DNA from: Cyanophyceae cyanobacterium
GTDB taxonomy: Bacteria > Cyanobacteriota > Cyanobacteriia > Cyanobacteriales > JBHJGN01
Assembly (NCBI GenBank): GCA_050331735.1
Contig: JBHJGN010000004.1
Coordinates: 1 to 64,000, forward strand
DNA: 64,000 bases
Direction: 5' to 3'
Shown here: positions 1 to 64,000 of the stretch, piece by piece
Layout: the number at the start of each line of letters is the position of its first letter
Numbering within the stretch: position 1 is the first letter of the stretch
The notes under the pieces: generated by a model
Seen by the model: only the letters and a program-made list of their open reading frames with translations
The model's database searches: none
Told to the model about the DNA's origin: nothing
Translations under genes and position numbers: made by a program

Positions 1-163
1 GCAACTTTTCTGATCGAGCTATCACCTTTTTCTACGGCATCAATTATCTTTTCTCGCAAATCTAAGGAATAAGGCTTCATCTGGCAACTTATTTTTACAA
101 TACTAGAGATTGTCCCCTATTTAGCTGCAAACTGCTGTATCTTTGGCCACAACTGAGTAAGTT

Positions 164-1813
164 TTATTCTGTGAGCACCTTATGCACGAACTTCACCGCC
201 ATTGAGCCTTCTCCAATCGCTGAGGCTACTCGTTTAATTGAGTCGCAGCGGACGTCCCCAGCAGCAAATATTCCACGACAGCTCGTTTCTAAGAAAAACG
301 GCTGTCTTTCGGCTGTCCAGTGAGGAGAGTTTTTGACTTCTAAGCCTGTTTTGATGTAGCCTTTTTCGTCGGTTTCCACCGCTTCTGGGAGCCAGTCGGT
401 GTGAGGTTTAGCACCAATAAAAATGAACACCGCACACACTTCTATCTCTTGTTTTTCTTGCGTCTGATTATTAGTAATTTCGGCAACAGACAAGGTGCGA
501 TCGCCCTTTACCCCTGTGACCTCAGTATGAGTTAACACCTCAATATTCTCAATCTGTTCTACTCGCTCCAGCAGATAGTGCGACATCTTTTTAGCCAAAC
601 TGTCACCGCGAATCAGCAGCAGCACTTTCTCTGCAAACTGCGACAAAAACACCGCCGCTTGCCCCGCAGAATTACCGCCACCGACAATAATCACCGTTGA
701 GTTTTGGCAGAGTTGCGCTTCGACTTTGGTGGCGCTGTAGTAAACTCCAGTCCCCTCGAACTGTTCGATACCGTCAACGGGAAGCTTGCGATAGGAGGCT
801 CCTGTGGCAATGAGGAGCGAGCGAGCGTTCACTTCTTCCCCATTGGTAAGCTTGAGCAGATAGCGGTCCTCTTGAGGCTGTAAATCGACAACTTCTGAAG
901 TGAGGGAGAACTGCGAACCGAACTTTTGCGCCTGGATATTGGCGCGACAGGCTAACTCTCTTCCCGACAATCCTAGTGGAAATCCTGTGTAGTTTTCGAT
1001 CTTGGAACTACAGCTCGCCTGTCCTCCTAGGGCTTCTTTCTCTAAAATAATAGTGTTCAACCCTTCAGAAGAGCCGTAAACCGCCGCCGCTAAACCCGCT
1101 GGACCGGCACCAATCACAGCGAGGTCGTATAATTTATCTTCAATTGGTCTCTTCAGTCCTAACTCGACCGCGAGCTTCTCATTGGCAGGATTTTTGATCA
1201 GCCATTCTCCACCGTAGGTAATCACGGGGGTATCTCCATGACCAATCTCAAAGTGCTGGAGAATATTTTCTACTTCTGCATCGGATTCCGTGTCAATCCA
1301 GTCGAACTCGACGTGGTTCTTGTCTAGGAAGTCACGGATGCGGAAGGTATCGCGGCAGCTAGCCGGACCAATCACGCGCAAGCCCACGTAGTCTGATGCT
1401 CTGAGTGCCTGACAGCGAGCAATGAAAGTTTGCAGAATTAAATCGCTGAGGTGGGAATTTTTATTTAAGATCTGTTTGAGACTGTTGAACGGTATTGCTC
1501 TAACTTGGCATTCTCCTTTGGCAATCACGCTGCACGTAGCAGGGCTGCCCTTGAGGTTAGCTAAATCGCCGATAAACTCTCGTTCACCCATTGTGGCAAC
1601 GATTCGCTCTTCTCCACTGGAGGCATCAACGACTTCTACCTGACCTGATTGAATAATATAAAAATCAAACTCCTTGTCTCCGGCGTTGAGGAGAATTTCT
1701 CCCTCCGTAAAAGTTTGGACTTTACCGAACTGATTCAACTCGGCTAGGTTCTCTTCGCTCAGCTTTGGAAAAGCTTCTTGATTAGTCTGTTTGTCGATGA
1801 GTTGCTGTACCAT
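164..1813 (-). CDS. Cyclic-nucleotide-binding-domain FAD-dependent oxidoreductase (thioredoxin-reductase-like)
   Basis: N-terminal cNMP-like domain (FYIIQSGQVEV...EFIGDL); GAGPAG FAD motif, GGGNSAG NADPH motif, GIFAAGDVR; GVYYSAT replaces the TrxB CATC motif. Confidence 0.85.
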   Translation of the reverse strand: MVQQLIDKQTNQEAFPKLSEENLAELNQFGKVQTFTEGEILLNAGDKEFDFYIIQSGQVEVVDASSGEERIVATMGEREFIGDLANLKGSPATCSVIAKGECQVRAIPFNSLKQILNKNSHLSDLILQTFIARCQALRASDYVGLRVIGPASCRDTFRIRDFLDKNHVEFDWIDTESDAEVENILQHFEIGHGDTPVITYGGEWLIKNPANEKLAVELGLKRPIEDKLYDLAVIGAGPAGLAAAVYGSSEGLNTIILEKEALGGQASCSSKIENYTGFPLGLSGRELACRANIQAQKFGSQFSLTSEVVDLQPQEDRYLLKLTNGEEVNARSLLIATGASYRKLPVDGIEQFEGTGVYYSATKVEAQLCQNSTVIIVGGGNSAGQAAVFLSQFAEKVLLLIRGDSLAKKMSHYLLERVEQIENIEVLTHTEVTGVKGDRTLSVAEITNNQTQEKQEIEVCAVFIFIGAKPHTDWLPEAVETDEKGYIKTGLEVKNSPHWTAERQPFFLETSCRGIFAAGDVRCDSIKRVASAIGEGSMAVKFVHKVLTE

Positions 1814-1848
1814 AAGAATTCTTTGAGATTACTATTTAGGCTACACGG

Positions 1849-1871
1849 ATAATCTAAAATCTTTAGATTAT
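1849..1871. promoter_or_regulatory. 10-bp perfect inverted repeat upstream of the oxidoreductase, candidate operator
   Basis: ATAATCTAAA-ATC-TTTAGATTAT, 36 bp before the start codon. Confidence 0.35.
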
Positions 1872-2259
1872 TGAGTCTTCTACTACATCTAAAGAATTTA
1901 GTTAAGCTAGATAAACAAGAATAGCTGGCCTGTAGTTATATAGTAGTTGATTTTAATCTTTTTGATCTTTCAGAAGGTTATTTTAGTGGTAGAGGATAAA
2001 CACAAAAATGGAAAGAAACCATAGCAGACACGGCCACGTCCATTCGAGATTGATCTGAAATCTATCTTTAGAAATAAGTTTTTTAGCAGGCAGCAGGCCT
2101 GACTCAAGAACTCATAGATCTTCAACAGGCGATCGCTCATCCAGACTACCAAAAGGCGTTAGCAATCGTGAACGATTTAGAGGTAATGAGCCGAGAAGAT
2201 AAAATTCAAAAAATCGAGAGCTATTTTGTTGCTCTCTTGGTTCACCTCTTAAAGATTTA

Positions 2260-2400
2260 TACCATTTACCGAAAGTAGACAGATAGTTCCCAAACCAACC
2301 AACAATTGGAGGTTCAAGGGCAAAGAGCTGCTGTGCTTCCCTTTCCCCCTTCCCCTTTCCCCCAACTCATCAAGTCTCCTATTACTTTTTCTAATTGGTA
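2260..2400 (+). mobile_element. MITE-like element, copy 1 (141 bp)
   Basis: Imperfect terminal inverted repeats TACCATTTACCGAAAGTA / (rc) TACCAATTAGAAAAAGTA; flanked by TTA at 2257-2259 and 2401-2403. Confidence 0.7.
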
Positions 2401-2558
2401 TTAGGTAGAAAGAAGAATGACTAACTCTTGAAGAGCCTCAATTTTAAACGCTTTATTACATCAAAAAGCGAATCGAATGGGAAATAAAAAGACTCCCTCC
2501 ATAAAATTGAACGAGTGGCAGAGCTACCTAGAAGAAGTTTTGCCGGAAGTATAGGTGA

Positions 2559-2715
2559 TATCAATTAGAAAAAGACATGAGATTGGTTGGTTGGGGAAAA
2601 TAGTTCGGTGTCGGAACGGGTTAAGGGGAAGGGGAAAAGAGCACCAGTTTTACCCAGTTAACTTCCGACTCTTTGATAGTTTGGGGAACTCTCTGACTAC
2701 TTTTGATAAATGGGG
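2559..2715 (-). mobile_element. MITE-like element, copy 2 (157 bp, inverted relative to copy 1)
   Basis: Reverse complement aligns end to end with copy 1; flanked by TGA at 2556-2558 and 2716-2718. Confidence 0.7.
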
Positions 2716-2987
2716 TGAGTTCCTCTACAGCGGTAGAGGTAAACGGACAAGAAGATGACCTTGAATTAGAAGCAATCGTTGATGAGGATAGCCTCATTTC
2801 TCTTGCTGAAGATTGATTTGATTTAACTCTTCAACAGAAAAATACATCGACTCTGAAAACTACTGCTCGTAATCGACTTACTAAAAAGACACAGCAATAC
2901 ATGGAATCGTCTCTTTGGGACGAGGAAAGGGTGAAGAAACCAACTCGCCCTCTCCCTTTTTCCAGCAGCGGAAGCTGCTTCCTTGGT

Positions 2988-4274
2988 TTAGAGCACTCGT
3001 AGAATACTCGGAATCTCTTTAATCGTTTTTGAACCCCGAATGTCTGCCAACGCTTCGCGGAAGTTTTTTTCTTGAACATCGTGGGTGACAACCACCACTT
3101 CTGCTAACTTGTCTTGAAACCCAATTTGAACAACAGATTCCAAGCTCACGCCGCGATCGCCAAAAGCCGTTCCCAGTTGACCGATGACACCGGGAACATC
3201 TTCACAGAGAAAGCGAGCGTAAAAGCGAGTCACCAAAGTATCGATAGGTGCGATCACACAAGTGTCTTGGTGAGAACAACTTAGAAGTGGGTCAAGAGCA
3301 CCATTTTTGCTTTTAAGCACTCCGACGATATTCATGATGTCGGAAACCACTGCACTAGCGGTCGGACCCGACCCCGCACCGCGTCCAAAAAACATTACTT
3401 GTCCGAGCGGTTCTCCTTCCACCACAATGGCGTTATACACGCCATTGACGCTCGCTAAGGGATGAGAACGAGGCAGCAGCGTGGGATGAACGCGAATTTG
3501 CAATCCCTGCTCTTCGGCTTGGGCGATCGCCAGGAGCTTAATCACAAACCGCAGCTTGTCGGCGTAGTTAATATCGGCAGCACTGACCTGACGAATTCCT
3601 TCACAGTGAACCGCGTTACGTTCGACCCGCCCGCCAAAGGCCAAGGAAGCCAAGATCGCAATTTTATCAGCCGCATCTAAGCCATCAATATCTGCGGTGG
3701 GATCGGCTTCGGCATAGCCCAACTGTTGAGCTTCGGCTAGTACCTCCTCGAAATCTGCCCCCGCTGCCGACATCTGCGTGAGAATGTAGTTGGTCGTGCC
3801 GTTGACGATGCCGACGACGCTATGCAGGCGATTTGCGCCCAGCGACTGTTTGAGCGGCTCGATCACGGGAATCCCGCCACCAACGGCGGCTTCGACCAGC
3901 ACGTAGACTCCCGCTTCGTTAGCTGCGTCGTAGATTTCTGGACCGTAGCGGGCAATGACGGCTTTATTGGCCGTGACAACGTGCTTGCCCTGGGAAATCG
4001 CTTTGAGAATCAAAGTGCGAGCGGGTTCTAATCCCCCTAACAATTCCACCACGATATCGATGTTCGGATCTCTCACAATAGACTCTAAATTCGCTGTCAT
4101 TATGGAGGCAGGCAACTGCACCGAGCGAGGTTTATCCAAAGAACGTACACCCACCCGACCAATGACAATTTCTTGCAGCAGCGGATGTCGCCCCGACGGG
4201 TTCAGTAAAATTTGAGCCGTTCCTGACCCGACGGTTCCCAGCCCCAGCAAACCTACTCTAACCACAGCTTTCAT
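2988..4274 (-). CDS. hom: Homoserine dehydrogenase with C-terminal ACT domain
   Basis: GLGTVG, HVVTANK, EAAVGGGIP, NGTTNYIL, GYAEADP motifs; ACT domain DVPGVIGQL. Confidence 0.95.
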   Translation of the reverse strand: MKAVVRVGLLGLGTVGSGTAQILLNPSGRHPLLQEIVIGRVGVRSLDKPRSVQLPASIMTANLESIVRDPNIDIVVELLGGLEPARTLILKAISQGKHVVTANKAVIARYGPEIYDAANEAGVYVLVEAAVGGGIPVIEPLKQSLGANRLHSVVGIVNGTTNYILTQMSAAGADFEEVLAEAQQLGYAEADPTADIDGLDAADKIAILASLAFGGRVERNAVHCEGIRQVSAADINYADKLRFVIKLLAIAQAEEQGLQIRVHPTLLPRSHPLASVNGVYNAIVVEGEPLGQVMFFGRGAGSGPTASAVVSDIMNIVGVLKSKNGALDPLLSCSHQDTCVIAPIDTLVTRFYARFLCEDVPGVIGQLGTAFGDRGVSLESVVQIGFQDKLAEVVVVTHDVQEKNFREALADIRGSKTIKEIPSILRVL

Positions 4275-4280
4275 CCTCGT

Positions 4281-5729
4281 TCACTGCTGGCTTGCTGCGA
4301 TCGCCTTTTGCAAGCGCTCTGTATCCCATCCTTTTTGGTTGAGAAGTAGCCATGACTGCACCAGATCCGGACCCTGTAATTCTCCCATCAATCCGGCTCT
4401 TAATGAGCGCATCACCACTCCTTTCTTAACGGTGTGCGCTTTGGTGACCTGTTTGATAATGTTTTTAATAGCCTCTTCTGTGAGCGGCTGAGCGGCGGTC
4501 GCCTCCTGCACCGATTGGAGAATTTCGCTCGTCCCCTCTTGCTCGAGCAACTCTCGGGCCTCTGGAGAGAAGTTGATGTCTCCAAATAGTAGCCGACTTT
4601 CTGGTTCGGCATCGGCAAGGCGCGTTAAGCTAGGACCAATGAGGGCGGCGAGCGTTGTTAACCAGGGACGGTCTTGTTCGGGGTCAAATTCGTAGCCAGC
4701 AGCTTGCCAGTAGGGAATCAATAACTCCACCAGTTCCTCGGCGCTCATGTGGTGCAGATACTGACTGTTAATCCAGTCGAGCTTAGCCCAGTCGAATTTG
4801 GCTCCGGCCTTATTAACCCGCTCTAGGCTAAACTGTTGAGCGGCTTCGGAGAGGGTAAACAGTTCCTGGGTTGAATCGGGCGGTGTCCACCCCAACAAGG
4901 TCATGTAGTTGCTCAACGCCTGCGGTAAAAAACCCATCGCTTTGAAGTCATCAATAGAGGTCACGCCATCCCGCTTGGAAAGCTTGCGTCCTTCCTCGTT
5001 CAGAATCAGTGGCGTATGGGCAAATTCAGGAACCGATGCCCCCATCGCTTCGTAGAGCAGAATTTGCTTGGCGGTGTTGGCAATGTGGTCTTCTCCGCGA
5101 ATCACGTGGGTAATGTGCATGTCCACGTCATCGACAACAACGGCCATATTGTACAGAGGTTGACCGAAGGGCTCGTCATTGTCAGCAGCGCGGGCAATCA
5201 CCATATCGCCCCCCAGGTCGCTGCCTTTCCAGACTACTTTCTCCCGCACTAAATCGTGCCAGACAATCTCTCGCTGGTCGTCAATTTTGAAGCGCACTAC
5301 GGGTTTGCGACCTTCTGCCTCCAGCGCGGCTTGCTGTTCTGGCGTGAGCTGACGGTGGCGATTATCGTAGCGGGGAGCTTGCCCATTGGCTTTTTGAGCC
5401 TCGCGCATGTGCTCCAGTTCTTCTGGAGTCTCGTAAGCAAGATAGGCTAAATCTTTGTCTAACAAGGACTGAATGGCCTGTTTATAAAGCTCGAGACGCT
5501 TCGACTGAAAGAACGGTCCCTCATCCCAGTCGAGGCCAAGCCAAGTGAGTCCAGATAGAATGTTTTCAGTGTGCTCTGGCCGCGATCGCTCAGCATCGGT
5601 ATCTTCGATCCGCAGAATAAACTGGCCTCCTTGGTGACGAGCGAATAACCAGTTAAACACCGCCGTTCTCGCGGTACCAATGTGTAAATTTCCGGTCGGA
5701 CTGGGAGCAAGACGAACTCTAACCGTCAC
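4281..5729 (-). CDS. gltX: Glutamate--tRNA ligase
   Basis: [13 protein letters not shown] (HIGH), LRIEDTD, KLSKR (KMSKS); likely GTG start at 5729. Confidence 0.97.
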
Positions 5730-5747
5730 AACAAATCCCTCGAGCAA

Positions 5748-5965
5748 TTACCAGTTACCAGTCTAGCAGTTAGCGCCACTGGCGTAGGGGAAAGGGGAAG
5801 CGCCACGGGCGCAGGGGAAAGGGCAAGGGGCAAAGGGCAAAGGGACTTAACCGTTATCAGTTTAATGAACTAGATTGGTCATTGGTCATTGTTTCCCCTT
5901 TCCCCTTTCCCCGTCGCGAACGCGACAATTTCCCCCTTCCCCGTCGCGGAGCGACTTACCCCCCC
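5748..5965. repeat. Composite heptamer-repeat tract carrying four short hairpins
   Basis: GGGGAAA/GGGCAAA arm, TTGGTCA repeats, TTTCCCC arm; hairpins at 5773, 5800, 5913, 5943. Confidence 0.8.
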
Positions 5966-8556
5966 CTCATCTGCTGGCAGTTGTGGGCGGGCAACCAGGA
6001 GCTTGGATTGGCAAGATTTGGTTCGGCGGTGAGAACAATGCTTCCGCTGTCTGTTCTAAGCCACCCTTGAGCTTCAATCAGTTTGTGACTCGCCGTTCGT
6101 TGTGGAGCCGGTACAGATTTTGGTGAAGTGGCGTAGGTAACTGACGGAGTATCTGTGATGCGCCAATCTTCCCAAAAGTTTTTCGGGCTAAACGCTCCCT
6201 GGGGAGAATCTGGCATTCCTCCGCGTCCGGTAATGGCAAATTCACTGCCTTCGCCGACGCTACAAACGTTTTGGTCAATCAGTTGCGCGACGTTGACAAC
6301 GTCTTGAGGCAGTTCGCCCAACTCTTCACCGGGATCGATTTCCGATGTGGTAATTTCGATAATGCCTTCTACTCCTAATTCCGAACTGGCGGTGATATCG
6401 TTAAAATCATTGCTGCTACGATCGCGGCTGGCAATGCCAAAGATCCCCTGAGCCGTAATATTAATATCACCTCCCCGACCCTCGGAAGCATCGGCCACAA
6501 TATTGCTATCTTCCCCGGGAACCGCAATCAGAAATTGAGTATCGATGGTGATATTTCCGCCATTGCCAGCGCCGTCTGCGGTGGTGCTAATTTCACTGTT
6601 ACTTTCTAGCTTCAAGAGTTTTTGGACGGCTAAATTAATATTGCCCCCTTCCTGACCAGAGGCCGTTTCAGCCGATAATTCGCCGCGCTCGAGTCTTACG
6701 AAGTCAGCAATAATATTTAAATCTCCTGCGTTGCTTTGGTTGCTATCGACTCCAACTACAGCACCGTCGCGGATAATCAGCTCTTCAGTATTAATGCTGA
6801 TTTCTCCGGCGGTAGCAACGCCAGAAGAGCGGCTGACGATCCGGCTGGGAAACGCTTCATCTGTTGAGGTTCCGTCCACTTCGATCTTTTCAGCAGCGAT
6901 TCTGATATTGTTGGCCGGACCTCCGTCTAGCTCGTCTTCAGAGAAAGACTGAAACACCAAAGAAGCCAGTGGTTCTCTTAACGTTAGCTCGCCACTATTG
7001 GTACTGATTCCTCCGCCATCGAGAATGGTTAACTGACCGGTATCAATCTCGATTTGACCTCCTTGGCCTTCAGCCCCGGCAATGGAAATGGTGGCAAAGC
7101 CCGATGAGTAGAGCGAATTTTCCGGAAACCCCTGCACAAAGATCGAATCAGAGGCATCGACCACAATTTTGCCGCCATTGCCCTGGCCAACGGTGCTGTT
7201 AGAAATTAAGCCCGCCTCCCAGAGGCGCAGACGCTCGGTTTCTACGGTAATAGTTCCAGCATTTCCTGTGCTCCCTCTAAGGACGGCCATTGAGATGCTG
7301 CCTCCTCTAAGGTTAACGTCCGAGGCTGCAACGCTGATGCTTCCTCCGGTCTCGTTCCCCAAAAGATTAACCGTGACCGTTCCGCCATCTTGAATGTTTA
7401 ATTGCTCAGTTTCTATGACAATATCCCCTGACTGACCAAATCCCTGAGTGCCTCCGAACAAACCGTTTTCTCGATCCCGTAAAGCCAGAGAGCCGTCTGC
7501 TGCCCTGAATACGTAAACCTGCTGATATTGCCCTAGTCCAGTTCCGGTGATGTCTATCGACTCAGAAGCACGCACGGTTAAATCTCCTCCCTTGCCGGAA
7601 CCAAACGTAGCGGCGGCAATAGAGGCTTCTTGCTCTAGCGTTAACGTGCCAGCTTGAATGTCAATGCCGTCGCCGTCGATTCTTCCTAACGTATCGGCAT
7701 AAATACTAGCTCCCTGGGTAAGAGTGATGTCCTGGCCTCTAACGCGAATTGTTCCTCCTCCTGGTCCGCTGGCATTGATGCTGGCCTGCTGAGAAAAGTC
7801 AATATTCTGGAAGTCCTGAACGTCATTGTATCGGGCGCTGATTTTCGTCCCCGTTGAGTCTAGCCTGACCAAGCTATTGGGACCGACGCTTCCTAGTTCA
7901 ATCCGTCCCTGGGGAGCAATGACATGACCACCTTCAATCTTGAGGGGGCCACCGATTAACCCAAGGGTTTGACCTCGCTCGACCTGCAAACCAACCGTGT
8001 TCCCGCTGGCGCTCGTTGCCTGAGAGCGGTTGACAATCGTTCCCGGATGCTGACCCATCTGTAAGCCAGTGGGGGTCGTGATGGTAAGTAACGGAGGAGC
8101 CTGCGGATTACTGGTGCTGAAGGCAAAGTTATTGAACAGTAAAGCGTCGGCGGTACTGGCCAGAAATGAGCCCGACAGATCTAGCTGCGCGTTTGGGCCA
8201 AAAACAATGCCGTTAGGATTGAGCAAAAATAGATCGGCAGAACCGAGTACGCCGAGGGTTCCTAAAATCGTAGAATGCTTGCTTCCCGTGACTCGACTGA
8301 TGATGCGTTCAATTCCTGATGGACTAGCGAAGTAAATTTGCTCTCCATCTCCCACGTTGAATTCAGAGAAACTGTGCAGCAGATTAGCGTTGCGTCTGGC
8401 ACCTCCAGTAATCACGCCGCGACTGTGCGCTGAACGCTCATCTCCTAAACTAGCATCGGGAGTGATTTGAGCGATCGCCCCTTGCTCGAGAGCTATCAGC
8501 ATGCAGCCTAGGGTGAGAGCGCCTAACCAGTTCCAGCGCTTAGCGGATTGAACCAT
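5956..8556 (-). CDS. Filamentous-haemagglutinin-family (TpsA-like) secreted beta-helix protein
   Basis: Signal peptide ending AIA-QITPD; TPS domain NLLHSFSEF, IISRVTG, LLNPNGIVFG; GG.I.I.. repeats; C-terminal TGRGG.P...IEAQGW domain. Confidence 0.9.
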   Translation of the reverse strand: MVQSAKRWNWLGALTLGCMLIALEQGAIAQITPDASLGDERSAHSRGVITGGARRNANLLHSFSEFNVGDGEQIYFASPSGIERIISRVTGSKHSTILGTLGVLGSADLFLLNPNGIVFGPNAQLDLSGSFLASTADALLFNNFAFSTSNPQAPPLLTITTPTGLQMGQHPGTIVNRSQATSASGNTVGLQVERGQTLGLIGGPLKIEGGHVIAPQGRIELGSVGPNSLVRLDSTGTKISARYNDVQDFQNIDFSQQASINASGPGGGTIRVRGQDITLTQGASIYADTLGRIDGDGIDIQAGTLTLEQEASIAAATFGSGKGGDLTVRASESIDITGTGLGQYQQVYVFRAADGSLALRDRENGLFGGTQGFGQSGDIVIETEQLNIQDGGTVTVNLLGNETGGSISVAASDVNLRGGSISMAVLRGSTGNAGTITVETERLRLWEAGLISNSTVGQGNGGKIVVDASDSIFVQGFPENSLYSSGFATISIAGAEGQGGQIEIDTGQLTILDGGGISTNSGELTLREPLASLVFQSFSEDELDGGPANNIRIAAEKIEVDGTSTDEAFPSRIVSRSSGVATAGEISINTEELIIRDGAVVGVDSNQSNAGDLNIIADFVRLERGELSAETASGQEGGNINLAVQKLLKLESNSEISTTADGAGNGGNITIDTQFLIAVPGEDSNIVADASEGRGGDINITAQGIFGIASRDRSSNDFNDITASSELGVEGIIEITTSEIDPGEELGELPQDVVNVAQLIDQNVCSVGEGSEFAITGRGGMPDSPQGAFSPKNFWEDWRITDTPSVTYATSPKSVPAPQRTASHKLIEAQGWLRTDSGSIVLTAEPNLANPSSWLPAHNCQQMRGG

Positions 8557-8704
8557 ACAGGCAAAGTTTTCTGGCGAAGATAATAGTGCATTGGCGAACA
8601 ATTATCTTAGATCGCTACCGTGGCAACTGTAAAATCTGCTTTTGATGCAGAATCGTGCAAAGCTGGCCGATTGTTGTGCAGCTTTTGTATTTAACAGCGA
8701 GTTT

Positions 8705-11068
8705 CTAAGCGTTAGGAGAGCGTCGAGCGACATTAAACTGATCGTAGATCTCCTCGAATAACTGGTGCATTCGCTGGCCGATTTTTGTGTTTTTCGAGGC
8801 AGAGCGAGCCACTAGTTCTTGAAAATCTGCTTTCACATCGTAGTCTCTGGCGGGAGCTGTGGTCAGGTCTTGCATCCATGTAGTGTGGAGAGTGAGACCC
8901 CAATTGAGGTAAGGATGACTGAGCTTGTAGAGCGGTCCCTGAGCTAAATTGTCGGCATCGAAAATCCAAACAGCGCTGTTGTCTGACCAGTTTTGAGCAG
9001 GAGAGGAATGGTGCTGACTGCGGTAGTGGTCGGAATAGACAATATCGCAGAGCAGGTAGCCCCCCTTGATTTGATCGCCTCCGCGAGGAATAAATACCGG
9101 AGAGTTGACGATATAGCCCGGGGAAAATTCGTAGCGGTCGGCCACTCGGAGGATGGCTTCGCTTTGACCAAAGTCCTCCCGCTTCAGGGCCTCCCGAAGC
9201 TGTTGGCGATTCAAGCGGACGCGAGTGAGGAACGTGGGGTTTGGTTGGGCGAGGGCTTTGTAGATTTCTGAGGCGGGAACTTGGCGATATTGATAGTGGC
9301 GATAGAGTTCGTAGACCCGCTGGGTAAACAGCCGCGGTCCTGCTGCCCCAGCTACCCAGTAGAGGTCGGTAAACTGCTGAGTGGGAACGTCATCTCGATA
9401 GGCGAAGAGGCCCAAAAACATGCTGTACTGGAGAGCTTCTTGCAGCTCTAGTTCGTACTTGCGGACTGTGTTGGCGACGGGATCGATCGCAACGGTTGCT
9501 GGACTGTTGACATCTACCGGGGCCGAAAACATGCCGGGGAGGAGTTCGGTGCCGTGAACGGGCTGATCGCTTCGAGAAATAAATTCAGAAGGATCGGTGG
9601 CGTAGGTCATCGCTGGATGCAGCACAATGTGGCCATCGGTTTCCCGGTAGTCGGTGACGAAGTGGGCAAACTCCCCGGCTACTGTAAAAGGCTGCGCCAC
9701 GATAGAGTCACCGGGTTGGACGCGCTCAAGCTGTTCGCGAGCAATGACATAGACATAGGTATCCGGGGACTGAGGACCGTCTAGCCGACTTTTGAGCCAC
9801 TGGTATTCGTGGTTCGAGTGGAGTTGTTCGTACTCTTGCGCAAATACTCGGGAGGCGGTTTGCTCTTTCTCAGCCGCTTCCTGTTCGGATGCTGCTTCGG
9901 GATCGCCTTCTACTTTCCCTAGCCAGCGCCGGAGGGTGCGAATTGAAGCGCTGGGTAGCATATCGGCGAGGGAGAGCTTAAAGGCTGTATCTACTAGAAC
10001 AAGATAGTTTTCGGTTAGCCCCATCGTATGGCACGATTGCCGGATGTTCAGCGCCTTGCCGGTGGGCAGCACCACTGGCCACTGCTGAAACTGTTCCTCA
10101 ACTTTTCCAGCGCGAGTTTCTCCTTGCCACCGAGCTAGATACGCCTTGTTTCTGCCAAACACGCCCGGAAGAAAGAAGTTGAGGCCATCGAGCAGCAGGT
10201 CAACGAGTTCTAGGACGAGTTCGCCGATGACTTCCCACCAGTTAAATCGGGACTTTTCTCCGGTGGCTCGGTAGGAGAACGGAACGCGTAGGAGAGAGTT
10301 GAGGGACTTCTGTACGTTGACGAGGAACAGTTGGTGCGAGTGGGGATCGTAGCAGGGATGCGCCCCGGTCATTACGCCCTGGAAGGGAAACGAGGGGACG
10401 AGGGAGATTTTGAGCAACGGCTTCCAGTCAGCGTTTAACCCCACCGGAGCGAGGGTTTGGAGCGAGGCGGGATCGACTTCGTAGGGACGGCTGGCATCGT
10501 TGGTGACAATCAGGCGATCGCACGGATCGCCGTGCAGCTTCATAGGCTGAAGTCCGGTATTAACCTGGTTGCAGATCCCCAAGCGGAGCGAGAACCGCGC
10601 TACACCCAGATTGAAGAAGCGAAAGCTCCAGAACCGGGAGCGTTTGTTGGTGGTGCGATCGCCATACGTAAGTTTGTCGGCGTAGTAGGAAGGCGGTTTG
10701 ACTAGGCGAGTGGTGAGCCACACTTTCCCTAGCTCGCACTTGGTCGGCGTTTGATGAAAGTCGAACCGATACAGCATGCCGTCCCCGTTAAGGATCGGAA
10801 CGGACTGATTTGCTTTGTTATCAGAATCCGGGAGCATTACCGTCTCCGGCTCAGCCCCAGGAATTCTATCCGAGGCCACCGAGCCAACGGGACCAACGAT
10901 AAAGGCGTGACCCTGCAAATCTTCTGGCAATCGACCAGGAACGTAGGTTACTTCTCCATCCGGGGTTTCGGTTCGCTCTAGAATGGTTAATTCCAGTTCA
11001 TCGTACTCTTCTCTAGCACAGGAAAGAATCGCTTTAGGAAAACCCGGTTTAGCTTGAGAGGCTTGCAT
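8705..11068 (-). CDS. Carotenoid oxygenase (RPE65/CCD/LSD) family protein, about 787 aa
   Basis: GRLPEDLQG, NGDGMLYRFDF, PYEVDPASLQT; four candidate Fe-binding His (GAHP, SCHT, FAHF, TLHTTW); the ORF-track N-terminus is repeat-derived, so the start is placed at ATG 11068. Confidence 0.85.
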   Translation of the reverse strand: MQASQAKPGFPKAILSCAREEYDELELTILERTETPDGEVTYVPGRLPEDLQGHAFIVGPVGSVASDRIPGAEPETVMLPDSDNKANQSVPILNGDGMLYRFDFHQTPTKCELGKVWLTTRLVKPPSYYADKLTYGDRTTNKRSRFWSFRFFNLGVARFSLRLGICNQVNTGLQPMKLHGDPCDRLIVTNDASRPYEVDPASLQTLAPVGLNADWKPLLKISLVPSFPFQGVMTGAHPCYDPHSHQLFLVNVQKSLNSLLRVPFSYRATGEKSRFNWWEVIGELVLELVDLLLDGLNFFLPGVFGRNKAYLARWQGETRAGKVEEQFQQWPVVLPTGKALNIRQSCHTMGLTENYLVLVDTAFKLSLADMLPSASIRTLRRWLGKVEGDPEAASEQEAAEKEQTASRVFAQEYEQLHSNHEYQWLKSRLDGPQSPDTYVYVIAREQLERVQPGDSIVAQPFTVAGEFAHFVTDYRETDGHIVLHPAMTYATDPSEFISRSDQPVHGTELLPGMFSAPVDVNSPATVAIDPVANTVRKYELELQEALQYSMFLGLFAYRDDVPTQQFTDLYWVAGAAGPRLFTQRVYELYRHYQYRQVPASEIYKALAQPNPTFLTRVRLNRQQLREALKREDFGQSEAILRVADRYEFSPGYIVNSPVFIPRGGDQIKGGYLLCDIVYSDHYRSQHHSSPAQNWSDNSAVWIFDADNLAQGPLYKLSHPYLNWGLTLHTTWMQDLTTAPARDYDVKADFQELVARSASKNTKIGQRMHQLFEEIYDQFNVARRSPNA

Positions 11069-11125
11069 GGCAATGTTTTTTGACTTAGGTGCTACAAAAA
11101 TTCTAAGACTGGGAAAAGTATTATC

Positions 11126-11170
11126 TCCCTTTCCCCTTTCCCCTTTTCCCGCGCCGATGGCGCTCTCCCC
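11126..11170. repeat. TTTCCCC tract with GCGCC-GAT-GGCGC hairpin
   Basis: Seen directly between the upstream TpsA-like stop and the oxygenase start. Confidence 0.75.
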
Positions 11171-11176
11171 ATTCAA

Positions 11177-13444
11177 CTAATTGGACGCTCTCGCTGCTCC
11201 CTTGGCTGCGAGATGCTGGCATCCTTGGGGCGGCGTTATTCCTTGAGGAGTGGCAATGTTAGCTTGAGCCGTGAGAATTACGTTACCATCGGCCTTTCTG
11301 ACCCATCCGTGAGCTTCAATAATTGTGTCTTGAGTTCCCTGTGGTTGAGCGGGGGAGGGTTGTATTGGATCAGGTGACGGCTCTACGGTTGATGGCTCGA
11401 TGTCTTCAGCAATCCGCCAATCTTCCCAAGTATCATCAGAGCTAAAAGTTGTGTTAGGAGACTCTGGTAAACCGCCACGTCCGGTGACAGAAAACTCACT
11501 GCCGCCATGTCCCGTTGCACAAAGATTGCGGTCAATAATGCGAGCAACGTTAATTACTTCTTGCGGTAATTCAGCACGTTCTTCATTGAGTTCGGCTTCT
11601 GGCGTATTGATTTCTACAATGCCGTCTAAGCCAAACTGAGAGCTAGCCGTAATATCATTCAGCAGAGGATTGTCTTCTTCTCGTTCTTCGATTCCGAATA
11701 TACCTTGAGCTGTAATAGTAATGTTTCCTCCACTCCCATTAAAAGCATCAGCTCTAATATCGCTATTTTCTGAGGGAATCGCTACGAGTAAGTTAGTATC
11801 AATATTAATGTCGCCGCCGTCACCACCAGCGCCTTCAGTGCCTGCCGTCGTCGAGATGAGGCTGTTGTTACGTAAAAGTAATAACTCCTGCAATTTTATG
11901 TCAATATTGCCACCATCACCTGAAGAGGTCTCAGCAGTGAGTGTGCCTCTATCTAGTTCAGCAGAGCGAGCGGAAACTTTTAATGTACCTGCTCTCCCCC
12001 CTCCCGTATTGGCGACGCTGATTTTTGCTCCATCTTTAACTACTAACTGCTCAGTATCAATTCTTAAATCTCCAGCAGGCGCAGGAGTCTCACCCAGAAC
12101 AAACAAGCCACTAGTACTTTCATCTAAACTTTGTCCGCTTACTTCTACTGATTTAGAACTGTTGATTTGAATTGTTCCTGCACTACCTGTCTCGAAAGCA
12201 GAAGAATCTAGCTGTCCACCCTTTATAATACTTAGTTTCTCCGTGTCAATTATTATGTTTCCGGCACGACCGCTTCCAGAAGACTGAGTAGATATTCTGC
12301 TTAGAGCTGAGCCACCACTTATTTCTATAGATTCATCGGCATCTACAGTTATATTGCCTCCTCTTGCACTAGATTCAGTTTGCGCTTCTATAGCTGCATT
12401 ATCTCGAATAATAAGCTTGCCCGCTTCAATCCTTATATCACCTGCACTCTGATCGCCGAAAGTTGAGGCAGACACACTACTCTCGCCACTCAATTCTAAA
12501 GATTCAGAAGCATCAAACATAATGTTTCTACCTGGTTGTACACCGAAATTAAATGCAAGGATATTAGATCTACCTATAATTTCAATTTTTTTACCATGAA
12601 ATTGCATTGCTCCAGCTCCATTACCACTGGTATTTACAAAGGCTCCTTGAGAAAGTTGAATATCACCAAAGTCTTGGACATTTTCGTATTTTATTGTCCA
12701 TCCTTCAGAAGTCGGCTTCAAGCTAACGGGACTGGAACTAGCAATACTTCCAATTTCAACTCTTCCTTCTTGAGCTGTTAATATACCACCTTCTAAAAAA
12801 ACATCCCCACCTACGAGGGCTATAGTTTTACCTGGCTGTACCTGAAGACCAACAGGCACTCCATCCTGCTCTCCAACATCAGCGAAGACGAAACTACCTA
12901 TTGCCTGAGAAAGATTAGTAATACTCCTCGGATTTTCTCCAAACTGCAAGCCCGTAGGTACACTAATAGTTAATTGAGGTTGATCTTGGACATTAATAGC
13001 GTCGAAGAAAGTGCTGTCTTTAAACGTAAGACCGCTAGCTGTACTAGCTAAAAAGGAACCACCAATTTTTAGTGAAGCATTAGGGCCAAAAACAATACCG
13101 CTCGGATTAATGAGAAGCAAGTTAGCATTGCCTTCTGCTTTAACTAAACCATTAATATTAGAAGGTAGCCCTCCAGTTACACGACTAATAATGTTCTGAA
13201 TGTCTGTGGCATTCTTGAAAAGAGCTGAGCCTCCATTCGGTAAAGAGAAGTTGTCAAAGCTATGGAAAAGGTTATTCCCTTTTCGGCGACCACCAGTAAT
13301 GGAAAAATTATTGTTCTCCAATGGTTTTACATTAGTTTGTAGAGTGCCATCACTGTTAACTTGTACTGATTGCGCTTGCGCAGGTCTAGTTTTAGTTAGA
13401 CAAAGGATAAAGGTAGCAGCAAGAAAGAACAAAGACTTTTTCAT
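11177..13444 (-). CDS. Second filamentous-haemagglutinin-family (TpsA-like) protein
   Basis: Signal peptide MKKSLFF...AQA; NLFHSFDNF, IISRVTGG, LINPSGIVFG; same C-terminal domain as the 5956-8556 paralogue. Confidence 0.9.
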   Translation of the reverse strand: MKKSLFFLAATFILCLTKTRPAQAQSVQVNSDGTLQTNVKPLENNNFSITGGRRKGNNLFHSFDNFSLPNGGSALFKNATDIQNIISRVTGGLPSNINGLVKAEGNANLLLINPSGIVFGPNASLKIGGSFLASTASGLTFKDSTFFDAINVQDQPQLTISVPTGLQFGENPRSITNLSQAIGSFVFADVGEQDGVPVGLQVQPGKTIALVGGDVFLEGGILTAQEGRVEIGSIASSSPVSLKPTSEGWTIKYENVQDFGDIQLSQGAFVNTSGNGAGAMQFHGKKIEIIGRSNILAFNFGVQPGRNIMFDASESLELSGESSVSASTFGDQSAGDIRIEAGKLIIRDNAAIEAQTESSARGGNITVDADESIEISGGSALSRISTQSSGSGRAGNIIIDTEKLSIIKGGQLDSSAFETGSAGTIQINSSKSVEVSGQSLDESTSGLFVLGETPAPAGDLRIDTEQLVVKDGAKISVANTGGGRAGTLKVSARSAELDRGTLTAETSSGDGGNIDIKLQELLLLRNNSLISTTAGTEGAGGDGGDINIDTNLLVAIPSENSDIRADAFNGSGGNITITAQGIFGIEEREEDNPLLNDITASSQFGLDGIVEINTPEAELNEERAELPQEVINVARIIDRNLCATGHGGSEFSVTGRGGLPESPNTTFSSDDTWEDWRIAEDIEPSTVEPSPDPIQPSPAQPQGTQDTIIEAHGWVRKADGNVILTAQANIATPQGITPPQGCQHLAAKGAARASN

Positions 13445-13764
13445 GTACAATCTATGTGTTATTTAAAGCTTAAATTACAAGCTAAAGACAATAAACCTCT
13501 TCTGCCACTTTCCGTTATTTCAAATTAATACAAAATTTTTAAAGTCAACCGGCTCAACTTGAGCTATTGGTCGTCAAAATTTCTCCTCCTGAGCGCCGCA
13601 AAAAATTTCTATTGAGAAATAACTAAGCGAGCGCTTAGTGGATAAAGGTTACAAGGTTTAGAAATCGCCAGGAGTTTCGGAGTCTGACAGAAAAGAGACA
13701 ATGTATGTGGCAGCTCGAATTCTCGAATTAATGAGTAATGCCAAGAAGTAGTGGTGATTTATTA

Positions 13765-13998
13765 TCATCCTGATACGTTGCAAATTTGGCAAGGAAGGAA
13801 TCTTAATCGTTTATAATACTCGCCATTTATTGCTTGAGTGCAATTAGGTCGTACTTGACAATCGAAATTTAAATTTAGAGGCGTAAAAACAAGTATTGCT
13901 CCTCCTATCGTTATTAACATGATAGCTATTACTGCCATTATTAAAAATCCATTCCGGATGCGATTTCTTTGCTGTTGAAATTCATTGTTAGTCATCAT
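13765..13998 (-). CDS. Small single-TM hypothetical protein with four Cys
   Basis: AGGAG RBS upstream; hydrophobic helix followed by CQVRPNC...CQIC. Confidence 0.5.
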   Translation of the reverse strand: MMTNNEFQQQRNRIRNGFLIMAVIAIMLITIGGAILVFTPLNLNFDCQVRPNCTQAINGEYYKRLRFLPCQICNVSG

Positions 13999-14848
13999 AT
14001 TTTTCTCCTGATTACCCTAAAATATCGAGTCGATTCAATGCAGCCTCAAATTAGCAAGAAGGTTTTCTACTGTGAAATTGATCAATCATAGACTTCTCAG
14101 AGATTTTTTCCCGGAAAGTTTACGATTTGATTCAACTTCTGGCTTTCCCTGTTTGTCGTGGGGGTAGGGCTTAAAACAGTGTTCACCACCACCTCTATCT
14201 CTTACTCATTGAACAACTCTTTATTTTATGCAAGCAAGCAAAAAAATGTTTGCTTTTTGCAACAGTCTATTTTGCAAAAATTGCTTGAGTAGAAAGGTTC
14301 AGAAATAGTTGCCTATCTCAGTAAAATCAGCATTCTTGAAAAAGCGATCGCCTTCTGCTGCTCCAGCGCTTAACTACAGGAAAGCATACAGCATGAAGGC
14401 TAGATAGAATTTTCTAGAAAAATTCGTGATTTGCGTCAATCACAACTCAGAGTCTTTCAGAATACCTCTATTACGTCAACAGGGAAAATAAACTGTATGA
14501 GCTACTCAGTAGCCAATTAGACGAATTATCTTCAGCATTAAACGGTCAGATTGGGTTTGCTGATTTTTTGTCCGTTTTGCACTACTAACTAATACTAATC
14601 GCGATCGCCAACCGGGTATAGTCACTACTCTTATAGGTCCGAGTCTAGCTGACTATGTAAATTATTCACAGCACCAATTGTCAAGCGTGGCTGACTAGGG
14701 ACAAAGTCTCGTTAGCCAATTTACAGTCACCTTCCTGCTTGTTCTCTTGCTTTAATCTGTCTTTGTCCCAGATGAATGTGCCTTACCTGATAGCGCGATC
14801 GCTCTAAGGTTTGCTCAGCTCGAATAACCAGGAACTACTAAACAAACA

Positions 14849-14878
14849 TTGACCGATTGGTATAAGTCGTGCTAGATT
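14849..14878 (+). promoter_or_regulatory. Promoter of the TetR gene with overlapping operator-like box
   Basis: TTGACC-N18-TAGATT; imperfect palindrome TTGACCGATTGGTATAA over the -35. Confidence 0.55.
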
Positions 14879-14910
14879 AAAACTATCGTTAAACACCAAG
14901 CAGATTCTCC

Positions 14911-15501
14911 ATGACTCGCGGTCCCGATAAGCAATTTGATACAGAAGTGGCCTTATCTAAAGCTATGGAAGTGTTTTGGGCGCACGGCTACGAAGCCGCT
15001 AGCCTATCCGAATTGCTCAAAAACATGGGGATTGGCAAAAAAAGCCTGTACGATACCTTTGGTAACAAGCAGTCGCTGTTCCTCAAAGCACTAGCGTACT
15101 ACGCTCAGACAACAATTCGGGAGCTTCGCGATCGCCTGACGGCAGAGGGCTCTGCGATGACCAACCTCAAGCACCTGCTTGAGGAATGGCAGCAAATGCA
15201 CAGCCAGCCGGAGAGCTGTGGCTGTATGCTCGGCACCAATATTGCCGACTTCAACACCAGCGACAAAGCAATTGCCAAAGTGCTGCGGGAGTATCTACGG
15301 CAGGTAGAAGACAGTTTTTATATTGCCCTCACCCGTGCCCAAAAGCAAGGGGAACTTAGTTCTACAGTCGATCCACGAAATTTAGCTCGTTTGCTCCTCT
15401 GTACCACACAGGGAATGGCGCTGCTGAGTCGTGTGCTCGAGGACGATACGACGTTAGAAGGAACGGTGCAAGGGATATTATCCCTTCTGGAGAAAAACTA
15501 A
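14911..15501 (+). CDS. TetR/AcrR-family regulator (NemR/ComR-like)
   Basis: FWAHGYEAASLSELLKNMGIGKKSLYDTFGNK HTH; GCMLGT motif. Confidence 0.92.
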   Translation: MTRGPDKQFDTEVALSKAMEVFWAHGYEAASLSELLKNMGIGKKSLYDTFGNKQSLFLKALAYYAQTTIRELRDRLTAEGSAMTNLKHLLEEWQQMHSQPESCGCMLGTNIADFNTSDKAIAKVLREYLRQVEDSFYIALTRAQKQGELSSTVDPRNLARLLLCTTQGMALLSRVLEDDTTLEGTVQGILSLLEKN

Positions 15502-15559
15502 ATATTCACACAGCAGTAATTTCGAGTGCTGCGTTCAGCCAGCTAAACTTTTTTGCCCT

Positions 15560-15583
15560 AACTTTGACCAAATGTTCAAAGTT
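15560..15583. promoter_or_regulatory. Palindromic operator upstream of the SDR gene
   Basis: AACTTTGA-CCAAATGT-TCAAAGTT; core TTGACC-N4-GTTCAA resembles the 14849 box. Confidence 0.55.
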
Positions 15584-15604
15584 TTTGATTAAAACTATGG
15601 AGGT

Positions 15605-16354
15605 ATGACCATGAATCGCCTACAGAACAAAACGGCTGTCGTTACTGGTGGAACCACCGGAATCGGCTTTGAAACTGCCAAGCAGTTTATTGACCAAGGA
15701 GCCACCGTGATCATTACCGGACAGAACAAAGAACGATTGCATACAGCCGCCGCAGCACTGGGACGAGCCATTCCGGTGCAGGCCGATGTGCGTTCCCTGA
15801 CGGATTTAGACACGTTAGCAACCCAAGTAGAAGCACACCTTGGCAAGCTAGATATTCTCTTTGCCAACGCGGGTATTGGCTCCTTTGCGTCTCTCGATAC
15901 CATCGATGAAGCTTTCTACGATAACCAGTTTGATATCAACGTCAAAGGAGTGTTTTTCACGGTACAGAAACTAGCGCGACTGCTCAATGAAGGGGCGAGC
16001 GTGATTCTCAATGCTTCTGCCGTCAACGAAAAAGGGATGGCGATGGGCAGCGTTTACTTTGCGACCAAAGCGGCGGTGCGCTCCTTAGCCCGGTCCCTAG
16101 CGGCGGAACTGGGCGAGCGAAAAATCCGCGTTAATGCCATCAGTCCTGGATTAGTGATGACTAATTTTCAGAGTAAAGGAATGTCTCCAGAATTAATCGA
16201 TGGATTCGCAGAATACGTCACTAATGCTGCTCCTTTAAGGAGATTAGGTCAACAGGAAGAGATTGCCTCTGCTGTCACTTTTCTAGCCAGCGATCAGTCC
16301 TCGTACATGACTGCTGCCGATCTGGTCGTGGATGGCGGCTTCATGAATGTTTAG
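15605..16354 (+). CDS. Short-chain dehydrogenase/reductase
   Basis: TGGTTGIG, NAG, YFATK (YxxxK), IRVNAISPG; GGAGG RBS. Confidence 0.93.
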   Translation: MTMNRLQNKTAVVTGGTTGIGFETAKQFIDQGATVIITGQNKERLHTAAAALGRAIPVQADVRSLTDLDTLATQVEAHLGKLDILFANAGIGSFASLDTIDEAFYDNQFDINVKGVFFTVQKLARLLNEGASVILNASAVNEKGMAMGSVYFATKAAVRSLARSLAAELGERKIRVNAISPGLVMTNFQSKGMSPELIDGFAEYVTNAAPLRRLGQQEEIASAVTFLASDQSSYMTAADLVVDGGFMNV

Positions 16355-16560
16355 GGTTTGTCCCTCACTCAGCCTCGCTGCGGAAGAAGCTGGAGCAAGA
16401 TTATTGCTCTAGTCGTAAACAAGCTCAAATGTTTACAGCAGCGATCGCTGCTGTGAATCAACAAACTCTTTCTACAAATCTATCGTCACTGGCGCAACGC
16501 TCGCGCCTATACCCGGCACGATCCCTCCCGCTAGAAGTATTATGCGTCGCGGTTTTGCTC

Positions 16561-16593
16561 AAAAAAAGCTCTCCCAACTGAGGGAGAGCTTTT
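16561..16593. terminator. Intrinsic terminator of psbA, possibly bidirectional
   Basis: AAAAGCTCTCCC-N6-GGGAGAGCTTTT with A7 on the left. Confidence 0.85.
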
Positions 16594-16621
16594 CTGTCTT
16601 CTATAAATTCAAATTCAGTTC

Positions 16622-17704
16622 TTAGCCATTGATAGAGGGAGCCGTCAGAGCAACCGTCTGGGCCTCAGCACTAGCCAAGTCTAAGGGGAAGTTGTGAGCA
16701 TTGCGCTCGTGCATCACCTCGAAACCCAGGTTCGCCCGGTTGAGCACGTCCGCCCAGGTGTTGATCACTCGTCCCTGAGAGTCCAGGATGCTCTGGTTGA
16801 AGTTGAACCCGTTGAGGTTGAACGCCATCGTGGAGATTCCTAACGCGGTGAACCAGATGCCAATCACCGGCCAAGCGCCCAAGAAGAAGTGCAGGGCACG
16901 AGAGTTGTTGAAGGACGCATACTGGAAGATCAGTCTTCCGAAGTAGCCGTGCGCAGCAACGATGTTGTAGGTCTCTTCTTCTTGTCCAAACTTGTAGCCG
17001 TAGTTCTGTGATTCACTCTCGGTGGTCTCTCTGACTAAGCTCGAGGTCACGAGGGAACCGTGCATCGCAGAGAATAGTGCTCCCCCAAATACACCAGCGA
17101 CTCCCAGCATGTGGAACGGGTGCATCAGGATGTTGTGCTCGGCTTGGAACACGAACATGAAGTTGAAGGTTCCTGAGATGCCCAGTGGCATTCCGTCACT
17201 GAAGGAGCCTTGTCCAATCGGATAGATCAGGAACACGGCGGTGGCTGCCGCGACTGGGGCGCTGTAGGCGACACAAATCCACGGACGCATTCCGAGGCGG
17301 TACGATAGTTCCCACTCCCGTCCCATGTAGCAGAATACTCCAATCAGGAAGTGGAAGACTACGAGCTGGTACGGTCCTCCGTTGTACAGCCATTCGTCTA
17401 GGCTGGCTGCTTCCCATATTGGGTAGAAGTGCAGTCCAATGGCGTTGGATGAGGGGACTACGGCTCCGGAAATGATGTTGTTTCCGTAGAGTAAGGAGCC
17501 GGCAACTGGTTCGCGGATGCCGTCTATGTCTACTGGCGGCGCGGCGATGAAGGCGATGATGAAGCAGATGGTGGCTGATAGCAGGGTGGGAATCATCAAT
17601 ACTCCGAACCAGCCTACGTAGAGGCGGTTCTCTGTTGATGTGACCCACTGACAGAACTGCTCCCACAAGCTGGCGCTCGAGCGCTGTTGTATGGTAGTTG
17701 TCAT
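16622..17704 (-). CDS. psbA: Photosystem II D1 protein, Glu130 (D1:2-type)
   Basis: Canonical 360-aa D1; MGREWELS; D170, E189, H332, E333, D342, A344 ligands present; 16-aa C-terminal extension. Confidence 0.99.
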
Positions 17705-17797
17705 TGGTAAATAATTGCTGTTGATTTGAATAATCTTGACAAAGAAAATGAGAATGATTTGTCAAGGGCGTGATGCTTTTGTTGCTTCACAGTATTA

Positions 17798-17836
17798 ACA
17801 TTAACAACTCTGAAAAGTTTTGTCAAGTTTTGTAAC
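17798..17836 (-). promoter_or_regulatory. psbA promoter with HLR1-like direct repeat
   Basis: TTGACA (17821-17826)-N17-TAATGT (17798-17803); GTTACAAA-AC-TTGACAAA overlaps the -35. Confidence 0.7.
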
Positions 17837-17900
17837 GAAGATCGAGCTGTTTGACGGCTGTTTTTACAAACTTGAATAGACTGAGAGACTCTCCCCGAGG

Positions 17901-19040
17901 ATGGATACCGACAATATTACTCAGCGATACTCTAAGGCTGTTCAACAATGCCCAGTCAAGTCCATGTCCTCGTCAATATCTCTGGTTGCTACTACTTTGG
18001 GGATTACTTCTGTGTTGGTTACTGTAGCCTTCAACAAGGCGATCGCCGCTAGTCTAGGAGGAGCTAATTTAGAAGCTGTCGTTGTCTCGCAAGAAAATTT
18101 GTTTCCCGAAGGAGTTGAATATAGCTCTAGCCAAGAGCACTTTTTTCTTTCCTCTCTAACCGAAGGAACCGTCTATCAGGTGGGCAATGATGGTATCGCT
18201 GTTCCTTTTATAGAAGATGAGCGTTTAGTTTCCAGCATTGGAATTCAGCTCGACGAACAGCGCGATCGCCTATTAGTTGCTAACTCAGATCCGGGAGTGG
18301 GCGATCGCACCAGCGTAGCTACTCAAGGAAGTTTAGCAGCGTTGGGCATTTATAATGTTTTCACCGGAGAAGCGATTAGCTACACCGAGCTTGGCAGCCT
18401 GCGTCCGAATGCCCCCCACTTTGCCAATGACATCGCCACCGATGAGTCAGGCAACGCTTACGTGACCGATAGTTTCTCGCCGATTATTTATCAAGTGGAT
18501 GTCGCTGGCACTCCATCGGTATTCTTGGAAGATGAGCGATTTCAGGGTGAAGGCTTTGGTCTCAATGGAATTGTTTCTCACCCAGACAACTTTTTGATTG
18601 TCGCTCAGTCAAACGCAGGAACCCTATTTAAAGTTCCTCTCGATAACCCCGAAGCTTTCAGTGCCATTGAGAGCGAGCAATCTTTTCCTGGGGCTGACGG
18701 CTTATTGCTCATCGATGATACTACCCTCCTTCTCGTTTCTAATAGCTTGAACCAAGTGTTCGCCCTCAGCAGTGACGATCGTTGGGAATCTGCCGTTGTA
18801 GAAGACAGCTTTGCCACTGGTAACGTATTTCCGACGACAGCGACAGCTCGACAAGCGGAAATTTTCGTACTCTACGCTCAACTGAACCAGTTGCTTGCTG
18901 CCAGCGAGCCTCCTTCTGTTGAGGAATTTACTATCCAACAGGTCGGAGTGGATGAGCCTGAAGCCATCCCTGAGCCAACTGCTATTTTTGGGATGTTCAC
19001 TTTTAGCCTTGGTTTTGCTTTGCGCAAACGACAGAGATAG
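17901..19040 (+). CDS. SMP-30/gluconolactonase-like beta-propeller protein with PEP-CTERM tail
   Basis: LFPEGVEY, FANDIATD, GLNGIV, GADGL blade motifs; C-terminus IPEPTAIFGMFTFSLGFALRKRQR; true start may be ATG 17964. Confidence 0.8.
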   Translation: MDTDNITQRYSKAVQQCPVKSMSSSISLVATTLGITSVLVTVAFNKAIAASLGGANLEAVVVSQENLFPEGVEYSSSQEHFFLSSLTEGTVYQVGNDGIAVPFIEDERLVSSIGIQLDEQRDRLLVANSDPGVGDRTSVATQGSLAALGIYNVFTGEAISYTELGSLRPNAPHFANDIATDESGNAYVTDSFSPIIYQVDVAGTPSVFLEDERFQGEGFGLNGIVSHPDNFLIVAQSNAGTLFKVPLDNPEAFSAIESEQSFPGADGLLLIDDTTLLLVSNSLNQVFALSSDDRWESAVVEDSFATGNVFPTTATARQAEIFVLYAQLNQLLAASEPPSVEEFTIQQVGVDEPEAIPEPTAIFGMFTFSLGFALRKRQR

Positions 19041-19063
19041 AGTTGCTCAACTGAATAGGACAT

Positions 19064-19094
19064 AAAAAAGAGCGCTACAACAGCAGCGCTCTTT
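19064..19094 (-). terminator. Intrinsic terminator of dnaK
   Basis: AAAGAGCGCT-N8-AGCGCTCTTT with a T6 tail on the minus strand. Confidence 0.8.
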
Positions 19095-19139
19095 GCTATT
19101 TAGTCTTTAGAGAAGGTTAACTATCTTCAGCAACACCGA

Positions 19140-21065
19140 CTACTTAGATTCGGTTTCTGAAAATTCGGCATCAATGACATCATCTCCACCGGATGCTCCT
19201 GCGTCGCCGCTCGCACCGTCGCCAGGGCCAGCATCAGGGCCTCCTTCGGCACCGACTCCACCAGCTTGCTGATAGACACTGCTACCGATGCTGTAGAGAG
19301 TTTGCTGTAGTTCTGGCATGAGTGTTTTGATACGCTCGTCGTCTTCTTTAGAGACGGCCTCTCTCAGGTCACTAATCAAGCCCTCTGCCTTACTCTTGTC
19401 GGCTGCGGGGATTTTGTCGCCCAGCTCTTTGAGCTGCTTTTCAGCTTGATAAACCAGCGAATCAGCCTGATTCTTGCGGTCAATGCGCTCGCGACGCTCT
19501 TTGTCCGCCGCTGCATTGGTTTCTGCTTCCTGAACCATCCGGTCTACCTCGTCAGACGGCAGAGTAGAAGCTCCGGTGATGCTGATCGACTGCTCTTTCC
19601 CGGTTCCTTTATCTTTCGCGGTCACGTTGAGAATCCCGTTAGCGTCGATGTCAAAGGTGACTTCAATTTGAGGAACACCACGGGGAGCAGGCGGAATCCC
19701 GTCAAGGCGGAAAGTGCCCAAGCTCTTGTTGTCTTTAGAAAACTCCCGTTCGCCTTGAAGAACGTGGATTTCGACATTGGTTTGACCGTCAACCGCCGTC
19801 GAGAAGGTTTCGGCCTTCTTAGTCGGAATAGTGGTGTTGCGCTGGATGATCTTGGTCATCACTCCGCCCAACGTTTCCACACCCAAAGAGAGAGGGGTCA
19901 CGTCGAGGAGCAGAATGTCTTTCACTTCACCAGCTAGAACGCCACCCTGAATTGCCGCTCCCACCGCGACAACTTCATCTGGGTTAACGCCTTGGTTCGG
20001 ATCTTTATCGAGAACCCGCTTCACCAGGTCTTTAACCGCCGGAATCCGAGTGGAACCACCGACAAGAACCACTTCATCGATGTCGCTCTTGCTGAGCTTG
20101 GCATCGCGCATCGCGCTTTCTACCGGAACGCGGCAGCGGTCAATCAGGTCAGAGCACAATTCTTCAAATTTGGCTCTAGTCAGAGACATATCCAGGTGTT
20201 TCGGACCTTCCTGGGTAGCGGTAATGAAGGGGAGATTGATATCGGTTTGAGTGGTGCTAGATAGCTCAATCTTGGCCTTCTCCGCCGCTTCAGTGAGACG
20301 CTGGAGAGCCTGTTTATCCTGCCGCAGATCGATGCCTTCGGTCTTCTTAAACTCTTCGGCTAAGTAATCAACAATCTTTTTGTCGAAGTCATCCCCACCG
20401 AGGTGCGTATCGCCAGAGGTCGCTAATACCTCAAACACACCGTCGCCAACTTCGAGAATAGAAACGTCGAAGGTACCGCCACCGAGGTCAAATACTAGAA
20501 TGGTCTCGTTGCTCTTTTTATCTAATCCGTAAGCGAGAGAGGCTGCTGTCGGCTCGTTGATGATCCGCAGCACTTCGACACCAGCGATTTTGCCAGCATC
20601 TTTAGTAGCCTGACGCTGGGAGTCATTGAAGTAAGCCGGAACGGTAATGACGGCTTGAGTAACGGTCTCACCGAGGTACTTACTGGCATCATCAACCAGC
20701 TTACGCAATACCTGAGCCGAAATTTCCTCAGGAGCAAACTGCTTGTCCATCGCCGGACAGTTGAGCTTCACGTTGCCATTGCTGTCGCGCTGAACATCGT
20801 AAGAAACTTCGGTGGTCTCGTTGGTGACTTCATTGTGCTTGCGTCCAATAAAGCGCTTGACCGAATAAAAGGTGTTTTGGGGGTTCATCACTGCCTGACG
20901 CTTGGCAATTTGACCGACAAGGCGATCGCCATTTTTGGCGTAGGCAACAACGGATGGAGTTGTTCTAAACCCTTCTGCGTTAGCAATAACGGTGGGTTTA
21001 CCACCTTCCATTACTGCCACACAAGAGTTAGTTGTTCCCAAGTCAATACCAACAACTTTTGCCAT
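19140..21065 (-). CDS. dnaK: Chaperone DnaK (DnaK2-like)
   Basis: [25 protein letters not shown]-terminus [10 protein letters not shown]; start MAKVVG at 21065. Confidence 0.98.
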
Positions 21066-21192
21066 ATAAATTCTACTCCGGTGCAACTACAAAACTATAC
21101 TGGTCAGCAAATACTGAACCAAAAATGATTAACAAATAGCGTTATTTCCTTTGCTAATCCCTATAGTGACTGGAGTTCACCCTTCTTTGGTA

Positions 21193-21209
21193 GTGTAGGT
21201 TCCCGAACC
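21193..21209 (-). promoter_or_regulatory. K-box-like element upstream of dnaK
   Basis: Minus strand GGTTCGGGAACCTACAC resembles the GTTCGG..A.CC..AC K-box of cyanobacterial groESL/dnaK2 promoters (imperfect spacing). Confidence 0.5.
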
Positions 21210-21228
21210 TTTGATGGCGGGTAAGAGA

Positions 21229-21341
21229 CAGTGAGCAGTGACCAGACTAAACTTTAGCTGTCGGGATAAAACCCCTGGTGGTCACTGCTCACTGACTAAG
21301 CACCATAGCTAAAGACTTAAGCCGTTGGTAACTGCTCACTG
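21229..21341. repeat. CAGTGAG/CAGTGAC heptamer inverted-repeat element
   Basis: CAGTGAGCAGTGACCA (21229-21244) pairs perfectly with 21279-21294; third arm at 21326-21341; same motif at about 45163-45210. Confidence 0.75.
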
Positions 21342-21343
21342 AT

Positions 21344-21841
21344 TTACCATCCCCAAGTTCCGGCACCGCCTTTAAAGGGACCAACGATATCATTTGTAAT
21401 CCAGCCGCCGTAGAAGTCTCCAGGTTGCGCTTGGACTTGTTCTTCATCGACGTAACAGGCATCCATGCGGCTTGGATAGAAGGCTACGTAGTCCTTGATG
21501 TCAGCAAAAGCGGCTGTTGGCGTAGGATAGTACCAGGCAACGTTGGGGGCTTGTCGATCATTGACAACGACTGTGTAGTAACTTGCCGTGCCTTTCCACT
21601 CGCAGAAAGAATGTTGACCCGTAGACTGCAAGTATTCCATTTTGATATCTTCAGGAGGAATATAGTAAACCGGAGGATGACTGGTTTCTAATACTCTGTA
21701 GGCGTTTTGAGTGTCGGCAATGGTAACTCCATTAAAAACAACCTGGATGCGCTTAGATGAGGGGTCTAGCCGAGGCGGACGGGGGTAGTCCCATACCGAT
21801 TCTTGGCCAGGTTCAGGTTCAATACGTTTACGTTGAAACAT
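21344..21841 (-). CDS. DUF427-family protein
   Basis: ESVWDYPRPP, VLETSHPPVYYIP, FCEWKGTASYY, FYGGWIT. Confidence 0.88.
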   Translation of the reverse strand: MFQRKRIEPEPGQESVWDYPRPPRLDPSSKRIQVVFNGVTIADTQNAYRVLETSHPPVYYIPPEDIKMEYLQSTGQHSFCEWKGTASYYTVVVNDRQAPNVAWYYPTPTAAFADIKDYVAFYPSRMDACYVDEEQVQAQPGDFYGGWITNDIVGPFKGGAGTWGW

Positions 21842-21914
21842 TGATTTTTACTACAGCAGATACACTGTTTATTTTAATCAGTTGCGTCTTTTCAGCCGTG
21901 ACCTCGCCCCGATG

Positions 21915-22226
21915 CTACCGAATATTGCTGCTCGCAATGATCGTTTCTAGGTCAGCAACCCGTGCTTCTAGCTGCTTGACTTGCTCTGCTTCCTTAAGTT
22001 GTTCGTTCTGCTGATCAGAAAACTTCCACACTGCAACTGTACTCACCGTTGCTCCAGAAATCACCGCCATCGGCAGAATTACTCCACTATCGGTTGCTTT
22101 GGATAGCGGGATACAAATAGCGAGCATGCCAGTTGCTAAGCCCCAAATCTTGGCAGTAGCGATCGCGCTAATTATATTGGCAGAACCGGTTCTTTTCGGT
22201 AAACGTGTCATTGTCTTTGCCTCCAT
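21915..22226 (-). CDS. Hypothetical two-TM protein with C-terminal coiled coil
   Basis: KIWGLATGMLAICIPL and ILPMAVISGA hydrophobic segments; LEARVADLETII. Confidence 0.7.
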   Translation of the reverse strand: MEAKTMTRLPKRTGSANIISAIATAKIWGLATGMLAICIPLSKATDSGVILPMAVISGATVSTVAVWKFSDQQNEQLKEAEQVKQLEARVADLETIIASSNIR

Positions 22227-22258
22227 CGTTTGCTAGGTGAGGAATTAGATTCAATGCG

Positions 22259-22432
22259 TTAAAAGCCTTTTTCTGGATGTTGCCGGAGGGTTTTCAGCAT
22301 TGGTGGCATTGCCTGAGCAACCGGTAGCCATTGAGAAAAAGCCCGAAATCTGTTGACACGCATTCCAATCAGGAAAACGACGAACGCAGCATCAGTTTGG
22401 GCCGTGTAGCGACCAGGAAAGACAGATGACAT
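22259..22432 (-). pseudogene. Truncated DUF4188-like gene (57 aa, below the ORF-track cutoff)
   Basis: MSSVFPGRYTAQTDAAFVVFLIGMRVNRFRAFSQWLPVAQAMPPMLKTLRQHPEKGF*; AAGGAG RBS; divergent from PadR. Confidence 0.7.
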
Positions 22433-22468
22433 GGCTGGAATCTCCTTGTTAGCTTCTCATTAATTGCT

Positions 22469-22486
22469 AAATTGAATATTCAATTT
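22469..22486. promoter_or_regulatory. Perfect 18-bp palindrome, candidate PadR operator
   Basis: AAATTGAATATTCAATTT between the divergent DUF4188-like and padR genes. Confidence 0.55.
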
Positions 22487-22541
22487 TTTGACTATAAAGA
22501 TCATGCTATATTCAACTACGCGAGTATGTCAAGAAGAAATT

Positions 22542-23126
22542 ATGGCTTTAGCCCAGGCAATTTTGTCAGTCTTAGTCACCTATCCAAGTAGTGGTTATGA
22601 CCTAACTAAGCGGTTTGATAATTCGGTAGAGGGGTCAGTAGGATTCTTTTGGAATGCTAAGCCTCAGCAAATTTATCGAGAACTGAGCCGCCTAGAAGAC
22701 AAAGGATGGCTAGAGTCTGAAACCGTGCGTCAAGAAAATCGTCCAGACAAAAAGATTTATTCGGTAACGGCACTTGGAAAGCAGCAGTTTAGCGAGTGGA
22801 TTGCAGACTCCGAAGACGCAACGCCCATCAAAGATGATCTGTTAGTGAAGCTATTTGCCGGTTACCTAGTGCCTCGTCAGGTTATTCTGGATAAGCTAGA
22901 GGCCCATCGCCTGCAACATCAGCAAACGCTAGCAATTTATCGAGAGATAGAGCAAAACTATTTCTCCAAGCCTCAACAGCTATCAGCAGAGTTAAAGTTT
23001 AACTACGCCACCTTACTCAGAGGCATTCACTATGAACTGGGCTGGCTATCGTGGTGCGAGCAGGTTGTGCCTCTTCTTCAGCCTCCATCGGTCGAGAATC
23101 GAGACGATCCTCAAAGAGAAAGCTAA
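22542..23126 (+). CDS. PadR-family transcriptional regulator
   Basis: MALAQAIL...SGYDL...QIYRELSRLE...RPDKKIYSVT; C-terminal LLRGIHYELGWLSW. Confidence 0.92.
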   Translation: MALAQAILSVLVTYPSSGYDLTKRFDNSVEGSVGFFWNAKPQQIYRELSRLEDKGWLESETVRQENRPDKKIYSVTALGKQQFSEWIADSEDATPIKDDLLVKLFAGYLVPRQVILDKLEAHRLQHQQTLAIYREIEQNYFSKPQQLSAELKFNYATLLRGIHYELGWLSWCEQVVPLLQPPSVENRDDPQRES

Positions 23127-23354
23127 AAGTCATCTTCATTACGATGCTTGAAAATCAACACCCGAACTGTTGTTTTCGAGGTCTGGCAACTTTGAACTGT
23201 GAACTTTGGATTAATCTCTTCTGCCCCGAGAGCAAGCTTCCGGAAAGAGATGGCTGAACTGTTCTTATCCCAGGTTTAACTTCCCCTCTTTATCCTAGTG
23301 ATAGGCTTTGTCAACAAAATCCTCCCCATCTAATCAGCGCCAATCACTGAATTT

Positions 23355-23371
23355 TGTAGTATCATACTACA
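23355..23371. promoter_or_regulatory. Palindrome upstream of the ABC exporter
   Basis: TGTAGTAT-C-ATACTACA, 45 bp before the start. Confidence 0.4.
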
Positions 23372-23416
23372 TAGCAAGCTGTATTGAAGCTTTAAAATGA
23401 TTTAGCAAGGAGAATC

Positions 23417-25231
23417 ATGGCCTCATTTTGGGATATCCTTGGCTATTTTCGCCACTACAAAAGAGTCGCGTTTCTGAGCATCGCGGCATCGAGTCTGTTT
23501 GAAATTATTGATTTAGTCGTCCCCTACGCCATTGGTCAAATTCTCAATGTTCTCTCCAATCAACCTATAGACGAACCCATCGAGCGCTTATCAGCAGTTG
23601 TTGCGGCGCTCACCAATCTGCCAGCGGGACGTATCCTTTCATTAGGAGTGTTGCTCGGAATTATATTTTTAGTTACCGTTGTCAGAGCGCCCATTCAGCC
23701 CTGGATTAGCAACTGGTATCACTGGGCCATTACCCTTGAAGCGCGACGCGATCATTCCCGCAAAGTTTTAGAGAAGATCCTCACGCTGCCCCTTGGGTTC
23801 TACGACGAGAACAACCCGGGACGTATTTCTGGACGAGTCACAAAGGGACTAACTAACTACACCTGGACGTACCCCGAAATTGCGGGTCAGTTGATTCCTA
23901 AGCTGATGCGGGTGTTAGGCATTTTTGTGGTAATTTTGCTGATTGAGTGGCGCATTGCGATCGCCTTTCTAATCTCCTTTATTGTGATTCTTGGCTTCGA
24001 TCTCAAGCATCTCCAAAAGCTCATCAAGCAAGAGGAAAAACTAGACAAATACATCGAGAATACCAACAGCCGTACTTCAGAAATCATTACCAACATCAAA
24101 ACCGTTAAAGCTTTTGCCTCAGAAGCGGCTGAGTTAGAACGCCAGCGACAGCGCATCGAGCGAGAATTCAAGGTCGTGATCGATCGCATTCATCGCGGGT
24201 ATATCAAACTGGCCACTATTGATCGCACCATTATACAAAGCTGCGTGTTTTTGGTGCTGCTGTTTACGCTCATTGCTACTCTCCAAGGACAGATTACTCT
24301 CGGACACTTCATTACGGTGTTAACGGTTTCGAGTATGGCCTATGCTGAATTAGAACCCATTACTCAACTGACAGAAGTGTTTGCCCGGCGCTATGCGTCT
24401 CTACGTCGCTTTCAGGAGTTCATCCAGCTTCCAGCGGGAACCGATGCCGCGAGCCTGGTGCCAGAACCGCCATCCGCTAATCCCTATCGGTTCACGGGCA
24501 AAATTGAGCTGGAGCAGGTAACGTTTGGCTACGATCCGCAGCGTCCTGTCCTGCAAAACTTGAGTCTGCTCATCAAACCCTGTCAAACCGTGGCCCTAGT
24601 TGGTCGCTCTGGTTCAGGAAAATCAACTCTTGTTAAGCTGCTGTTCCGTTATTTTGACCCCAATGAAGGCCGAATTCTCATTGATGGCGAAGATGTCCGT
24701 ACCCTAGATATTGCTCGCTATCGAAGACGGCTGGCCATTGTGCATCAGGAGGTTGACATCTTTAACGGCACTGTCTTAGATAACCTGACTTACGGCAATC
24801 CTGGCGTCAGCTTTGCTCGCGTTGAGGAAGCCTGTCAAATTGCTAAGGTCGATGAGTTTATCGATGAGTTTCCCCACGGGTACTATACGGTTGTTGGAGA
24901 GCGGGGAGTGCGCCTCTCCGGAGGGCAAAGGCAGCGATTAGGTATTGCCCGTGCGCTGCTGGTCGATCCAGACGTGCTGGTGTTTGATGAAGCCACTTCT
25001 AGTTTAGATTACGAGTCAGAGCGCTTGATTCAGCTCGCGATGCGCTCTATTTTTGGCACTCGCACTACCGTGATTATTGCCCACCGTCTTAGTACCGTTA
25101 GAGAAGCCGATCAGATTGTGGTTCTCGACGCTGGCAAAATTGTCGAAGTCGGTTCTCATGACGAACTGCTCAATCATGGAGGGATTTACCATCGTCTCCA
25201 CTCACTCCAGGAAACGGGAGAGTTAACTTAA
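23417..25231 (+). CDS. ABC exporter, fused permease/ATPase
   Basis: TM domain; GRSGSGKST, LSGGQRQR, VFDEATS, IAHRLST. Confidence 0.95.
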   Translation: MASFWDILGYFRHYKRVAFLSIAASSLFEIIDLVVPYAIGQILNVLSNQPIDEPIERLSAVVAALTNLPAGRILSLGVLLGIIFLVTVVRAPIQPWISNWYHWAITLEARRDHSRKVLEKILTLPLGFYDENNPGRISGRVTKGLTNYTWTYPEIAGQLIPKLMRVLGIFVVILLIEWRIAIAFLISFIVILGFDLKHLQKLIKQEEKLDKYIENTNSRTSEIITNIKTVKAFASEAAELERQRQRIEREFKVVIDRIHRGYIKLATIDRTIIQSCVFLVLLFTLIATLQGQITLGHFITVLTVSSMAYAELEPITQLTEVFARRYASLRRFQEFIQLPAGTDAASLVPEPPSANPYRFTGKIELEQVTFGYDPQRPVLQNLSLLIKPCQTVALVGRSGSGKSTLVKLLFRYFDPNEGRILIDGEDVRTLDIARYRRRLAIVHQEVDIFNGTVLDNLTYGNPGVSFARVEEACQIAKVDEFIDEFPHGYYTVVGERGVRLSGGQRQRLGIARALLVDPDVLVFDEATSSLDYESERLIQLAMRSIFGTRTTVIIAHRLSTVREADQIVVLDAGKIVEVGSHDELLNHGGIYHRLHSLQETGELT

Positions 25232-25263
25232 ATCATTCAAAGAAATCAGCGGAACTGAACAGA

Positions 25264-25289
25264 GGGGGGAAGGGGGAAAGGGGAAGGGG
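25264..25289 (+). repeat. G-tract repeat with G-quadruplex-forming potential
   Basis: GGGGGG-AA-GGGGG-AAA-GGGG-AA-GGGG. Confidence 0.6.
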
Positions 25290-25466
25290 AAAAGGACGCG
25301 CTTGTTCTGTTACTTTCTGTGGGTGATGCATAGAGCTAGCAAAGAGACTGAAGCTGTTGGGGATGAATCGTTAATTTGCGTGAAGTATCGTTGCATTTAT
25401 TAAGGCTGCTGGCCAAGTATCCTTCATTTTTGTTTCAATAGAAACGCTCAAGAGCTGTATAAATGG

Positions 25467-26777
25467 ATGCGTATTACTCAGCAGCTAAGCCAGGTCGGAC
25501 AGATACTCAGCAAAAAACGGCTTTTCGTTTTACTGGCTGTGGCGATCGCCTTTTTCCCGTTTCTGTTTCAGCCAGTACTGACTCAGCAACCAGTGACGGT
25601 TACGGTTTTGTTGCAGTCAGGAGAAGCTTCGCAGTGGGAGCCTTTAGTGACAGAATTTGAGCAACAGAATCCAGATATTCGTTTAGAAATTATTCAAGGA
25701 CCGTTTGCCACCGATGCTGTCGAAGATTTATATACATCCTCCTTTCTTTTAGGCAATTCCCCCTATGATCTCGTTTATATGGATGTTGTCTGGGTGCCGA
25801 AGTTTGCAGCGGCAGGTTGGCTGCTGGATCTGTCTGAGCGAGTTTCCCCGTCAGAACTCGAGCAATATTTAGAGGGCGATGTTCGAGGCGGGATGTATCA
25901 GGGCAATCTGTATCGGATGCCGCTGCGTTCAGATGCCGGGATGCTGTACTACCGCACAGATTTACTAGAGGCAGCCGGATACTCTCCTCCGCAAACCTTT
26001 GAGGAATTGCTGCAAATAGCTCGGGAGTTGCAGACCCAAGGCGCTGTCCCCTGGGGGTATCTCTGGCAGGGCAAGCAATACGAAGGGCTATCTGCTATGT
26101 TTGTGGAAGTGTTAGCAGGGTTTGGAGCATTCTGGGTCGATCCGGATACTCTTGCGGTCGGACTCGATGAACCAGAAGCGATTCAGGCAGTAGAATTTCT
26201 GCGCAGCACCATAGAAATCGGGATTTCGCCCCCGGGGGTGACAACCTATACCGAAGAGGAAACCCGCCGCCTCTTCCAGAGCGGAAATGCCGCTTTTTTG
26301 AGAAATTGGCCCTACGTGTTTGGGTTAGCAGCCGATTCTCCGATTGCCGGAGAATTTTCGATTAAACCCATGGTACATCTACCGGGTCAAAGGAGCGGGG
26401 CTTGTTTAGGAGGATGGGGACTGGGGATTGCCAGTTCTAGCCCCCACCCGGATGAAGCGTGGCGAGTGATTGAATTTTTTAGCTCAGAGGCAGCGCAGCA
26501 GCCGTTTATTTTAGAAACAGGCTACGTTCCGAGTTTGCGATCGCTTTTTACTAACCCAGAAATTGTTGCCAAATTCAATCACTACCCGCAACTGCTAGCG
26601 GTCCTTGAAAATGCTGTCCTGCGACCTCCCATTGCCCAGTACGCTCAGGCTTCAGATATTCTTCAGCGCTATCTCAGTGCTGCCATCACCAACAGCATGA
26701 CTCCAGAGGCCGCCATGCGTTCAGCCGCCGAGGAAACGCGCCGCCTGTTAGGGGAAAGCGCCGTCGGCGCGGGGTAA
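25467..26777 (+). CDS. Carbohydrate ABC transporter substrate-binding protein
   Basis: DLVYMDVVW, LYYRTDLL, WQGKQYEGL, FLRNWPY; precedes two permeases. Confidence 0.9.
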   Translation: MRITQQLSQVGQILSKKRLFVLLAVAIAFFPFLFQPVLTQQPVTVTVLLQSGEASQWEPLVTEFEQQNPDIRLEIIQGPFATDAVEDLYTSSFLLGNSPYDLVYMDVVWVPKFAAAGWLLDLSERVSPSELEQYLEGDVRGGMYQGNLYRMPLRSDAGMLYYRTDLLEAAGYSPPQTFEELLQIARELQTQGAVPWGYLWQGKQYEGLSAMFVEVLAGFGAFWVDPDTLAVGLDEPEAIQAVEFLRSTIEIGISPPGVTTYTEEETRRLFQSGNAAFLRNWPYVFGLAADSPIAGEFSIKPMVHLPGQRSGACLGGWGLGIASSSPHPDEAWRVIEFFSSEAAQQPFILETGYVPSLRSLFTNPEIVAKFNHYPQLLAVLENAVLRPPIAQYAQASDILQRYLSAAITNSMTPEAAMRSAAEETRRLLGESAVGAG

Positions 26778-26938
26778 AGGGGAAAGGGTAAGGGGGAAAG
26801 GGAGTAATGATTGAGTTTCTTCCTTAATCCTGTGTTCTTTTCCCGCCCTCAGTGCGGCTGATTTCCCTTTTCCCGTTCCGCAGGAACTGCTTCCTCCTTG
26901 CCCCTTCCCCGTTCCGCAGGGACAATTTCCCTCTTCCC
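26751..26938 (+). repeat. Composite dispersed repeat (purine arm, conserved core, pyrimidine arm with hairpins)
   Basis: Core TTCCTTAATCCTGTGTTCTTTTCCCG shared with 51041-51170 and, inverted, 47997-48166. Confidence 0.8.
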
Positions 26939-26959
26939 TAACCTAAGCCGTGAAATTGT

Positions 26960-27856
26960 ATGACCAGAGATCTTCTTCGCAAACAAGAACAGAGAACGGG
27001 GTGGCTATTGCTGACTCCAGCGCTGCTGCTGTTGGCAGTTGTGTTTGTCTACCCTATTGCGCGGGCGTTTTGGCTGAGTCTATTCGCCGAGAACCTTGGC
27101 ACTAATTTACAGCCGATTTTTGCTGGTTTCGCCAACTACGGACGCATGATTGGCGATGGGCGCTTTTGGCAAAGCTTGCAAAATACAGCAGTTTTTACCG
27201 TTGCCAGCGTTGTTTTAGAACTGTTGCTGGGGTTAGGAATTGCTCTTGTGCTCAATCAGGCGTTTAGAGGACGCGGAACTGTCAGAACTATTGCCATTAT
27301 TCCCTGGGCGTTACCCACTGCCGTTATGGGGCTGGCTTGGGCGTGGATCTTTAACGACCAGTTTGGGGTAGTTAACGACCTCTTACAGCGCTTAGGAGTC
27401 ATTGATGATGGCATCAACTGGCTAGGAGAACCCGCACTAGCTATGTTGGCTTTGGTTGTTGCCGATGTTTGGAAAACTACGCCGTTTATCAGCATTATTT
27501 TACTAGCCGGGCTACAGTCCATTTCTGCTGACCTCTATGAAGCCCACGCCATCGATGGAGCTAATCCCTGGCAAAGCTTCTATCAAATTACTCTCCCGTT
27601 ACTGATGCCTCAGCTCCTCATTGCCCTACTGTTTCGGTTTGCTCAGGCATTCGGCATTTTTGACCTCGTACAGGTCATGACGGGAGGAGGACCAGCGGGG
27701 GCGACGGAAACGGTTTCTATCTATATCTACTCTACCGTAATGCGCTACCTAGATTTTGGCTATGGAGCCGCTTTAGTGGTGGTGACATTTTTGCTATTAG
27801 TAGCGGCAGTAGCCATGACGGCTTTCTTGTTGTCTAGAGTACGGGCAGCGAGGTAA
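26960..27856 (+). CDS. Carbohydrate ABC permease (MalF-like)
   Basis: EAA loop LYEAHAIDGANPWQSF; multiple TM helices. Confidence 0.93.
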   Translation: MTRDLLRKQEQRTGWLLLTPALLLLAVVFVYPIARAFWLSLFAENLGTNLQPIFAGFANYGRMIGDGRFWQSLQNTAVFTVASVVLELLLGLGIALVLNQAFRGRGTVRTIAIIPWALPTAVMGLAWAWIFNDQFGVVNDLLQRLGVIDDGINWLGEPALAMLALVVADVWKTTPFISIILLAGLQSISADLYEAHAIDGANPWQSFYQITLPLLMPQLLIALLFRFAQAFGIFDLVQVMTGGGPAGATETVSIYIYSTVMRYLDFGYGAALVVVTFLLLVAAVAMTAFLLSRVRAAR

Positions 27857-27865
27857 ATGCACGAT

Positions 27866-27969
27866 ATTAATTGTTAATAGTTGATTATTGATGGTTCTTG
27901 ATCTCCTAACCTAAAAGAGCCGCTATAGCGTTTTCTGAGAATGAACAATCAGCAACTAACAATCAACAA
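27866..27969. repeat. Degenerate TTGTTAA/TTGATTA heptamer inverted arms
   Basis: ttaattgttaatagttgattattgat ... aacaatcagcaactaacaatcaacaa. Confidence 0.5.
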
Positions 27970-28020
27970 AAAGCTAGGCTACAAATTTGTACCTCATTGA
28001 AGTGAAAACCGCCATTTAAA

Positions 28021-28887
28021 ATGACCATCGCTCAAAGACAAGCTCAATCAGCACCGAGAATTAAAGTCAAAGGAATTGTTTTAGGAATATGCATTGCTCT
28101 GATTATACTTTTTTTCCTCGGACCGATTCTCTGGCAGCTACTAACTTCTTTTAAAGTCAATGAAGATATCGCGGCGGTTCCTAACGTTTATGTTCCGAGC
28201 AGAATTACGTTTTCTCACTACCTAGAGCTATTTGAGCAACGTCCTTTTTTGCTTTATATGTTCAATAGCGCTTTAGTTTCGATTGTGTCGACAGCTTTGT
28301 GTTTAGCTCTGGGTTCCCCTGCTGCCTATGTTTTAGCCCGGATGCGGCTGCCGGGAGAACAAATTATTCTTGGCGGAGTGTTAATTATTACCCTGTTTCC
28401 CTATGTTCTGCTCTTTTTGGGACTGTTGGAAGTGATTAAAGCTTTAGGGTTGGGCAATAACTATTTAGCCCTGATTATTCCCTATACAGCTATTAATTTA
28501 CCGCTTACCATATTAGTGATGCGGAGCTTTTTTCAACAGCTTCCTAAAGATTTAGAAGATGCCGCCAGAGTAGACGGTTATCGAACAATTCCGATGCTGC
28601 TGCATATCGTGTTACCGATGACAGTGCCAGCGTTAGTGACGACAGGCATCCTCGCTTTCATTTTTGCCTGGAATGAATATATTTTCGCGCTCACTTTTAT
28701 TACCCGCGAACAGATGAAAACTATTCCCGTTGCAACAGCGCAGTTAGGAGGAGCCTCGTTATTTGAAATTCCCTATGGACCGATTGCCGCCGCTACTGTT
28801 TTAGGGACATTGCCTCTGGTGCTGCTTGTGCTGTTTTTCCAGCGCAGGATCGTTCAAGGATTAACGGCGGGTGCAGTGAAGGGTTAA
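28021..28887 (+). CDS. Carbohydrate ABC permease (MalG-like)
   Basis: LEDAARVDG; FIFAWNEYIFAL; C-terminus GLTAGAVKG. Confidence 0.93.
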   Translation: MTIAQRQAQSAPRIKVKGIVLGICIALIILFFLGPILWQLLTSFKVNEDIAAVPNVYVPSRITFSHYLELFEQRPFLLYMFNSALVSIVSTALCLALGSPAAYVLARMRLPGEQIILGGVLIITLFPYVLLFLGLLEVIKALGLGNNYLALIIPYTAINLPLTILVMRSFFQQLPKDLEDAARVDGYRTIPMLLHIVLPMTVPALVTTGILAFIFAWNEYIFALTFITREQMKTIPVATAQLGGASLFEIPYGPIAAATVLGTLPLVLLVLFFQRRIVQGLTAGAVKG

Positions 28888-28934
28888 GTGGACGCAATTA
28901 GCGATCGCCTGTGCTGTCTGCGGAGTGCGATCGC

Positions 28935-29094
28935 CTTTCAGGTCGATAGAATTTACCCCCACAACGCTCAGCTTTACCTGCCGTGCGACGAATATAAGCT
29001 CGCCGCGCCTTACCCCATCCGGTGTATCTCGATGAGCAACCATATAGTGCGCTAACTCATCACGACTCATATCCTCAAAGTTTAGTTTATTCAC
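28935..29094 (-). pseudogene. Frameshifted small DUF6887-like gene
   Basis: VNKLNFEDMSRDELAHYMVAHRDTPDGV, then ARRAYIRRTAGKAERCG in a shifted frame. Confidence 0.45.
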
Positions 29095-29138
29095 TATTGT
29101 CTCCTCCAGAAATATCATTTTCATCTAGGAAAAAGCCA

Positions 29139-29246
29139 TTAGAGTAAATATAGTGACCTAAGATCTCGAATACCTAACCCCCCTTTTGATTGCTCAATAA
29201 TTCGACGATGTAGTTCTAGAACTTCAACAAGGGTTAGATAACGCAC
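29139..29246 (-). pseudogene. Truncated Doc/Fic-type toxin (N-terminal 35 aa only)
   Basis: VRYLTLVEVLELHRRIIEQSKGGLGIRDL...*; GTG overlaps the antitoxin stop (TAGTG); no Fic HPF motif. Confidence 0.7.
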
Positions 29247-29443
29247 TATGCTAAACGCCGATAGAGTTCAGCATTTTTGTTTAGCACATACTCTGCTGCA
29301 TGAGTAAAATCGCTTTTGGGAGAACTGAGCCAGTCGTCTATGCTGGCGCGGAGCAACCCTTCAGACGGAATTCCATGCACTTTTGCTAGCTCCTGTAGCT
29401 TTTGGAATTGGCTGTCTGAAAGATCGATGGTAATAGAAGCCAT
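29246..29443 (-). CDS. Small putative antitoxin (RHH/CopG-like)
   Basis: 65 aa MASITIDLSD...YVLNKNAELYRRLA, translationally coupled to the Doc-like fragment. Confidence 0.75.
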   Translation of the reverse strand: MASITIDLSDSQFQKLQELAKVHGIPSEGLLRASIDDWLSSPKSDFTHAAEYVLNKNAELYRRLA

Positions 29444-29562
29444 AACTGCCGTCTCGGTATTGCTGAAAAAAGTTTAACGCTGCTGACTGATCGACAAGCT
29501 CTTTAAAGGCGATTGTGGACTCAGGGCAACTATGCTGAACGATTTGATGATAAGCGGTAGAG

Positions 29563-30745
29563 GAGTGCATCCCAGTTGTGCAATGAGTAATAATGCTTAG
29601 CGTCGAAGGCGGGTAGAAGCGCTAAGCTTTGAGCAGTATAGCCAAGGATGACTAGCCGGATGGATAGCACTAAAGCAGCCCGTTTCAAAGACCTGACTCA
29701 AGAACTTGCCGCCCTACTCTACTCTGAGACAGACCCAGAAGCCGTGAAAACCTTGGAGGGCATAGAAAAAGCGGTACGTGGTCATCTGCTAGAGCAGGTG
29801 GGACCAGAAATCGGTAATTTTTTATCCGCACGAGCAGCGGCACAACCAGCGGACGGGAGCGAAACATCGAAAGCATCATTGGACAAGTGAGCATTAGCGA
29901 ACGACAGGGCAAACGACTAGGGCTCAAAGCGTGTAGCCGATGGAGTCCGTACTTAGAGAAGTGCTGCTTATTGGTCAGTGCCAATGAGTCCTACGAGCGT
30001 TCAGCCGAGGACATTGCGACTCTGACAGGAGTGAAAGTGTCGCGCAACACGCAACAGCGTCTGGTGCATCGCCAAGGGGTTGAGCCCCTTGAGGTCGATT
30101 GTGGAATCAAGGAGATGAGTATTGATGGTGGCAAGGTCCGCCTACGCACCTCTAAGGGCAAGCCCAGTGAATGGCGCGACTATAAGGGGGTGGAATCTAC
30201 ATCAGTGTTGTGTCAACGCCTCCTTTCGAGACAATCAGGGCTTAGTCAACTGGGTGAACCAGCAGCCATTGGTCTCTCCTCTAGTCTGCTTGGGCGATGG
30301 GCATGACGGGATTTGGAATCTGTTTGCCCAGGTCGGAGTTGACCTAGAGCGGCGAGAGGTGCTTGAGTGGTATCATTTGGTGGAGAATCTGGGTCAGGTC
30401 GGCGGGTCGCAGCGTCGCCTTAACGCGGTCGAAGCTTGCTTGTGGGTCGGCAATGTTGATAGCGCTGTGAGGCTGTTTGATGACTGGCAGCATGAGCGGG
30501 TTGAGCGCTTCATCGCCTATTTAGCCAAGCATCGGCATCGCATCGTCAATTATGCCTACTATCAGGCTGAAGGCATCTCCATCGGTTCTGGAGAGATTGA
30601 ATCAACCATCAAGCAGATTGGCCGTCGAGTCAAAATTTCGGGCGCTCAGTGGCATGAAGACAACGTTCCGCAAGTCCTCTTGCATCGCTGCGCTTATCTC
30701 AATGGACAGTTCTCTCCTTAAGGCTTACAAAATTGGGATGCACTC
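29563..30745 (+). mobile_element. Insertion sequence, ISKra4 family (ISMich2-like), 1183 bp
   Basis: TIRs GAGTGCATCCCAGTTGTGCAA / (rc) GAGTGCATCCCAATTTTGTAA; CGGTAGAG duplicated at 29555-29562 and 30746-30753. Confidence 0.9.
29648..30721 (+). pseudogene. ISKra4-type DDE transposase in three frames
   Basis: SIDGGKVRLR, CLGDGHDGIWN, WYHLVENL, IGSGEIES; slippery AATTTTTT at 29816-29823 plus an extra +1 shift near 30186-30193. Confidence 0.85.
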
Positions 30746-30763
30746 CGGTAGAGCGGCTAATGC

Positions 30764-32032
30764 TTACGATGTAATGGCAACTTCTTCAAGCTGTTTCTCA
30801 ACTGCATCACAGGCTACACCTACGCCGTCTTCTGAATGTATGATGCGCCCAATTTCTGCTGCTTTTGTTTCATAGCTAGGAACCTCGATTAATTGACTCA
30901 ATTCCTCTGTAATTCGTGACGCTGAGTACTGCTGGCGACTGATGGTGCGAGATGTTCCTAATCGTTGAACTCGTGCGGCATTATCGGGCTGGTCGAGGCT
31001 GTAGGGCACAATCAGGGTTGGACGACCTGCTCTTAATGCCTGAGCCGTTGTGCCAATTCCGCCCTGATGAACAATCGCACAAGCGCGAGGAAAGATTTTT
31101 GAATAGGGCGCATAGTCACAGGCAAAGATGCTATCTGGTAAGTTTTCGGGCGGAGAATTTTTCCCAAGCAGTAGCACAGCGCGACGGTCAAGCTTGATAG
31201 CTGCCTGCACACTTTCGGCATAAAAATCACCGGGAGCATTGACTGCCGCCGAACCCAGGGTAAATACTAGGGGCGGCTCACCAGAACTCAGAAAATCCTC
31301 CAGTTCTGGAGTGAGGGGCTGCCCTTGATTTCCATCGTAGAAAGTAAAGCCAGTTGTGACAATACGGGGCGGCCAATCGGGTTTGGGAGTGCCCAAAAGA
31401 GATGAAAATAAAGCTAAAACTAAGTAGGGAGAATACTTATCATTGCCAACAATCGGATTTTGGATGGGAGATAACCCCAACTCCTGGCGAAGTTCATACA
31501 CAGGTTTTCCCCAAGAGCGAGTCACAAATTTCGCGAATTTTACAACCCAGCGATTAATACCCGGTCCAAAATGGTGCAGCTTTGCTAGAGCGGGATACAC
31601 AGAGGTGACAATCGGTTCATAGGCCGAAAAGAACGCATTTGGAGCCAGGGCACAGCTAGCCCAGCGCAACTTCAGCACTTCAGCGACTAAGGGAGCAACA
31701 TAAACGATCTCGTGGGCGATCAAAAAGTCAGCGTCTTTGGCGATCGCCATCAAGTCTTCATAGGTATCCCGGATGTTGCCCAAAACAAGGTCTTTGAGAA
31801 CTAGCTCTGGTCCTGCTTTTGGGTCCATCAACTGTTTAACTACTTGAGGATCTTCTGGCAAGTCAGGGCGAATCGACTGAAATTCTAACCCCAAAGCCTC
31901 AACCTGAGTTCGATATACTTCCGTCGTTGCTACCACAACATCGTGATAATGATCGCGCAAGCCCAAACTTAAGGCAAGGATCGGATGCAGGTCGCCAAGT
32001 GAACCCCAGGTAGTCAGAATAATTCGGCTCAC
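30764..32032 (-). CDS. GT1-family UDP-glycosyltransferase
   Basis: WGSLGDLHP; VHQGGIGTTAQAL.AGRP...DQPDNA. Confidence 0.92.
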   Translation of the reverse strand: MSRIILTTWGSLGDLHPILALSLGLRDHYHDVVVATTEVYRTQVEALGLEFQSIRPDLPEDPQVVKQLMDPKAGPELVLKDLVLGNIRDTYEDLMAIAKDADFLIAHEIVYVAPLVAEVLKLRWASCALAPNAFFSAYEPIVTSVYPALAKLHHFGPGINRWVVKFAKFVTRSWGKPVYELRQELGLSPIQNPIVGNDKYSPYLVLALFSSLLGTPKPDWPPRIVTTGFTFYDGNQGQPLTPELEDFLSSGEPPLVFTLGSAAVNAPGDFYAESVQAAIKLDRRAVLLLGKNSPPENLPDSIFACDYAPYSKIFPRACAIVHQGGIGTTAQALRAGRPTLIVPYSLDQPDNAARVQRLGTSRTISRQQYSASRITEELSQLIEVPSYETKAAEIGRIIHSEDGVGVACDAVEKQLEEVAITS

Positions 32033-32058
32033 GACTGACCTTTGGATACAAATTTACT

Positions 32059-32565
32059 TCATCTTAACCAAGACGAGTAAACCGGATCTGCGTTCTTCAT
32101 GTCTTCGTAAATCCAGACCATGCGATCACAAAACCATGCCTTTGGCAGGACAGCACCGATAATGCCTGCAACTACTGCCCAAACATTCAGAGCGTAGAGT
32201 CCATAAAACCAGATCAATGCCCCCACAAGCGACATGATTGTTAAGATATTCGCCGCACGTAAGTGGTGCGAGGGAATTTCAACCTTTCTATCGAGAAAAA
32301 TGCGTTCGCCGAAGGTGGCTTTAGAACCCCAGTTATTGGTTGACTTCGGCGGGGGAAAAGCTCTGGGGTTATACCAAGTCCAGAGAAAGGATAGGCCGAT
32401 AGGCAAGAGCGAATACCAACCTAGCCAGACTCGGCTCCACACTGCCAAACTAATCAGTGGTGTCGTCGTCAAAAAACGTGTCCACACGCTCCAAGGACTA
32501 GCATGACGCTTCCACGTCTTGTCGTTCATGGACATTAAATGTTCAGCCTGGGCGAAAATATTCAT
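32059..32565 (-). CDS. Trp-rich membrane protein (DUF6653-like)
   Basis: WKRHASPWSVWTRF, NPRAFPPP, GER, KAWFCDRMVWIYEDM. Confidence 0.7.
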   Translation of the reverse strand: MNIFAQAEHLMSMNDKTWKRHASPWSVWTRFLTTTPLISLAVWSRVWLGWYSLLPIGLSFLWTWYNPRAFPPPKSTNNWGSKATFGERIFLDRKVEIPSHHLRAANILTIMSLVGALIWFYGLYALNVWAVVAGIIGAVLPKAWFCDRMVWIYEDMKNADPVYSSWLR

Positions 32566-32611
32566 GAGTCCTCCTCATTAGTATACTGCTCGGAAATCTG
32601 TAGCTCAGGTA

Positions 32612-33241
32612 TCACACTGCGCTCTCGCTTTCGTTGGTACGTTGAAACAGCCCAGCAACAACACATTGAATCAGAAGCGCTTGCGTTTTACCCCACTCAG
32701 CACCGCCGAGCTCTTCCTTGTGCAGCAGGAGATGTGGAATGGCGGTAATGGTATAGAGTACCGCCGCCGGATCTGCTGCTATCATCGCGCCCGAAGCCTG
32801 TGCTTCTCTCACAAAGGCGAGGATAGGTTCGTAGCCCAACGCTCGTTTCACCTCCATTCTCTGGTTGCCAGCCTTGCGACGAACCGCCGCTAGCTCTTCA
32901 GGAGCTTCAATCAGGCGACGGAGAATCGGATTCTCGGCATATTCCACCATCAGAGCCTTCAAAAAGCTTTCCAGCGCCACTGCGGGTGGCAGTGACCTAT
33001 TCTGTAGTGGGGTTAGGACACGCTCGGCGATGCCTGGTCCCTCCTGCATAATGAGTTCTAAGTAAAGCGCTTCTTTGGAGGAATAGAAAGAGTAAAAAGC
33101 CGCTTTGGAAATACCCGCTTCGCGGGTCAGCGAGTCAATAGACATCTTTCTCAGCCCAACTACAGGCAGCAGGCGACGAGCCGTATCCAGTAAACGAGCT
33201 CTAATCGAGTTGCGTTCTTCAGGAGTAAAGGCGACAGGCAT
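32612..33241 (-). CDS. TetR-family regulator
   Basis: GLRKMSIDSLTREAGISKAAFYSFYSSKEAL. Confidence 0.9.
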   Translation of the reverse strand: MPVAFTPEERNSIRARLLDTARRLLPVVGLRKMSIDSLTREAGISKAAFYSFYSSKEALYLELIMQEGPGIAERVLTPLQNRSLPPAVALESFLKALMVEYAENPILRRLIEAPEELAAVRRKAGNQRMEVKRALGYEPILAFVREAQASGAMIAADPAAVLYTITAIPHLLLHKEELGGAEWGKTQALLIQCVVAGLFQRTNESESAV

Positions 33242-33456
33242 TGCAATAAATTGTCTGTGTCCATTTTTATGATTTGATTATACGGTTTTTGACTACTCTA
33301 TGCCACTGTGGCGGGGAGAGCACCAATGAATTAGACACTTAAGCAGAGCGAACGCGATGCTAGGTTGAGGGACGTAAAATCTTGCAAGAGGTGGCTCGAC
33401 ATGAACAAGCCTACTTCCTAAGCCCTCTAGAGGTGTTTCCTTAACCGCGATCGCTC

Positions 33457-33876
33457 TTATTCAAACGACTCGTTAACCAGCCAAGTCCCAATGACTTGAC
33501 CTAAACCAACGGGTTGTTCAACAAATCCCAGCTTTTTATAAAAATCCACCGTATCGTCGGTAAATAAATAAACGTGCTGCCCCTTTAGTCGGTTCAGTAA
33601 TGTTTGCATCATTGTGCTTGCTATTCCTTGGTGACGAAAAGGGCTGAATGTCCAAACATCGACGATATAGGCATTGCACACACCATCAGACAAAGCGCGA
33701 GCAGTCCCAATAATGCGACCTTCACTATAAACAATACAGGTGGCATAGCTGTTTTCAAAAGAAGCTTTGAGTTGTTCTGGGCTACGTCCATTGTCAAATT
33801 GATCTTGACTCAGCGTATTTTTCATCTCCACCCAGTCAACCTGCTCTAAATTAGTTTTGTACATTACGTCAATCAT
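33457..33876 (-). CDS. GNAT acetyltransferase
   Basis: IIGTARALSDG, FRHQGIA, FYKKLGF; start uncertain. Confidence 0.88.
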   Translation of the reverse strand: MIDVMYKTNLEQVDWVEMKNTLSQDQFDNGRSPEQLKASFENSYATCIVYSEGRIIGTARALSDGVCNAYIVDVWTFSPFRHQGIASTMMQTLLNRLKGQHVYLFTDDTVDFYKKLGFVEQPVGLGQVIGTWLVNESFE

Positions 33877-33927
33877 TGGCAAGAAACTTGATATCTGTCT
33901 GCTCCAGCTCAAAAACGACAGTGTCTA

Positions 33928-34548
33928 TCAACGCATTATTTGAGTATCGCCATTTTTCTTAAAAACAAACATATTCCCCGTTGCTCCTCGTCCTATTCTG
34001 GTATCTTCATCCAGATAAGAGGTTATCCATAAAGCTTTATTTCTGAACAGCTCTAATATGGGAATGATAAGTGCGGGTAAACGACTACTAGGCAAACCCA
34101 AAAACTTTGTCGGTTGTAAACTAAAGGTATTAAAGCTTACTTGAGCCGTTCGTTCGTCTGGCTCAGGTTGCCAAATTCCCTTAGCACTCAGCCGATAGTC
34201 TCCTAGCAAAGGAAGCTCAATTAAGGCTTGATTATCAGCGGTAATTTGTCTGTCCTGGCTAGCTAAGGTTTGCCAGATTTGAACGGCGATCGCCGAGCCA
34301 AAAACGTTGGCAATCTCTGCCATAGAACGGGTAACAACTGTCCCATTGGCAGCATAGACAAGCCGCCAGTCACCGAGCAAAGCAGTAGAATTACTAGGAC
34401 GAAGCGGCTGTGGAATGGGATTGATGTTCTCTAGCCGTCTGATGTTGTCATCTATGGACGCTTCTGAAAAGGGCAGCAGCGATCGCTCTGGTCCCAACGT
34501 CTCTATTTGATAAAAAAGCTCGGTTTTTAACTGATTGGCTTCAGTCAT
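33928..34548 (-). CDS. PAP/fibrillin-family protein
   Basis: LENINP...LLGDWRLVY; WITSYLDEDTRIGRG..GNMFVF. Confidence 0.85.
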   Translation of the reverse strand: MTEANQLKTELFYQIETLGPERSLLPFSEASIDDNIRRLENINPIPQPLRPSNSTALLGDWRLVYAANGTVVTRSMAEIANVFGSAIAVQIWQTLASQDRQITADNQALIELPLLGDYRLSAKGIWQPEPDERTAQVSFNTFSLQPTKFLGLPSSRLPALIIPILELFRNKALWITSYLDEDTRIGRGATGNMFVFKKNGDTQIMR

Positions 34549-34675
34549 CTTCTAGCTTTTCTATAACCACTGTTAGCTTTACAATACCAGCCGCAGGGTT
34601 GGGTTCACCAGCATGAAGATCAGAAACTCGAAGATGCGATAGATTCTTCTCAGAACAGTGCATTAAGCTGACTTG

Positions 34676-35878
34676 CTAACTCCTCACAAAATTAGCCGGG
34701 TCTTGATCTCGGCGATGATTGAGGGGAATGGCAGAACCTTGATTGTCTCCGACTAAAGCGGCGGTCTCCTCTAAAGCCGTCCGCAGCCTCTTGGCGGCGT
34801 AGATAGACATATCTCTAGGAACGTTAACTCTATCCCGGAGGTATCGGAGAGCCGCATCAGTTCCCGGCGAAGGGATACAATCTTCGTTAGTCATCATGTG
34901 TGTTAGAGCACAACGCAGAGCTTTATCAAACAAATCGTCATCAGCCGGGTTAACCCGAATAATGTTGTGGCGATGCTCAATCACTCGTTGGAGAGCTTCG
35001 GCACGAGATGTTTCTGGTTCTGGATAGCATACATCTGGCAGGTCAAACCACGGACCTCGATCGACCCGTTCCTGATTGAGCCGCGTTTGAGGCTCACCGT
35101 TCGACCAGCACCCTCCCATCTGAGGCGGAAGATCGTGGACGTGGGTGTGAAAGTCGCTTTGGGTGCCGCGGTAGGTCGGTCGGCTTTCCATCGCTTCAAA
35201 CCAGTCTGCTAAGCGAGGGTTTGACTCCCGCAGCGAGTACCCCTTGTAATAGTACAAGCTAGCGTTCATGCGTTCAACGTAAGGCGTAAAAATGACATCA
35301 ACGACGCCGAACTGATCGAGAAAATATGGACCTGGAGTGCTGGCGAGGGACTCTTCGACTTTGGCGACTACATCCGTAAACTGTTGGCGGTTACGCTGCT
35401 CTTCCTTGGCCGAGCGTACCGGGTAGCAAAGCCAGGCACACCAAGCTCTAAACAAGAGTCTCTCTAGCCGCCGTAGAGGAAGCACCGAGGCGTCTTCCAG
35501 GCTCCGCCCCAAGGGTCCAAACTGTTCTAAAGCGATTAAAATATCGTCGCTTTCGGTGATGATGCGACCATCTAGCTCGATAGCTGGCAACATTCCCGAC
35601 GGCACTTTGCGCCGATACCAACTTTCTTTTTTTCCATAGCAGAACATCGTTACTTTATCAATGCGATAAGGAATCTGCTTTTCCTCCAGCCACAGCCACA
35701 CTTTCTGGCAGTAGGGACACCAAGCGTGCTTATCGCGGTACAGTGTTAAGCGAACCTCAGTTTCATCCCGTCCAAACAGGCGCAGACAGGCTTGAGCATT
35801 AGTCGGTCCGTTGATACGGTCTAATTGGAAGTCAGTAAGCTTGGCTAATTCTGTCCAGGTTAAGGGAGCGACGGTCAT
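34676..35878 (-). CDS. Glutathione S-transferase family protein
   Basis: [26 protein letters not shown]. Confidence 0.88.
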
Positions 35879-35924
35879 ATAGGTTTCCTTCTAGCGGCAA
35901 GACAAGACAATCTTTGCTCATTTT

Positions 35925-36863
35925 TCACTGGCCGAGATTATCGCTGCTCCGCGAGAGGCGGAGGTTGATCAGCGACGGAATCAAAATGGCCAAAAATAAA
36001 AATAAACCGATGGTGCAGGCGTAGCTAATATCTAGATCTTGAAAAGCTCGCTCGTAGATGTAGTAAACAACGGTTTTAGAACTGTTGAGAGGTCCACCTC
36101 CGGTCATAATGTAGATTTCTTCAAAAACCTTAGTCGCAGAAATGGCCGAAATGACGGCAACCAAGAGTAAATAGGGACGCATCAACGGCAGAGTAATATC
36201 CCAATGCTTGCTCAAGCCATCGGAACCATCAATGGCAGCCGCTTCGTACAGTTCCGGGGAAATGGTTTGCAAGCCAGCCAGATAAATCACCATGTAGTAG
36301 CCGAGTCCTTTCCAGATTGTCACCACCATGACGCTCCAAATTGCTAAATTAGGACTGGTTAACCAAGGAATCCCCTCAAAACCCAACTGTCTGAGCCACT
36401 GGTTAATCATGCCGTTATCAGCATACAGTGCTTTCCAAGCAATGCCGGCTACCACCATCGAAATCACCACCGGGGTATAGAACGACATCCGAAACCAGTG
36501 CATACCGCGCAGCTTTCGATTGACTAGAATAGCTAATCCTAAAGGGGCAACGACGAGAATCGGCACAACTCCAACCAGATACAGCAGGGTATTTCTGAGG
36601 GTTTGCCAAAACACCGGATCGGCCCACAGTCGGTGGAAGTTAGCCAAACCAACCCACTCGGGAGCGAGGGTGAGATCGTACTCGTAGCGCGTGAAGCTCA
36701 GAGAAAAAGCCTGAATAGCTGGTCCAAAAACAGCGATCGCCAACACCACAGCGGCAGGCAAAAGGAATAAATAGGGAGCCATCCCCCGCCACAGTCGCGA
36801 ATTGTGCCGTAGCCTATAGAGATTTTTGAGGACAGCGTTCCTAAACCGGGACCAGTGACTCAT
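35925..36863 (-). CDS. Carbohydrate ABC permease (LacF-like)
   Basis: LYEAAAIDG EAA loop; WKGLGYYMVIYLAGLQ. Confidence 0.92.
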   Translation of the reverse strand: MSHWSRFRNAVLKNLYRLRHNSRLWRGMAPYLFLLPAAVVLAIAVFGPAIQAFSLSFTRYEYDLTLAPEWVGLANFHRLWADPVFWQTLRNTLLYLVGVVPILVVAPLGLAILVNRKLRGMHWFRMSFYTPVVISMVVAGIAWKALYADNGMINQWLRQLGFEGIPWLTSPNLAIWSVMVVTIWKGLGYYMVIYLAGLQTISPELYEAAAIDGSDGLSKHWDITLPLMRPYLLLVAVISAISATKVFEEIYIMTGGGPLNSSKTVVYYIYERAFQDLDISYACTIGLFLFLAILIPSLINLRLSRSSDNLGQ

Positions 36864-36926
36864 GCGATCGCCTACCCATCTTTGTGACTTCTGTTTCCAT
36901 TAGCTTACCGGGGGGAGTCGCTTACA

Positions 36927-37154
36927 TCAACGCCTGCGCTGGCGACTGACGTACTGCCCGTGAATATTGACGGCATACGGCACCAAATAAGTCAGTAGTC
37001 CAGAGAGCCAGCGCGATCGCGTCATCTTTCCCTGCGTCAGCGCCGCACCGTGATTTATGATAAACAGCACAGTCCCGACAATGGCAGCAACCTTCAGCGC
37101 CATTGGCATCAATTTCAGATCGAACAACGCTTGACAATATCCTTTAATACTCAT
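36927..37154 (-). CDS. nrtS: NrtS-family small membrane protein
   Basis: ALKVAAIVGTVLFIINHG...TYLVPYAVNIHG. Confidence 0.75.
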   Translation of the reverse strand: MSIKGYCQALFDLKLMPMALKVAAIVGTVLFIINHGAALTQGKMTRSRWLSGLLTYLVPYAVNIHGQYVSRQRRR

Positions 37155-37507
37155 GCGGTAGACAGGCAAAGAGGGAGCAGTACTTCCCCTGACTATTGCC
37201 AGAAATCAGCTATCCTCAACTGAGGTTAAAGAGAACAGCTAGGTTAGCAATCGAGCAGAAGTCAGAAGTTCACGGTCAAAAGTCAGTCCTTAACCGCCAG
37301 AAGTCAGAACTATTATTTCTTTCTCGACTGACGCTTAGGCTATCTATGCTGGGTCAAAACCTGACAGCTCTCGCTATAGAGGTCCAAAAAGCGCTAAACT
37401 GACTTAAAATTCTCGTTTTAGAGATATAGATTAAGACTGTATCATTAAATTTACCTGCTAATACCCAGTCTACAGAAAACATGCTCACTCTTGATTAATA
37501 AGAGCTA

Positions 37508-38716
37508 TTGTCGATGTCTATGAACTCCATGTTTTCCACCGACAGTTGTATTCTAGGGCTTAATCTTATCAACCTGTTGAAAAATTTGTCGGGCCGTCAA
37601 TTCTGCGGTTGCATAACAGGAGAAAGCAAGGCGTTGACGTGGCGACTTTACTTTCACCAGGGCAAGATTAGCTATGCTACAAATTCCATTGCCCCCTTTG
37701 AACGAGTTAAACGGTATCTCTATAGCTTAAGCAATCAAAATTTAAGATTAGTCAGTGTTGTTAGTACCCTACAGACTCACGGCCATTCAACAGATTTATT
37801 GGTAATTTGTTGGTTGTTAGAGCGTGGTTTAGTGCGTCCAGAGATAGCTAAAGTGCTCGTGAGAGAAATGGCCAGAGAAACACTAGAGAGCTTGCTGTTG
37901 TCTCCGATTGCGCCTGACATCCACTACAGTGATGCTCGCTGTCCTTTCGACTATCAAATAGAATTTTCCTCGCTCTTGGCAGAGTGTCAGGCGAGGCTCC
38001 AGCAGTGGACTGCGTTGCTTCCCACCATTGAGTCTCCTTTTCAGCGTCCTTTTCTCGTTCATCCCCAGTCGTTGGCGAGCGATCGCCGCCTCCAAAGACT
38101 GAGGAAAGTGCTGACGGGGTTCAGCTTTCGTCAGCTTGCCGTTCTCCTCAAGCAGGACGAATGCTTGATTGCTCAAAGAATGCAGCCGCTGATTGCCCAG
38201 AAGCTAATCGGATTGAAAGCACCTCAGCCTCCTTTCGATCGATTGCCGAGTCTAGCAACTCTACTCCAAGGTGGCGCTGGATCTCCCACACCACATCAAG
38301 AGCAAGCAGCACCTGTTGTGCAATGTTCTAGTGCCGATCAACAAAAACAGTGGCAAATTGTTTGCATTGATGATAGTCCAGCCGCCATCCGGCAAATTGA
38401 AGAGTTCCTCCAAGAGCTTGAGCTTTCACTCATTAAATTCAGCGAACCCGTTAAAGCGTTGCTAGAAATTTCTAAACTTCAACCCGACTTAATTTTACTA
38501 GATGTGGGAATGCCCAATATTGATGGCTATAGTTTATGCTCTCTGCTGAGGAAAAACTCATTGCTGAAAACAACGCCAATCGTCATGGTAACAGGTTACC
38601 AGGGGTTGATTAATCAAACCAAAGCCGATTTTGTCGGAGCCACCGATTATCTCACAAAACCGTTTACTCAATCAGAACTCGTCGCCGTGGTTTTAAAACA
38701 CATCAATAGCTCTTAA
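37508..38716 (+). CDS. PatA-family response regulator (PATAN + REC)
   Basis: WRLYFHQGKISYAT; ESPFQRP; CIDDS...LLDVGMP...LTKPF; start uncertain. Confidence 0.88.
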   Translation: MSMSMNSMFSTDSCILGLNLINLLKNLSGRQFCGCITGESKALTWRLYFHQGKISYATNSIAPFERVKRYLYSLSNQNLRLVSVVSTLQTHGHSTDLLVICWLLERGLVRPEIAKVLVREMARETLESLLLSPIAPDIHYSDARCPFDYQIEFSSLLAECQARLQQWTALLPTIESPFQRPFLVHPQSLASDRRLQRLRKVLTGFSFRQLAVLLKQDECLIAQRMQPLIAQKLIGLKAPQPPFDRLPSLATLLQGGAGSPTPHQEQAAPVVQCSSADQQKQWQIVCIDDSPAAIRQIEEFLQELELSLIKFSEPVKALLEISKLQPDLILLDVGMPNIDGYSLCSLLRKNSLLKTTPIVMVTGYQGLINQTKADFVGATDYLTKPFTQSELVAVVLKHINSS

Positions 38717-38886
38717 CCGAAGCAATTCTGTTAGTGAGATATCCCTGAGCGTAACTATTAACCATCAACAAAGAATTTCAGATATCCTGCTAGCTAAAAG
38801 TATGACCCATAACTCTGATATTCGTGACTTTATTTGTGACTTTTGGTGCCTAAACTGTTAACCTTGCAATCTAGACTCAGCAAACA

Positions 38887-39258
38887 ATGAATAGTAAGCT
38901 AACTGTCTTAGTAGTTGAAGATAGTCCGTCTGAGATGTTATTGATTAGCGGCTATTTACGGGAGAGCGGCTATAACGTCATCAACGCCTACAGCGGCAAA
39001 GAAGCCATGGAAAAGGCGATGGAGCAGCGGCCCGATGTCGTGGTGACCGATGTAGTTATGCCAGGAATGAACGGATTTGAACTATGTCGCAGCTTAAAGA
39101 AGCATCCGTCTACTCAGAAAATTCCGGTGGTAGCCTGTACCTCCAAAGATCAGGAATTGGATCGCCTGTGGGGCATGAAACAGGGCATTGATATTTATCT
39201 CACCAAACCAGCGACGCAAGAAAAAATCGTGCGAGCCGTCAGAGCGGCGGTCATCTAA
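38887..39258 (+). CDS. CheY-like response regulator
   Basis: VEDS, TDVVMP, CTSK, LTKP. Confidence 0.93.
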   Translation: MNSKLTVLVVEDSPSEMLLISGYLRESGYNVINAYSGKEAMEKAMEQRPDVVVTDVVMPGMNGFELCRSLKKHPSTQKIPVVACTSKDQELDRLWGMKQGIDIYLTKPATQEKIVRAVRAAVI

Positions 39259-39264
39259 ACAGAT

Positions 39265-39768
39265 ATGAACTCCGCCACTTCCTACCCCACCCCGTTACCG
39301 TCTCAAACTGACGAGAGCTATCTTCAGCTACAGCTTGCTCGCCAAACGCGAGCAGTTCTTCCTCTCCAGGCGGCTCGAAAGGTTCTGGTGATTCCAAAAA
39401 CAAAAGTCACTCCAATTCCTAACATGCCGGAGTGCTTTCTAGGATTATTCAGTCAGCGCAGTCAGGTATTTTGGGCCGTAGATCTGCTCAAAATTCTGGA
39501 CCTACGGCCATCAGAAATGCCGCCTCGCGACTACAGCGTTGTCGTCATTAATAGCGGGGAAATCACTTTAGGATTAGTGGTTCAAGAAGTTCGAGGCGTA
39601 CTGCGGTTAGCCACAAACTCGATTCAATCGCCAAGCGGGATGGTGGCTCCCCGCTTAGGGCCTTATCTACAGGGATGTCTGCTAGAGCAGGGAGAAGTGC
39701 TGCTCGTTCTCAACGTGCAGGCGATCGCCCGCTCGCCAGCCCTCTACTCGGTGCCACCCCCGGTGTAA
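39265..39768 (+). CDS. CheW-like protein
   Basis: VTPIPNMPECFLGLFSQRSQVFWAVDL; operon context. Confidence 0.9.
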   Translation: MNSATSYPTPLPSQTDESYLQLQLARQTRAVLPLQAARKVLVIPKTKVTPIPNMPECFLGLFSQRSQVFWAVDLLKILDLRPSEMPPRDYSVVVINSGEITLGLVVQEVRGVLRLATNSIQSPSGMVAPRLGPYLQGCLLEQGEVLLVLNVQAIARSPALYSVPPPV

Positions 39769-40022
39769 ACGGGACGGGGAAGGGGAAATCGCTTCGCGAT
39801 GGGGGAAATAGTTGCTCCGCAACGGGGAAGCAGTGCGACCCCGCGTCGGCGAAAGACGCAAGGGAACGCGCACCAAGACAGGGGGAAAGGGGAAGGGGGA
39901 AAGGAATCAAGATTTATGGGGAGGACTGTTCTCACATAGCTATGAGGGCGAGGGAAAATACAAATTAATCATTCCCTATTTCCCGTGCCGAAGGCACTAC
40001 TCCTTCCCGTAGCTAACGCTGC
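39769..40022. repeat. Composite purine/pyrimidine repeat tract with several hairpins inside the chemosensory operon
   Basis: Hairpins at 39788, 39811, 39843, 39985; GGGGAAA tracts. Confidence 0.75.
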
Positions 40023-40052
40023 CTTAAATAAAGTTGATTTAGAGGACTGACA

Positions 40053-42389
40053 ATGGCTATTTATTCTTCCGAGGATGTACGACAGGAGCACCTATCTCCT
40101 GAACCGACGCAGGTTGCAAATGGTAACACTCCGGGTAACGACACTCCGGATAACGGTAAGGCGACAGTTTTAGCAGCCCCCAAAAAACGTCGGCAGGGTC
40201 GGCGTCGGTTTGGATTAAGGCAAAAAGCGACTCTACTGGCGATCGCCGTTGGCACCATTCCGGTGGCGGTAGTCGGGGCGGTCGCCTATCGCCTCGCCAG
40301 CCAGTCGCTGACCGAAGAAATTGTCAGGGCGCAAGAAAGTATTACCCGCGAACTCGCCAGAGAAGTGGAACAATTTACCGAAGAAATCGTTAAGGATGTT
40401 CAGCTTCTCACTCAGTCTCCCCTCCTCGTCAATCCTGACCTGAATCAGGTTGCTACCCGGCAGCAGCAGGTTGCGCTACTGAATAACCTGGTGGAGGTAA
40501 GTGCCGGAATTGAAGAAAGCATCGCCGTGTACGATCTCCAAGGAAACTTCCTGTTTGGGTCTGAGGGAATACAAACATCAGCAGAAGAGAACGAGAGCGA
40601 AGAGGAGTACTTTCAGCGTGCGGTGGCAAGCCGCGCCCTAACGATTAGCGATCCGCAGGTCACTTCAGATGGCGAAATCAGCGTTCACATCGTGGCTCCC
40701 CTCGAAGAAATGACAACGGGGAGCCTGATCGGCCTGCTAGAGCTCCAGGTTGCTGCCGACCGCTATGCCGATGTCTTTGTTCTTGCCCGCGCTCAGAATC
40801 TGGAGTATAAGTTGGTCGATGCTAACGGAGCAATTTTTGTTGCCGATGAAACAGAGTGGATGGGGCAAGCCCTTTCGGCAGAATTTGGAGAATTCCCTCA
40901 GCTAGAGGAGGAAGTGTTAGCAGCACAAAACCGTTTCCCCGACACTGACGAACCGCCTCTCGAAGCAGTCGCGACAGGAGTTCTCTATGACGAAGCCGAG
41001 CAAGAAGATGCCTTAGTGACCTACATTAGGCTAGAAGACCCCACGGGAATGGGAGAACCATCCTGGAGTTTGGCGATTGCTCAAGATACCGGAGATGCCT
41101 TTGCGCCGATTAACCAGCTTCGTTTAACATTTCTCCTGGGTACCGGAGTGGCAGCTTTGCTCGTGGGGGCGATCGCGGCGATCATCGCTCGGCAAGCGGT
41201 GCGGCCCTTGGTGGCCTCAGCATCGGCAGTAGAACAGATCGGTCGGGGAGACTTAGAAACCCGCTTGCCCGTGCGCGGAAGCGATGAACTGGCGGTGCTG
41301 GGAGACAATATTAACCTCATGGCAGAGCAAATCCAGACGCTTGTAGCCAGCCAAACCGCCGAAACCGAACGTCAGAAGCAGCAGAATCAGGCTCTTCAGC
41401 AAGAGCTACTCGGGCTGATCGAGCAGGTGGACCAAGCGTCTAAAGGGGATCTGACGGTGCGGGCCGAAATCACGTCTGGAGAAATTGGCGTGATCGCCGA
41501 CGTGTTTAACGTGATTGTCGAGAGTTTGCGGGAGCTGGTGGGACGAGTCAAGCAAACTGCCATTCAGGTGAGTAGTTCGGTCGGCACGAACGAAGAGTCG
41601 ATGCGTCAGTTAGCAGAGCAGGCAGCGATGCAGGCTTCCCAAGTAGAGCAAATTCGGCAGTCGGTCGAGGAAATGTCTGGCTCGATTCAATCGGTGGCGC
41701 AAAATACCCGGCAAGCGGCTACCGTAGCCCGCTCCGCCTCGACGACGGCTGAAACTGGCGGCGTGGCGATGGAGCGCACCGTTCGCAGTATTGTGCAGCT
41801 CCGCGAGACAATATCAGAAACGGGGAAAAAAGTCAAGAGACTGGGAGAGGCTTCGCAGCAGATTTCGCGGGTCGTAGCGCTCATCAACCAAATTGCCCTT
41901 AAGACCAACCTCCTCGCGGTAAATGCCTCGATTGAGGCAGCGCGGGCCGGAGAAGAAGGACTTGGATTTGCGGTGGTCGCCGAGGAAGTGGGAGAGCTGG
42001 CAGCCCAATCTGCCACCGCTACGACAGAAATTGAGCAAATCGTGGAAAACATCCAGCGAGAAACCGAAGAAGTCGTGAAAGCGATGAACCTGGGGACTAC
42101 TCAGGTGGCCCAAGGAACGCGGCAGGTAGCCGAAACCCGGCAAAGCCTCACGCAGATTGTGGAGGTATCCCGTCAGATCGACGAACTGCTTCAGTCCATC
42201 GTGCAGACCACCATCTCCCAAGCCCAAACCTCTCGCTCCATCAACGATTTGATGGAAAATATCGCCCACAATTCTACCCAAACGTCCAATGCCTCCAGCC
42301 AGGTGTCTCGCTCGCTCCAGGAAACCGTCCAGATGGCTCAGGAACTCGAGAACTCGGTGGCAACCTTTACAGTAGAGGAGCGGGCATAG
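40053..42389 (+). CDS. Methyl-accepting chemotaxis protein (TM, Cache-like periplasmic domain, TM, HAMP, MA)
   Basis: Two TM helices; HAMP GSDELAVLGDNIN; IALKTNLLAVNASIEAARAGE; no GAF domain recognised. Confidence 0.95.
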   Translation: MAIYSSEDVRQEHLSPEPTQVANGNTPGNDTPDNGKATVLAAPKKRRQGRRRFGLRQKATLLAIAVGTIPVAVVGAVAYRLASQSLTEEIVRAQESITRELAREVEQFTEEIVKDVQLLTQSPLLVNPDLNQVATRQQQVALLNNLVEVSAGIEESIAVYDLQGNFLFGSEGIQTSAEENESEEEYFQRAVASRALTISDPQVTSDGEISVHIVAPLEEMTTGSLIGLLELQVAADRYADVFVLARAQNLEYKLVDANGAIFVADETEWMGQALSAEFGEFPQLEEEVLAAQNRFPDTDEPPLEAVATGVLYDEAEQEDALVTYIRLEDPTGMGEPSWSLAIAQDTGDAFAPINQLRLTFLLGTGVAALLVGAIAAIIARQAVRPLVASASAVEQIGRGDLETRLPVRGSDELAVLGDNINLMAEQIQTLVASQTAETERQKQQNQALQQELLGLIEQVDQASKGDLTVRAEITSGEIGVIADVFNVIVESLRELVGRVKQTAIQVSSSVGTNEESMRQLAEQAAMQASQVEQIRQSVEEMSGSIQSVAQNTRQAATVARSASTTAETGGVAMERTVRSIVQLRETISETGKKVKRLGEASQQISRVVALINQIALKTNLLAVNASIEAARAGEEGLGFAVVAEEVGELAAQSATATTEIEQIVENIQRETEEVVKAMNLGTTQVAQGTRQVAETRQSLTQIVEVSRQIDELLQSIVQTTISQAQTSRSINDLMENIAHNSTQTSNASSQVSRSLQETVQMAQELENSVATFTVEERA

Positions 42390-45182
42390 GTGGCAAACTG
42401 GCAACACGACCTGCGATCGCAGTTTCTCGTCGAAGCCCGCGAGCACATCGAGCAGCTCGAAGCGGGTTTGCTCGGGATTGGCACCTCCGGCCTCACCCGA
42501 GAAGGACTGGATGCGCTATTGCGCGCTGCCCACTCCCTCAAAGGCGGAGCGGCCATGATGGAGCTGCTGCCCCTCAGTCATCTGGCTCATCGCCTCGAAG
42601 AAGTGCTCAACGGATTGCGCTCCGCTGCCCCTCTCGATATTGCCATCGAGGAAAAGCTGCTGCGGAGCATCGATGCCCTACGCCGCGTGGTCTCTCTCTA
42701 TCAGCAAGGAACAGCGGTGACAGAGACGTGGCTCCAGTCAGAGGCAGAGCCGCTGTTTGACGAACTCCAGCAGCATCTCGGCCCCCCGCCCCCGGAGGAG
42801 CCGCTTGTCCCAGAGACCGAGGGAAACCTCCAGCAGACTTTGTTTGAAACCGAAGTCGCTGCCTGTCTCCAGCGGCTAGAAACGGTGCTAGCCACTCCCG
42901 ACCAGCCCTGCCTGCGGGAAGAAATTTTGCTGGCGGCTCAGGAGCTCGGCGGTTTAGGGGAGATGCTAGAGCTAGATTCCTGGCATCAGCTCTGCCTGTC
43001 GATTCAGCAGCAGCTCGAAGACAGCACGACAGAGCAGACTGAGGCGATCGCTCGGTCGGCTTTGGAGCAGTGGTGGCGCGGACGAACGCTAATTCTCAAC
43101 GGTCAAGGAGAGGCTGTTCCCACGGCTGTCCGGGGAAGTGTCCCAGAGCAGTCAGCGCTAGTGGTAGACGTTAGCACAGACCTCGCAGCCACTTCACCAG
43201 CCGTCCCTGCTGAAATTGAGATTGCGTCAGGGCTGCTCCCTCCTTCCGCTCAGGAGACCGTGCGCGTGGCGGTAGAGCAGCTTGACCAGTTCAGCAATCT
43301 GTTTGGCGTACAGACCATCGAGCGCAATGGGTTAGAGCAGCAGCTTCAGGCCCTGCGTCGCTTAGTCGGTTTGCTGCACCAGAAAGGGCGGGTTCTCCAA
43401 GATGCCAATGCTCGCGTTCAAACCGCCTGCGACCAGATGGCCGCCACACCTTCCCGAATGCCCGCTTTCGTTTCTTCGAGCGGGAACGATGGACTAGACA
43501 TGGACCGCTACAGCGAGCTTCACCTACTGTCTCAGGAGGTTACGGAAGTAACGGTCCAGATTCAGGAAATTGCCGACGACCTTCAGTTGGGGCTAGAGGA
43601 CTCCGAACGCACGGTGCGAGAACTGGGGCGCAACTCTAAGCTGATGCAGAAGGGATTGACCCAGATGCGGATGCGCCCACTCTCTGAACTCCTAGACCGT
43701 TTCCCCCGGGCTCTGCGAGAGATGGAGCTGCACTACGGCAAAACAGTGCGTCTCCAGGTCAGCGGGGAAGCCACCCTCATCGATCGCACCATCCTCGATG
43801 TTCTCAACGAACCGCTGCTGCATCTGCTCCGCAATGCCTTTGCCCACGGCATCGAGGAGCCAGACCAGCGCCGCGCCTGCGGTAAACCAGCCCAGGGCAG
43901 CATCACCATTCGCGCTCGCTATCGCGGGCATCAGGTGGCAATTGCCGTTAGTGACGATGGGGGCGGTATTCCCTTTAACAAAATTCGGTTCCAAGCCCGC
44001 AAGAGAGGCTATGAGGGGCCTCTATCCCAGCGAGAACTGCTCAACCTGATTTTTGAGCCAGGATTTAGCACCGCTGAGCGAGTCACCAATCTAGCCGGAC
44101 GAGGCGTAGGCATGGACGTTGTTCGCACTAATCTTCGCCAGATTCGCGGCGATATTCAGGTCGAGACTCGTCCCGGGGCCGGAACCACCTTCACCCTCAC
44201 CGTTCCTCTCTCCCTTTCGGTTCTCAAGGTGATGCTGGTAGAGGTTAATCACCTGCTCCTCGCCTTTCCGACCAATACCGTCGAAGAAGTCTTGCTGCTC
44301 AAGCCCGAGATGCTGCTTCAGTCGGCGGGGAAAGAGTTCATCAACGTCGCCGGAGTCGTCATTCCCCTAGTCGAGCTCCGTCAGTGGCTTCAGCATCCCC
44401 AGGTCGAGCGCGGCACCATCGAAGCCGCTCCGGCGATCGATGCTTCTGTTGCGCTAATTTCAACGCGCGGCACTCATTTTTCCGCCCTGACCGCCGACCG
44501 TTACTGGGGCGAGCAGGAAGTCACCATTCGCCAGGTAGAAGGAAATCTGCCTCTGCCTCCCGGCTTTTCCGGCTGTACAATTCTCGGCGATGGACGTGTC
44601 GTCCCGTTAGTCGATGCGATCGCCCTCCTCAACTGGATTGAACAGGAACAGCGTCGCCCAGAACCAGCCGGTTTCCCCTCAGTTCCGAACGCGCTTCCTC
44701 AAGCAGAGCCGAATCTTCCGCCCACCGTTATGGTCGTCGATGATTCCGCGACCGTTCGCCGCTTTTTGGCGCTTGCCTTAGAGCGAGCGGGATATCGCGT
44801 CGAGCAGGCCAAAAACGGTCAGGACGGACTAGAAAAACTGCAACGACAGCCCGTACAGGCTGTCGTTTGTGACCTAGAGATGCCAGGAGTAGACGGCTAT
44901 AGTTTCCTCAGCCAGGTCAGAGCCAGTCCCGACTATCAGACCCTCCCCGTGATTATCCTCACCTCCCGCAGTAGCGACCAGCATCGCTCTAGGGCTATGG
45001 AGCTAGGCGCGAACGCCTACGTGGTCAAACCCTACAAAGAGCCGGAGCTTCTGCAACTCATTGAGCAAGTCCTCCAAGAGGAGGAAAGGGAATATCGCTA
45101 TGCGATGGGGAAAGGGGAAAGGGAAAAGGGAAATCTGTCCCTCCGGGACGGGAAAGAAAAAACAGTGAACAGTGAGCAGTGA
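42390..45182 (+). CDS. CheA-like hybrid kinase (Hpt-HATPase-CheW-REC)
   Basis: RAAHSLKG; HLLRNAFAHG, DDGGGI, GRGVGMDVV; C-terminal REC VDDS...CDLEMP. Confidence 0.95.
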   Translation: MANWQHDLRSQFLVEAREHIEQLEAGLLGIGTSGLTREGLDALLRAAHSLKGGAAMMELLPLSHLAHRLEEVLNGLRSAAPLDIAIEEKLLRSIDALRRVVSLYQQGTAVTETWLQSEAEPLFDELQQHLGPPPPEEPLVPETEGNLQQTLFETEVAACLQRLETVLATPDQPCLREEILLAAQELGGLGEMLELDSWHQLCLSIQQQLEDSTTEQTEAIARSALEQWWRGRTLILNGQGEAVPTAVRGSVPEQSALVVDVSTDLAATSPAVPAEIEIASGLLPPSAQETVRVAVEQLDQFSNLFGVQTIERNGLEQQLQALRRLVGLLHQKGRVLQDANARVQTACDQMAATPSRMPAFVSSSGNDGLDMDRYSELHLLSQEVTEVTVQIQEIADDLQLGLEDSERTVRELGRNSKLMQKGLTQMRMRPLSELLDRFPRALREMELHYGKTVRLQVSGEATLIDRTILDVLNEPLLHLLRNAFAHGIEEPDQRRACGKPAQGSITIRARYRGHQVAIAVSDDGGGIPFNKIRFQARKRGYEGPLSQRELLNLIFEPGFSTAERVTNLAGRGVGMDVVRTNLRQIRGDIQVETRPGAGTTFTLTVPLSLSVLKVMLVEVNHLLLAFPTNTVEEVLLLKPEMLLQSAGKEFINVAGVVIPLVELRQWLQHPQVERGTIEAAPAIDASVALISTRGTHFSALTADRYWGEQEVTIRQVEGNLPLPPGFSGCTILGDGRVVPLVDAIALLNWIEQEQRRPEPAGFPSVPNALPQAEPNLPPTVMVVDDSATVRRFLALALERAGYRVEQAKNGQDGLEKLQRQPVQAVVCDLEMPGVDGYSFLSQVRASPDYQTLPVIILTSRSSDQHRSRAMELGANAYVVKPYKEPELLQLIEQVLQEEEREYRYAMGKGEREKGNLSLRDGKEKTVNSEQ

Positions 45183-45257
45183 CCAGGCTGGTTCATTTAA
45201 CTGCTCACTGTCAAGTCCCTCCCTTTCCCCCTGACCCTTTTCCCGCGCCAGCGGCGC
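45082..45257. repeat. Composite repeat overlapping the CheA 3' end
   Basis: GGGGAAA tract, hairpins at 45094, 45137, 45245, CAGTGAN heptamers. Confidence 0.78.
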
Positions 45258-45278
45258 AGCAAGTAACGGATACAAAGT

Positions 45279-45773
45279 ATGTCATTATCTCCCCTGCGGC
45301 TCCAACGATTAACGGCTCGTCAAACAGAAGCAACGCATCAGTTGATTACTTTTCGACTGCGAGAGGACTGGTTTGCTTTGCCAATTCGAGCCGTGCAAAA
45401 AGTAGTGGCTGGTGAAGAGGTTTGCGATCGCTCAGGAGCGGCTGGACGAGTGGCCACGTACCAAAACCAAGGATTGCTGATTATTGATGTCGCGCGTCAG
45501 ATCTTTAAGACTCCAGCCCTTCCAGGAACTGCCGCCACTTTACCTTCCCAGCGCGAACCCTACTTCGCGATCCTGCAAATCTCTGATGGAGGCATTGCCC
45601 TGCCTCTAGATTCCGCTCCGGTTCTTCGTCGCGTTCCTCTGTCTGCTCTATCTCCCGTCTCCGCTTCCTATCGGGCACAAGGAAATTTTTCCTGCGTTAG
45701 TGCTATGGTGATTGAAGAACGCGATCGCCCACCGCTCCTGCTCCTCGATCCAGAAAAATTGATGACAGCGTAA
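45279..45773 (+). CDS. Second CheW-like protein
   Basis: QLITFRLREDWFALPIRAVQKV; LLLLDPEKL. Confidence 0.82.
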   Translation: MSLSPLRLQRLTARQTEATHQLITFRLREDWFALPIRAVQKVVAGEEVCDRSGAAGRVATYQNQGLLIIDVARQIFKTPALPGTAATLPSQREPYFAILQISDGGIALPLDSAPVLRRVPLSALSPVSASYRAQGNFSCVSAMVIEERDRPPLLLLDPEKLMTA

Positions 45774-46125
45774 TTGTGAACTATTGATCGTTGGGTGTTG
45801 ATCGGGTCAGGGTTAAAGACGAGCTGGATTTGTTGGTAAGCATTCAACCTCTTCGATAAAATCCTAATCTTCTCTGGTCAGAACCCTGAGTCACTCAGTT
45901 TAATTAAGACGAATAGGAGCGGTTAAGAATCGCTGCGATTACACCCAAACCGGAATTCTTGTTTGGAGCTTGCGCTAGTAGACTTAGTTTGAGTAGCCGC
46001 ACATTTGCCAGGATAGCAGTGTAGCTGTCTGCCCCAAAAATTTTTTTCTGCGGAGAAGCTTTTATCGTCGGAGTGGGAAAGCTTAGTATTAGTGCATACG
46101 GCTCTCAACCAAATACGGCAAGATA

Positions 46126-46677
46126 ATGAAGATTGAAGAAATCGTTAAACAAGCCCTCAAAGAAGGCTATTTGTCTCCGACGATGGAATCCGAAGTCAGT
46201 AAAATTTGCGATCGCGCCTCGGAATTATCGGTTGAAGAATGCACTGCGTTAGAGGAGCTCATGGGGGCGCTACTCTCGGGAGAGGTGAAAACAACGCCTC
46301 GTAAAGAATTTATTAACGTCATGGAAGAATTAGTGCTGAGCGAGGCCATTGCTCGCGTTGCTCAAATTGAGGCCACGAGCGAACATACGCTCGATGTCGG
46401 CGATATTACCGCTTACGCCCTAAACCGACTCCCGCCTCTCTATGCTACGACAGAAGAAGGAGCCAGCTACCAGCGTCAAAGAGCTAAAGAAGAACTGCGG
46501 AATCTCATTCCGCAGCAGGTTGAGGCGGCGATCGCCCGATATTTGGATCGCCCGTCGTTTTTTCCAGAGCGGCAATCGCTCAGCAAAAATACGAGCGGAG
46601 ATGCGATCGCGCAAATTAGTCATCTCCTCCAGGGCTATGCCCCTGACTATGAAACGAAAACAGAAATCAGCGTCTGA
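46126..46677 (+). CDS. ComFB-domain protein
   Basis: NVMEELV...TAYALNRLPPLYATTEEG. Confidence 0.85.
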   Translation: MKIEEIVKQALKEGYLSPTMESEVSKICDRASELSVEECTALEELMGALLSGEVKTTPRKEFINVMEELVLSEAIARVAQIEATSEHTLDVGDITAYALNRLPPLYATTEEGASYQRQRAKEELRNLIPQQVEAAIARYLDRPSFFPERQSLSKNTSGDAIAQISHLLQGYAPDYETKTEISV

Positions 46678-46761
46678 TTTGCTCGTTGAAGAATGTGGAA
46701 CCTTCATCAGAAAATAGCGGTCTAAGAGGAGAAGGATGGTGTAGTGTTAATAAATAAGTTA

Positions 46762-47418
46762 ATGAATCAATCTATTCCGCTCTCTTGGTCTAGTGTTGAG
46801 GTTAACTCTCCTCAAAGCTTGGTGCCCCCGGATAAACTCTCTAACTACGATTTGATTGTTCGCTGTCAGGAAGGCAACTCTCCTGATCGCATTGCCTTTG
46901 CTGAACTGCTGCGCCGCTACCAGTCTCACGTAGAGAAAGTTTTGTATCATCTGGCCCCAGACTGGAACGACCGCTCGGATTTAGCCCAAGAAGTGTGGAT
47001 TCGAGTCTACCGCAATCTGAAGCGTCTCCATGAGCCAGGTAAGTTTCAGGGCTGGCTGAGCCGCATTGCTACTAACTTGTTTTATGATGAGCTCCGCAAG
47101 CGCAAGCGCAAGAAGCCTCTTTCTCTAGACGCTCCTCGCCGAGTTAATGACGGAGAGATGGACTGGGAAATTGCCGATTTTGCCCCGGGTCCAGAAGAGC
47201 GCTTGACGACCCACGAATTTTACGAGCAGCTCCAGCAGGCGGTCGCCGATCTCCCAGAATCTTTTAGAACCACCATCGTGCTTCGAGAGATTGAGGGCAT
47301 GGCCTACGAGGAAATTGCCCAAATCACCGGAGTGTCTCTAGGAACCGTCAAATCCAGAATTGCGAGAGCTCGAGTCAAGCTGCAAGCCATCCTGCAAAAC
47401 TACCTAGAGGAAAGCTAA
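46762..47418 (+). CDS. sigG: ECF sigma factor (SigG type)
   Basis: DLAQEVWIRVY, WLSRIATNLFYDELRK, GTVKSRIARAR; followed by an anti-sigma gene. Confidence 0.88.
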   Translation: MNQSIPLSWSSVEVNSPQSLVPPDKLSNYDLIVRCQEGNSPDRIAFAELLRRYQSHVEKVLYHLAPDWNDRSDLAQEVWIRVYRNLKRLHEPGKFQGWLSRIATNLFYDELRKRKRKKPLSLDAPRRVNDGEMDWEIADFAPGPEERLTTHEFYEQLQQAVADLPESFRTTIVLREIEGMAYEEIAQITGVSLGTVKSRIARARVKLQAILQNYLEES

Positions 47419-47522
47419 TCGGTGTTAGGCAGGAGTGCGTGTCAGTCGGATAAATATTTTTTCTAGATTTTTACTTTTGCTGAAAGAGAACGGATAATAG
47501 AAGTAGCGCCGTCCGCATCACC

Positions 47523-47996
47523 TTGAACTTTGAGCCTCACACAACAAAAGCAATGGACAATTCTGAACGAGATCGCTTTGAACTATTAAGTGCTTATTTA
47601 GACGGGGAAGTAACGCCAGCGGAACGCCGTCAGGTGCAGCAGTGGTTAGACAACGACCCGTCAATGCAGCAGCTATATGCTCGGCTGCTGCGGTTACGGC
47701 AGGGGATACAGCATCTTCCCTGTCCTGATGTTCAGCAGCCGTCTAAGCAGTTAACCGAGGCCGTCTTTCAACAAATCGACAGACAGCGAAATCGGCGGAG
47801 AGCGCTTTGGGGAGGAGGAATTGCTGCACTGGTTATTGGCGCACTCTCGGGCTTACTGGCAGAAAGACCGCTCCCTCGTTTTGCTCAAGCACCAGAAAGT
47901 AGCTCCGAGCAATTAGTGATTGCTCTTAACAAACCTGCCGTTGCCATTCCCGCCGCCGCCACCCCTGCCGTCCTTCCATTAGAAACGCAAAAGTAA
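47523..47996 (+). CDS. Membrane-anchored anti-sigma factor
   Basis: RFELLSAYLDGEVTPAERRQVQQWL; single TM; directly downstream of sigG. Confidence 0.85.
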   Translation: MNFEPHTTKAMDNSERDRFELLSAYLDGEVTPAERRQVQQWLDNDPSMQQLYARLLRLRQGIQHLPCPDVQQPSKQLTEAVFQQIDRQRNRRRALWGGGIAALVIGALSGLLAERPLPRFAQAPESSSEQLVIALNKPAVAIPAAATPAVLPLETQK

Positions 47997-48166
47997 GGGG
48001 CAGTCCCTACAGGATGGGGAAAGGGAAAATCGCTCCGCGACGGGAATAGAACGCAAGAATAAGGAACATGCTGATTTATTCTGCCTTTCCCCCGCGCCTA
48101 GGAGCGCTTTCCCCTGACCCTTGTCCCGCAGCTTTGCTGCTCTCCCCGCGCCGGTGGCGCTTTCCC
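47997..48166 (-). repeat. Composite dispersed repeat, inverted copy
   Basis: Reverse-complement core TGTTCCTTATTCTTGCGTTCTATTCCCG; hairpins at 48003, 48029, 48094, 48128, 48148. Confidence 0.78.
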
Positions 48167-48549
48167 GTCCACCATCCAGATGGCAGCAATACGCCGCCAA
48201 GCTGCTGGACCATCTCCCACGCCATCAGGTAAGCCCACGCGGTGCCAAGAGGCTCTCCAGCAGGAGTATAAATCGCTCTTTTCTGACGATAGTATTCGTT
48301 TTCTTGGGGCGGTCTGTTGGGCTGGTAATCTTCTAACTCGTCTAAGACCGTTAAAATTGACGGGTCGGGGAAAACTAGTAAAAAACCCTCCACTCGACTG
48401 TTGCCAGGAATCATCGCCGGGTAACCCAAAGGAAGAGTGAATAGTTCCCCCCAGGTATAGCTTCTGACCGCTTCTAGGACTTGCCCCGCACACAATCGAT
48501 GATTGATTTCTCCTGGCTTCAGAGTTCCGTAAGTAAACACCTTCTCCAC
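48076..48549 (-). CDS. Gamma-glutamylcyclotransferase (AIG2-like) family protein
   Basis: VFTYGTLKPG, GYPAM, LDELE, AWAY; last ~30 aa are repeat-derived. Confidence 0.88.
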   Translation of the reverse strand: MEKVFTYGTLKPGEINHRLCAGQVLEAVRSYTWGELFTLPLGYPAMIPGNSRVEGFLLVFPDPSILTVLDELEDYQPNRPPQENEYYRQKRAIYTPAGEPLGTAWAYLMAWEMVQQLGGVLLPSGWWTGKRHRRGESSKAAGQGSGESAPRRGGKAE

Positions 48550-48581
48550 AACAAATCTTTGGTCATCCCCCTATGTTCTCT

Positions 48582-49520
48582 CTACTGATATAAATTAGAA
48601 GCTTTGAGCATGTGGTAGGTGATCAACAACTGCGTCAGCGCCAACGGGTAGCTTTGAATCGTTTCTCCGGTCGTGCCGACGACTTTACCGATGGTGATTT
48701 CGCTTTCTATCCGACAGACATGCGCTAGTTCAGGAACTTCAGAGCAAATCGTTTTTTCTAGGTCCGTTACTTGTTCTTTGGTAGCATGCCCATCAATTTC
48801 CAATACGTCAACGGGCTTGCCCATATCGCGGTCCAAACCTAAACGAATTGGAGACGGAGAGTGCAGGTGATGGGAATCAAGAATTTCGATTAAGTCTGGA
48901 TGGGGAATTGTTGGTCTGAGAACCAGCCGCACATTGAGACGACTATTACTTTCGTGGGATTCTGATTCCGGCGGATAGAAACTAACGATTAGATCCGCCC
49001 ACTGACGCTGAGGACGGATAAACTGCTCAGAATCGGGTTCGCGCTTTTTTAGCGCTCCAATCACTTGTTCTTCGGTGTAGCCGCGCTTGCGAGTGTCCCG
49101 CTTAACTTTCCAGGTTGTGCGTAGCGACTCTGGAGGAGCTAAATAGACCTTGACATCATACGCATCTCGAGCCCCGCGCGTATAGTATCCTAGTAAACCT
49201 TCAACAATGACAAACTGAGTCGGCTTAATGTATTCAGGCGGATCGAAGTCTCCGGTATCGTGGTTGTAAATTGGCTTGAGAATCGGCTGTCCGCTTCGCA
49301 ACAGAGTCAAATGCTGCTGCATAATATCAACATAGTTACAGTCAGGATTAAGGGCGGTAATGCCTAATTCGGAACGCTGCTTGCGGTTGTAGCGATGATA
49401 ATCATCGGTACAGATTACTGTTACTTTGTCTTCTCCGAGTATTTTTGCGATCCCTTTTGTTAAAGTCGTTTTCCCGGCGGCACTGTCACCCACAATACCG
49501 AGAATAATCCGTCGAGCCAT
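48582..49520 (-). CDS. prk: Phosphoribulokinase-family kinase (non-canonical paralogue)
   Basis: GDSAAGKTT, VICTDDYH, KPIYNHDTG, IVEGL, WKVKRD..RG, FIRPQRQWAD. Confidence 0.82.
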   Translation of the reverse strand: MARRIILGIVGDSAAGKTTLTKGIAKILGEDKVTVICTDDYHRYNRKQRSELGITALNPDCNYVDIMQQHLTLLRSGQPILKPIYNHDTGDFDPPEYIKPTQFVIVEGLLGYYTRGARDAYDVKVYLAPPESLRTTWKVKRDTRKRGYTEEQVIGALKKREPDSEQFIRPQRQWADLIVSFYPPESESHESNSRLNVRLVLRPTIPHPDLIEILDSHHLHSPSPIRLGLDRDMGKPVDVLEIDGHATKEQVTDLEKTICSEVPELAHVCRIESEITIGKVVGTTGETIQSYPLALTQLLITYHMLKASNLYQ

Positions 49521-50065
49521 AAATTTCCCCTCAGCAGAAGTAAATGGTGCTTGCAACTCTCAATGGGATTAATTGTATAGGGAGAAGCAATCTCCTCGCA
49601 AAGCAAGCTGTCACAAATTGCGTAGCGGCAGCAAGACTTGAGCGGAAAACCGTCTGTCCTGGCGTAGAAGCAGACGCAATTGTTAGCAAAGCAAAACAAG
49701 AATGAGCTGAGAACATAGAGCATTAAAAATGTAGAAACAACCAACGCTCGCCGGAATTATCTAGAGTACTTCCGTGGAAAATCGACAATGCTCTACCGAT
49801 AAAGCGCTAAGTTTGTTATAAAAGTGTTGCTTTGACCCATAAAGATGGTTGAGCTTGAGCTGATGCTCATTTACTTTATTAGGAGCTTTAAAGCTCAAGT
49901 AAAAGCAGTCTGATCGAGTAAATTTCTGGTTCTAGCAAATCTAACCAACAAGGTTATACAAACATTGTTGAGCTGGGAAGATTAGAGTAAATTGCTTATT
50001 GGATTGCTATATCAATGTGCAGATCGATTCAAAACACTCATATGAACATCTACTTTCATCAAAAC

Positions 50066-51040
50066 ATGCTGCGGTATTTAGGAATTTTGGCTGGTGCAGG
50101 GGCGCTGCTGATTGGGGTAGCGACTGCTGACGCACAGGCCCAAACAAATGATTCTGATTCAGCGATCCAGCTTGCCCAAAATCAGGAGAGGCGACGGGTT
50201 GCAGTGCTTGATTTCGACTTTAGCAGCATTAGTTCTCCCGATCTGCTGGCAGCCTTTCCGGGAATTGCGAGAGGAACGAGCGAGCTTTTAACCAATCAGT
50301 TGGTTAATGAAGGCTCGTTCTCTGTCGTGGAGCGCAGCCGCATTCAAAAGATTTTAGACGAACAGGATTTAGGCGAAGCGGGCAGACTAGATGCCAGTAC
50401 GGCTGCTCAAATTGGGCGAGTATTGGGAGTCGATGCCGTTATTGTGGGTAGCGTCACTCAGTTTGACGTGCAGGAGGAAAGATCTGGATTTAGCATTGGT
50501 GGCTTGTTTGGTGAGAGAAAGCGTACCATGACCGCTGATGTTCAGCTCAATGCTCGCATGATTAACACTAACACCGGAGAAATCATCTCAACAGCGGAAG
50601 GAACTGGCCAAGCCGAACAGCGCGACGGTTCTACTCAAGTTCTAGGAGTCGGTGGCGGTAGCGAAACAGATAATCGGCAGCAGCTTCTCAGCGAGGCGAC
50701 GAGACAAGCCGTGGCCGCCATTACCAACCAGCTAACCAATTCATCGGGGGATGTCGCTGCTGTCGGCAGTGGTCCTGAAGCAGCTCTCATTGCTGATATT
50801 ACTGGCGATACGGTAGTCCTGAATCGAGGCACTGCCAACGGCTATCGTCAAGGAATGCAGGTAGCGGTTGAGCGAGTTGCCAGAGAAATTAAAGACCCCG
50901 AAACCGGAGAAGTAATTCGCCAGGTAACTGAGCAAATTGGTTTGATTGAGCTCACAGACGTTGATCAATCCTCCAGCTTAGGGAGAATTCTATCGGGCTC
51001 TAACTTTCAAGTTGGAGACACAGCGAAACCCGTTCAGTAA
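50066..51040 (+). CDS. CsgG/HfaB-family secreted protein with extra C-terminal domain
   Basis: Signal peptide; RVAVLDFD, FSVVERS...ILDEQ, QIGRVLGVDAVIVGSVTQF; start uncertain (50015-50066). Confidence 0.82.
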   Translation: MLRYLGILAGAGALLIGVATADAQAQTNDSDSAIQLAQNQERRRVAVLDFDFSSISSPDLLAAFPGIARGTSELLTNQLVNEGSFSVVERSRIQKILDEQDLGEAGRLDASTAAQIGRVLGVDAVIVGSVTQFDVQEERSGFSIGGLFGERKRTMTADVQLNARMINTNTGEIISTAEGTGQAEQRDGSTQVLGVGGGSETDNRQQLLSEATRQAVAAITNQLTNSSGDVAAVGSGPEAALIADITGDTVVLNRGTANGYRQGMQVAVERVAREIKDPETGEVIRQVTEQIGLIELTDVDQSSSLGRILSGSNFQVGDTAKPVQ

Positions 51041-51170
51041 AGCGCCTGCGGCGCGGGAAAAGGGCAAGGGGTAAAGGGAAAAGGGAATTATTCTTAAGCT
51101 TGTTCCTCAATCCTGTGTTCTTTTCCCGTCCTGGAGGGACGATTTCCCCATTCCCCGTCCCGAAGGGACA
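51041..51170 (+). repeat. Composite dispersed repeat
   Basis: Begins immediately after the stop; hairpins at 51042, 51128, 51157; core TGTTCCTCAATCCTGTGTTCTTTTCCCG. Confidence 0.8.
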
Positions 51171-51197
51171 TATAATAATCGAGTTCGATTATTGTCT

Positions 51198-52661
51198 ATG
51201 ATGAGCAGCGATCGCCTCCCGGATTGGCAAAATTCAACCATTTTGATTCTTGGCGATGCCATGCTAGACTGCTATCTTCGCGGCACATCGACTCGTCTTT
51301 GTCAAGAGGCTCCAGTGCCTGTGGTAGCTGTTGCTGAGCGCCGGGATGTCCCTGGAGGAGCGGCTAATACAGCAGCCAACGTCAGCAGTCTTGGCGGCAG
51401 AGCGATTCTGCTGGCGGTGATTGGGGATGACGATGAAGGTTGTCGGCTTCAGCAAAGCCTTCAGCAGCAGGGAGTCAGGACCGATCGCCTTTTGGTGGAT
51501 GCCTCCCGCACAACGCTCACGAAGCAGAGAACAATTGCCGCTTCTCAACTGCTAGTGCGGGCCGACTGGGGCAGTACGGCGGCGCTCTCGCACTCTACTG
51601 AGCAAAAGCTGCTCGCTAGTCTCCAGGAGCTGTTCCCCACCTGCGATGGAGTGATCGTTTCTGATTACGGCTACGGCATCCTCACGCCACGAGTCATTCG
51701 AGCCCTGTCCGAGCTTCAGCGCCAGCATCCGCGCGTGGTTGCGGTGGACTCTAAGCAGCTAGCTGCCTATCGCGAGGTGGGCGTGACCGCCGCTAAACCA
51801 AACTATGCGGAAGCCATACAGTTGCTCAACTTACCTGTAGTGGAAGAGGAGCGGGTGTCCCAGCTCAAAACCCAGGGAGAGCCACTGCTGACGCGGACAG
51901 GAGCCAAGCTGGTTGCCGTGACGCTAGATAGAGAGGGAGCGCTGGTGTTCGAGCGCGATCGCTCTCCGATTCAAACCAGTGCAACTCCCACCTCAAACTT
52001 GCAGGCAACGGGAGCTGGCGATACCTACATCAGTGCGTTAACCCTAGCGTTAACAGCTAACGCTCCCGCTGCTGTTGCCGCGTCTTTAGCAGCAGCGGCA
52101 ACAGCAGTTGTCGTCACCGCAGCAGGCACGACCACTTGTCGAGCTGACCAACTACTTGCCATAGCTAATCCAAAAATCAGCCGTGAGCGATCGCACTTAG
52201 CCGCGTCAGTCCAGCAATACCGCGCCGCTGGCAAACAGATTGTGTTTACCAACGGCTGTTTTGATATTCTTCATCCCGGACACGTTACTTATTTGCAGCA
52301 GGCCAAGGCCCTGGGAGATATTCTGATTCTCGGCGTTAATTCTGATGAAAGCGTCAAAGGTTTAAAGGGCCCCTCCCGCCCCATCAATCCTTTGGCAGAT
52401 CGTCTGACTGTCCTCGCGGGGTTAGCTAGCGTCGATTATGTAATCGCCTTTGATGAGGCAACTCCCATTGAGCTGCTCAAAATTCTTCGTCCTGATATTT
52501 ACGTTAAAGGCGGCGACTATACGCCAGAGACTTTGCCAGAAGCCCCAGTCGTGAAAGAATTAGGAGGGATTGTCAAGATTCTCCCCTTTGTAGAGAACCG
52601 CTCGACAACGGCAATTATTGAGCGAATCATGAGTCCCTCTGAGACGAGAAAAGCGCCGTAG
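51198..52661 (+). CDS. hldE: Bifunctional heptose-7-phosphate kinase / heptose-1-phosphate adenylyltransferase
   Basis: GDAMLD, EAPVPV, GGAANTA, TGAGDT (PfkB); FTNGCFDILHPGH, KGGDY, STT. Confidence 0.9.
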   Translation: MMSSDRLPDWQNSTILILGDAMLDCYLRGTSTRLCQEAPVPVVAVAERRDVPGGAANTAANVSSLGGRAILLAVIGDDDEGCRLQQSLQQQGVRTDRLLVDASRTTLTKQRTIAASQLLVRADWGSTAALSHSTEQKLLASLQELFPTCDGVIVSDYGYGILTPRVIRALSELQRQHPRVVAVDSKQLAAYREVGVTAAKPNYAEAIQLLNLPVVEEERVSQLKTQGEPLLTRTGAKLVAVTLDREGALVFERDRSPIQTSATPTSNLQATGAGDTYISALTLALTANAPAAVAASLAAAATAVVVTAAGTTTCRADQLLAIANPKISRERSHLAASVQQYRAAGKQIVFTNGCFDILHPGHVTYLQQAKALGDILILGVNSDESVKGLKGPSRPINPLADRLTVLAGLASVDYVIAFDEATPIELLKILRPDIYVKGGDYTPETLPEAPVVKELGGIVKILPFVENRSTTAIIERIMSPSETRKAP

Positions 52662-52893
52662 GCGCGAAGGGTAGGTAGGTGGCGACAGAAACAGCTAAAA
52701 GGGAATCAGTGTTCGGTAGTTGTTTCCAATAGAGGGATTCATGAATTGGCGGTTATAAATTGAAGCCTCTCTCTCATTAGTAATCAGAAGAATGTTTCAA
52801 CTTAGAACAATCAGAAAATAACTATTACTTCCTTTTCCCTTCCCCTTTTCCCATAGCTAAGGTGCTTGCATAACACTATCAAGTTAAATTTGT

Positions 52894-54003
52894 ATGGCGA
52901 AAGATTGGCAAAACGCAAGAAACGTTCTTTGTGTGAGGCTAGATACGATTGGCGATGTGATTATGACCACGCCTGCCATGCGGGCGTTGAAATTAGCTCA
53001 TCCCGAGCGTCGCCTGACGCTGATGACTTCTTCGGCGGGAGCGGTGGTTGCACCACAAATACCGGAACTGGACGACCTGATCGTATACGACTCGCCCTGG
53101 CTGAAAGCCACGGTCCCGCGAGTCGATAGTCGCCCAGAATTTGAGATGATTGAACGGCTCCGAGAGTACCGCTTTGACGCTGCCGCGATCTTGACAGTTT
53201 ATAGTCAAAATCCCCTGCCCTCGGCGTTTCTACTCTACATGGCCGGGGTTCCCCTCCGCTTAGCTCACTGTCACGAAAACCCTTACCAACTGCTGACCCA
53301 CTGGATCAAAGACCCAGAACCGAACCAGTTTACCCGCCACGAAGTCCAGCGTCAGCTCGATTTAGTGGCGAGCGTCGGCTGTCACCATGATGACAAGCAC
53401 ATGAGGCTCTACGTCCCCGAAGCCGCTCGAAGACGCATTCAGCAGCTTCTCCACCCCCTTAAGCTGAAGGAGCGATGGGTTGTCATCCATCCCGGCGCGA
53501 CGGCTCTTTCCCGGCGCTACCCCCCAGAAAGCTTTGCCGCTGTGGCCCGTCAGCTTGTTTTAGAACACCACCTTCAGGTTATTTTTACGGGAACTCAACC
53601 AGAGCAGGAACTGGTTGAATCGATTCGCACTCAGATGCAGGCTCCGTCTCATTCTTTAGTTGGCTGCTTGAACTTGAGTGAACTAACAGCATTACTGGCG
53701 ATCGCCCCGCTGCTCATCTCCAACAATACTGGACCGGTCCACGTAGCGGCGGCTGTCGGCACTCCCGTCGTCGATCTGTACGCTCTCACCAATCCGCAGC
53801 ATACTCCCTGGGGAGTCCCCAGCCGCGTTCTCTTCCACGATGTTCCCTGCCGCATCTGTTACAAAAGTATTTGCCCAGAAGGACACTACCGCTGTCTGCG
53901 CCTAGTTGAACCGGAAACCGTTGTTCAGGCGACCCTGGAGCTGCTGACAGAAGCTGACACTGCTCCTGACTTTACTCCCCCCGTACTCATTCCAACTGCT
54001 TAA
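52894..54003 (+). CDS. GT9-family (heptosyltransferase-like) glycosyltransferase
   Basis: RLDTIGDVIMTTP, IHPGA, NNTGPVHVAAAVGTPVV, CRICYKSICP. Confidence 0.9.
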   Translation: MAKDWQNARNVLCVRLDTIGDVIMTTPAMRALKLAHPERRLTLMTSSAGAVVAPQIPELDDLIVYDSPWLKATVPRVDSRPEFEMIERLREYRFDAAAILTVYSQNPLPSAFLLYMAGVPLRLAHCHENPYQLLTHWIKDPEPNQFTRHEVQRQLDLVASVGCHHDDKHMRLYVPEAARRRIQQLLHPLKLKERWVVIHPGATALSRRYPPESFAAVARQLVLEHHLQVIFTGTQPEQELVESIRTQMQAPSHSLVGCLNLSELTALLAIAPLLISNNTGPVHVAAAVGTPVVDLYALTNPQHTPWGVPSRVLFHDVPCRICYKSICPEGHYRCLRLVEPETVVQATLELLTEADTAPDFTPPVLIPTA

Positions 54004-54030
54004 AGACAATTGAGGGATAAGAGTCAGCCA

Positions 54031-54357
54031 TCACATGCGTGAGAGAGCCGCTATTTTAACGCGCTTGTCCTTATCGAGAGCCTCTAGTTCATTGAGATGC
54101 AGCCATCCCTGTTTCAGTAACTTGGCGAAGACAAACAGAAGAGCAGAGTAGCTATAGTCGTACTTTCCATCAATTTCGTGTCTTCTAGCACTTAAGTAGT
54201 CATGCAAACGCCACACATCGTCAAGTTCTGCAATTACACTGGCTTTCTCGTTAATTTCCTGAATTAAAGCAGTTATTTCTCTGCTGTATGCTTTTTCAAA
54301 GACTTCCTGGGCAGCCCGCTTCTCAGCTTCGGACCACCTAATTTCGCTCTCTTGCAT
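54031..54357 (-). CDS. frp: Fluorescence recovery protein
   Basis: WRLHDYLSARRHEIDGKYDY; downstream of ocp. Confidence 0.95.
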   Translation of the reverse strand: MQESEIRWSEAEKRAAQEVFEKAYSREITALIQEINEKASVIAELDDVWRLHDYLSARRHEIDGKYDYSYSALLFVFAKLLKQGWLHLNELEALDKDKRVKIAALSRM

Positions 54358-54617
54358 TACTAAACTAGAATTATGTATTGAATATTATCTATAGTTTAGC
54401 GCGATCGTTACCATCCTATCTCTCGTCTCAGAATAATCTAAATCGCTTACCTTAGCAGGTTCAGGCCGCTGAGCGCGTCGCATTGCCTGAAAAAAGCTTA
54501 AACATCTTTTTATTTCCTCCGCTCCTGCCGTGTGTCTCTATAAACACGAAGCGCCCCTATTCAAAGAGCGCTCCGCAACCATCAGTCAGTTTTACCTCAC
54601 TGGCGCTAAACTTTTCT

Positions 54618-55577
54618 CTAGCGAGCGAAGTTTAATAGTTCTTTGGGAGAGGCTAGCAAATCGATGGCGACAAAGAAAATCTTGTTCTGAGGATTCAGCA
54701 AAAATCTCCAGGCAATATTCATACCCACCTGAGCACCAAACCAAGGAGACTGTACTTTACCCGTGACCTTTACCTGAGTGTAATCGTCTTCAGCCGGTTC
54801 AGACACTCCTTGTTCAGGCGCGACCTTGAGTCTTTGGCATTCTTCTCGAAAGAATTTCATAATGGCGTCTTTGCCAACAATCGGTTTTTGAAAAGGAGGT
54901 TGTAGAGCCCCGTCTGGTGCAAAGAGGTCAATGAGTGCTTCAAAGTCATTCGCATTGAGGTTGTTCATATAGCCCAGTATCGTCGGGTTTGTAATACCCT
55001 CAATACTAACTTTGGTCCGCTGTGATATTTCTTCAGGAGGAACAACAGGTTCGCTCACTCTAGTGTAATTCTCTAGCTTACTGGGGTCGAATCCCATGTC
55101 CAGAACAGAATTGCGGAGAACCGTAATTTGCTGACCGGACTCTAAACTTCTAATGGTCTGCAAGATGGCTGATGCATTAGCAGAAAGTTGATAGCCTTTA
55201 GGAATCGGAGCCACCAGTCCCTGTTCCATCAACTGCCCTAGCTGATACCAAAAACCGAGCTTGATGTTTGGAGTCCAGGTCGCATAGGTTCTGCTAACGG
55301 GAGTATCAGCGCGGTTAGCCAAGTCACACATGACCTGCGATTGCTCCAGAGGAGACATTTGCTGAATTTGTTTAAGAGTCTCCTGGGCAAACTGCATACT
55401 TGCTGCCCCAGGAGCAGCAACGGTGATGGTTTTCCCCATTTCGAGATAGGCAAACCAAATGAGGGCGAGCTGATCTTCGGCACTAAGCTGGCTGAATCTA
55501 GCGATTGTAGCTGGCACTGCATCGGCGGATAAAGTATTTGGAAAAATGCTGCGAGCTGAATCGATTGAGAATGGCAT
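54618..55577 (-). CDS. ocp: Orange carotenoid protein (OCP1-like)
   Basis: MPFSIDSARSIFP; equivalents of R155, Y201, E244, W288 present; linked frp. Confidence 0.97.
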   Translation of the reverse strand: MPFSIDSARSIFPNTLSADAVPATIARFSQLSAEDQLALIWFAYLEMGKTITVAAPGAASMQFAQETLKQIQQMSPLEQSQVMCDLANRADTPVSRTYATWTPNIKLGFWYQLGQLMEQGLVAPIPKGYQLSANASAILQTIRSLESGQQITVLRNSVLDMGFDPSKLENYTRVSEPVVPPEEISQRTKVSIEGITNPTILGYMNNLNANDFEALIDLFAPDGALQPPFQKPIVGKDAIMKFFREECQRLKVAPEQGVSEPAEDDYTQVKVTGKVQSPWFGAQVGMNIAWRFLLNPQNKIFFVAIDLLASPKELLNFAR

Positions 55578-55761
55578 GATATCTACCTTTAGCTAAATTC
55601 ACAGTGGGAACCAGTTAAACGGCTTGGCTTTTGTCGCAACGCCTAACTAGCTCAAAATCACTATAGATCATTAGGGCGTATTAAAACGGGAACTTCTCCT
55701 CAAAGAGGCAAAGATCAGCTAGAACGGACCCAGTTGTGCCGCAGACCTTACCTGAGTCAGT

Positions 55762-57516
55762 CTACTCAGGTTGCTCGCTAATCCACGCGCCGAAAGCATC
55801 GACAGCAATCTTGTTGTCTACAGAGTGACTGGCATAGGGAGGATACAGGGCAACAACATGCGGAACGGGACGCGGAACGTACCCAACTAAAGATTCTCCG
55901 GCATAAGTCAGGGAGGTACTCGCCCCGGAATCGAGCATCACAGCATCGCGAAAGCCGAGCTGATACAGCACTTCCCCGAGCGTTACCGAATCAACCATGT
56001 TTTTCGAGACCCCAATAACCGGCTGTCCGGCTTGATTAATGCCCCAGAAAGCCCGGTGCCGATACGCATCGAAATCAAATAGGCTACCAAAAGTAGCAGC
56101 GGGTTGAGGCTGACTATTTTTCACGAGCCATGCTGCCCCGACAAAAGCATCCGTGACGGATGCCATTTCTGAGAGCACCCCGGCTAAATCATTGTGTTCC
56201 TCATAGTCGAAGGGAACGAACTTGACTGCCTCGGGTCCGATTAGAACGAGCGGTCGCCCTTGGAGCTTCGGAATCTCTCCGCGATAGCCTGGAATAAACT
56301 GCTGATGGTTGGCGCTTAGAACCGGTCCAATCATCACGTTGGAGTCTAAATACTTTAAGGAGAAGAAACCACCATCAACAGCGGCGACGGCATCGGTTCC
56401 CTCTAATATTTCTGGCACTTGGTAACGACTATCGGCATGAATGGTGTTCGGTCTACCACCGGTAATGAGGATGACACTAATATCGTCTACCGTGTGTTCT
56501 TGCTTACGAATCGCGGTTGTAAAGTTAAATCCGCCATCTTTTCTGGGCAGAGGATGGCCGCCCCAAGCTTCGGAGACCACCGCCTCTAAGCGAGACTGCC
56601 CGAAGCGACCGATAGTGAGTAAATCTTGCGAGTCTCCGGCAAAATGTTCGTCGAGATCGTCCATAGACAAAGCGGCTTTATATCCGGCAGCAGCGACAAC
56701 CTCTTCTACCCGTTCGTCTGAGCGACCCACTGGATAGGTGAAGTAGTCAATAGTAACAGCTAATTTCTCTTCAAGCAGTCGTTTGGATTCAAAAACTTCC
56801 GCCTCTAGCTCCTCATCAGACAAGGTTCTGAGATCGTCAGGATGAGTAATACTGTGGGAGGCAATCGTCACGAGGGGATCGGCGGCCATTTCTTGAAGCT
56901 GCTTCCAGGTAACGCTCGTTCTGCCTCCGGTTAGCTCCATTTTTTGGGTATAGATGGAAAAAACCGCCGGGTAGCCGTATTTTTTCAGGAGGGGGTAGAC
57001 ATGCTGATAATGCCCCCCATACCCATCGTCGAACGTCAGCAGAATGGGCTTTTCGGGAAGAGGAACTCCGGTGCGGAGGTGATTAACAAGCCAGTCCAGA
57101 GAGATAGGCGTTAGTCCCTCTGATTCGATCAGTTCAAAATCTGCCTCGAGTTCTTCAGGAGTGACATCAAAAAACACCTCTTTTTCCGGGAGGATGTCGT
57201 GATACATCATGATTGGCACCCGAGCCAGTCGGGCATGGTCGTGGATTTCTGGCCAGGGACTCGGTTGCGGAAACCCAAGCGCAATAAACTTTGTTTGAGC
57301 GCTCAGGGGCAATTCTAGCTCTTGAACCAAAGGGTCTGTCCAGGATGTTGAAGGGTCAGTGAAGCTGCTAGCAGGGGCATTGGCAGCAGTATCGAGGGTG
57401 CGAAGGCTTCTGATGGTTAGGAACAGGCAGGCGGCGATAAACAGGAAACCGCCACAGATAGCAAAGGGCTTGAAGGAAAAGGAGCGGCTCGCTGCTTCCT
57501 GAGTTGGGGGAGTCAT
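55762..57516 (-). CDS. Polysaccharide deacetylase fused to a phosphodiester-glycosidase-like domain
   Basis: MMYH, LTFDDGY, SHSITH, FTYPVG; C-terminal DGGFF...AVMLDSGASTS. Confidence 0.85.
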   Translation of the reverse strand: MTPPTQEAASRSFSFKPFAICGGFLFIAACLFLTIRSLRTLDTAANAPASSFTDPSTSWTDPLVQELELPLSAQTKFIALGFPQPSPWPEIHDHARLARVPIMMYHDILPEKEVFFDVTPEELEADFELIESEGLTPISLDWLVNHLRTGVPLPEKPILLTFDDGYGGHYQHVYPLLKKYGYPAVFSIYTQKMELTGGRTSVTWKQLQEMAADPLVTIASHSITHPDDLRTLSDEELEAEVFESKRLLEEKLAVTIDYFTYPVGRSDERVEEVVAAAGYKAALSMDDLDEHFAGDSQDLLTIGRFGQSRLEAVVSEAWGGHPLPRKDGGFNFTTAIRKQEHTVDDISVILITGGRPNTIHADSRYQVPEILEGTDAVAAVDGGFFSLKYLDSNVMIGPVLSANHQQFIPGYRGEIPKLQGRPLVLIGPEAVKFVPFDYEEHNDLAGVLSEMASVTDAFVGAAWLVKNSQPQPAATFGSLFDFDAYRHRAFWGINQAGQPVIGVSKNMVDSVTLGEVLYQLGFRDAVMLDSGASTSLTYAGESLVGYVPRPVPHVVALYPPYASHSVDNKIAVDAFGAWISEQPE

Positions 57517-57794
57517 ATTCCTCGGTTAGGCGAACGGTCAATTCGTCTGATATTGTAAGCGATCGCATCCAGTTTACTGTGCAGTTATCAAGGAAGCACT
57601 GTTGCTGTCTCAATCAATCCATTTTTTGTAGAAATAGTTTTAACCAAAGCGCCTATTGGGGGTCAGAATAGAACCTTTCTTTCGACTGAGGAAGACGAAT
57701 AGTCAATTGGTGTACAACTAGAAGTAGCGCTCTGCACTCGTCCTAGTAAGAGTTTCAACGCAGACAAAATTATTTCGTTAAGTTCAGTCAAATT

Positions 57795-58421
57795 ATGCAA
57801 GTACCAGTCGAAATCTCTTATCAAAACGTCGAGAAAACCGAGGCCATAGATTCGTTAATTCATGAGAAAATCAGCAAGCTCGAACAATTCTGCGACCATA
57901 TCACCAGTTGTCGGGTAGCGGTTGAGAAAGCTCACGATCATCCGAGCAGTGGTTCTCCGTTTCGAGTCCGTCTAGATATCACGATTCCGCCCGGTCACGA
58001 ACTAGCCGTCAACCGCAACCCCGGAGAAGGCAATCAGTACGACTCACTGCCAACCGTCATTCGAGATGCCTTTGAGGCAGCACGTCGTCAGGTAGTGGAG
58101 CTCAATAGAAGACAGCAGGATCAGGTCAAGCACCATCCCCAGCAGGAAATGGTGGCCGTCGTTACTAAACTATTTAAAGAGCAGGGATACGGCTTTATTA
58201 AAACCCTAGATACCGGACGAGAAATCTACTTTCATCAGAACAGCGTGATTCATGGCGACTTCGACCGCATCGAGGTCGGGACTGGGGTTCAGTTCACGGA
58301 AACGATGGGAGAAATGGGACCGCAAGCAACAACGGTACACATTGTCGATAAAAAAGGGGTCAGCGCGTCAAATAGCGATACAGAAGCCACCGAAGCTGAG
58401 CCGCCTGTAAGCTGGCAATAG
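57795..58421 (+). CDS. HPF/RaiA domain fused to a cold-shock domain
   Basis: QVPVEISYQN...CRVAVE (HPF-like); GYGFI and IYFH (RNP1/RNP2), GPQA. Confidence 0.85.
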   Translation: MQVPVEISYQNVEKTEAIDSLIHEKISKLEQFCDHITSCRVAVEKAHDHPSSGSPFRVRLDITIPPGHELAVNRNPGEGNQYDSLPTVIRDAFEAARRQVVELNRRQQDQVKHHPQQEMVAVVTKLFKEQGYGFIKTLDTGREIYFHQNSVIHGDFDRIEVGTGVQFTETMGEMGPQATTVHIVDKKGVSASNSDTEATEAEPPVSWQ

Positions 58422-58572
58422 TTAGCACAGCGTCGCGTAGTTCTCTTCTAAGAGGATCTAGATTTAGTTAGTGGTTAGTCGTTACTAGCAAAGACTAAGC
58501 TTCACTGACCGCTAACTTGCTAACTCTTCGCTTCTAGCAACTCCACTTTTACGGTCTAACTTTCTGGCAAAA

Positions 58573-59499
58573 TTAAGCTTTCGCCCTTTTTGCTTCTCTC
58601 CACCAGGCTAGTAAAGTACTGGCAACGAAAATACTAGAATAAGCTCCCAAAACGAAGCCGATAATTAAGGCTAAAGCAAAATATTTCAAGGTTTCTCCCC
58701 CAAATAGAAAGATAGCCACCAGGGGAAGTAGGGTAGTGAGCGTGGTATTAATAGAGCGAGTTAAGGTTTGATTAACGGCGCTATCGACAATTTCATTCAT
58801 CGATTCGGTGGAGGACTCGGCGGTAGTTTCGCGAATGCGGTCATAAATGACGACAGTATCGTTGACCGAAAAACCAATGATCGTCAATAGTGCTACCAAA
58901 AATAAGCTATCGACTTCTACGCCAGCGACTAATCCGAGTACGGCAAAAACGCCAGCCGTCACCAAAGCATCGTGAAATAGAGCCAGGATAGCAAAGAAAG
59001 CATAGTCGAACTGAAAGCGAATGCTGAGATAAACAATAATGCCGAAAAAAGAAACAATCAGCGCTAGCAAACCAGCAATAAATAGTTCTCGACCGATGGC
59101 GGGACCAACGGTATCAATCTGAGTTCTCTGCGGATCGAAGGAACCAACAACGGTACTGAGAGCTTCCTGAAGTCGGGTGCGTTCGTCAACATCAAGAGTG
59201 TTAGTCCGAATCGATAACCCTTGCGCGTTCTCTCCGACTACTTGCAGACTGCTGTTTCCTAAGTTTTGCTCTACTAAGACGTCTCGTACTTGAGCAATAT
59301 CAATGGGGTCGTCACAGTTACCTGCCACTGCACAATCACGTTCTAGCTGGAGGCGGGTTCCGCCGACAAAATCTAAGCCGGGACGTAAAGGAGCGTTAAA
59401 ATTGGCAAAGGCAATCGCCATAGCGATAAAACTGCCAATTACAGCAATGGCAGAAACGCTCCACCAAAGATTTCGCTGTTTGATAACGCTAAATTTCAT
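58573..59499 (-). CDS. secF: Protein translocase subunit SecF
   Basis: [31 protein letters not shown]. Confidence 0.97.
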
Positions 59500-59559
59500 G
59501 TTTTCTTCTCGTAGGTGGCAATTGGTAAGCGAGCGATTGAAGCGACTGTCGCTGCCTCT

Positions 59560-60966
59560 CTATGACTTGGCGGAAGCGGGTAGATTAGGACAAAACAATT
59601 CCGGTTTTTGTCGCACTCCCGGAACTCCTAAAACCGTTAGCAGCAGAAAGGTGCGGCTACAGGTAAGTGCCGTAAACATACTGACCGCAACTCCAATTCC
59701 GAGGGTGAGGGCAAACCCTTTTACTAAACCGGACCCGAGCCAGAACAGAGCTGCACAGGCGATTAAAGTTGTCACGTTACTATCTAAAATACTAGAAAAC
59801 GCCCGATAGAAACCAGACTCGACGGAACGATACAGGGTTTTTCCAGAGCGCAGCTCTTCCCTGGTACGCTCAAAAATTAATACATTCGCGTCCACCGCCA
59901 TGCCAATGCTGAGAATAAATCCGGCAATCCCTGGGAGAGTGAGCGTTACGCCGATTAAGGAATAGCAGGCTAGAGTCAGCAAAGTATAAACAACGAGAGC
60001 CACATCCGCAAGCAATCCCGGTAGGCGATAGTAGACAGCAACAAAAATGAGGACCAATACTAAACCAGCGATCGCTGCATAAATGCTGCGCCGAATACTG
60101 TCTTGCCCGAGAGTCGCGCCTACGGTGCGATTTTCAACGACTTCTACCGGAAACGGCAGAGAGCCGCCGCGAATCTGAACCGCTAAAGCGTTGGCGCTTT
60201 CAGCATCAAAGTTACCCGTAATGACGGCACTCCCCCCAGTAATGCCGGTGGCGGCAAATTCCGGTCCTACCACGGGAGCGCTAATTAAAACACTGTCCAA
60301 AAAAATGCCGATGCTGCGCCCGGTTCCGGCTAAATTTTTAGTCAGTTCGGCAAACTTTTCGCCTCCCTCACTGTCGAAACGAATCGCCACTTCCCAGCGA
60401 TTGCCTGCCTGGGTTGGCTGCGGTCGAGCATCTCTAAGATTAGTTCCGACTAGCCCTACCGGAGCAAAGAGTTCGGCTAACGTCTCATTGGTTTGCTGTA
60501 AAGACTGAGTTAGTTGAGCAAGTTCTTCGGGGTTAGACTCGTCTTGCCGCAGGAGCTGAAGCTGCGCTTGAAGCTGCTGCTGAACTCTAAATGCAGCCGC
60601 TAACTGCCCTTCGGTTCCCGGTTGCTGTTCTTTAAACTCTAGCTGGGCCGTTCCGCCCAAAACTCGTTCGGCTTGCGTCGGGTCAGTGATACCGGGTAGC
60701 TGGACGAGAATCTGATCGTCCCCAACGGTTTGCACAACAGGTTCTGCCACTCCGAGGGCATTGATGCGGTTTTCGATCACGCTTTTAACGGCATCAAGGT
60801 CTTCTGCCGATACGTTGGTGACCTCTGCCGTTGGCTGAACAGCCAGAGTCAACTGCGAGCCTCCCCGCAGGTCGAGTCCAAGCTGCAAGGGGATGTATAC
60901 TAAAATGGCGATCGCCGCCGCCACCAAAGCGAGAATAAAGGCAGTCAGTAGTCGCTGTTTTTGCAT
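59560..60966 (-). CDS. secD: Protein translocase subunit SecD
   Basis: [28 protein letters not shown]. Confidence 0.97.
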
Positions 60967-61155
60967 AGCCAGTCGGAAAATTAAAAATTCACAGTAAAAA
61001 ATTCAAACTTGCTCTGTCTATTAATTCTAAATTTAAGGCTTGCAGTGAGCTGTTCGACCTGTTCAATCAATTAAAAAGTCAAAACTCCTGTTTAAACCTG
61101 GCCTATTGAATTTTTGATCTCAGTGTACTCGCCATCGCTAACAATTCACCAGTGG

Positions 61156-62133
61156 CTAGATTTGCAGCGCCAGCATTTTTTGCACGGCTTCGGCAATTTG
61201 TGGGGGCTGAACAATCGTATGTCTTTCAAGCATGCCGTTATAGGGTGTAGGAATGTCTTGAGACGACAGCCGCAGCACCGGGGCATCTAGCTCATCAAAA
61301 AGCTGCTCGTTGATCAGCGCCGCTAATTCTGCGCCAATTCCCCCGGTTTTCATGCATTCTTCTACAATAATCACGCGATGGGTTTTCCGCACCGACTCAC
61401 CAATCGTATTCATATCAAACGGCTTGAGGGAAACGAGGTCAATAATCTCTGGATCGCTGCCGTCTAGCTGTTTCAATGCCTGTAAACAGTGATGCCGCAT
61501 TCGCGAGTAGGTGAGAATTGTGATATCTTTGCCTTGGCGAACGACTTCAGCGCGGTCCAGCGGCAGAAGATATTCTTCCTCCGGCAGATTTTCTTTGAGG
61601 TTGTAGAGCAAAACGTGCTCAAAAAACAAAATTGGATTGTCGTCTCGAATGGCAGACTTGAGTAAACCTTTAGCATTATAAGGAGTCGAGCAGGCCACAA
61701 TTTTAAGGCCCGGAACGCCATGAAAGTACGCTTCCAGTCGCTGGGAATGTTCGGCTCCAAGCTGCCGTCCGACTCCGCCCGGTCCCCGAATCACCAGCGG
61801 AATTTTGAAATTGCCGCCAGAGGTGTAGCGCAGCATCCCGGCGTTATTAGCAATTTGGTTGAAAGCCAGCAGCAAAAAGCCCATATTCATGCCTTCGATG
61901 ATTGGTCTCAACCCCGTCATCGCTGCACCTACCGCCATGCCTGTAAAGCTATTCTCGGCGATTGGGGTATCTAAAACCCGCAGTTCGCCATACTTTTTAT
62001 AGAGGTCTTTGGTAACTTTGTAAGAGCCGCCGTAGTGACCGACATCTTCGCCCATCACGCACACGGTTTCATCGCGCGACATCTCTTCATCGACGGCTTC
62101 GCGCAGAGCGTTGAAAAAAAGAGTTTCTGCCAT
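61156..62133 (-). CDS. pdhB: Pyruvate dehydrogenase E1 beta subunit
   Basis: [21 protein letters not shown]; start MAETLFF at 62133. Confidence 0.96.
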
Positions 62134-62231
62134 ATCTTCACCAGTGACTGCATCTGTCATCCTATCATTAGGCTCAAGGAGATGATGCTCTTTGTCGCAC
62201 AATCACCAAAATAACTGTAGTGCAGTTCGCC

Positions 62232-62891
62232 ATGACTAAACAACCGATTGCCCTGACTAGTCAGCTTTATCGCTACCTCCAAGCGGTTTCTGTCCGCGAA
62301 CCAGAAGTGTTAGCTCAGTTGAGGCAGGAAACAGAAAAGCAACCACTCAGCCAGATGCAGATTCCCCCAGAACAGGCTCAGCTCATGGCGTTACTGGTCC
62401 AGCTCATGGGAGCAAAGAAAACCTTAGAAGTCGGCGTGTTCACGGGCTATAGTACCCTGGCGGTGGCGCTCGCGCTGCCCCCAGACGGTAAAGTGATTGC
62501 CTGCGACGTGAGCGAAGAGTATACGGCGATCGCCCGTCGCTACTGGCAGCAGGCGGGAGTCGCCCACAAAATTGAGCTGCACCTCGCTCCTGCCTTGGCA
62601 ACTTTAGATAAATTCATTCAAGAACAGGCAGAAACTTTTGATTTTGCCTTTATTGATGCCGATAAAAGTAACTACGATTGCTACTACGAACAAGCCCTGA
62701 AGCTGATACGTCCCGGCGGCCTAATTGCTATTGATAATGTCCTTTGGTCAGGAAAGGTAGCCGATCCTGAAGTACAGGATAACCGCACCAAAACTATTCG
62801 GGCTTTGAATCAAAAGCTGTATCAAGATCGGCGGATCGCCCTGAGTTTAGTTCCCGTGGCTGATGGCTTAACTCTGGCCATGAAGCAGTAA
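62232..62891 (+). CDS. Caffeoyl-CoA-type SAM-dependent O-methyltransferase
   Basis: [21 protein letters not shown]. Confidence 0.92.
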
Positions 62892-63011
62892 TCATTTGGT
62901 TCAGCGTTAGCCAACATTGACTGTCCCTTCAATTTTATCAAAGCTGATGATTCTGTGAGACAATACAAGAATAGTTAAACTTCTCCTTGTCCATCTCGCT
63001 TGTGGAAAAAA

Positions 63012-63311
63012 ATGACTAACGGTGTTTCTGAACCCGATAGACTAGAGCGAATAGAAACATTACTAGAAGGATTAACGACAGGTTTTAGTAAGCTAGACTC
63101 TGATGTACGAGACTTGCGTTCTAATGTTGAAGATTTGCGTACCAATGTTGAAGACTTGCGTACCAATGTTGAAACTTTAAACTCAGCCGTTTCTCGCACA
63201 AACGACAAGGTAGAGATCTATCAAAAAGCATCGCAACAAGTAGTTAACCTTGCTTTTGGCTTAATTATTACCTCCGCTTTAGCTATCATTATTCCCGCTG
63301 TCTTAAAGTAA
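63012..63311 (+). CDS. Small coiled-coil protein with C-terminal TM anchor
   Basis: DRLERIE; heptad repeats; [17 protein letters not shown]... Confidence 0.75.
63111..63173 (+). repeat. 3 x 21-bp coding tandem repeat (DLR[ST]NVE)
   Basis: GACTTGCGTTCTAATGTTGAA / GATTTGCGTACCAATGTTGAA / GACTTGCGTACCAATGTTGAA. Confidence 0.9.
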
Positions 63312-63414
63312 ACCTGTAAATAGAAAAATACTTGAGAAATAGAGAGGCTGAGGAGACAGTTAGTAGGGGAGTTTCCGGGGTTAAGAAACCTAATTATCTA
63401 TCAGCAATCAACAA

Positions 63415-64000
63415 TTAACCATTATCGAAACAATAAGGACAAGAAACTCCCTCTTGATACTGCGGTAAAGATTTATCAGCTTCAGAAATGGGATGTCCAC
63501 AGCCTAGACACAGATCGTGACTTCCGGCTTCTAAACCCTCCTTAACGGCCACTCGCTGATCGAAAACGAAACACTCTCCCTGCCATAAACTGTCTTCTGC
63601 CGGAATTTCCCTTAAATAGTTGAGAATACCGCCTTTAAGATGATAAACTTCCGGAAAACCTTGAGACAAAAGGAAAGAGGTCGCTTTCTCACAGCGAATT
63701 CCTCCGGTACAAAATAAGGCAACCTTGCGATGTTTTGCCGGATCGAGATGGGTGCGAACGTAATCGGGAAAGTCTCTAAATGAAGCAGTTTGCGGATCTT
63801 GAGCGTTTTTAAAAGTGCCAATTTTGACTTCATATTGGTTTCGGGTATCAATCACCGTTACTTCTGGATCGCTGATAACGTGATTCCATTCTTGAGGACT
63901 AAGGTATTGACCAACCCGTTGACTTGGATCGATGGCTGGCAAACCGGAAGTGACAATTTCTGGCTTGATGCGTACCTTCAAACGGTCAAACGGTACGCTT
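63415..64000 (-). CDS. Rhodanese-domain protein, TrhO/YceA-like (5' part beyond the window)
   Basis: [49 protein letters not shown]. Confidence 0.88.

Follow-up and report, generated by a model that had tools for sequence, protein, structure and literature searches.

Mini-hairpins docked in GGGGAAA tracts of a cyanobacterial genome and the two-armed intergenic repeat to which they may belong

Are the 13-14-nt hairpins found in GGGGAAA tracts of this contig from an uncultured cyanobacterium small mobile elements in their own right, or are they parts of something larger? An earlier note on the window, the whole 64,000-nt stretch analysed here, listed 22 such hairpins, and all 22 are present there with exactly the sequences reported; one more, imperfect hairpin (48094-48107) was absent from that list. 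When the 21 copies with three-nt loops were aligned on the pyrimidine strand, 18 lay immediately 3' of CCC, bearing out the near-universal docking that had been described; two of the others have a single T after CCC, and one follows CCCTTC. Likewise, 11 of the 13 window copies starting with GT or AT were said to carry a GNA loop on this strand, and they do, the remaining two being 45094 (ATA) and 5913 (a GAAC tetraloop). Across the window alignment, 98.1% of pair cells were paired, compared with 72.5 ± 3.2% after shuffling (0 of 500 shuffles were as high), and both-sided change was seen in four of the five stem pairs, a test that is circular because the copies had been picked by eye for pairing.

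Genome-wide, CCC followed by a perfect 5-3-5 hairpin was observed 668 times, compared with 139, 154, 170, 146, and 156 times in five dinucleotide shuffles. A CCC followed by a non-C base opening a perfect hairpin was found at 882 sites, 613 of them behind a pyrimidine tract (at least 11/14 pyrimidine in the preceding tract), and nine stems account for 570 of these 613 tract-docked copies. Copies preceded by CCC, in counts halved because both strands had been counted, made up 122 of 132 for GTCCC, 77 of 88 for GTTGC, 58 of 65 for GTTCC, and 86 of 105 for GTCGC. The family comprises ~600 genomic copies at the same docking spot in GGGGAAA/TTTCCCC tracts. Covariation was evaluated without circularity on 883 strict tract ends with a purine next, where 214 began a perfect 5-bp stem, compared with 19.2 ± 4.0 (maximum 32) in 1000 partner shuffles. 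Covariation is seen genome-wide at three of the five stem pairs, and the first and last are near-fixed as G-C and C-G. The proposal that the stem varies while pairing is kept therefore holds for the pairing; free variation does not, given nine discrete stem types.

The loops are similarly constrained. Among the 613 copies, GGA (164), GCA (71), GAA (40), and GTA (21) were far more frequent than their complements TCC (7), TGC (22), TTC (13), and TAC (8). GNA and GNNA loops on the pyrimidine strand belong to the GT-type stems, and the GCGCC and GCAGC stems fall outside this rule. The hairpin directly abuts the 3' end of the C-run; the opposite polarity is rare, with a perfect hairpin ending 0 nt before a C-run at one examined tract start and 1 nt before it at two. 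Together, these results support a real, structure-recognised hairpin family with fixed docking and polarity in the tracts. The family is also lineage-specific: the hairpin pattern had 261 matches in the host genome, whereas among 400 others from the order only 2 had a match, one apiece. One relative, G033, had 138 matches to the tract pattern and 0 to the hairpin pattern, and the three of its arrays that we inspected contained the same tracts with no hairpins.

The window hairpins are contained in larger two-armed modules, with the exception of a single C arm at 11127..11163 (plus strand), where tract 11127-11150 is followed by the GCGCC-GAT-GGCGC hairpin 11151-11163, 14 nt past the stop of the minus-strand ORF 11177..13450. 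At 5773..5955, a G arm (hairpins 5773-5785 and 5800-5812, then tract 5814-5844) is followed by a unique core and a C arm (tract 5895-5912, hairpin 5913-5926 with the GAAC loop, and hairpin 5943-5955), and the module end abuts the stop codon of the minus-strand ORF 5956..8601. A full module at 26751..26940 separates an ABC-transporter binding-protein gene from a permease gene; it has a G-arm hairpin (26758-26770), tract 26771-26802, a conserved core at ~26803-26845, and C-arm hairpins 26875-26887 and 26911-26923, and the binding-protein ORF 25467..26777 runs into its G arm. The module after a CheW gene (39775..39997) has G-arm hairpins 39788-39800 and 39811-39823, a ~50-nt structured insert nested at 39829-39880, G tract 39881-39899, and C-arm hairpin 39985-39997. 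At 45094..45257, a CheA-like ORF reads at its end into a module with G-arm hairpins 45094-45106 and 45137-45149, tract 45107-45130, and a C arm of tract 45217-45231 and hairpin 45245-45257. Between convergent genes, module 48003..48160 has G-arm hairpins 48003-48015 and 48029-48041 and a C arm that holds the imperfect hairpin together with 48128-48140 and 48148-48160; this arm overlaps the tail of the minus-strand ORF 48076..48549, past that ORF's GGACT domain. A second full module with the core family of 26751-26940 lies at 51042..51169. Its hairpin 51042-51054, which begins 2 nt past the TAA stop of ORF 50015..51040, is followed by G tract 51055-51085, the core, and C-arm hairpins 51128-51140 and 51157-51169. 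Finally, a weak module at 52653..52853 has hairpin 52653-52665, a degenerate G arm, and a bare C tract (52837-52852), and the loop of its GCGCC-GTA-GGCGC hairpin contains the TAG stop of ORF 51192..52661. In the folds of three window modules, the arms pair with each other (z-scores between -3.5 and -4.7): -4.74 for the RNA fold of 5773..5955, in which the mini-hairpins are side branches, -3.52 for 26751..26940, and -3.64 for 51042..51169.

The same architecture was observed across the genome. At 309 hairpin loci, there were 131 transitions from G arm to C arm and 0 from C to G, and bare tracts keep the G-then-C order at 54 to 0. Approximately 60 loci align over at least 125 nt (125-190 nt) across the unique core and form the family of module 26751..26940. 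The orientation of the core had no tie to transcription (4 same, 6 opposite). These aligned copies are only ~70-80% identical, with no recent burst visible, and neither a target-site duplication nor sharp inverted termini were recognised on the modules. The tested core is common to only 60 of ~300 loci, and 130 of the 309 hold a single hairpin, which argues against claiming whole-module copying for most loci. The two arms rarely have the same stem (2.4% of 125 pairs compared with 17.5% expected), while neighbours within an arm often have the same stem and loop (17.6% of 165 pairs compared with 3.1% expected). Distances between neighbours peak at 29-30 nt (65 pairs) and at 36-37 nt (38 pairs). 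Twenty-nine copies, 16 of them perfect, occupy the slot that comes first after the core motif, and their stems differ (GTCCC 11, GTCGC 6, GTCCT 3, GTTCC 2, and ATCCC 2). Where exact indels between paralogous modules hold a hairpin, 33 of 39 are 12-15 nt long. We also examined an unrelated TA-flanked MITE of the genome, whose ~50 near-identical copies range from 1 to 5 heptamers and have gained zero hairpins. One sub-family of TA-flanked MITE has a hairpin in its internal tract, and two other sub-families have none.

The earlier note had interpreted the hairpins as a structure-recognised, site-targeted mobile micro-element. Structure recognition and fixed docking are borne out by the statistics, but as the mobile unit the hairpin appears less likely than larger units, which are favoured because arm order is strict, a core is shared, stems are arm-specific, and duplicates lie within arms; because stems vary at one homologous slot anchored to the core; and because the ~50 MITE copies changed heptamer number with no hairpin gained. 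Our leading reading, to which we give about even credence, takes the hairpins as sub-modules within a lineage-specific intergenic repeat that is non-coding and two-armed. Such a repeat has, in order, (GGGGAAA)n as its purine arm, where hairpins dock as AAA-hairpin-GGGG; a short core; and (TTTCCCC)n as its pyrimidine arm, where they dock as CCCC-hairpin-(A/T)(A/G)TTT. Because the arms are complementary, either strand could form a long hairpin with mini-hairpins as side branches. The whole module is probably the main spreading unit, REPIN- or MITE-like, and would settle within a few bases of stop codons. Its arms would then change as heptamers slip and as units of hairpin plus tract, spaced 29-30 or 36-37 nt, duplicate in tandem, with perfect stem pairing maintained as the stem type switches at homologous slots. 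On the C-rich strand, the loops of GT-type stems remain C-GNA-G or C-GNNA-G, suggesting that this strand may be read single-stranded. Single-stranded DNA appears more likely than RNA as the recognised form because the loop asymmetry tracks tract polarity, not transcription direction, and because one-mismatch intermediates have no G.T preference on the C-rich strand; the mismatch counts on this strand (29 A.C/C.A and 17 G.T/T.G) do not positively indicate which strand is read.

Could each 13-15-nt hairpin instead be a non-autonomous insertion element, placed 3' of CCCC on the pyrimidine strand by an enzyme of HUH/Y1 type, so that modules are merely tracts that gathered insertions? For IS200/IS605 elements, insertion takes place 3' of a fixed tetranucleotide, adjacent to a hairpin. 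Docking fixed at 0 nt from the C-run, a loop asymmetry on that same strand, and the small number of apparent master sequences (the 214 perfect copies are 59 distinct 13-mers, the commonest occurring 24 times) all agree with this proposal, as do the tracts of G033, hairpin-free in the three arrays inspected. The hairpin-sized indels and the hairpin-bearing MITE sub-family are as compatible with insertion of single hairpins as with copying of modules. A check for HUH/RAYT genes, suggested earlier, came out divided: the genome has eight Y1 transposase genes of IS200 type, but no RAYT above the cut-off, and the repeat was not found beside any of the eight. Independent insertion predicts more stem sharing between arms than was observed, neighbours within arms resemble duplicates, stem types at the homologous slot sort into module sub-lineages, and the paralogous 'empty' sites are low-complexity tracts, not true empty sites. 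With the ~50 MITE copies that gained nothing, these observations make the proposal an unlikely one in our view.

We consider it similarly doubtful that the modules are host-selected cis-elements, in which the long arm-arm hairpin and its side hairpins, lying after stops, would work at the transcript or DNA level by stabilising 3' ends, terminating transcription, insulating cistrons from each other, or binding a protein, as has been proposed for REP/BIME. Placement agrees with such a role: module edges lie a median of 27 nt from stop codons (10 nt or less in 94 of 278 edges) and 122 nt from start codons, and gaps with modules were 158 tandem, 60 convergent, and 25 divergent, compared with 2034, 628, and 639 background gaps, so that divergent gaps are under-represented (25/243 compared with 639/3301). 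Pairing and loop type are conserved, the arms fold stably, and module 26751..26940 occupies a binding-protein/permease gap, the classic position of a REP. Against this, the family is absent from 398 of the 400 genomes sampled from the order, so that no conserved host function depends on it; terminator-like sites were at background (15 compared with 15.5 expected); an Rfam search gave no match; GNA loops would lie only on the 3' arm of any transcript, with their complements on the 5' arm; and ORFs often run into arms, as insertions would give. Less probable still, and in our judgement quite improbable, is a neutral by-product of replication, whereby fold-back or template switching in homopurine/homopyrimidine arrays makes short inverted duplications of the tract and quasi-palindrome correction, a process known from E. 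coli, keeps the stem halves identical, mimicking covariation without selection. The commonest stems are tract-like (TCCC/GGGA in GTCCC..GGGAC, TTCC/GGAA in GTTCC..GGAAC), pairing at tract ends is bimodal (214 perfect, 59 with four pairs, 85 with three), as concerted correction would give, one-mismatch stems are mostly transitions (46/59), and heptamer number changes rapidly in the same genome. However, this process predicts neither the shared GNA/GNNA rule nor the fixed G-C and C-G end pairs, the GCGCC, GCAGC, GTCGC, and GTTGC stems are unlike the tract, the abundant identical tracts of G033 gave no match to the hairpin pattern and held no hairpin in the three arrays inspected, and no hairpin arose in ~50 recent MITE tracts.

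Our literature search found no description of the hairpin family, and the module reading can be compared with several known systems. Small dispersed repeats SDR1-8 of Nostocaceae were reportedly described by Elhai et al. in 2008. The SDR class spans 21-27 nt and inserts in heptamer arrays, and some members form hairpins. In the accessible parts of the sources, SDR5 (21 nt) docks inside HIP1 (PMC5861425, PMC4390886, PMC13756078), and SDR-like repeats are stated not to have been found outside Nostocaceae (PMC5861425). SDRs as portrayed there and the host hairpins are both very small, dispersed, and precisely docked at a fixed host-repeat position; the host units are shorter than SDR5, at 13-14 nt, and are set apart from SDR1-8 by description only, and the host is not one of the Nostocaceae. 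G-rich heptamer arrays, including the STRR of heterocystous cyanobacteria and long simple-sequence repeats of Xanthomonas and Nostoc (Rehm et al. 2015, PMC4692102), are, in the accessible part of that paper, tandem, intergenic, nearer the upstream ORF, and fast in unit-number change, like the host tracts, and Xanthomonas arrays have the same inverted pairing of G-rich and C-rich arms. In contrast to the arrays described there, the host heptamer GGGGAAA is a pure purine strand, and the host arrays are interrupted at a fixed phase by covarying mini-hairpins, which that part of PMC4692102 does not report.

MITEs and hairpin-ended IS200/IS605 derivatives are, like the modules, non-coding, ~120-200 nt long, complementary at their ends, and dispersed in gene gaps, but no target-site duplication, sharp inverted termini, or partner transposase was recognised for the modules, and they look quite different from the true TA-flanked MITE of the same genome. 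REP/BIME repeats and REPIN doublets are extragenic, palindromic, and high-copy (Bertels and Rainey 2011, PMC3116915; Di Nocera et al. 2013, PMC3733652), features that the modules share, together with placement after genes and lineage-specific abundance, as far as the available portions of these papers go; the same portions have REPIN inverted pairs that fold, as single-stranded DNA or as mRNA, into one long hairpin, and the modules can fold likewise. By the same accounts, a REP is 20-40 bp long and a REPIN is two copies of one REP, whereas the host palindromic unit is 13-14 nt, has a CCCC 5' flank in place of a GTAG or CGTC tag, sits within heptamer arrays, and differs in stem between arms; unlike in REP systems, no RAYT gene was found in the host genome. 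The modules are best read as a REPIN/BIME-like repeat built on heptamer arrays, a known class of repeat in which the hairpin-in-heptamer form is new.

All 22 hairpin sites of the earlier note were found in the window exactly as listed there, and one further, imperfect copy was observed at 48094-48107. The docking of nearly all copies directly after a CCC run was largely upheld: in pyrimidine-strand orientation, 18 of the 21 triloop copies lie directly 3' of CCC, two have one T in between, and one follows CCCTTC. The GNA loop said to mark 11 of the 13 GT- or AT-starting copies on the pyrimidine strand is there, the two exceptions being an ATA loop at 45094 and a tetraloop, GAAC, at 5913. Stem pairing was kept as claimed, with 98.1% of pair cells paired vs 72.5% after shuffling (none of 500 shuffles equalled it), although this window test is circular because the set was picked by hand for its pairing. 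In an alignment of the same hand-picked 21 window triloop copies, four of the five stem pairs had changed on both sides. An Rfam search of the window matched no family.

The window comes from contig 4 of a cyanobacterial assembly of 5.57 Mb (99 contigs, 49.5% G+C), and the organism is known from this one metagenome assembly only. Genome-wide, we found 668 perfect 5-3-5 hairpins preceded by CCC, compared to 139-170 in five dinucleotide-preserving shuffles, which is the enrichment the earlier note had proposed to look for; 5-3-5 hairpins of any context were hardly enriched (6477 vs 5902-6133). At 882 sites CCC precedes a perfect hairpin whose first base is not C and whose loop has 3 or 4 bases, and 613 of these are preceded by a tract that is at least 11/14 pyrimidine. 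Nine stems cover 570 of the 613 tract-docked copies: GTCCC (161), GTCGC (101), GCGCC (94), GTTGC (73), GTTCC (69), GCAGC (30), ATCGC (17), GCCGC (14), and GTGCC (11). The main stems are nearly always docked at CCC across the genome, as in 122 of 132 cases for GTCCC and 77 of 88 for GTTGC (counts halved, since both strands were counted). Among 961 sites, the most frequent 5' flanks were TTTCCCC (255), TTTTCCC (154), and CTTCCCC (91); the units begin with GT or GC, and the hairpin starts 0 nt past the C-run of the heptamer, which amounts to precise docking within the host repeat.

For a non-circular measure of pairing, we took all 883 strict tract ends with a purine next and used 1000 partner shuffles as the control. 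It was observed that 214 of the 883 ends are directly followed by five perfect pairs, compared to 19.2 ± 4.0 after shuffling (maximum 32), and that the distribution is bimodal, with 214 ends at five pairs, 59 at four, and 85 at three. The stems covary as the earlier note expected: pair 2 varies between T-A (162) and C-G (51), pair 3 among C-G (90), T-A (69), G-C (47), and A-T (8), and pair 4 between C-G (134) and G-C (78), with pairs 1 and 5 nearly fixed. We regard the mini-hairpins as a real feature with robust statistical support.

In the 613 copies, the loops include GGA (164), GCA (71), GAA (40), GTA (21), and GNNA tetraloops, and their complements are rare. The GNA rule is not obeyed by the GCGCC and GCAGC stems, in which TGC (19), GAC (12), TGT (12), and GCA (11) were found. 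Any transcript carries TNC loops in its 5' arm and GNA loops only in its 3' arm; the rule tracks the strand of the tract, not the direction of reading. Stems with one mismatch on the C strand (A.C/C.A 29, G.T/T.G 17) gave no transcribed-strand preference in a wobble test. Triloops of the C-GNA-G type have exceptional stability in single-stranded DNA. We infer that the hairpins are recognised or formed on the C-rich DNA strand, and the strand-specific C-GNA-G loops yield a concrete hypothesis, testable in vitro, of recognition as single-stranded DNA.

The hairpins are organized in two-armed modules. With copies at most 300 nt apart grouped, the genome has 309 loci, which contain 131 transitions from a purine (G) arm to a pyrimidine (C) arm and 0 in the reverse order; bare tracts are ordered in the same way (54 G-to-C vs 0). 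A total of 503 tracts were detected genome-wide, with GGGGAAA as the most frequent unit. Given this strict arm order, the locus therefore has the shape 5'-(GGGGAAA)n arm, core, (TTTCCCC)n arm-3', whichever strand is read. In predicted folds the two arms pair and the mini-hairpins form side branches, with z-scores of -3.5 to -4.7. Genome-wide, 203 places match the module at 26751-26940. Sixty of these align with it over 125 nt or more, across a unique core also present in the module at 51042-51169, and most copies in this alignment begin with a GCGCC hairpin. In the first module of the window, the core (5860-5895) includes a short run, two units long, of another heptamer, TTGGTCA (ggtcattggtcattg), which we take to resemble the classical STRR unit. 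We also observed a bare GGGGAAA-type tract at 25264-25295, ~30 nt past the stop of the ORF at 23417..25231, with no mini-hairpin and no pyrimidine arm.

Stems are arm-specific: the innermost hairpins of opposite arms share their stem in 2.4% of 125 pairs vs 17.5% expected, and same-arm neighbours share both stem and loop in 17.6% of 165 pairs vs 3.1% expected. Same-arm neighbours are spaced by 29-30 nt (65 pairs) or 36-37 nt (38 pairs), corresponding to one hairpin unit together with two to three heptamers. At the first slot after a conserved core motif we found 29 copies, 16 of them perfect, with the stems GTCCC (11), GTCGC (6), GTCCT (3), GTTCC (2), and ATCCC (2), and with loop variants that travel with the sub-lineages of the module. 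This stem variation is covariation at a homologous site, which argues for descent with the module and against fresh insertion.

Placement was evaluated against crude gene calls (longest ORFs). Modules occupy 158 tandem, 60 convergent, and 25 divergent gene gaps, against background gaps of 2034, 628, and 639. The median distance from module edge to stop is 27 nt, with 94 of 278 edges within 10 nt, and that from edge to start is 122 nt. The modules of the window either begin 0-15 nt away from a stop or have an ORF running into them: stop and module adjoin at 5955/5956 and 51040/51042, a TAG stop lies within the loop of the hairpin at 52653, and ORF tails lie inside modules at 26758, 45094, and 48094-48160. 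Repeat sequence supplies the last or stop codons of several ORFs that run into modules, at 26751-26777, 45094-45182, 48076-48165, and 52653-52661, and in three of the proteins (a binding protein, a CheA-like kinase, and a GGACT protein) there is a repeat-encoded tail beyond the last Pfam domain. Core orientation was not tied to transcription (4 cores run with it and 6 against it, numbers too few for more), and hairpin strand, compared with the sign of the genome's weak GC skew, gave no replication-strand bias. A scan of 39000-53000 for G+C-rich stems with a T-run found 15 terminator-like sites vs 15.5 ± 4.1 in shuffles, and the intrinsic terminator was rejected on this lack of enrichment.

Two other elements were also noticed. 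A structured insert of ~50 nt is nested in a G arm at 39829-39880, with further copies on contigs C55, C1, C54, C72, C15, C32, and C26 of the genome under study (G000); it has 12 genome matches that are 85-98% identical. Of the 11 copies embedded in tracts, ten come immediately after a mini-hairpin and GGGGAA, and this mini-hairpin varies in its stem between copies. Among 40 other genomes of the order, 11 carry the insert, with an identity of up to 98% vs ~70% for genes; it lies there both within GGGGA(C/T)T heptamer arrays and inside IS701-like, IS630-like, TnpB, and Uma2-like ORFs, some of which read through it in frame. Its covariation is modest, with three pairs changed on both sides; it had no Rfam match, and a literature search found its sequence in no paper. 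The other element, present in ~85 copies, is a MITE 129-158 nt long that has inverted ends and is flanked by TA; in the window it is seen at 2259-2401 (+) and ~2555-2700 (-). Near-identical copies of its main sub-family differ only in the number of internal TTTCCCC units (1-5), and another sub-family has a mini-hairpin at the internal TTTCCCC spot. Some copies are at contig ends, and some are tract-fused to a hairpin-bearing C arm.

Comparisons were made with other genomes of the order, the nearest of which have genes ~70% identical in DNA; their spacers are shorter and not alignable to those of the genome under study. The degenerate pattern TTYCCCGTYSCGNAGSRAC has 261 matches in the genome (138 forward, 123 reverse, 0 for the reversed control) and one match each in two of 400 other genomes of the order. 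The pattern for the tract only has 533 matches in the genome, 138 in the comparison genome G033, 1-5 in 11 further genomes, and 0 in 28. The arrays examined in G033 and in two others, G027 and G016, are plain and contain no mini-hairpins. When metagenomes were scanned with a 19-nt word made of hairpin and flank, 65 loci were returned, all of them single matches in unrelated contigs (47-71% G+C, most >55%), and none related to the genome. Only one sequencing run, which may be the assembly's own source, contains the stretch, and no RNA dataset is listed as containing it. No insertions or deletions were found in contigs of this probable source run, where the joints listed are other copies of the repeat.

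The earlier note proposed a search for a co-occurring HUH/RAYT or reverse-transcriptase gene; neither a RAYT gene nor any other enzyme gene linked to the repeat was found. There are eight Y1-transposase matches in the genome, five with a TnpB-sized neighbour, and the six scored against NCBIfam are all IS200 equivalogs; for the two that contain internal stops, the RAYT model was the only one used. The best scores for that model (NF047646) are 26.4 and 24.7 bits, and nothing in the genome reaches its cut-off of 80. At only two of the eight Y1 matches is there a copy of the repeat within 1.5 kb, a number consistent with chance. The one reverse transcriptase gene of the genome is unlinked to the repeat, and no PF05635 (four-helix-bundle) gene is present.

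The reading we rank first, with about even confidence, is that the whole module is the unit that spreads. It is placed ahead of a mobile micro-element because arm-specific stems, tandem duplicates, and slot-specific lineages point to larger units. From the claim of a structure-recognised, site-targeted mobile micro-element, a real structured family with fixed docking survives, and these same three features count against the hairpin as the moving part. That each mini-hairpin is itself an insertion element is thus our second reading and an unlikely one. In its favour, paralogous modules are separated by exact hairpin-sized indels (39 unique, 33 of 12-15 nt, among paralogous indels whose lengths peak at 13-14 nt), an unrelated element, the TA-flanked MITE, has one sub-family with a hairpin in its internal tract, and the mini-hairpins include few master sequences. 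However, because the tracts are of low complexity and the sites are not orthologous, the indels were rejected as proof of mobility, and the main MITE sub-family has ~50 near-identical copies, 1 to 5 heptamers apart, with zero hairpin gains.

A bolder version, which we regard as doubtful, is that the 13-15-nt hairpins would be the smallest mobile DNA yet seen, inserted in single-stranded DNA 3' of CCCC by an enzyme reading their shape and C-GNA-G loop, and that they would mark landing sites for further small structured inserts; the position of the 39829-39880 element behind mini-hairpins of differing stem is offered for the landing-site idea. A host cis-element is given as little weight as the hairpin as insertion element, and a neutral process of fold-back and correction seems quite improbable. 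Sister-strain genomes would show directly which unit moves: heptamer, hairpin, or module. The origin and spread of very small dispersed repeats (REPs, SDRs, heptamer arrays) is a long-standing question, for which this case is unusually clean in its fixed docking site, strand-specific loop rule, slot covariation, strict architecture, and relatives with bare tracts.

No published description of the mini-hairpin family was found in literature searched by words and by sequence, a search outside which the SDR paper of Elhai 2008 falls. SDR units of Nostocaceae (SDR1-8) are 21-27 nt long. Like the SDRs of Nostoc, the mini-hairpins are docked precisely inside a host repeat, but they are smaller (13-14 nt) and their host is outside Nostocaceae, a distinction drawn from descriptions, not sequences; the passages of PMC5861425 on such repeats report none that is SDR-like outside Nostocaceae. 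Compared with a MITE, which has terminal inverted repeats and a target-site duplication, the modules have arms that are complementary as tracts and often a GCGCC hairpin as the left end, and no duplication was recognisable in the alignment. The anatomy is closest to REPIN/BIME, in that inverted doublets folding into a hairpin predominate (131:0 transitions), with 130 of the 309 loci being singletons, yet three defining REP features fail: size, GTAG/CGTC tag, and RAYT. The REP is defined, in the relevant part of PMC3733652, as an imperfect palindrome of ~20-40 bp, whereas the units here have a 5-bp stem; they have a C-run as the 5' flank and GT or GC at the start in place of GTAG or CGTC, and the genome has no repeat-flanked RAYT gene. 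The tracts themselves belong with the G-rich heptamer arrays (STRR), being tandem, intergenic, and nearer the upstream ORF, and the arrays of Xanthomonas and Nostoc are likewise described, in the part of PMC4692102 that covers them, as inverted pairs close to the upstream ORF.
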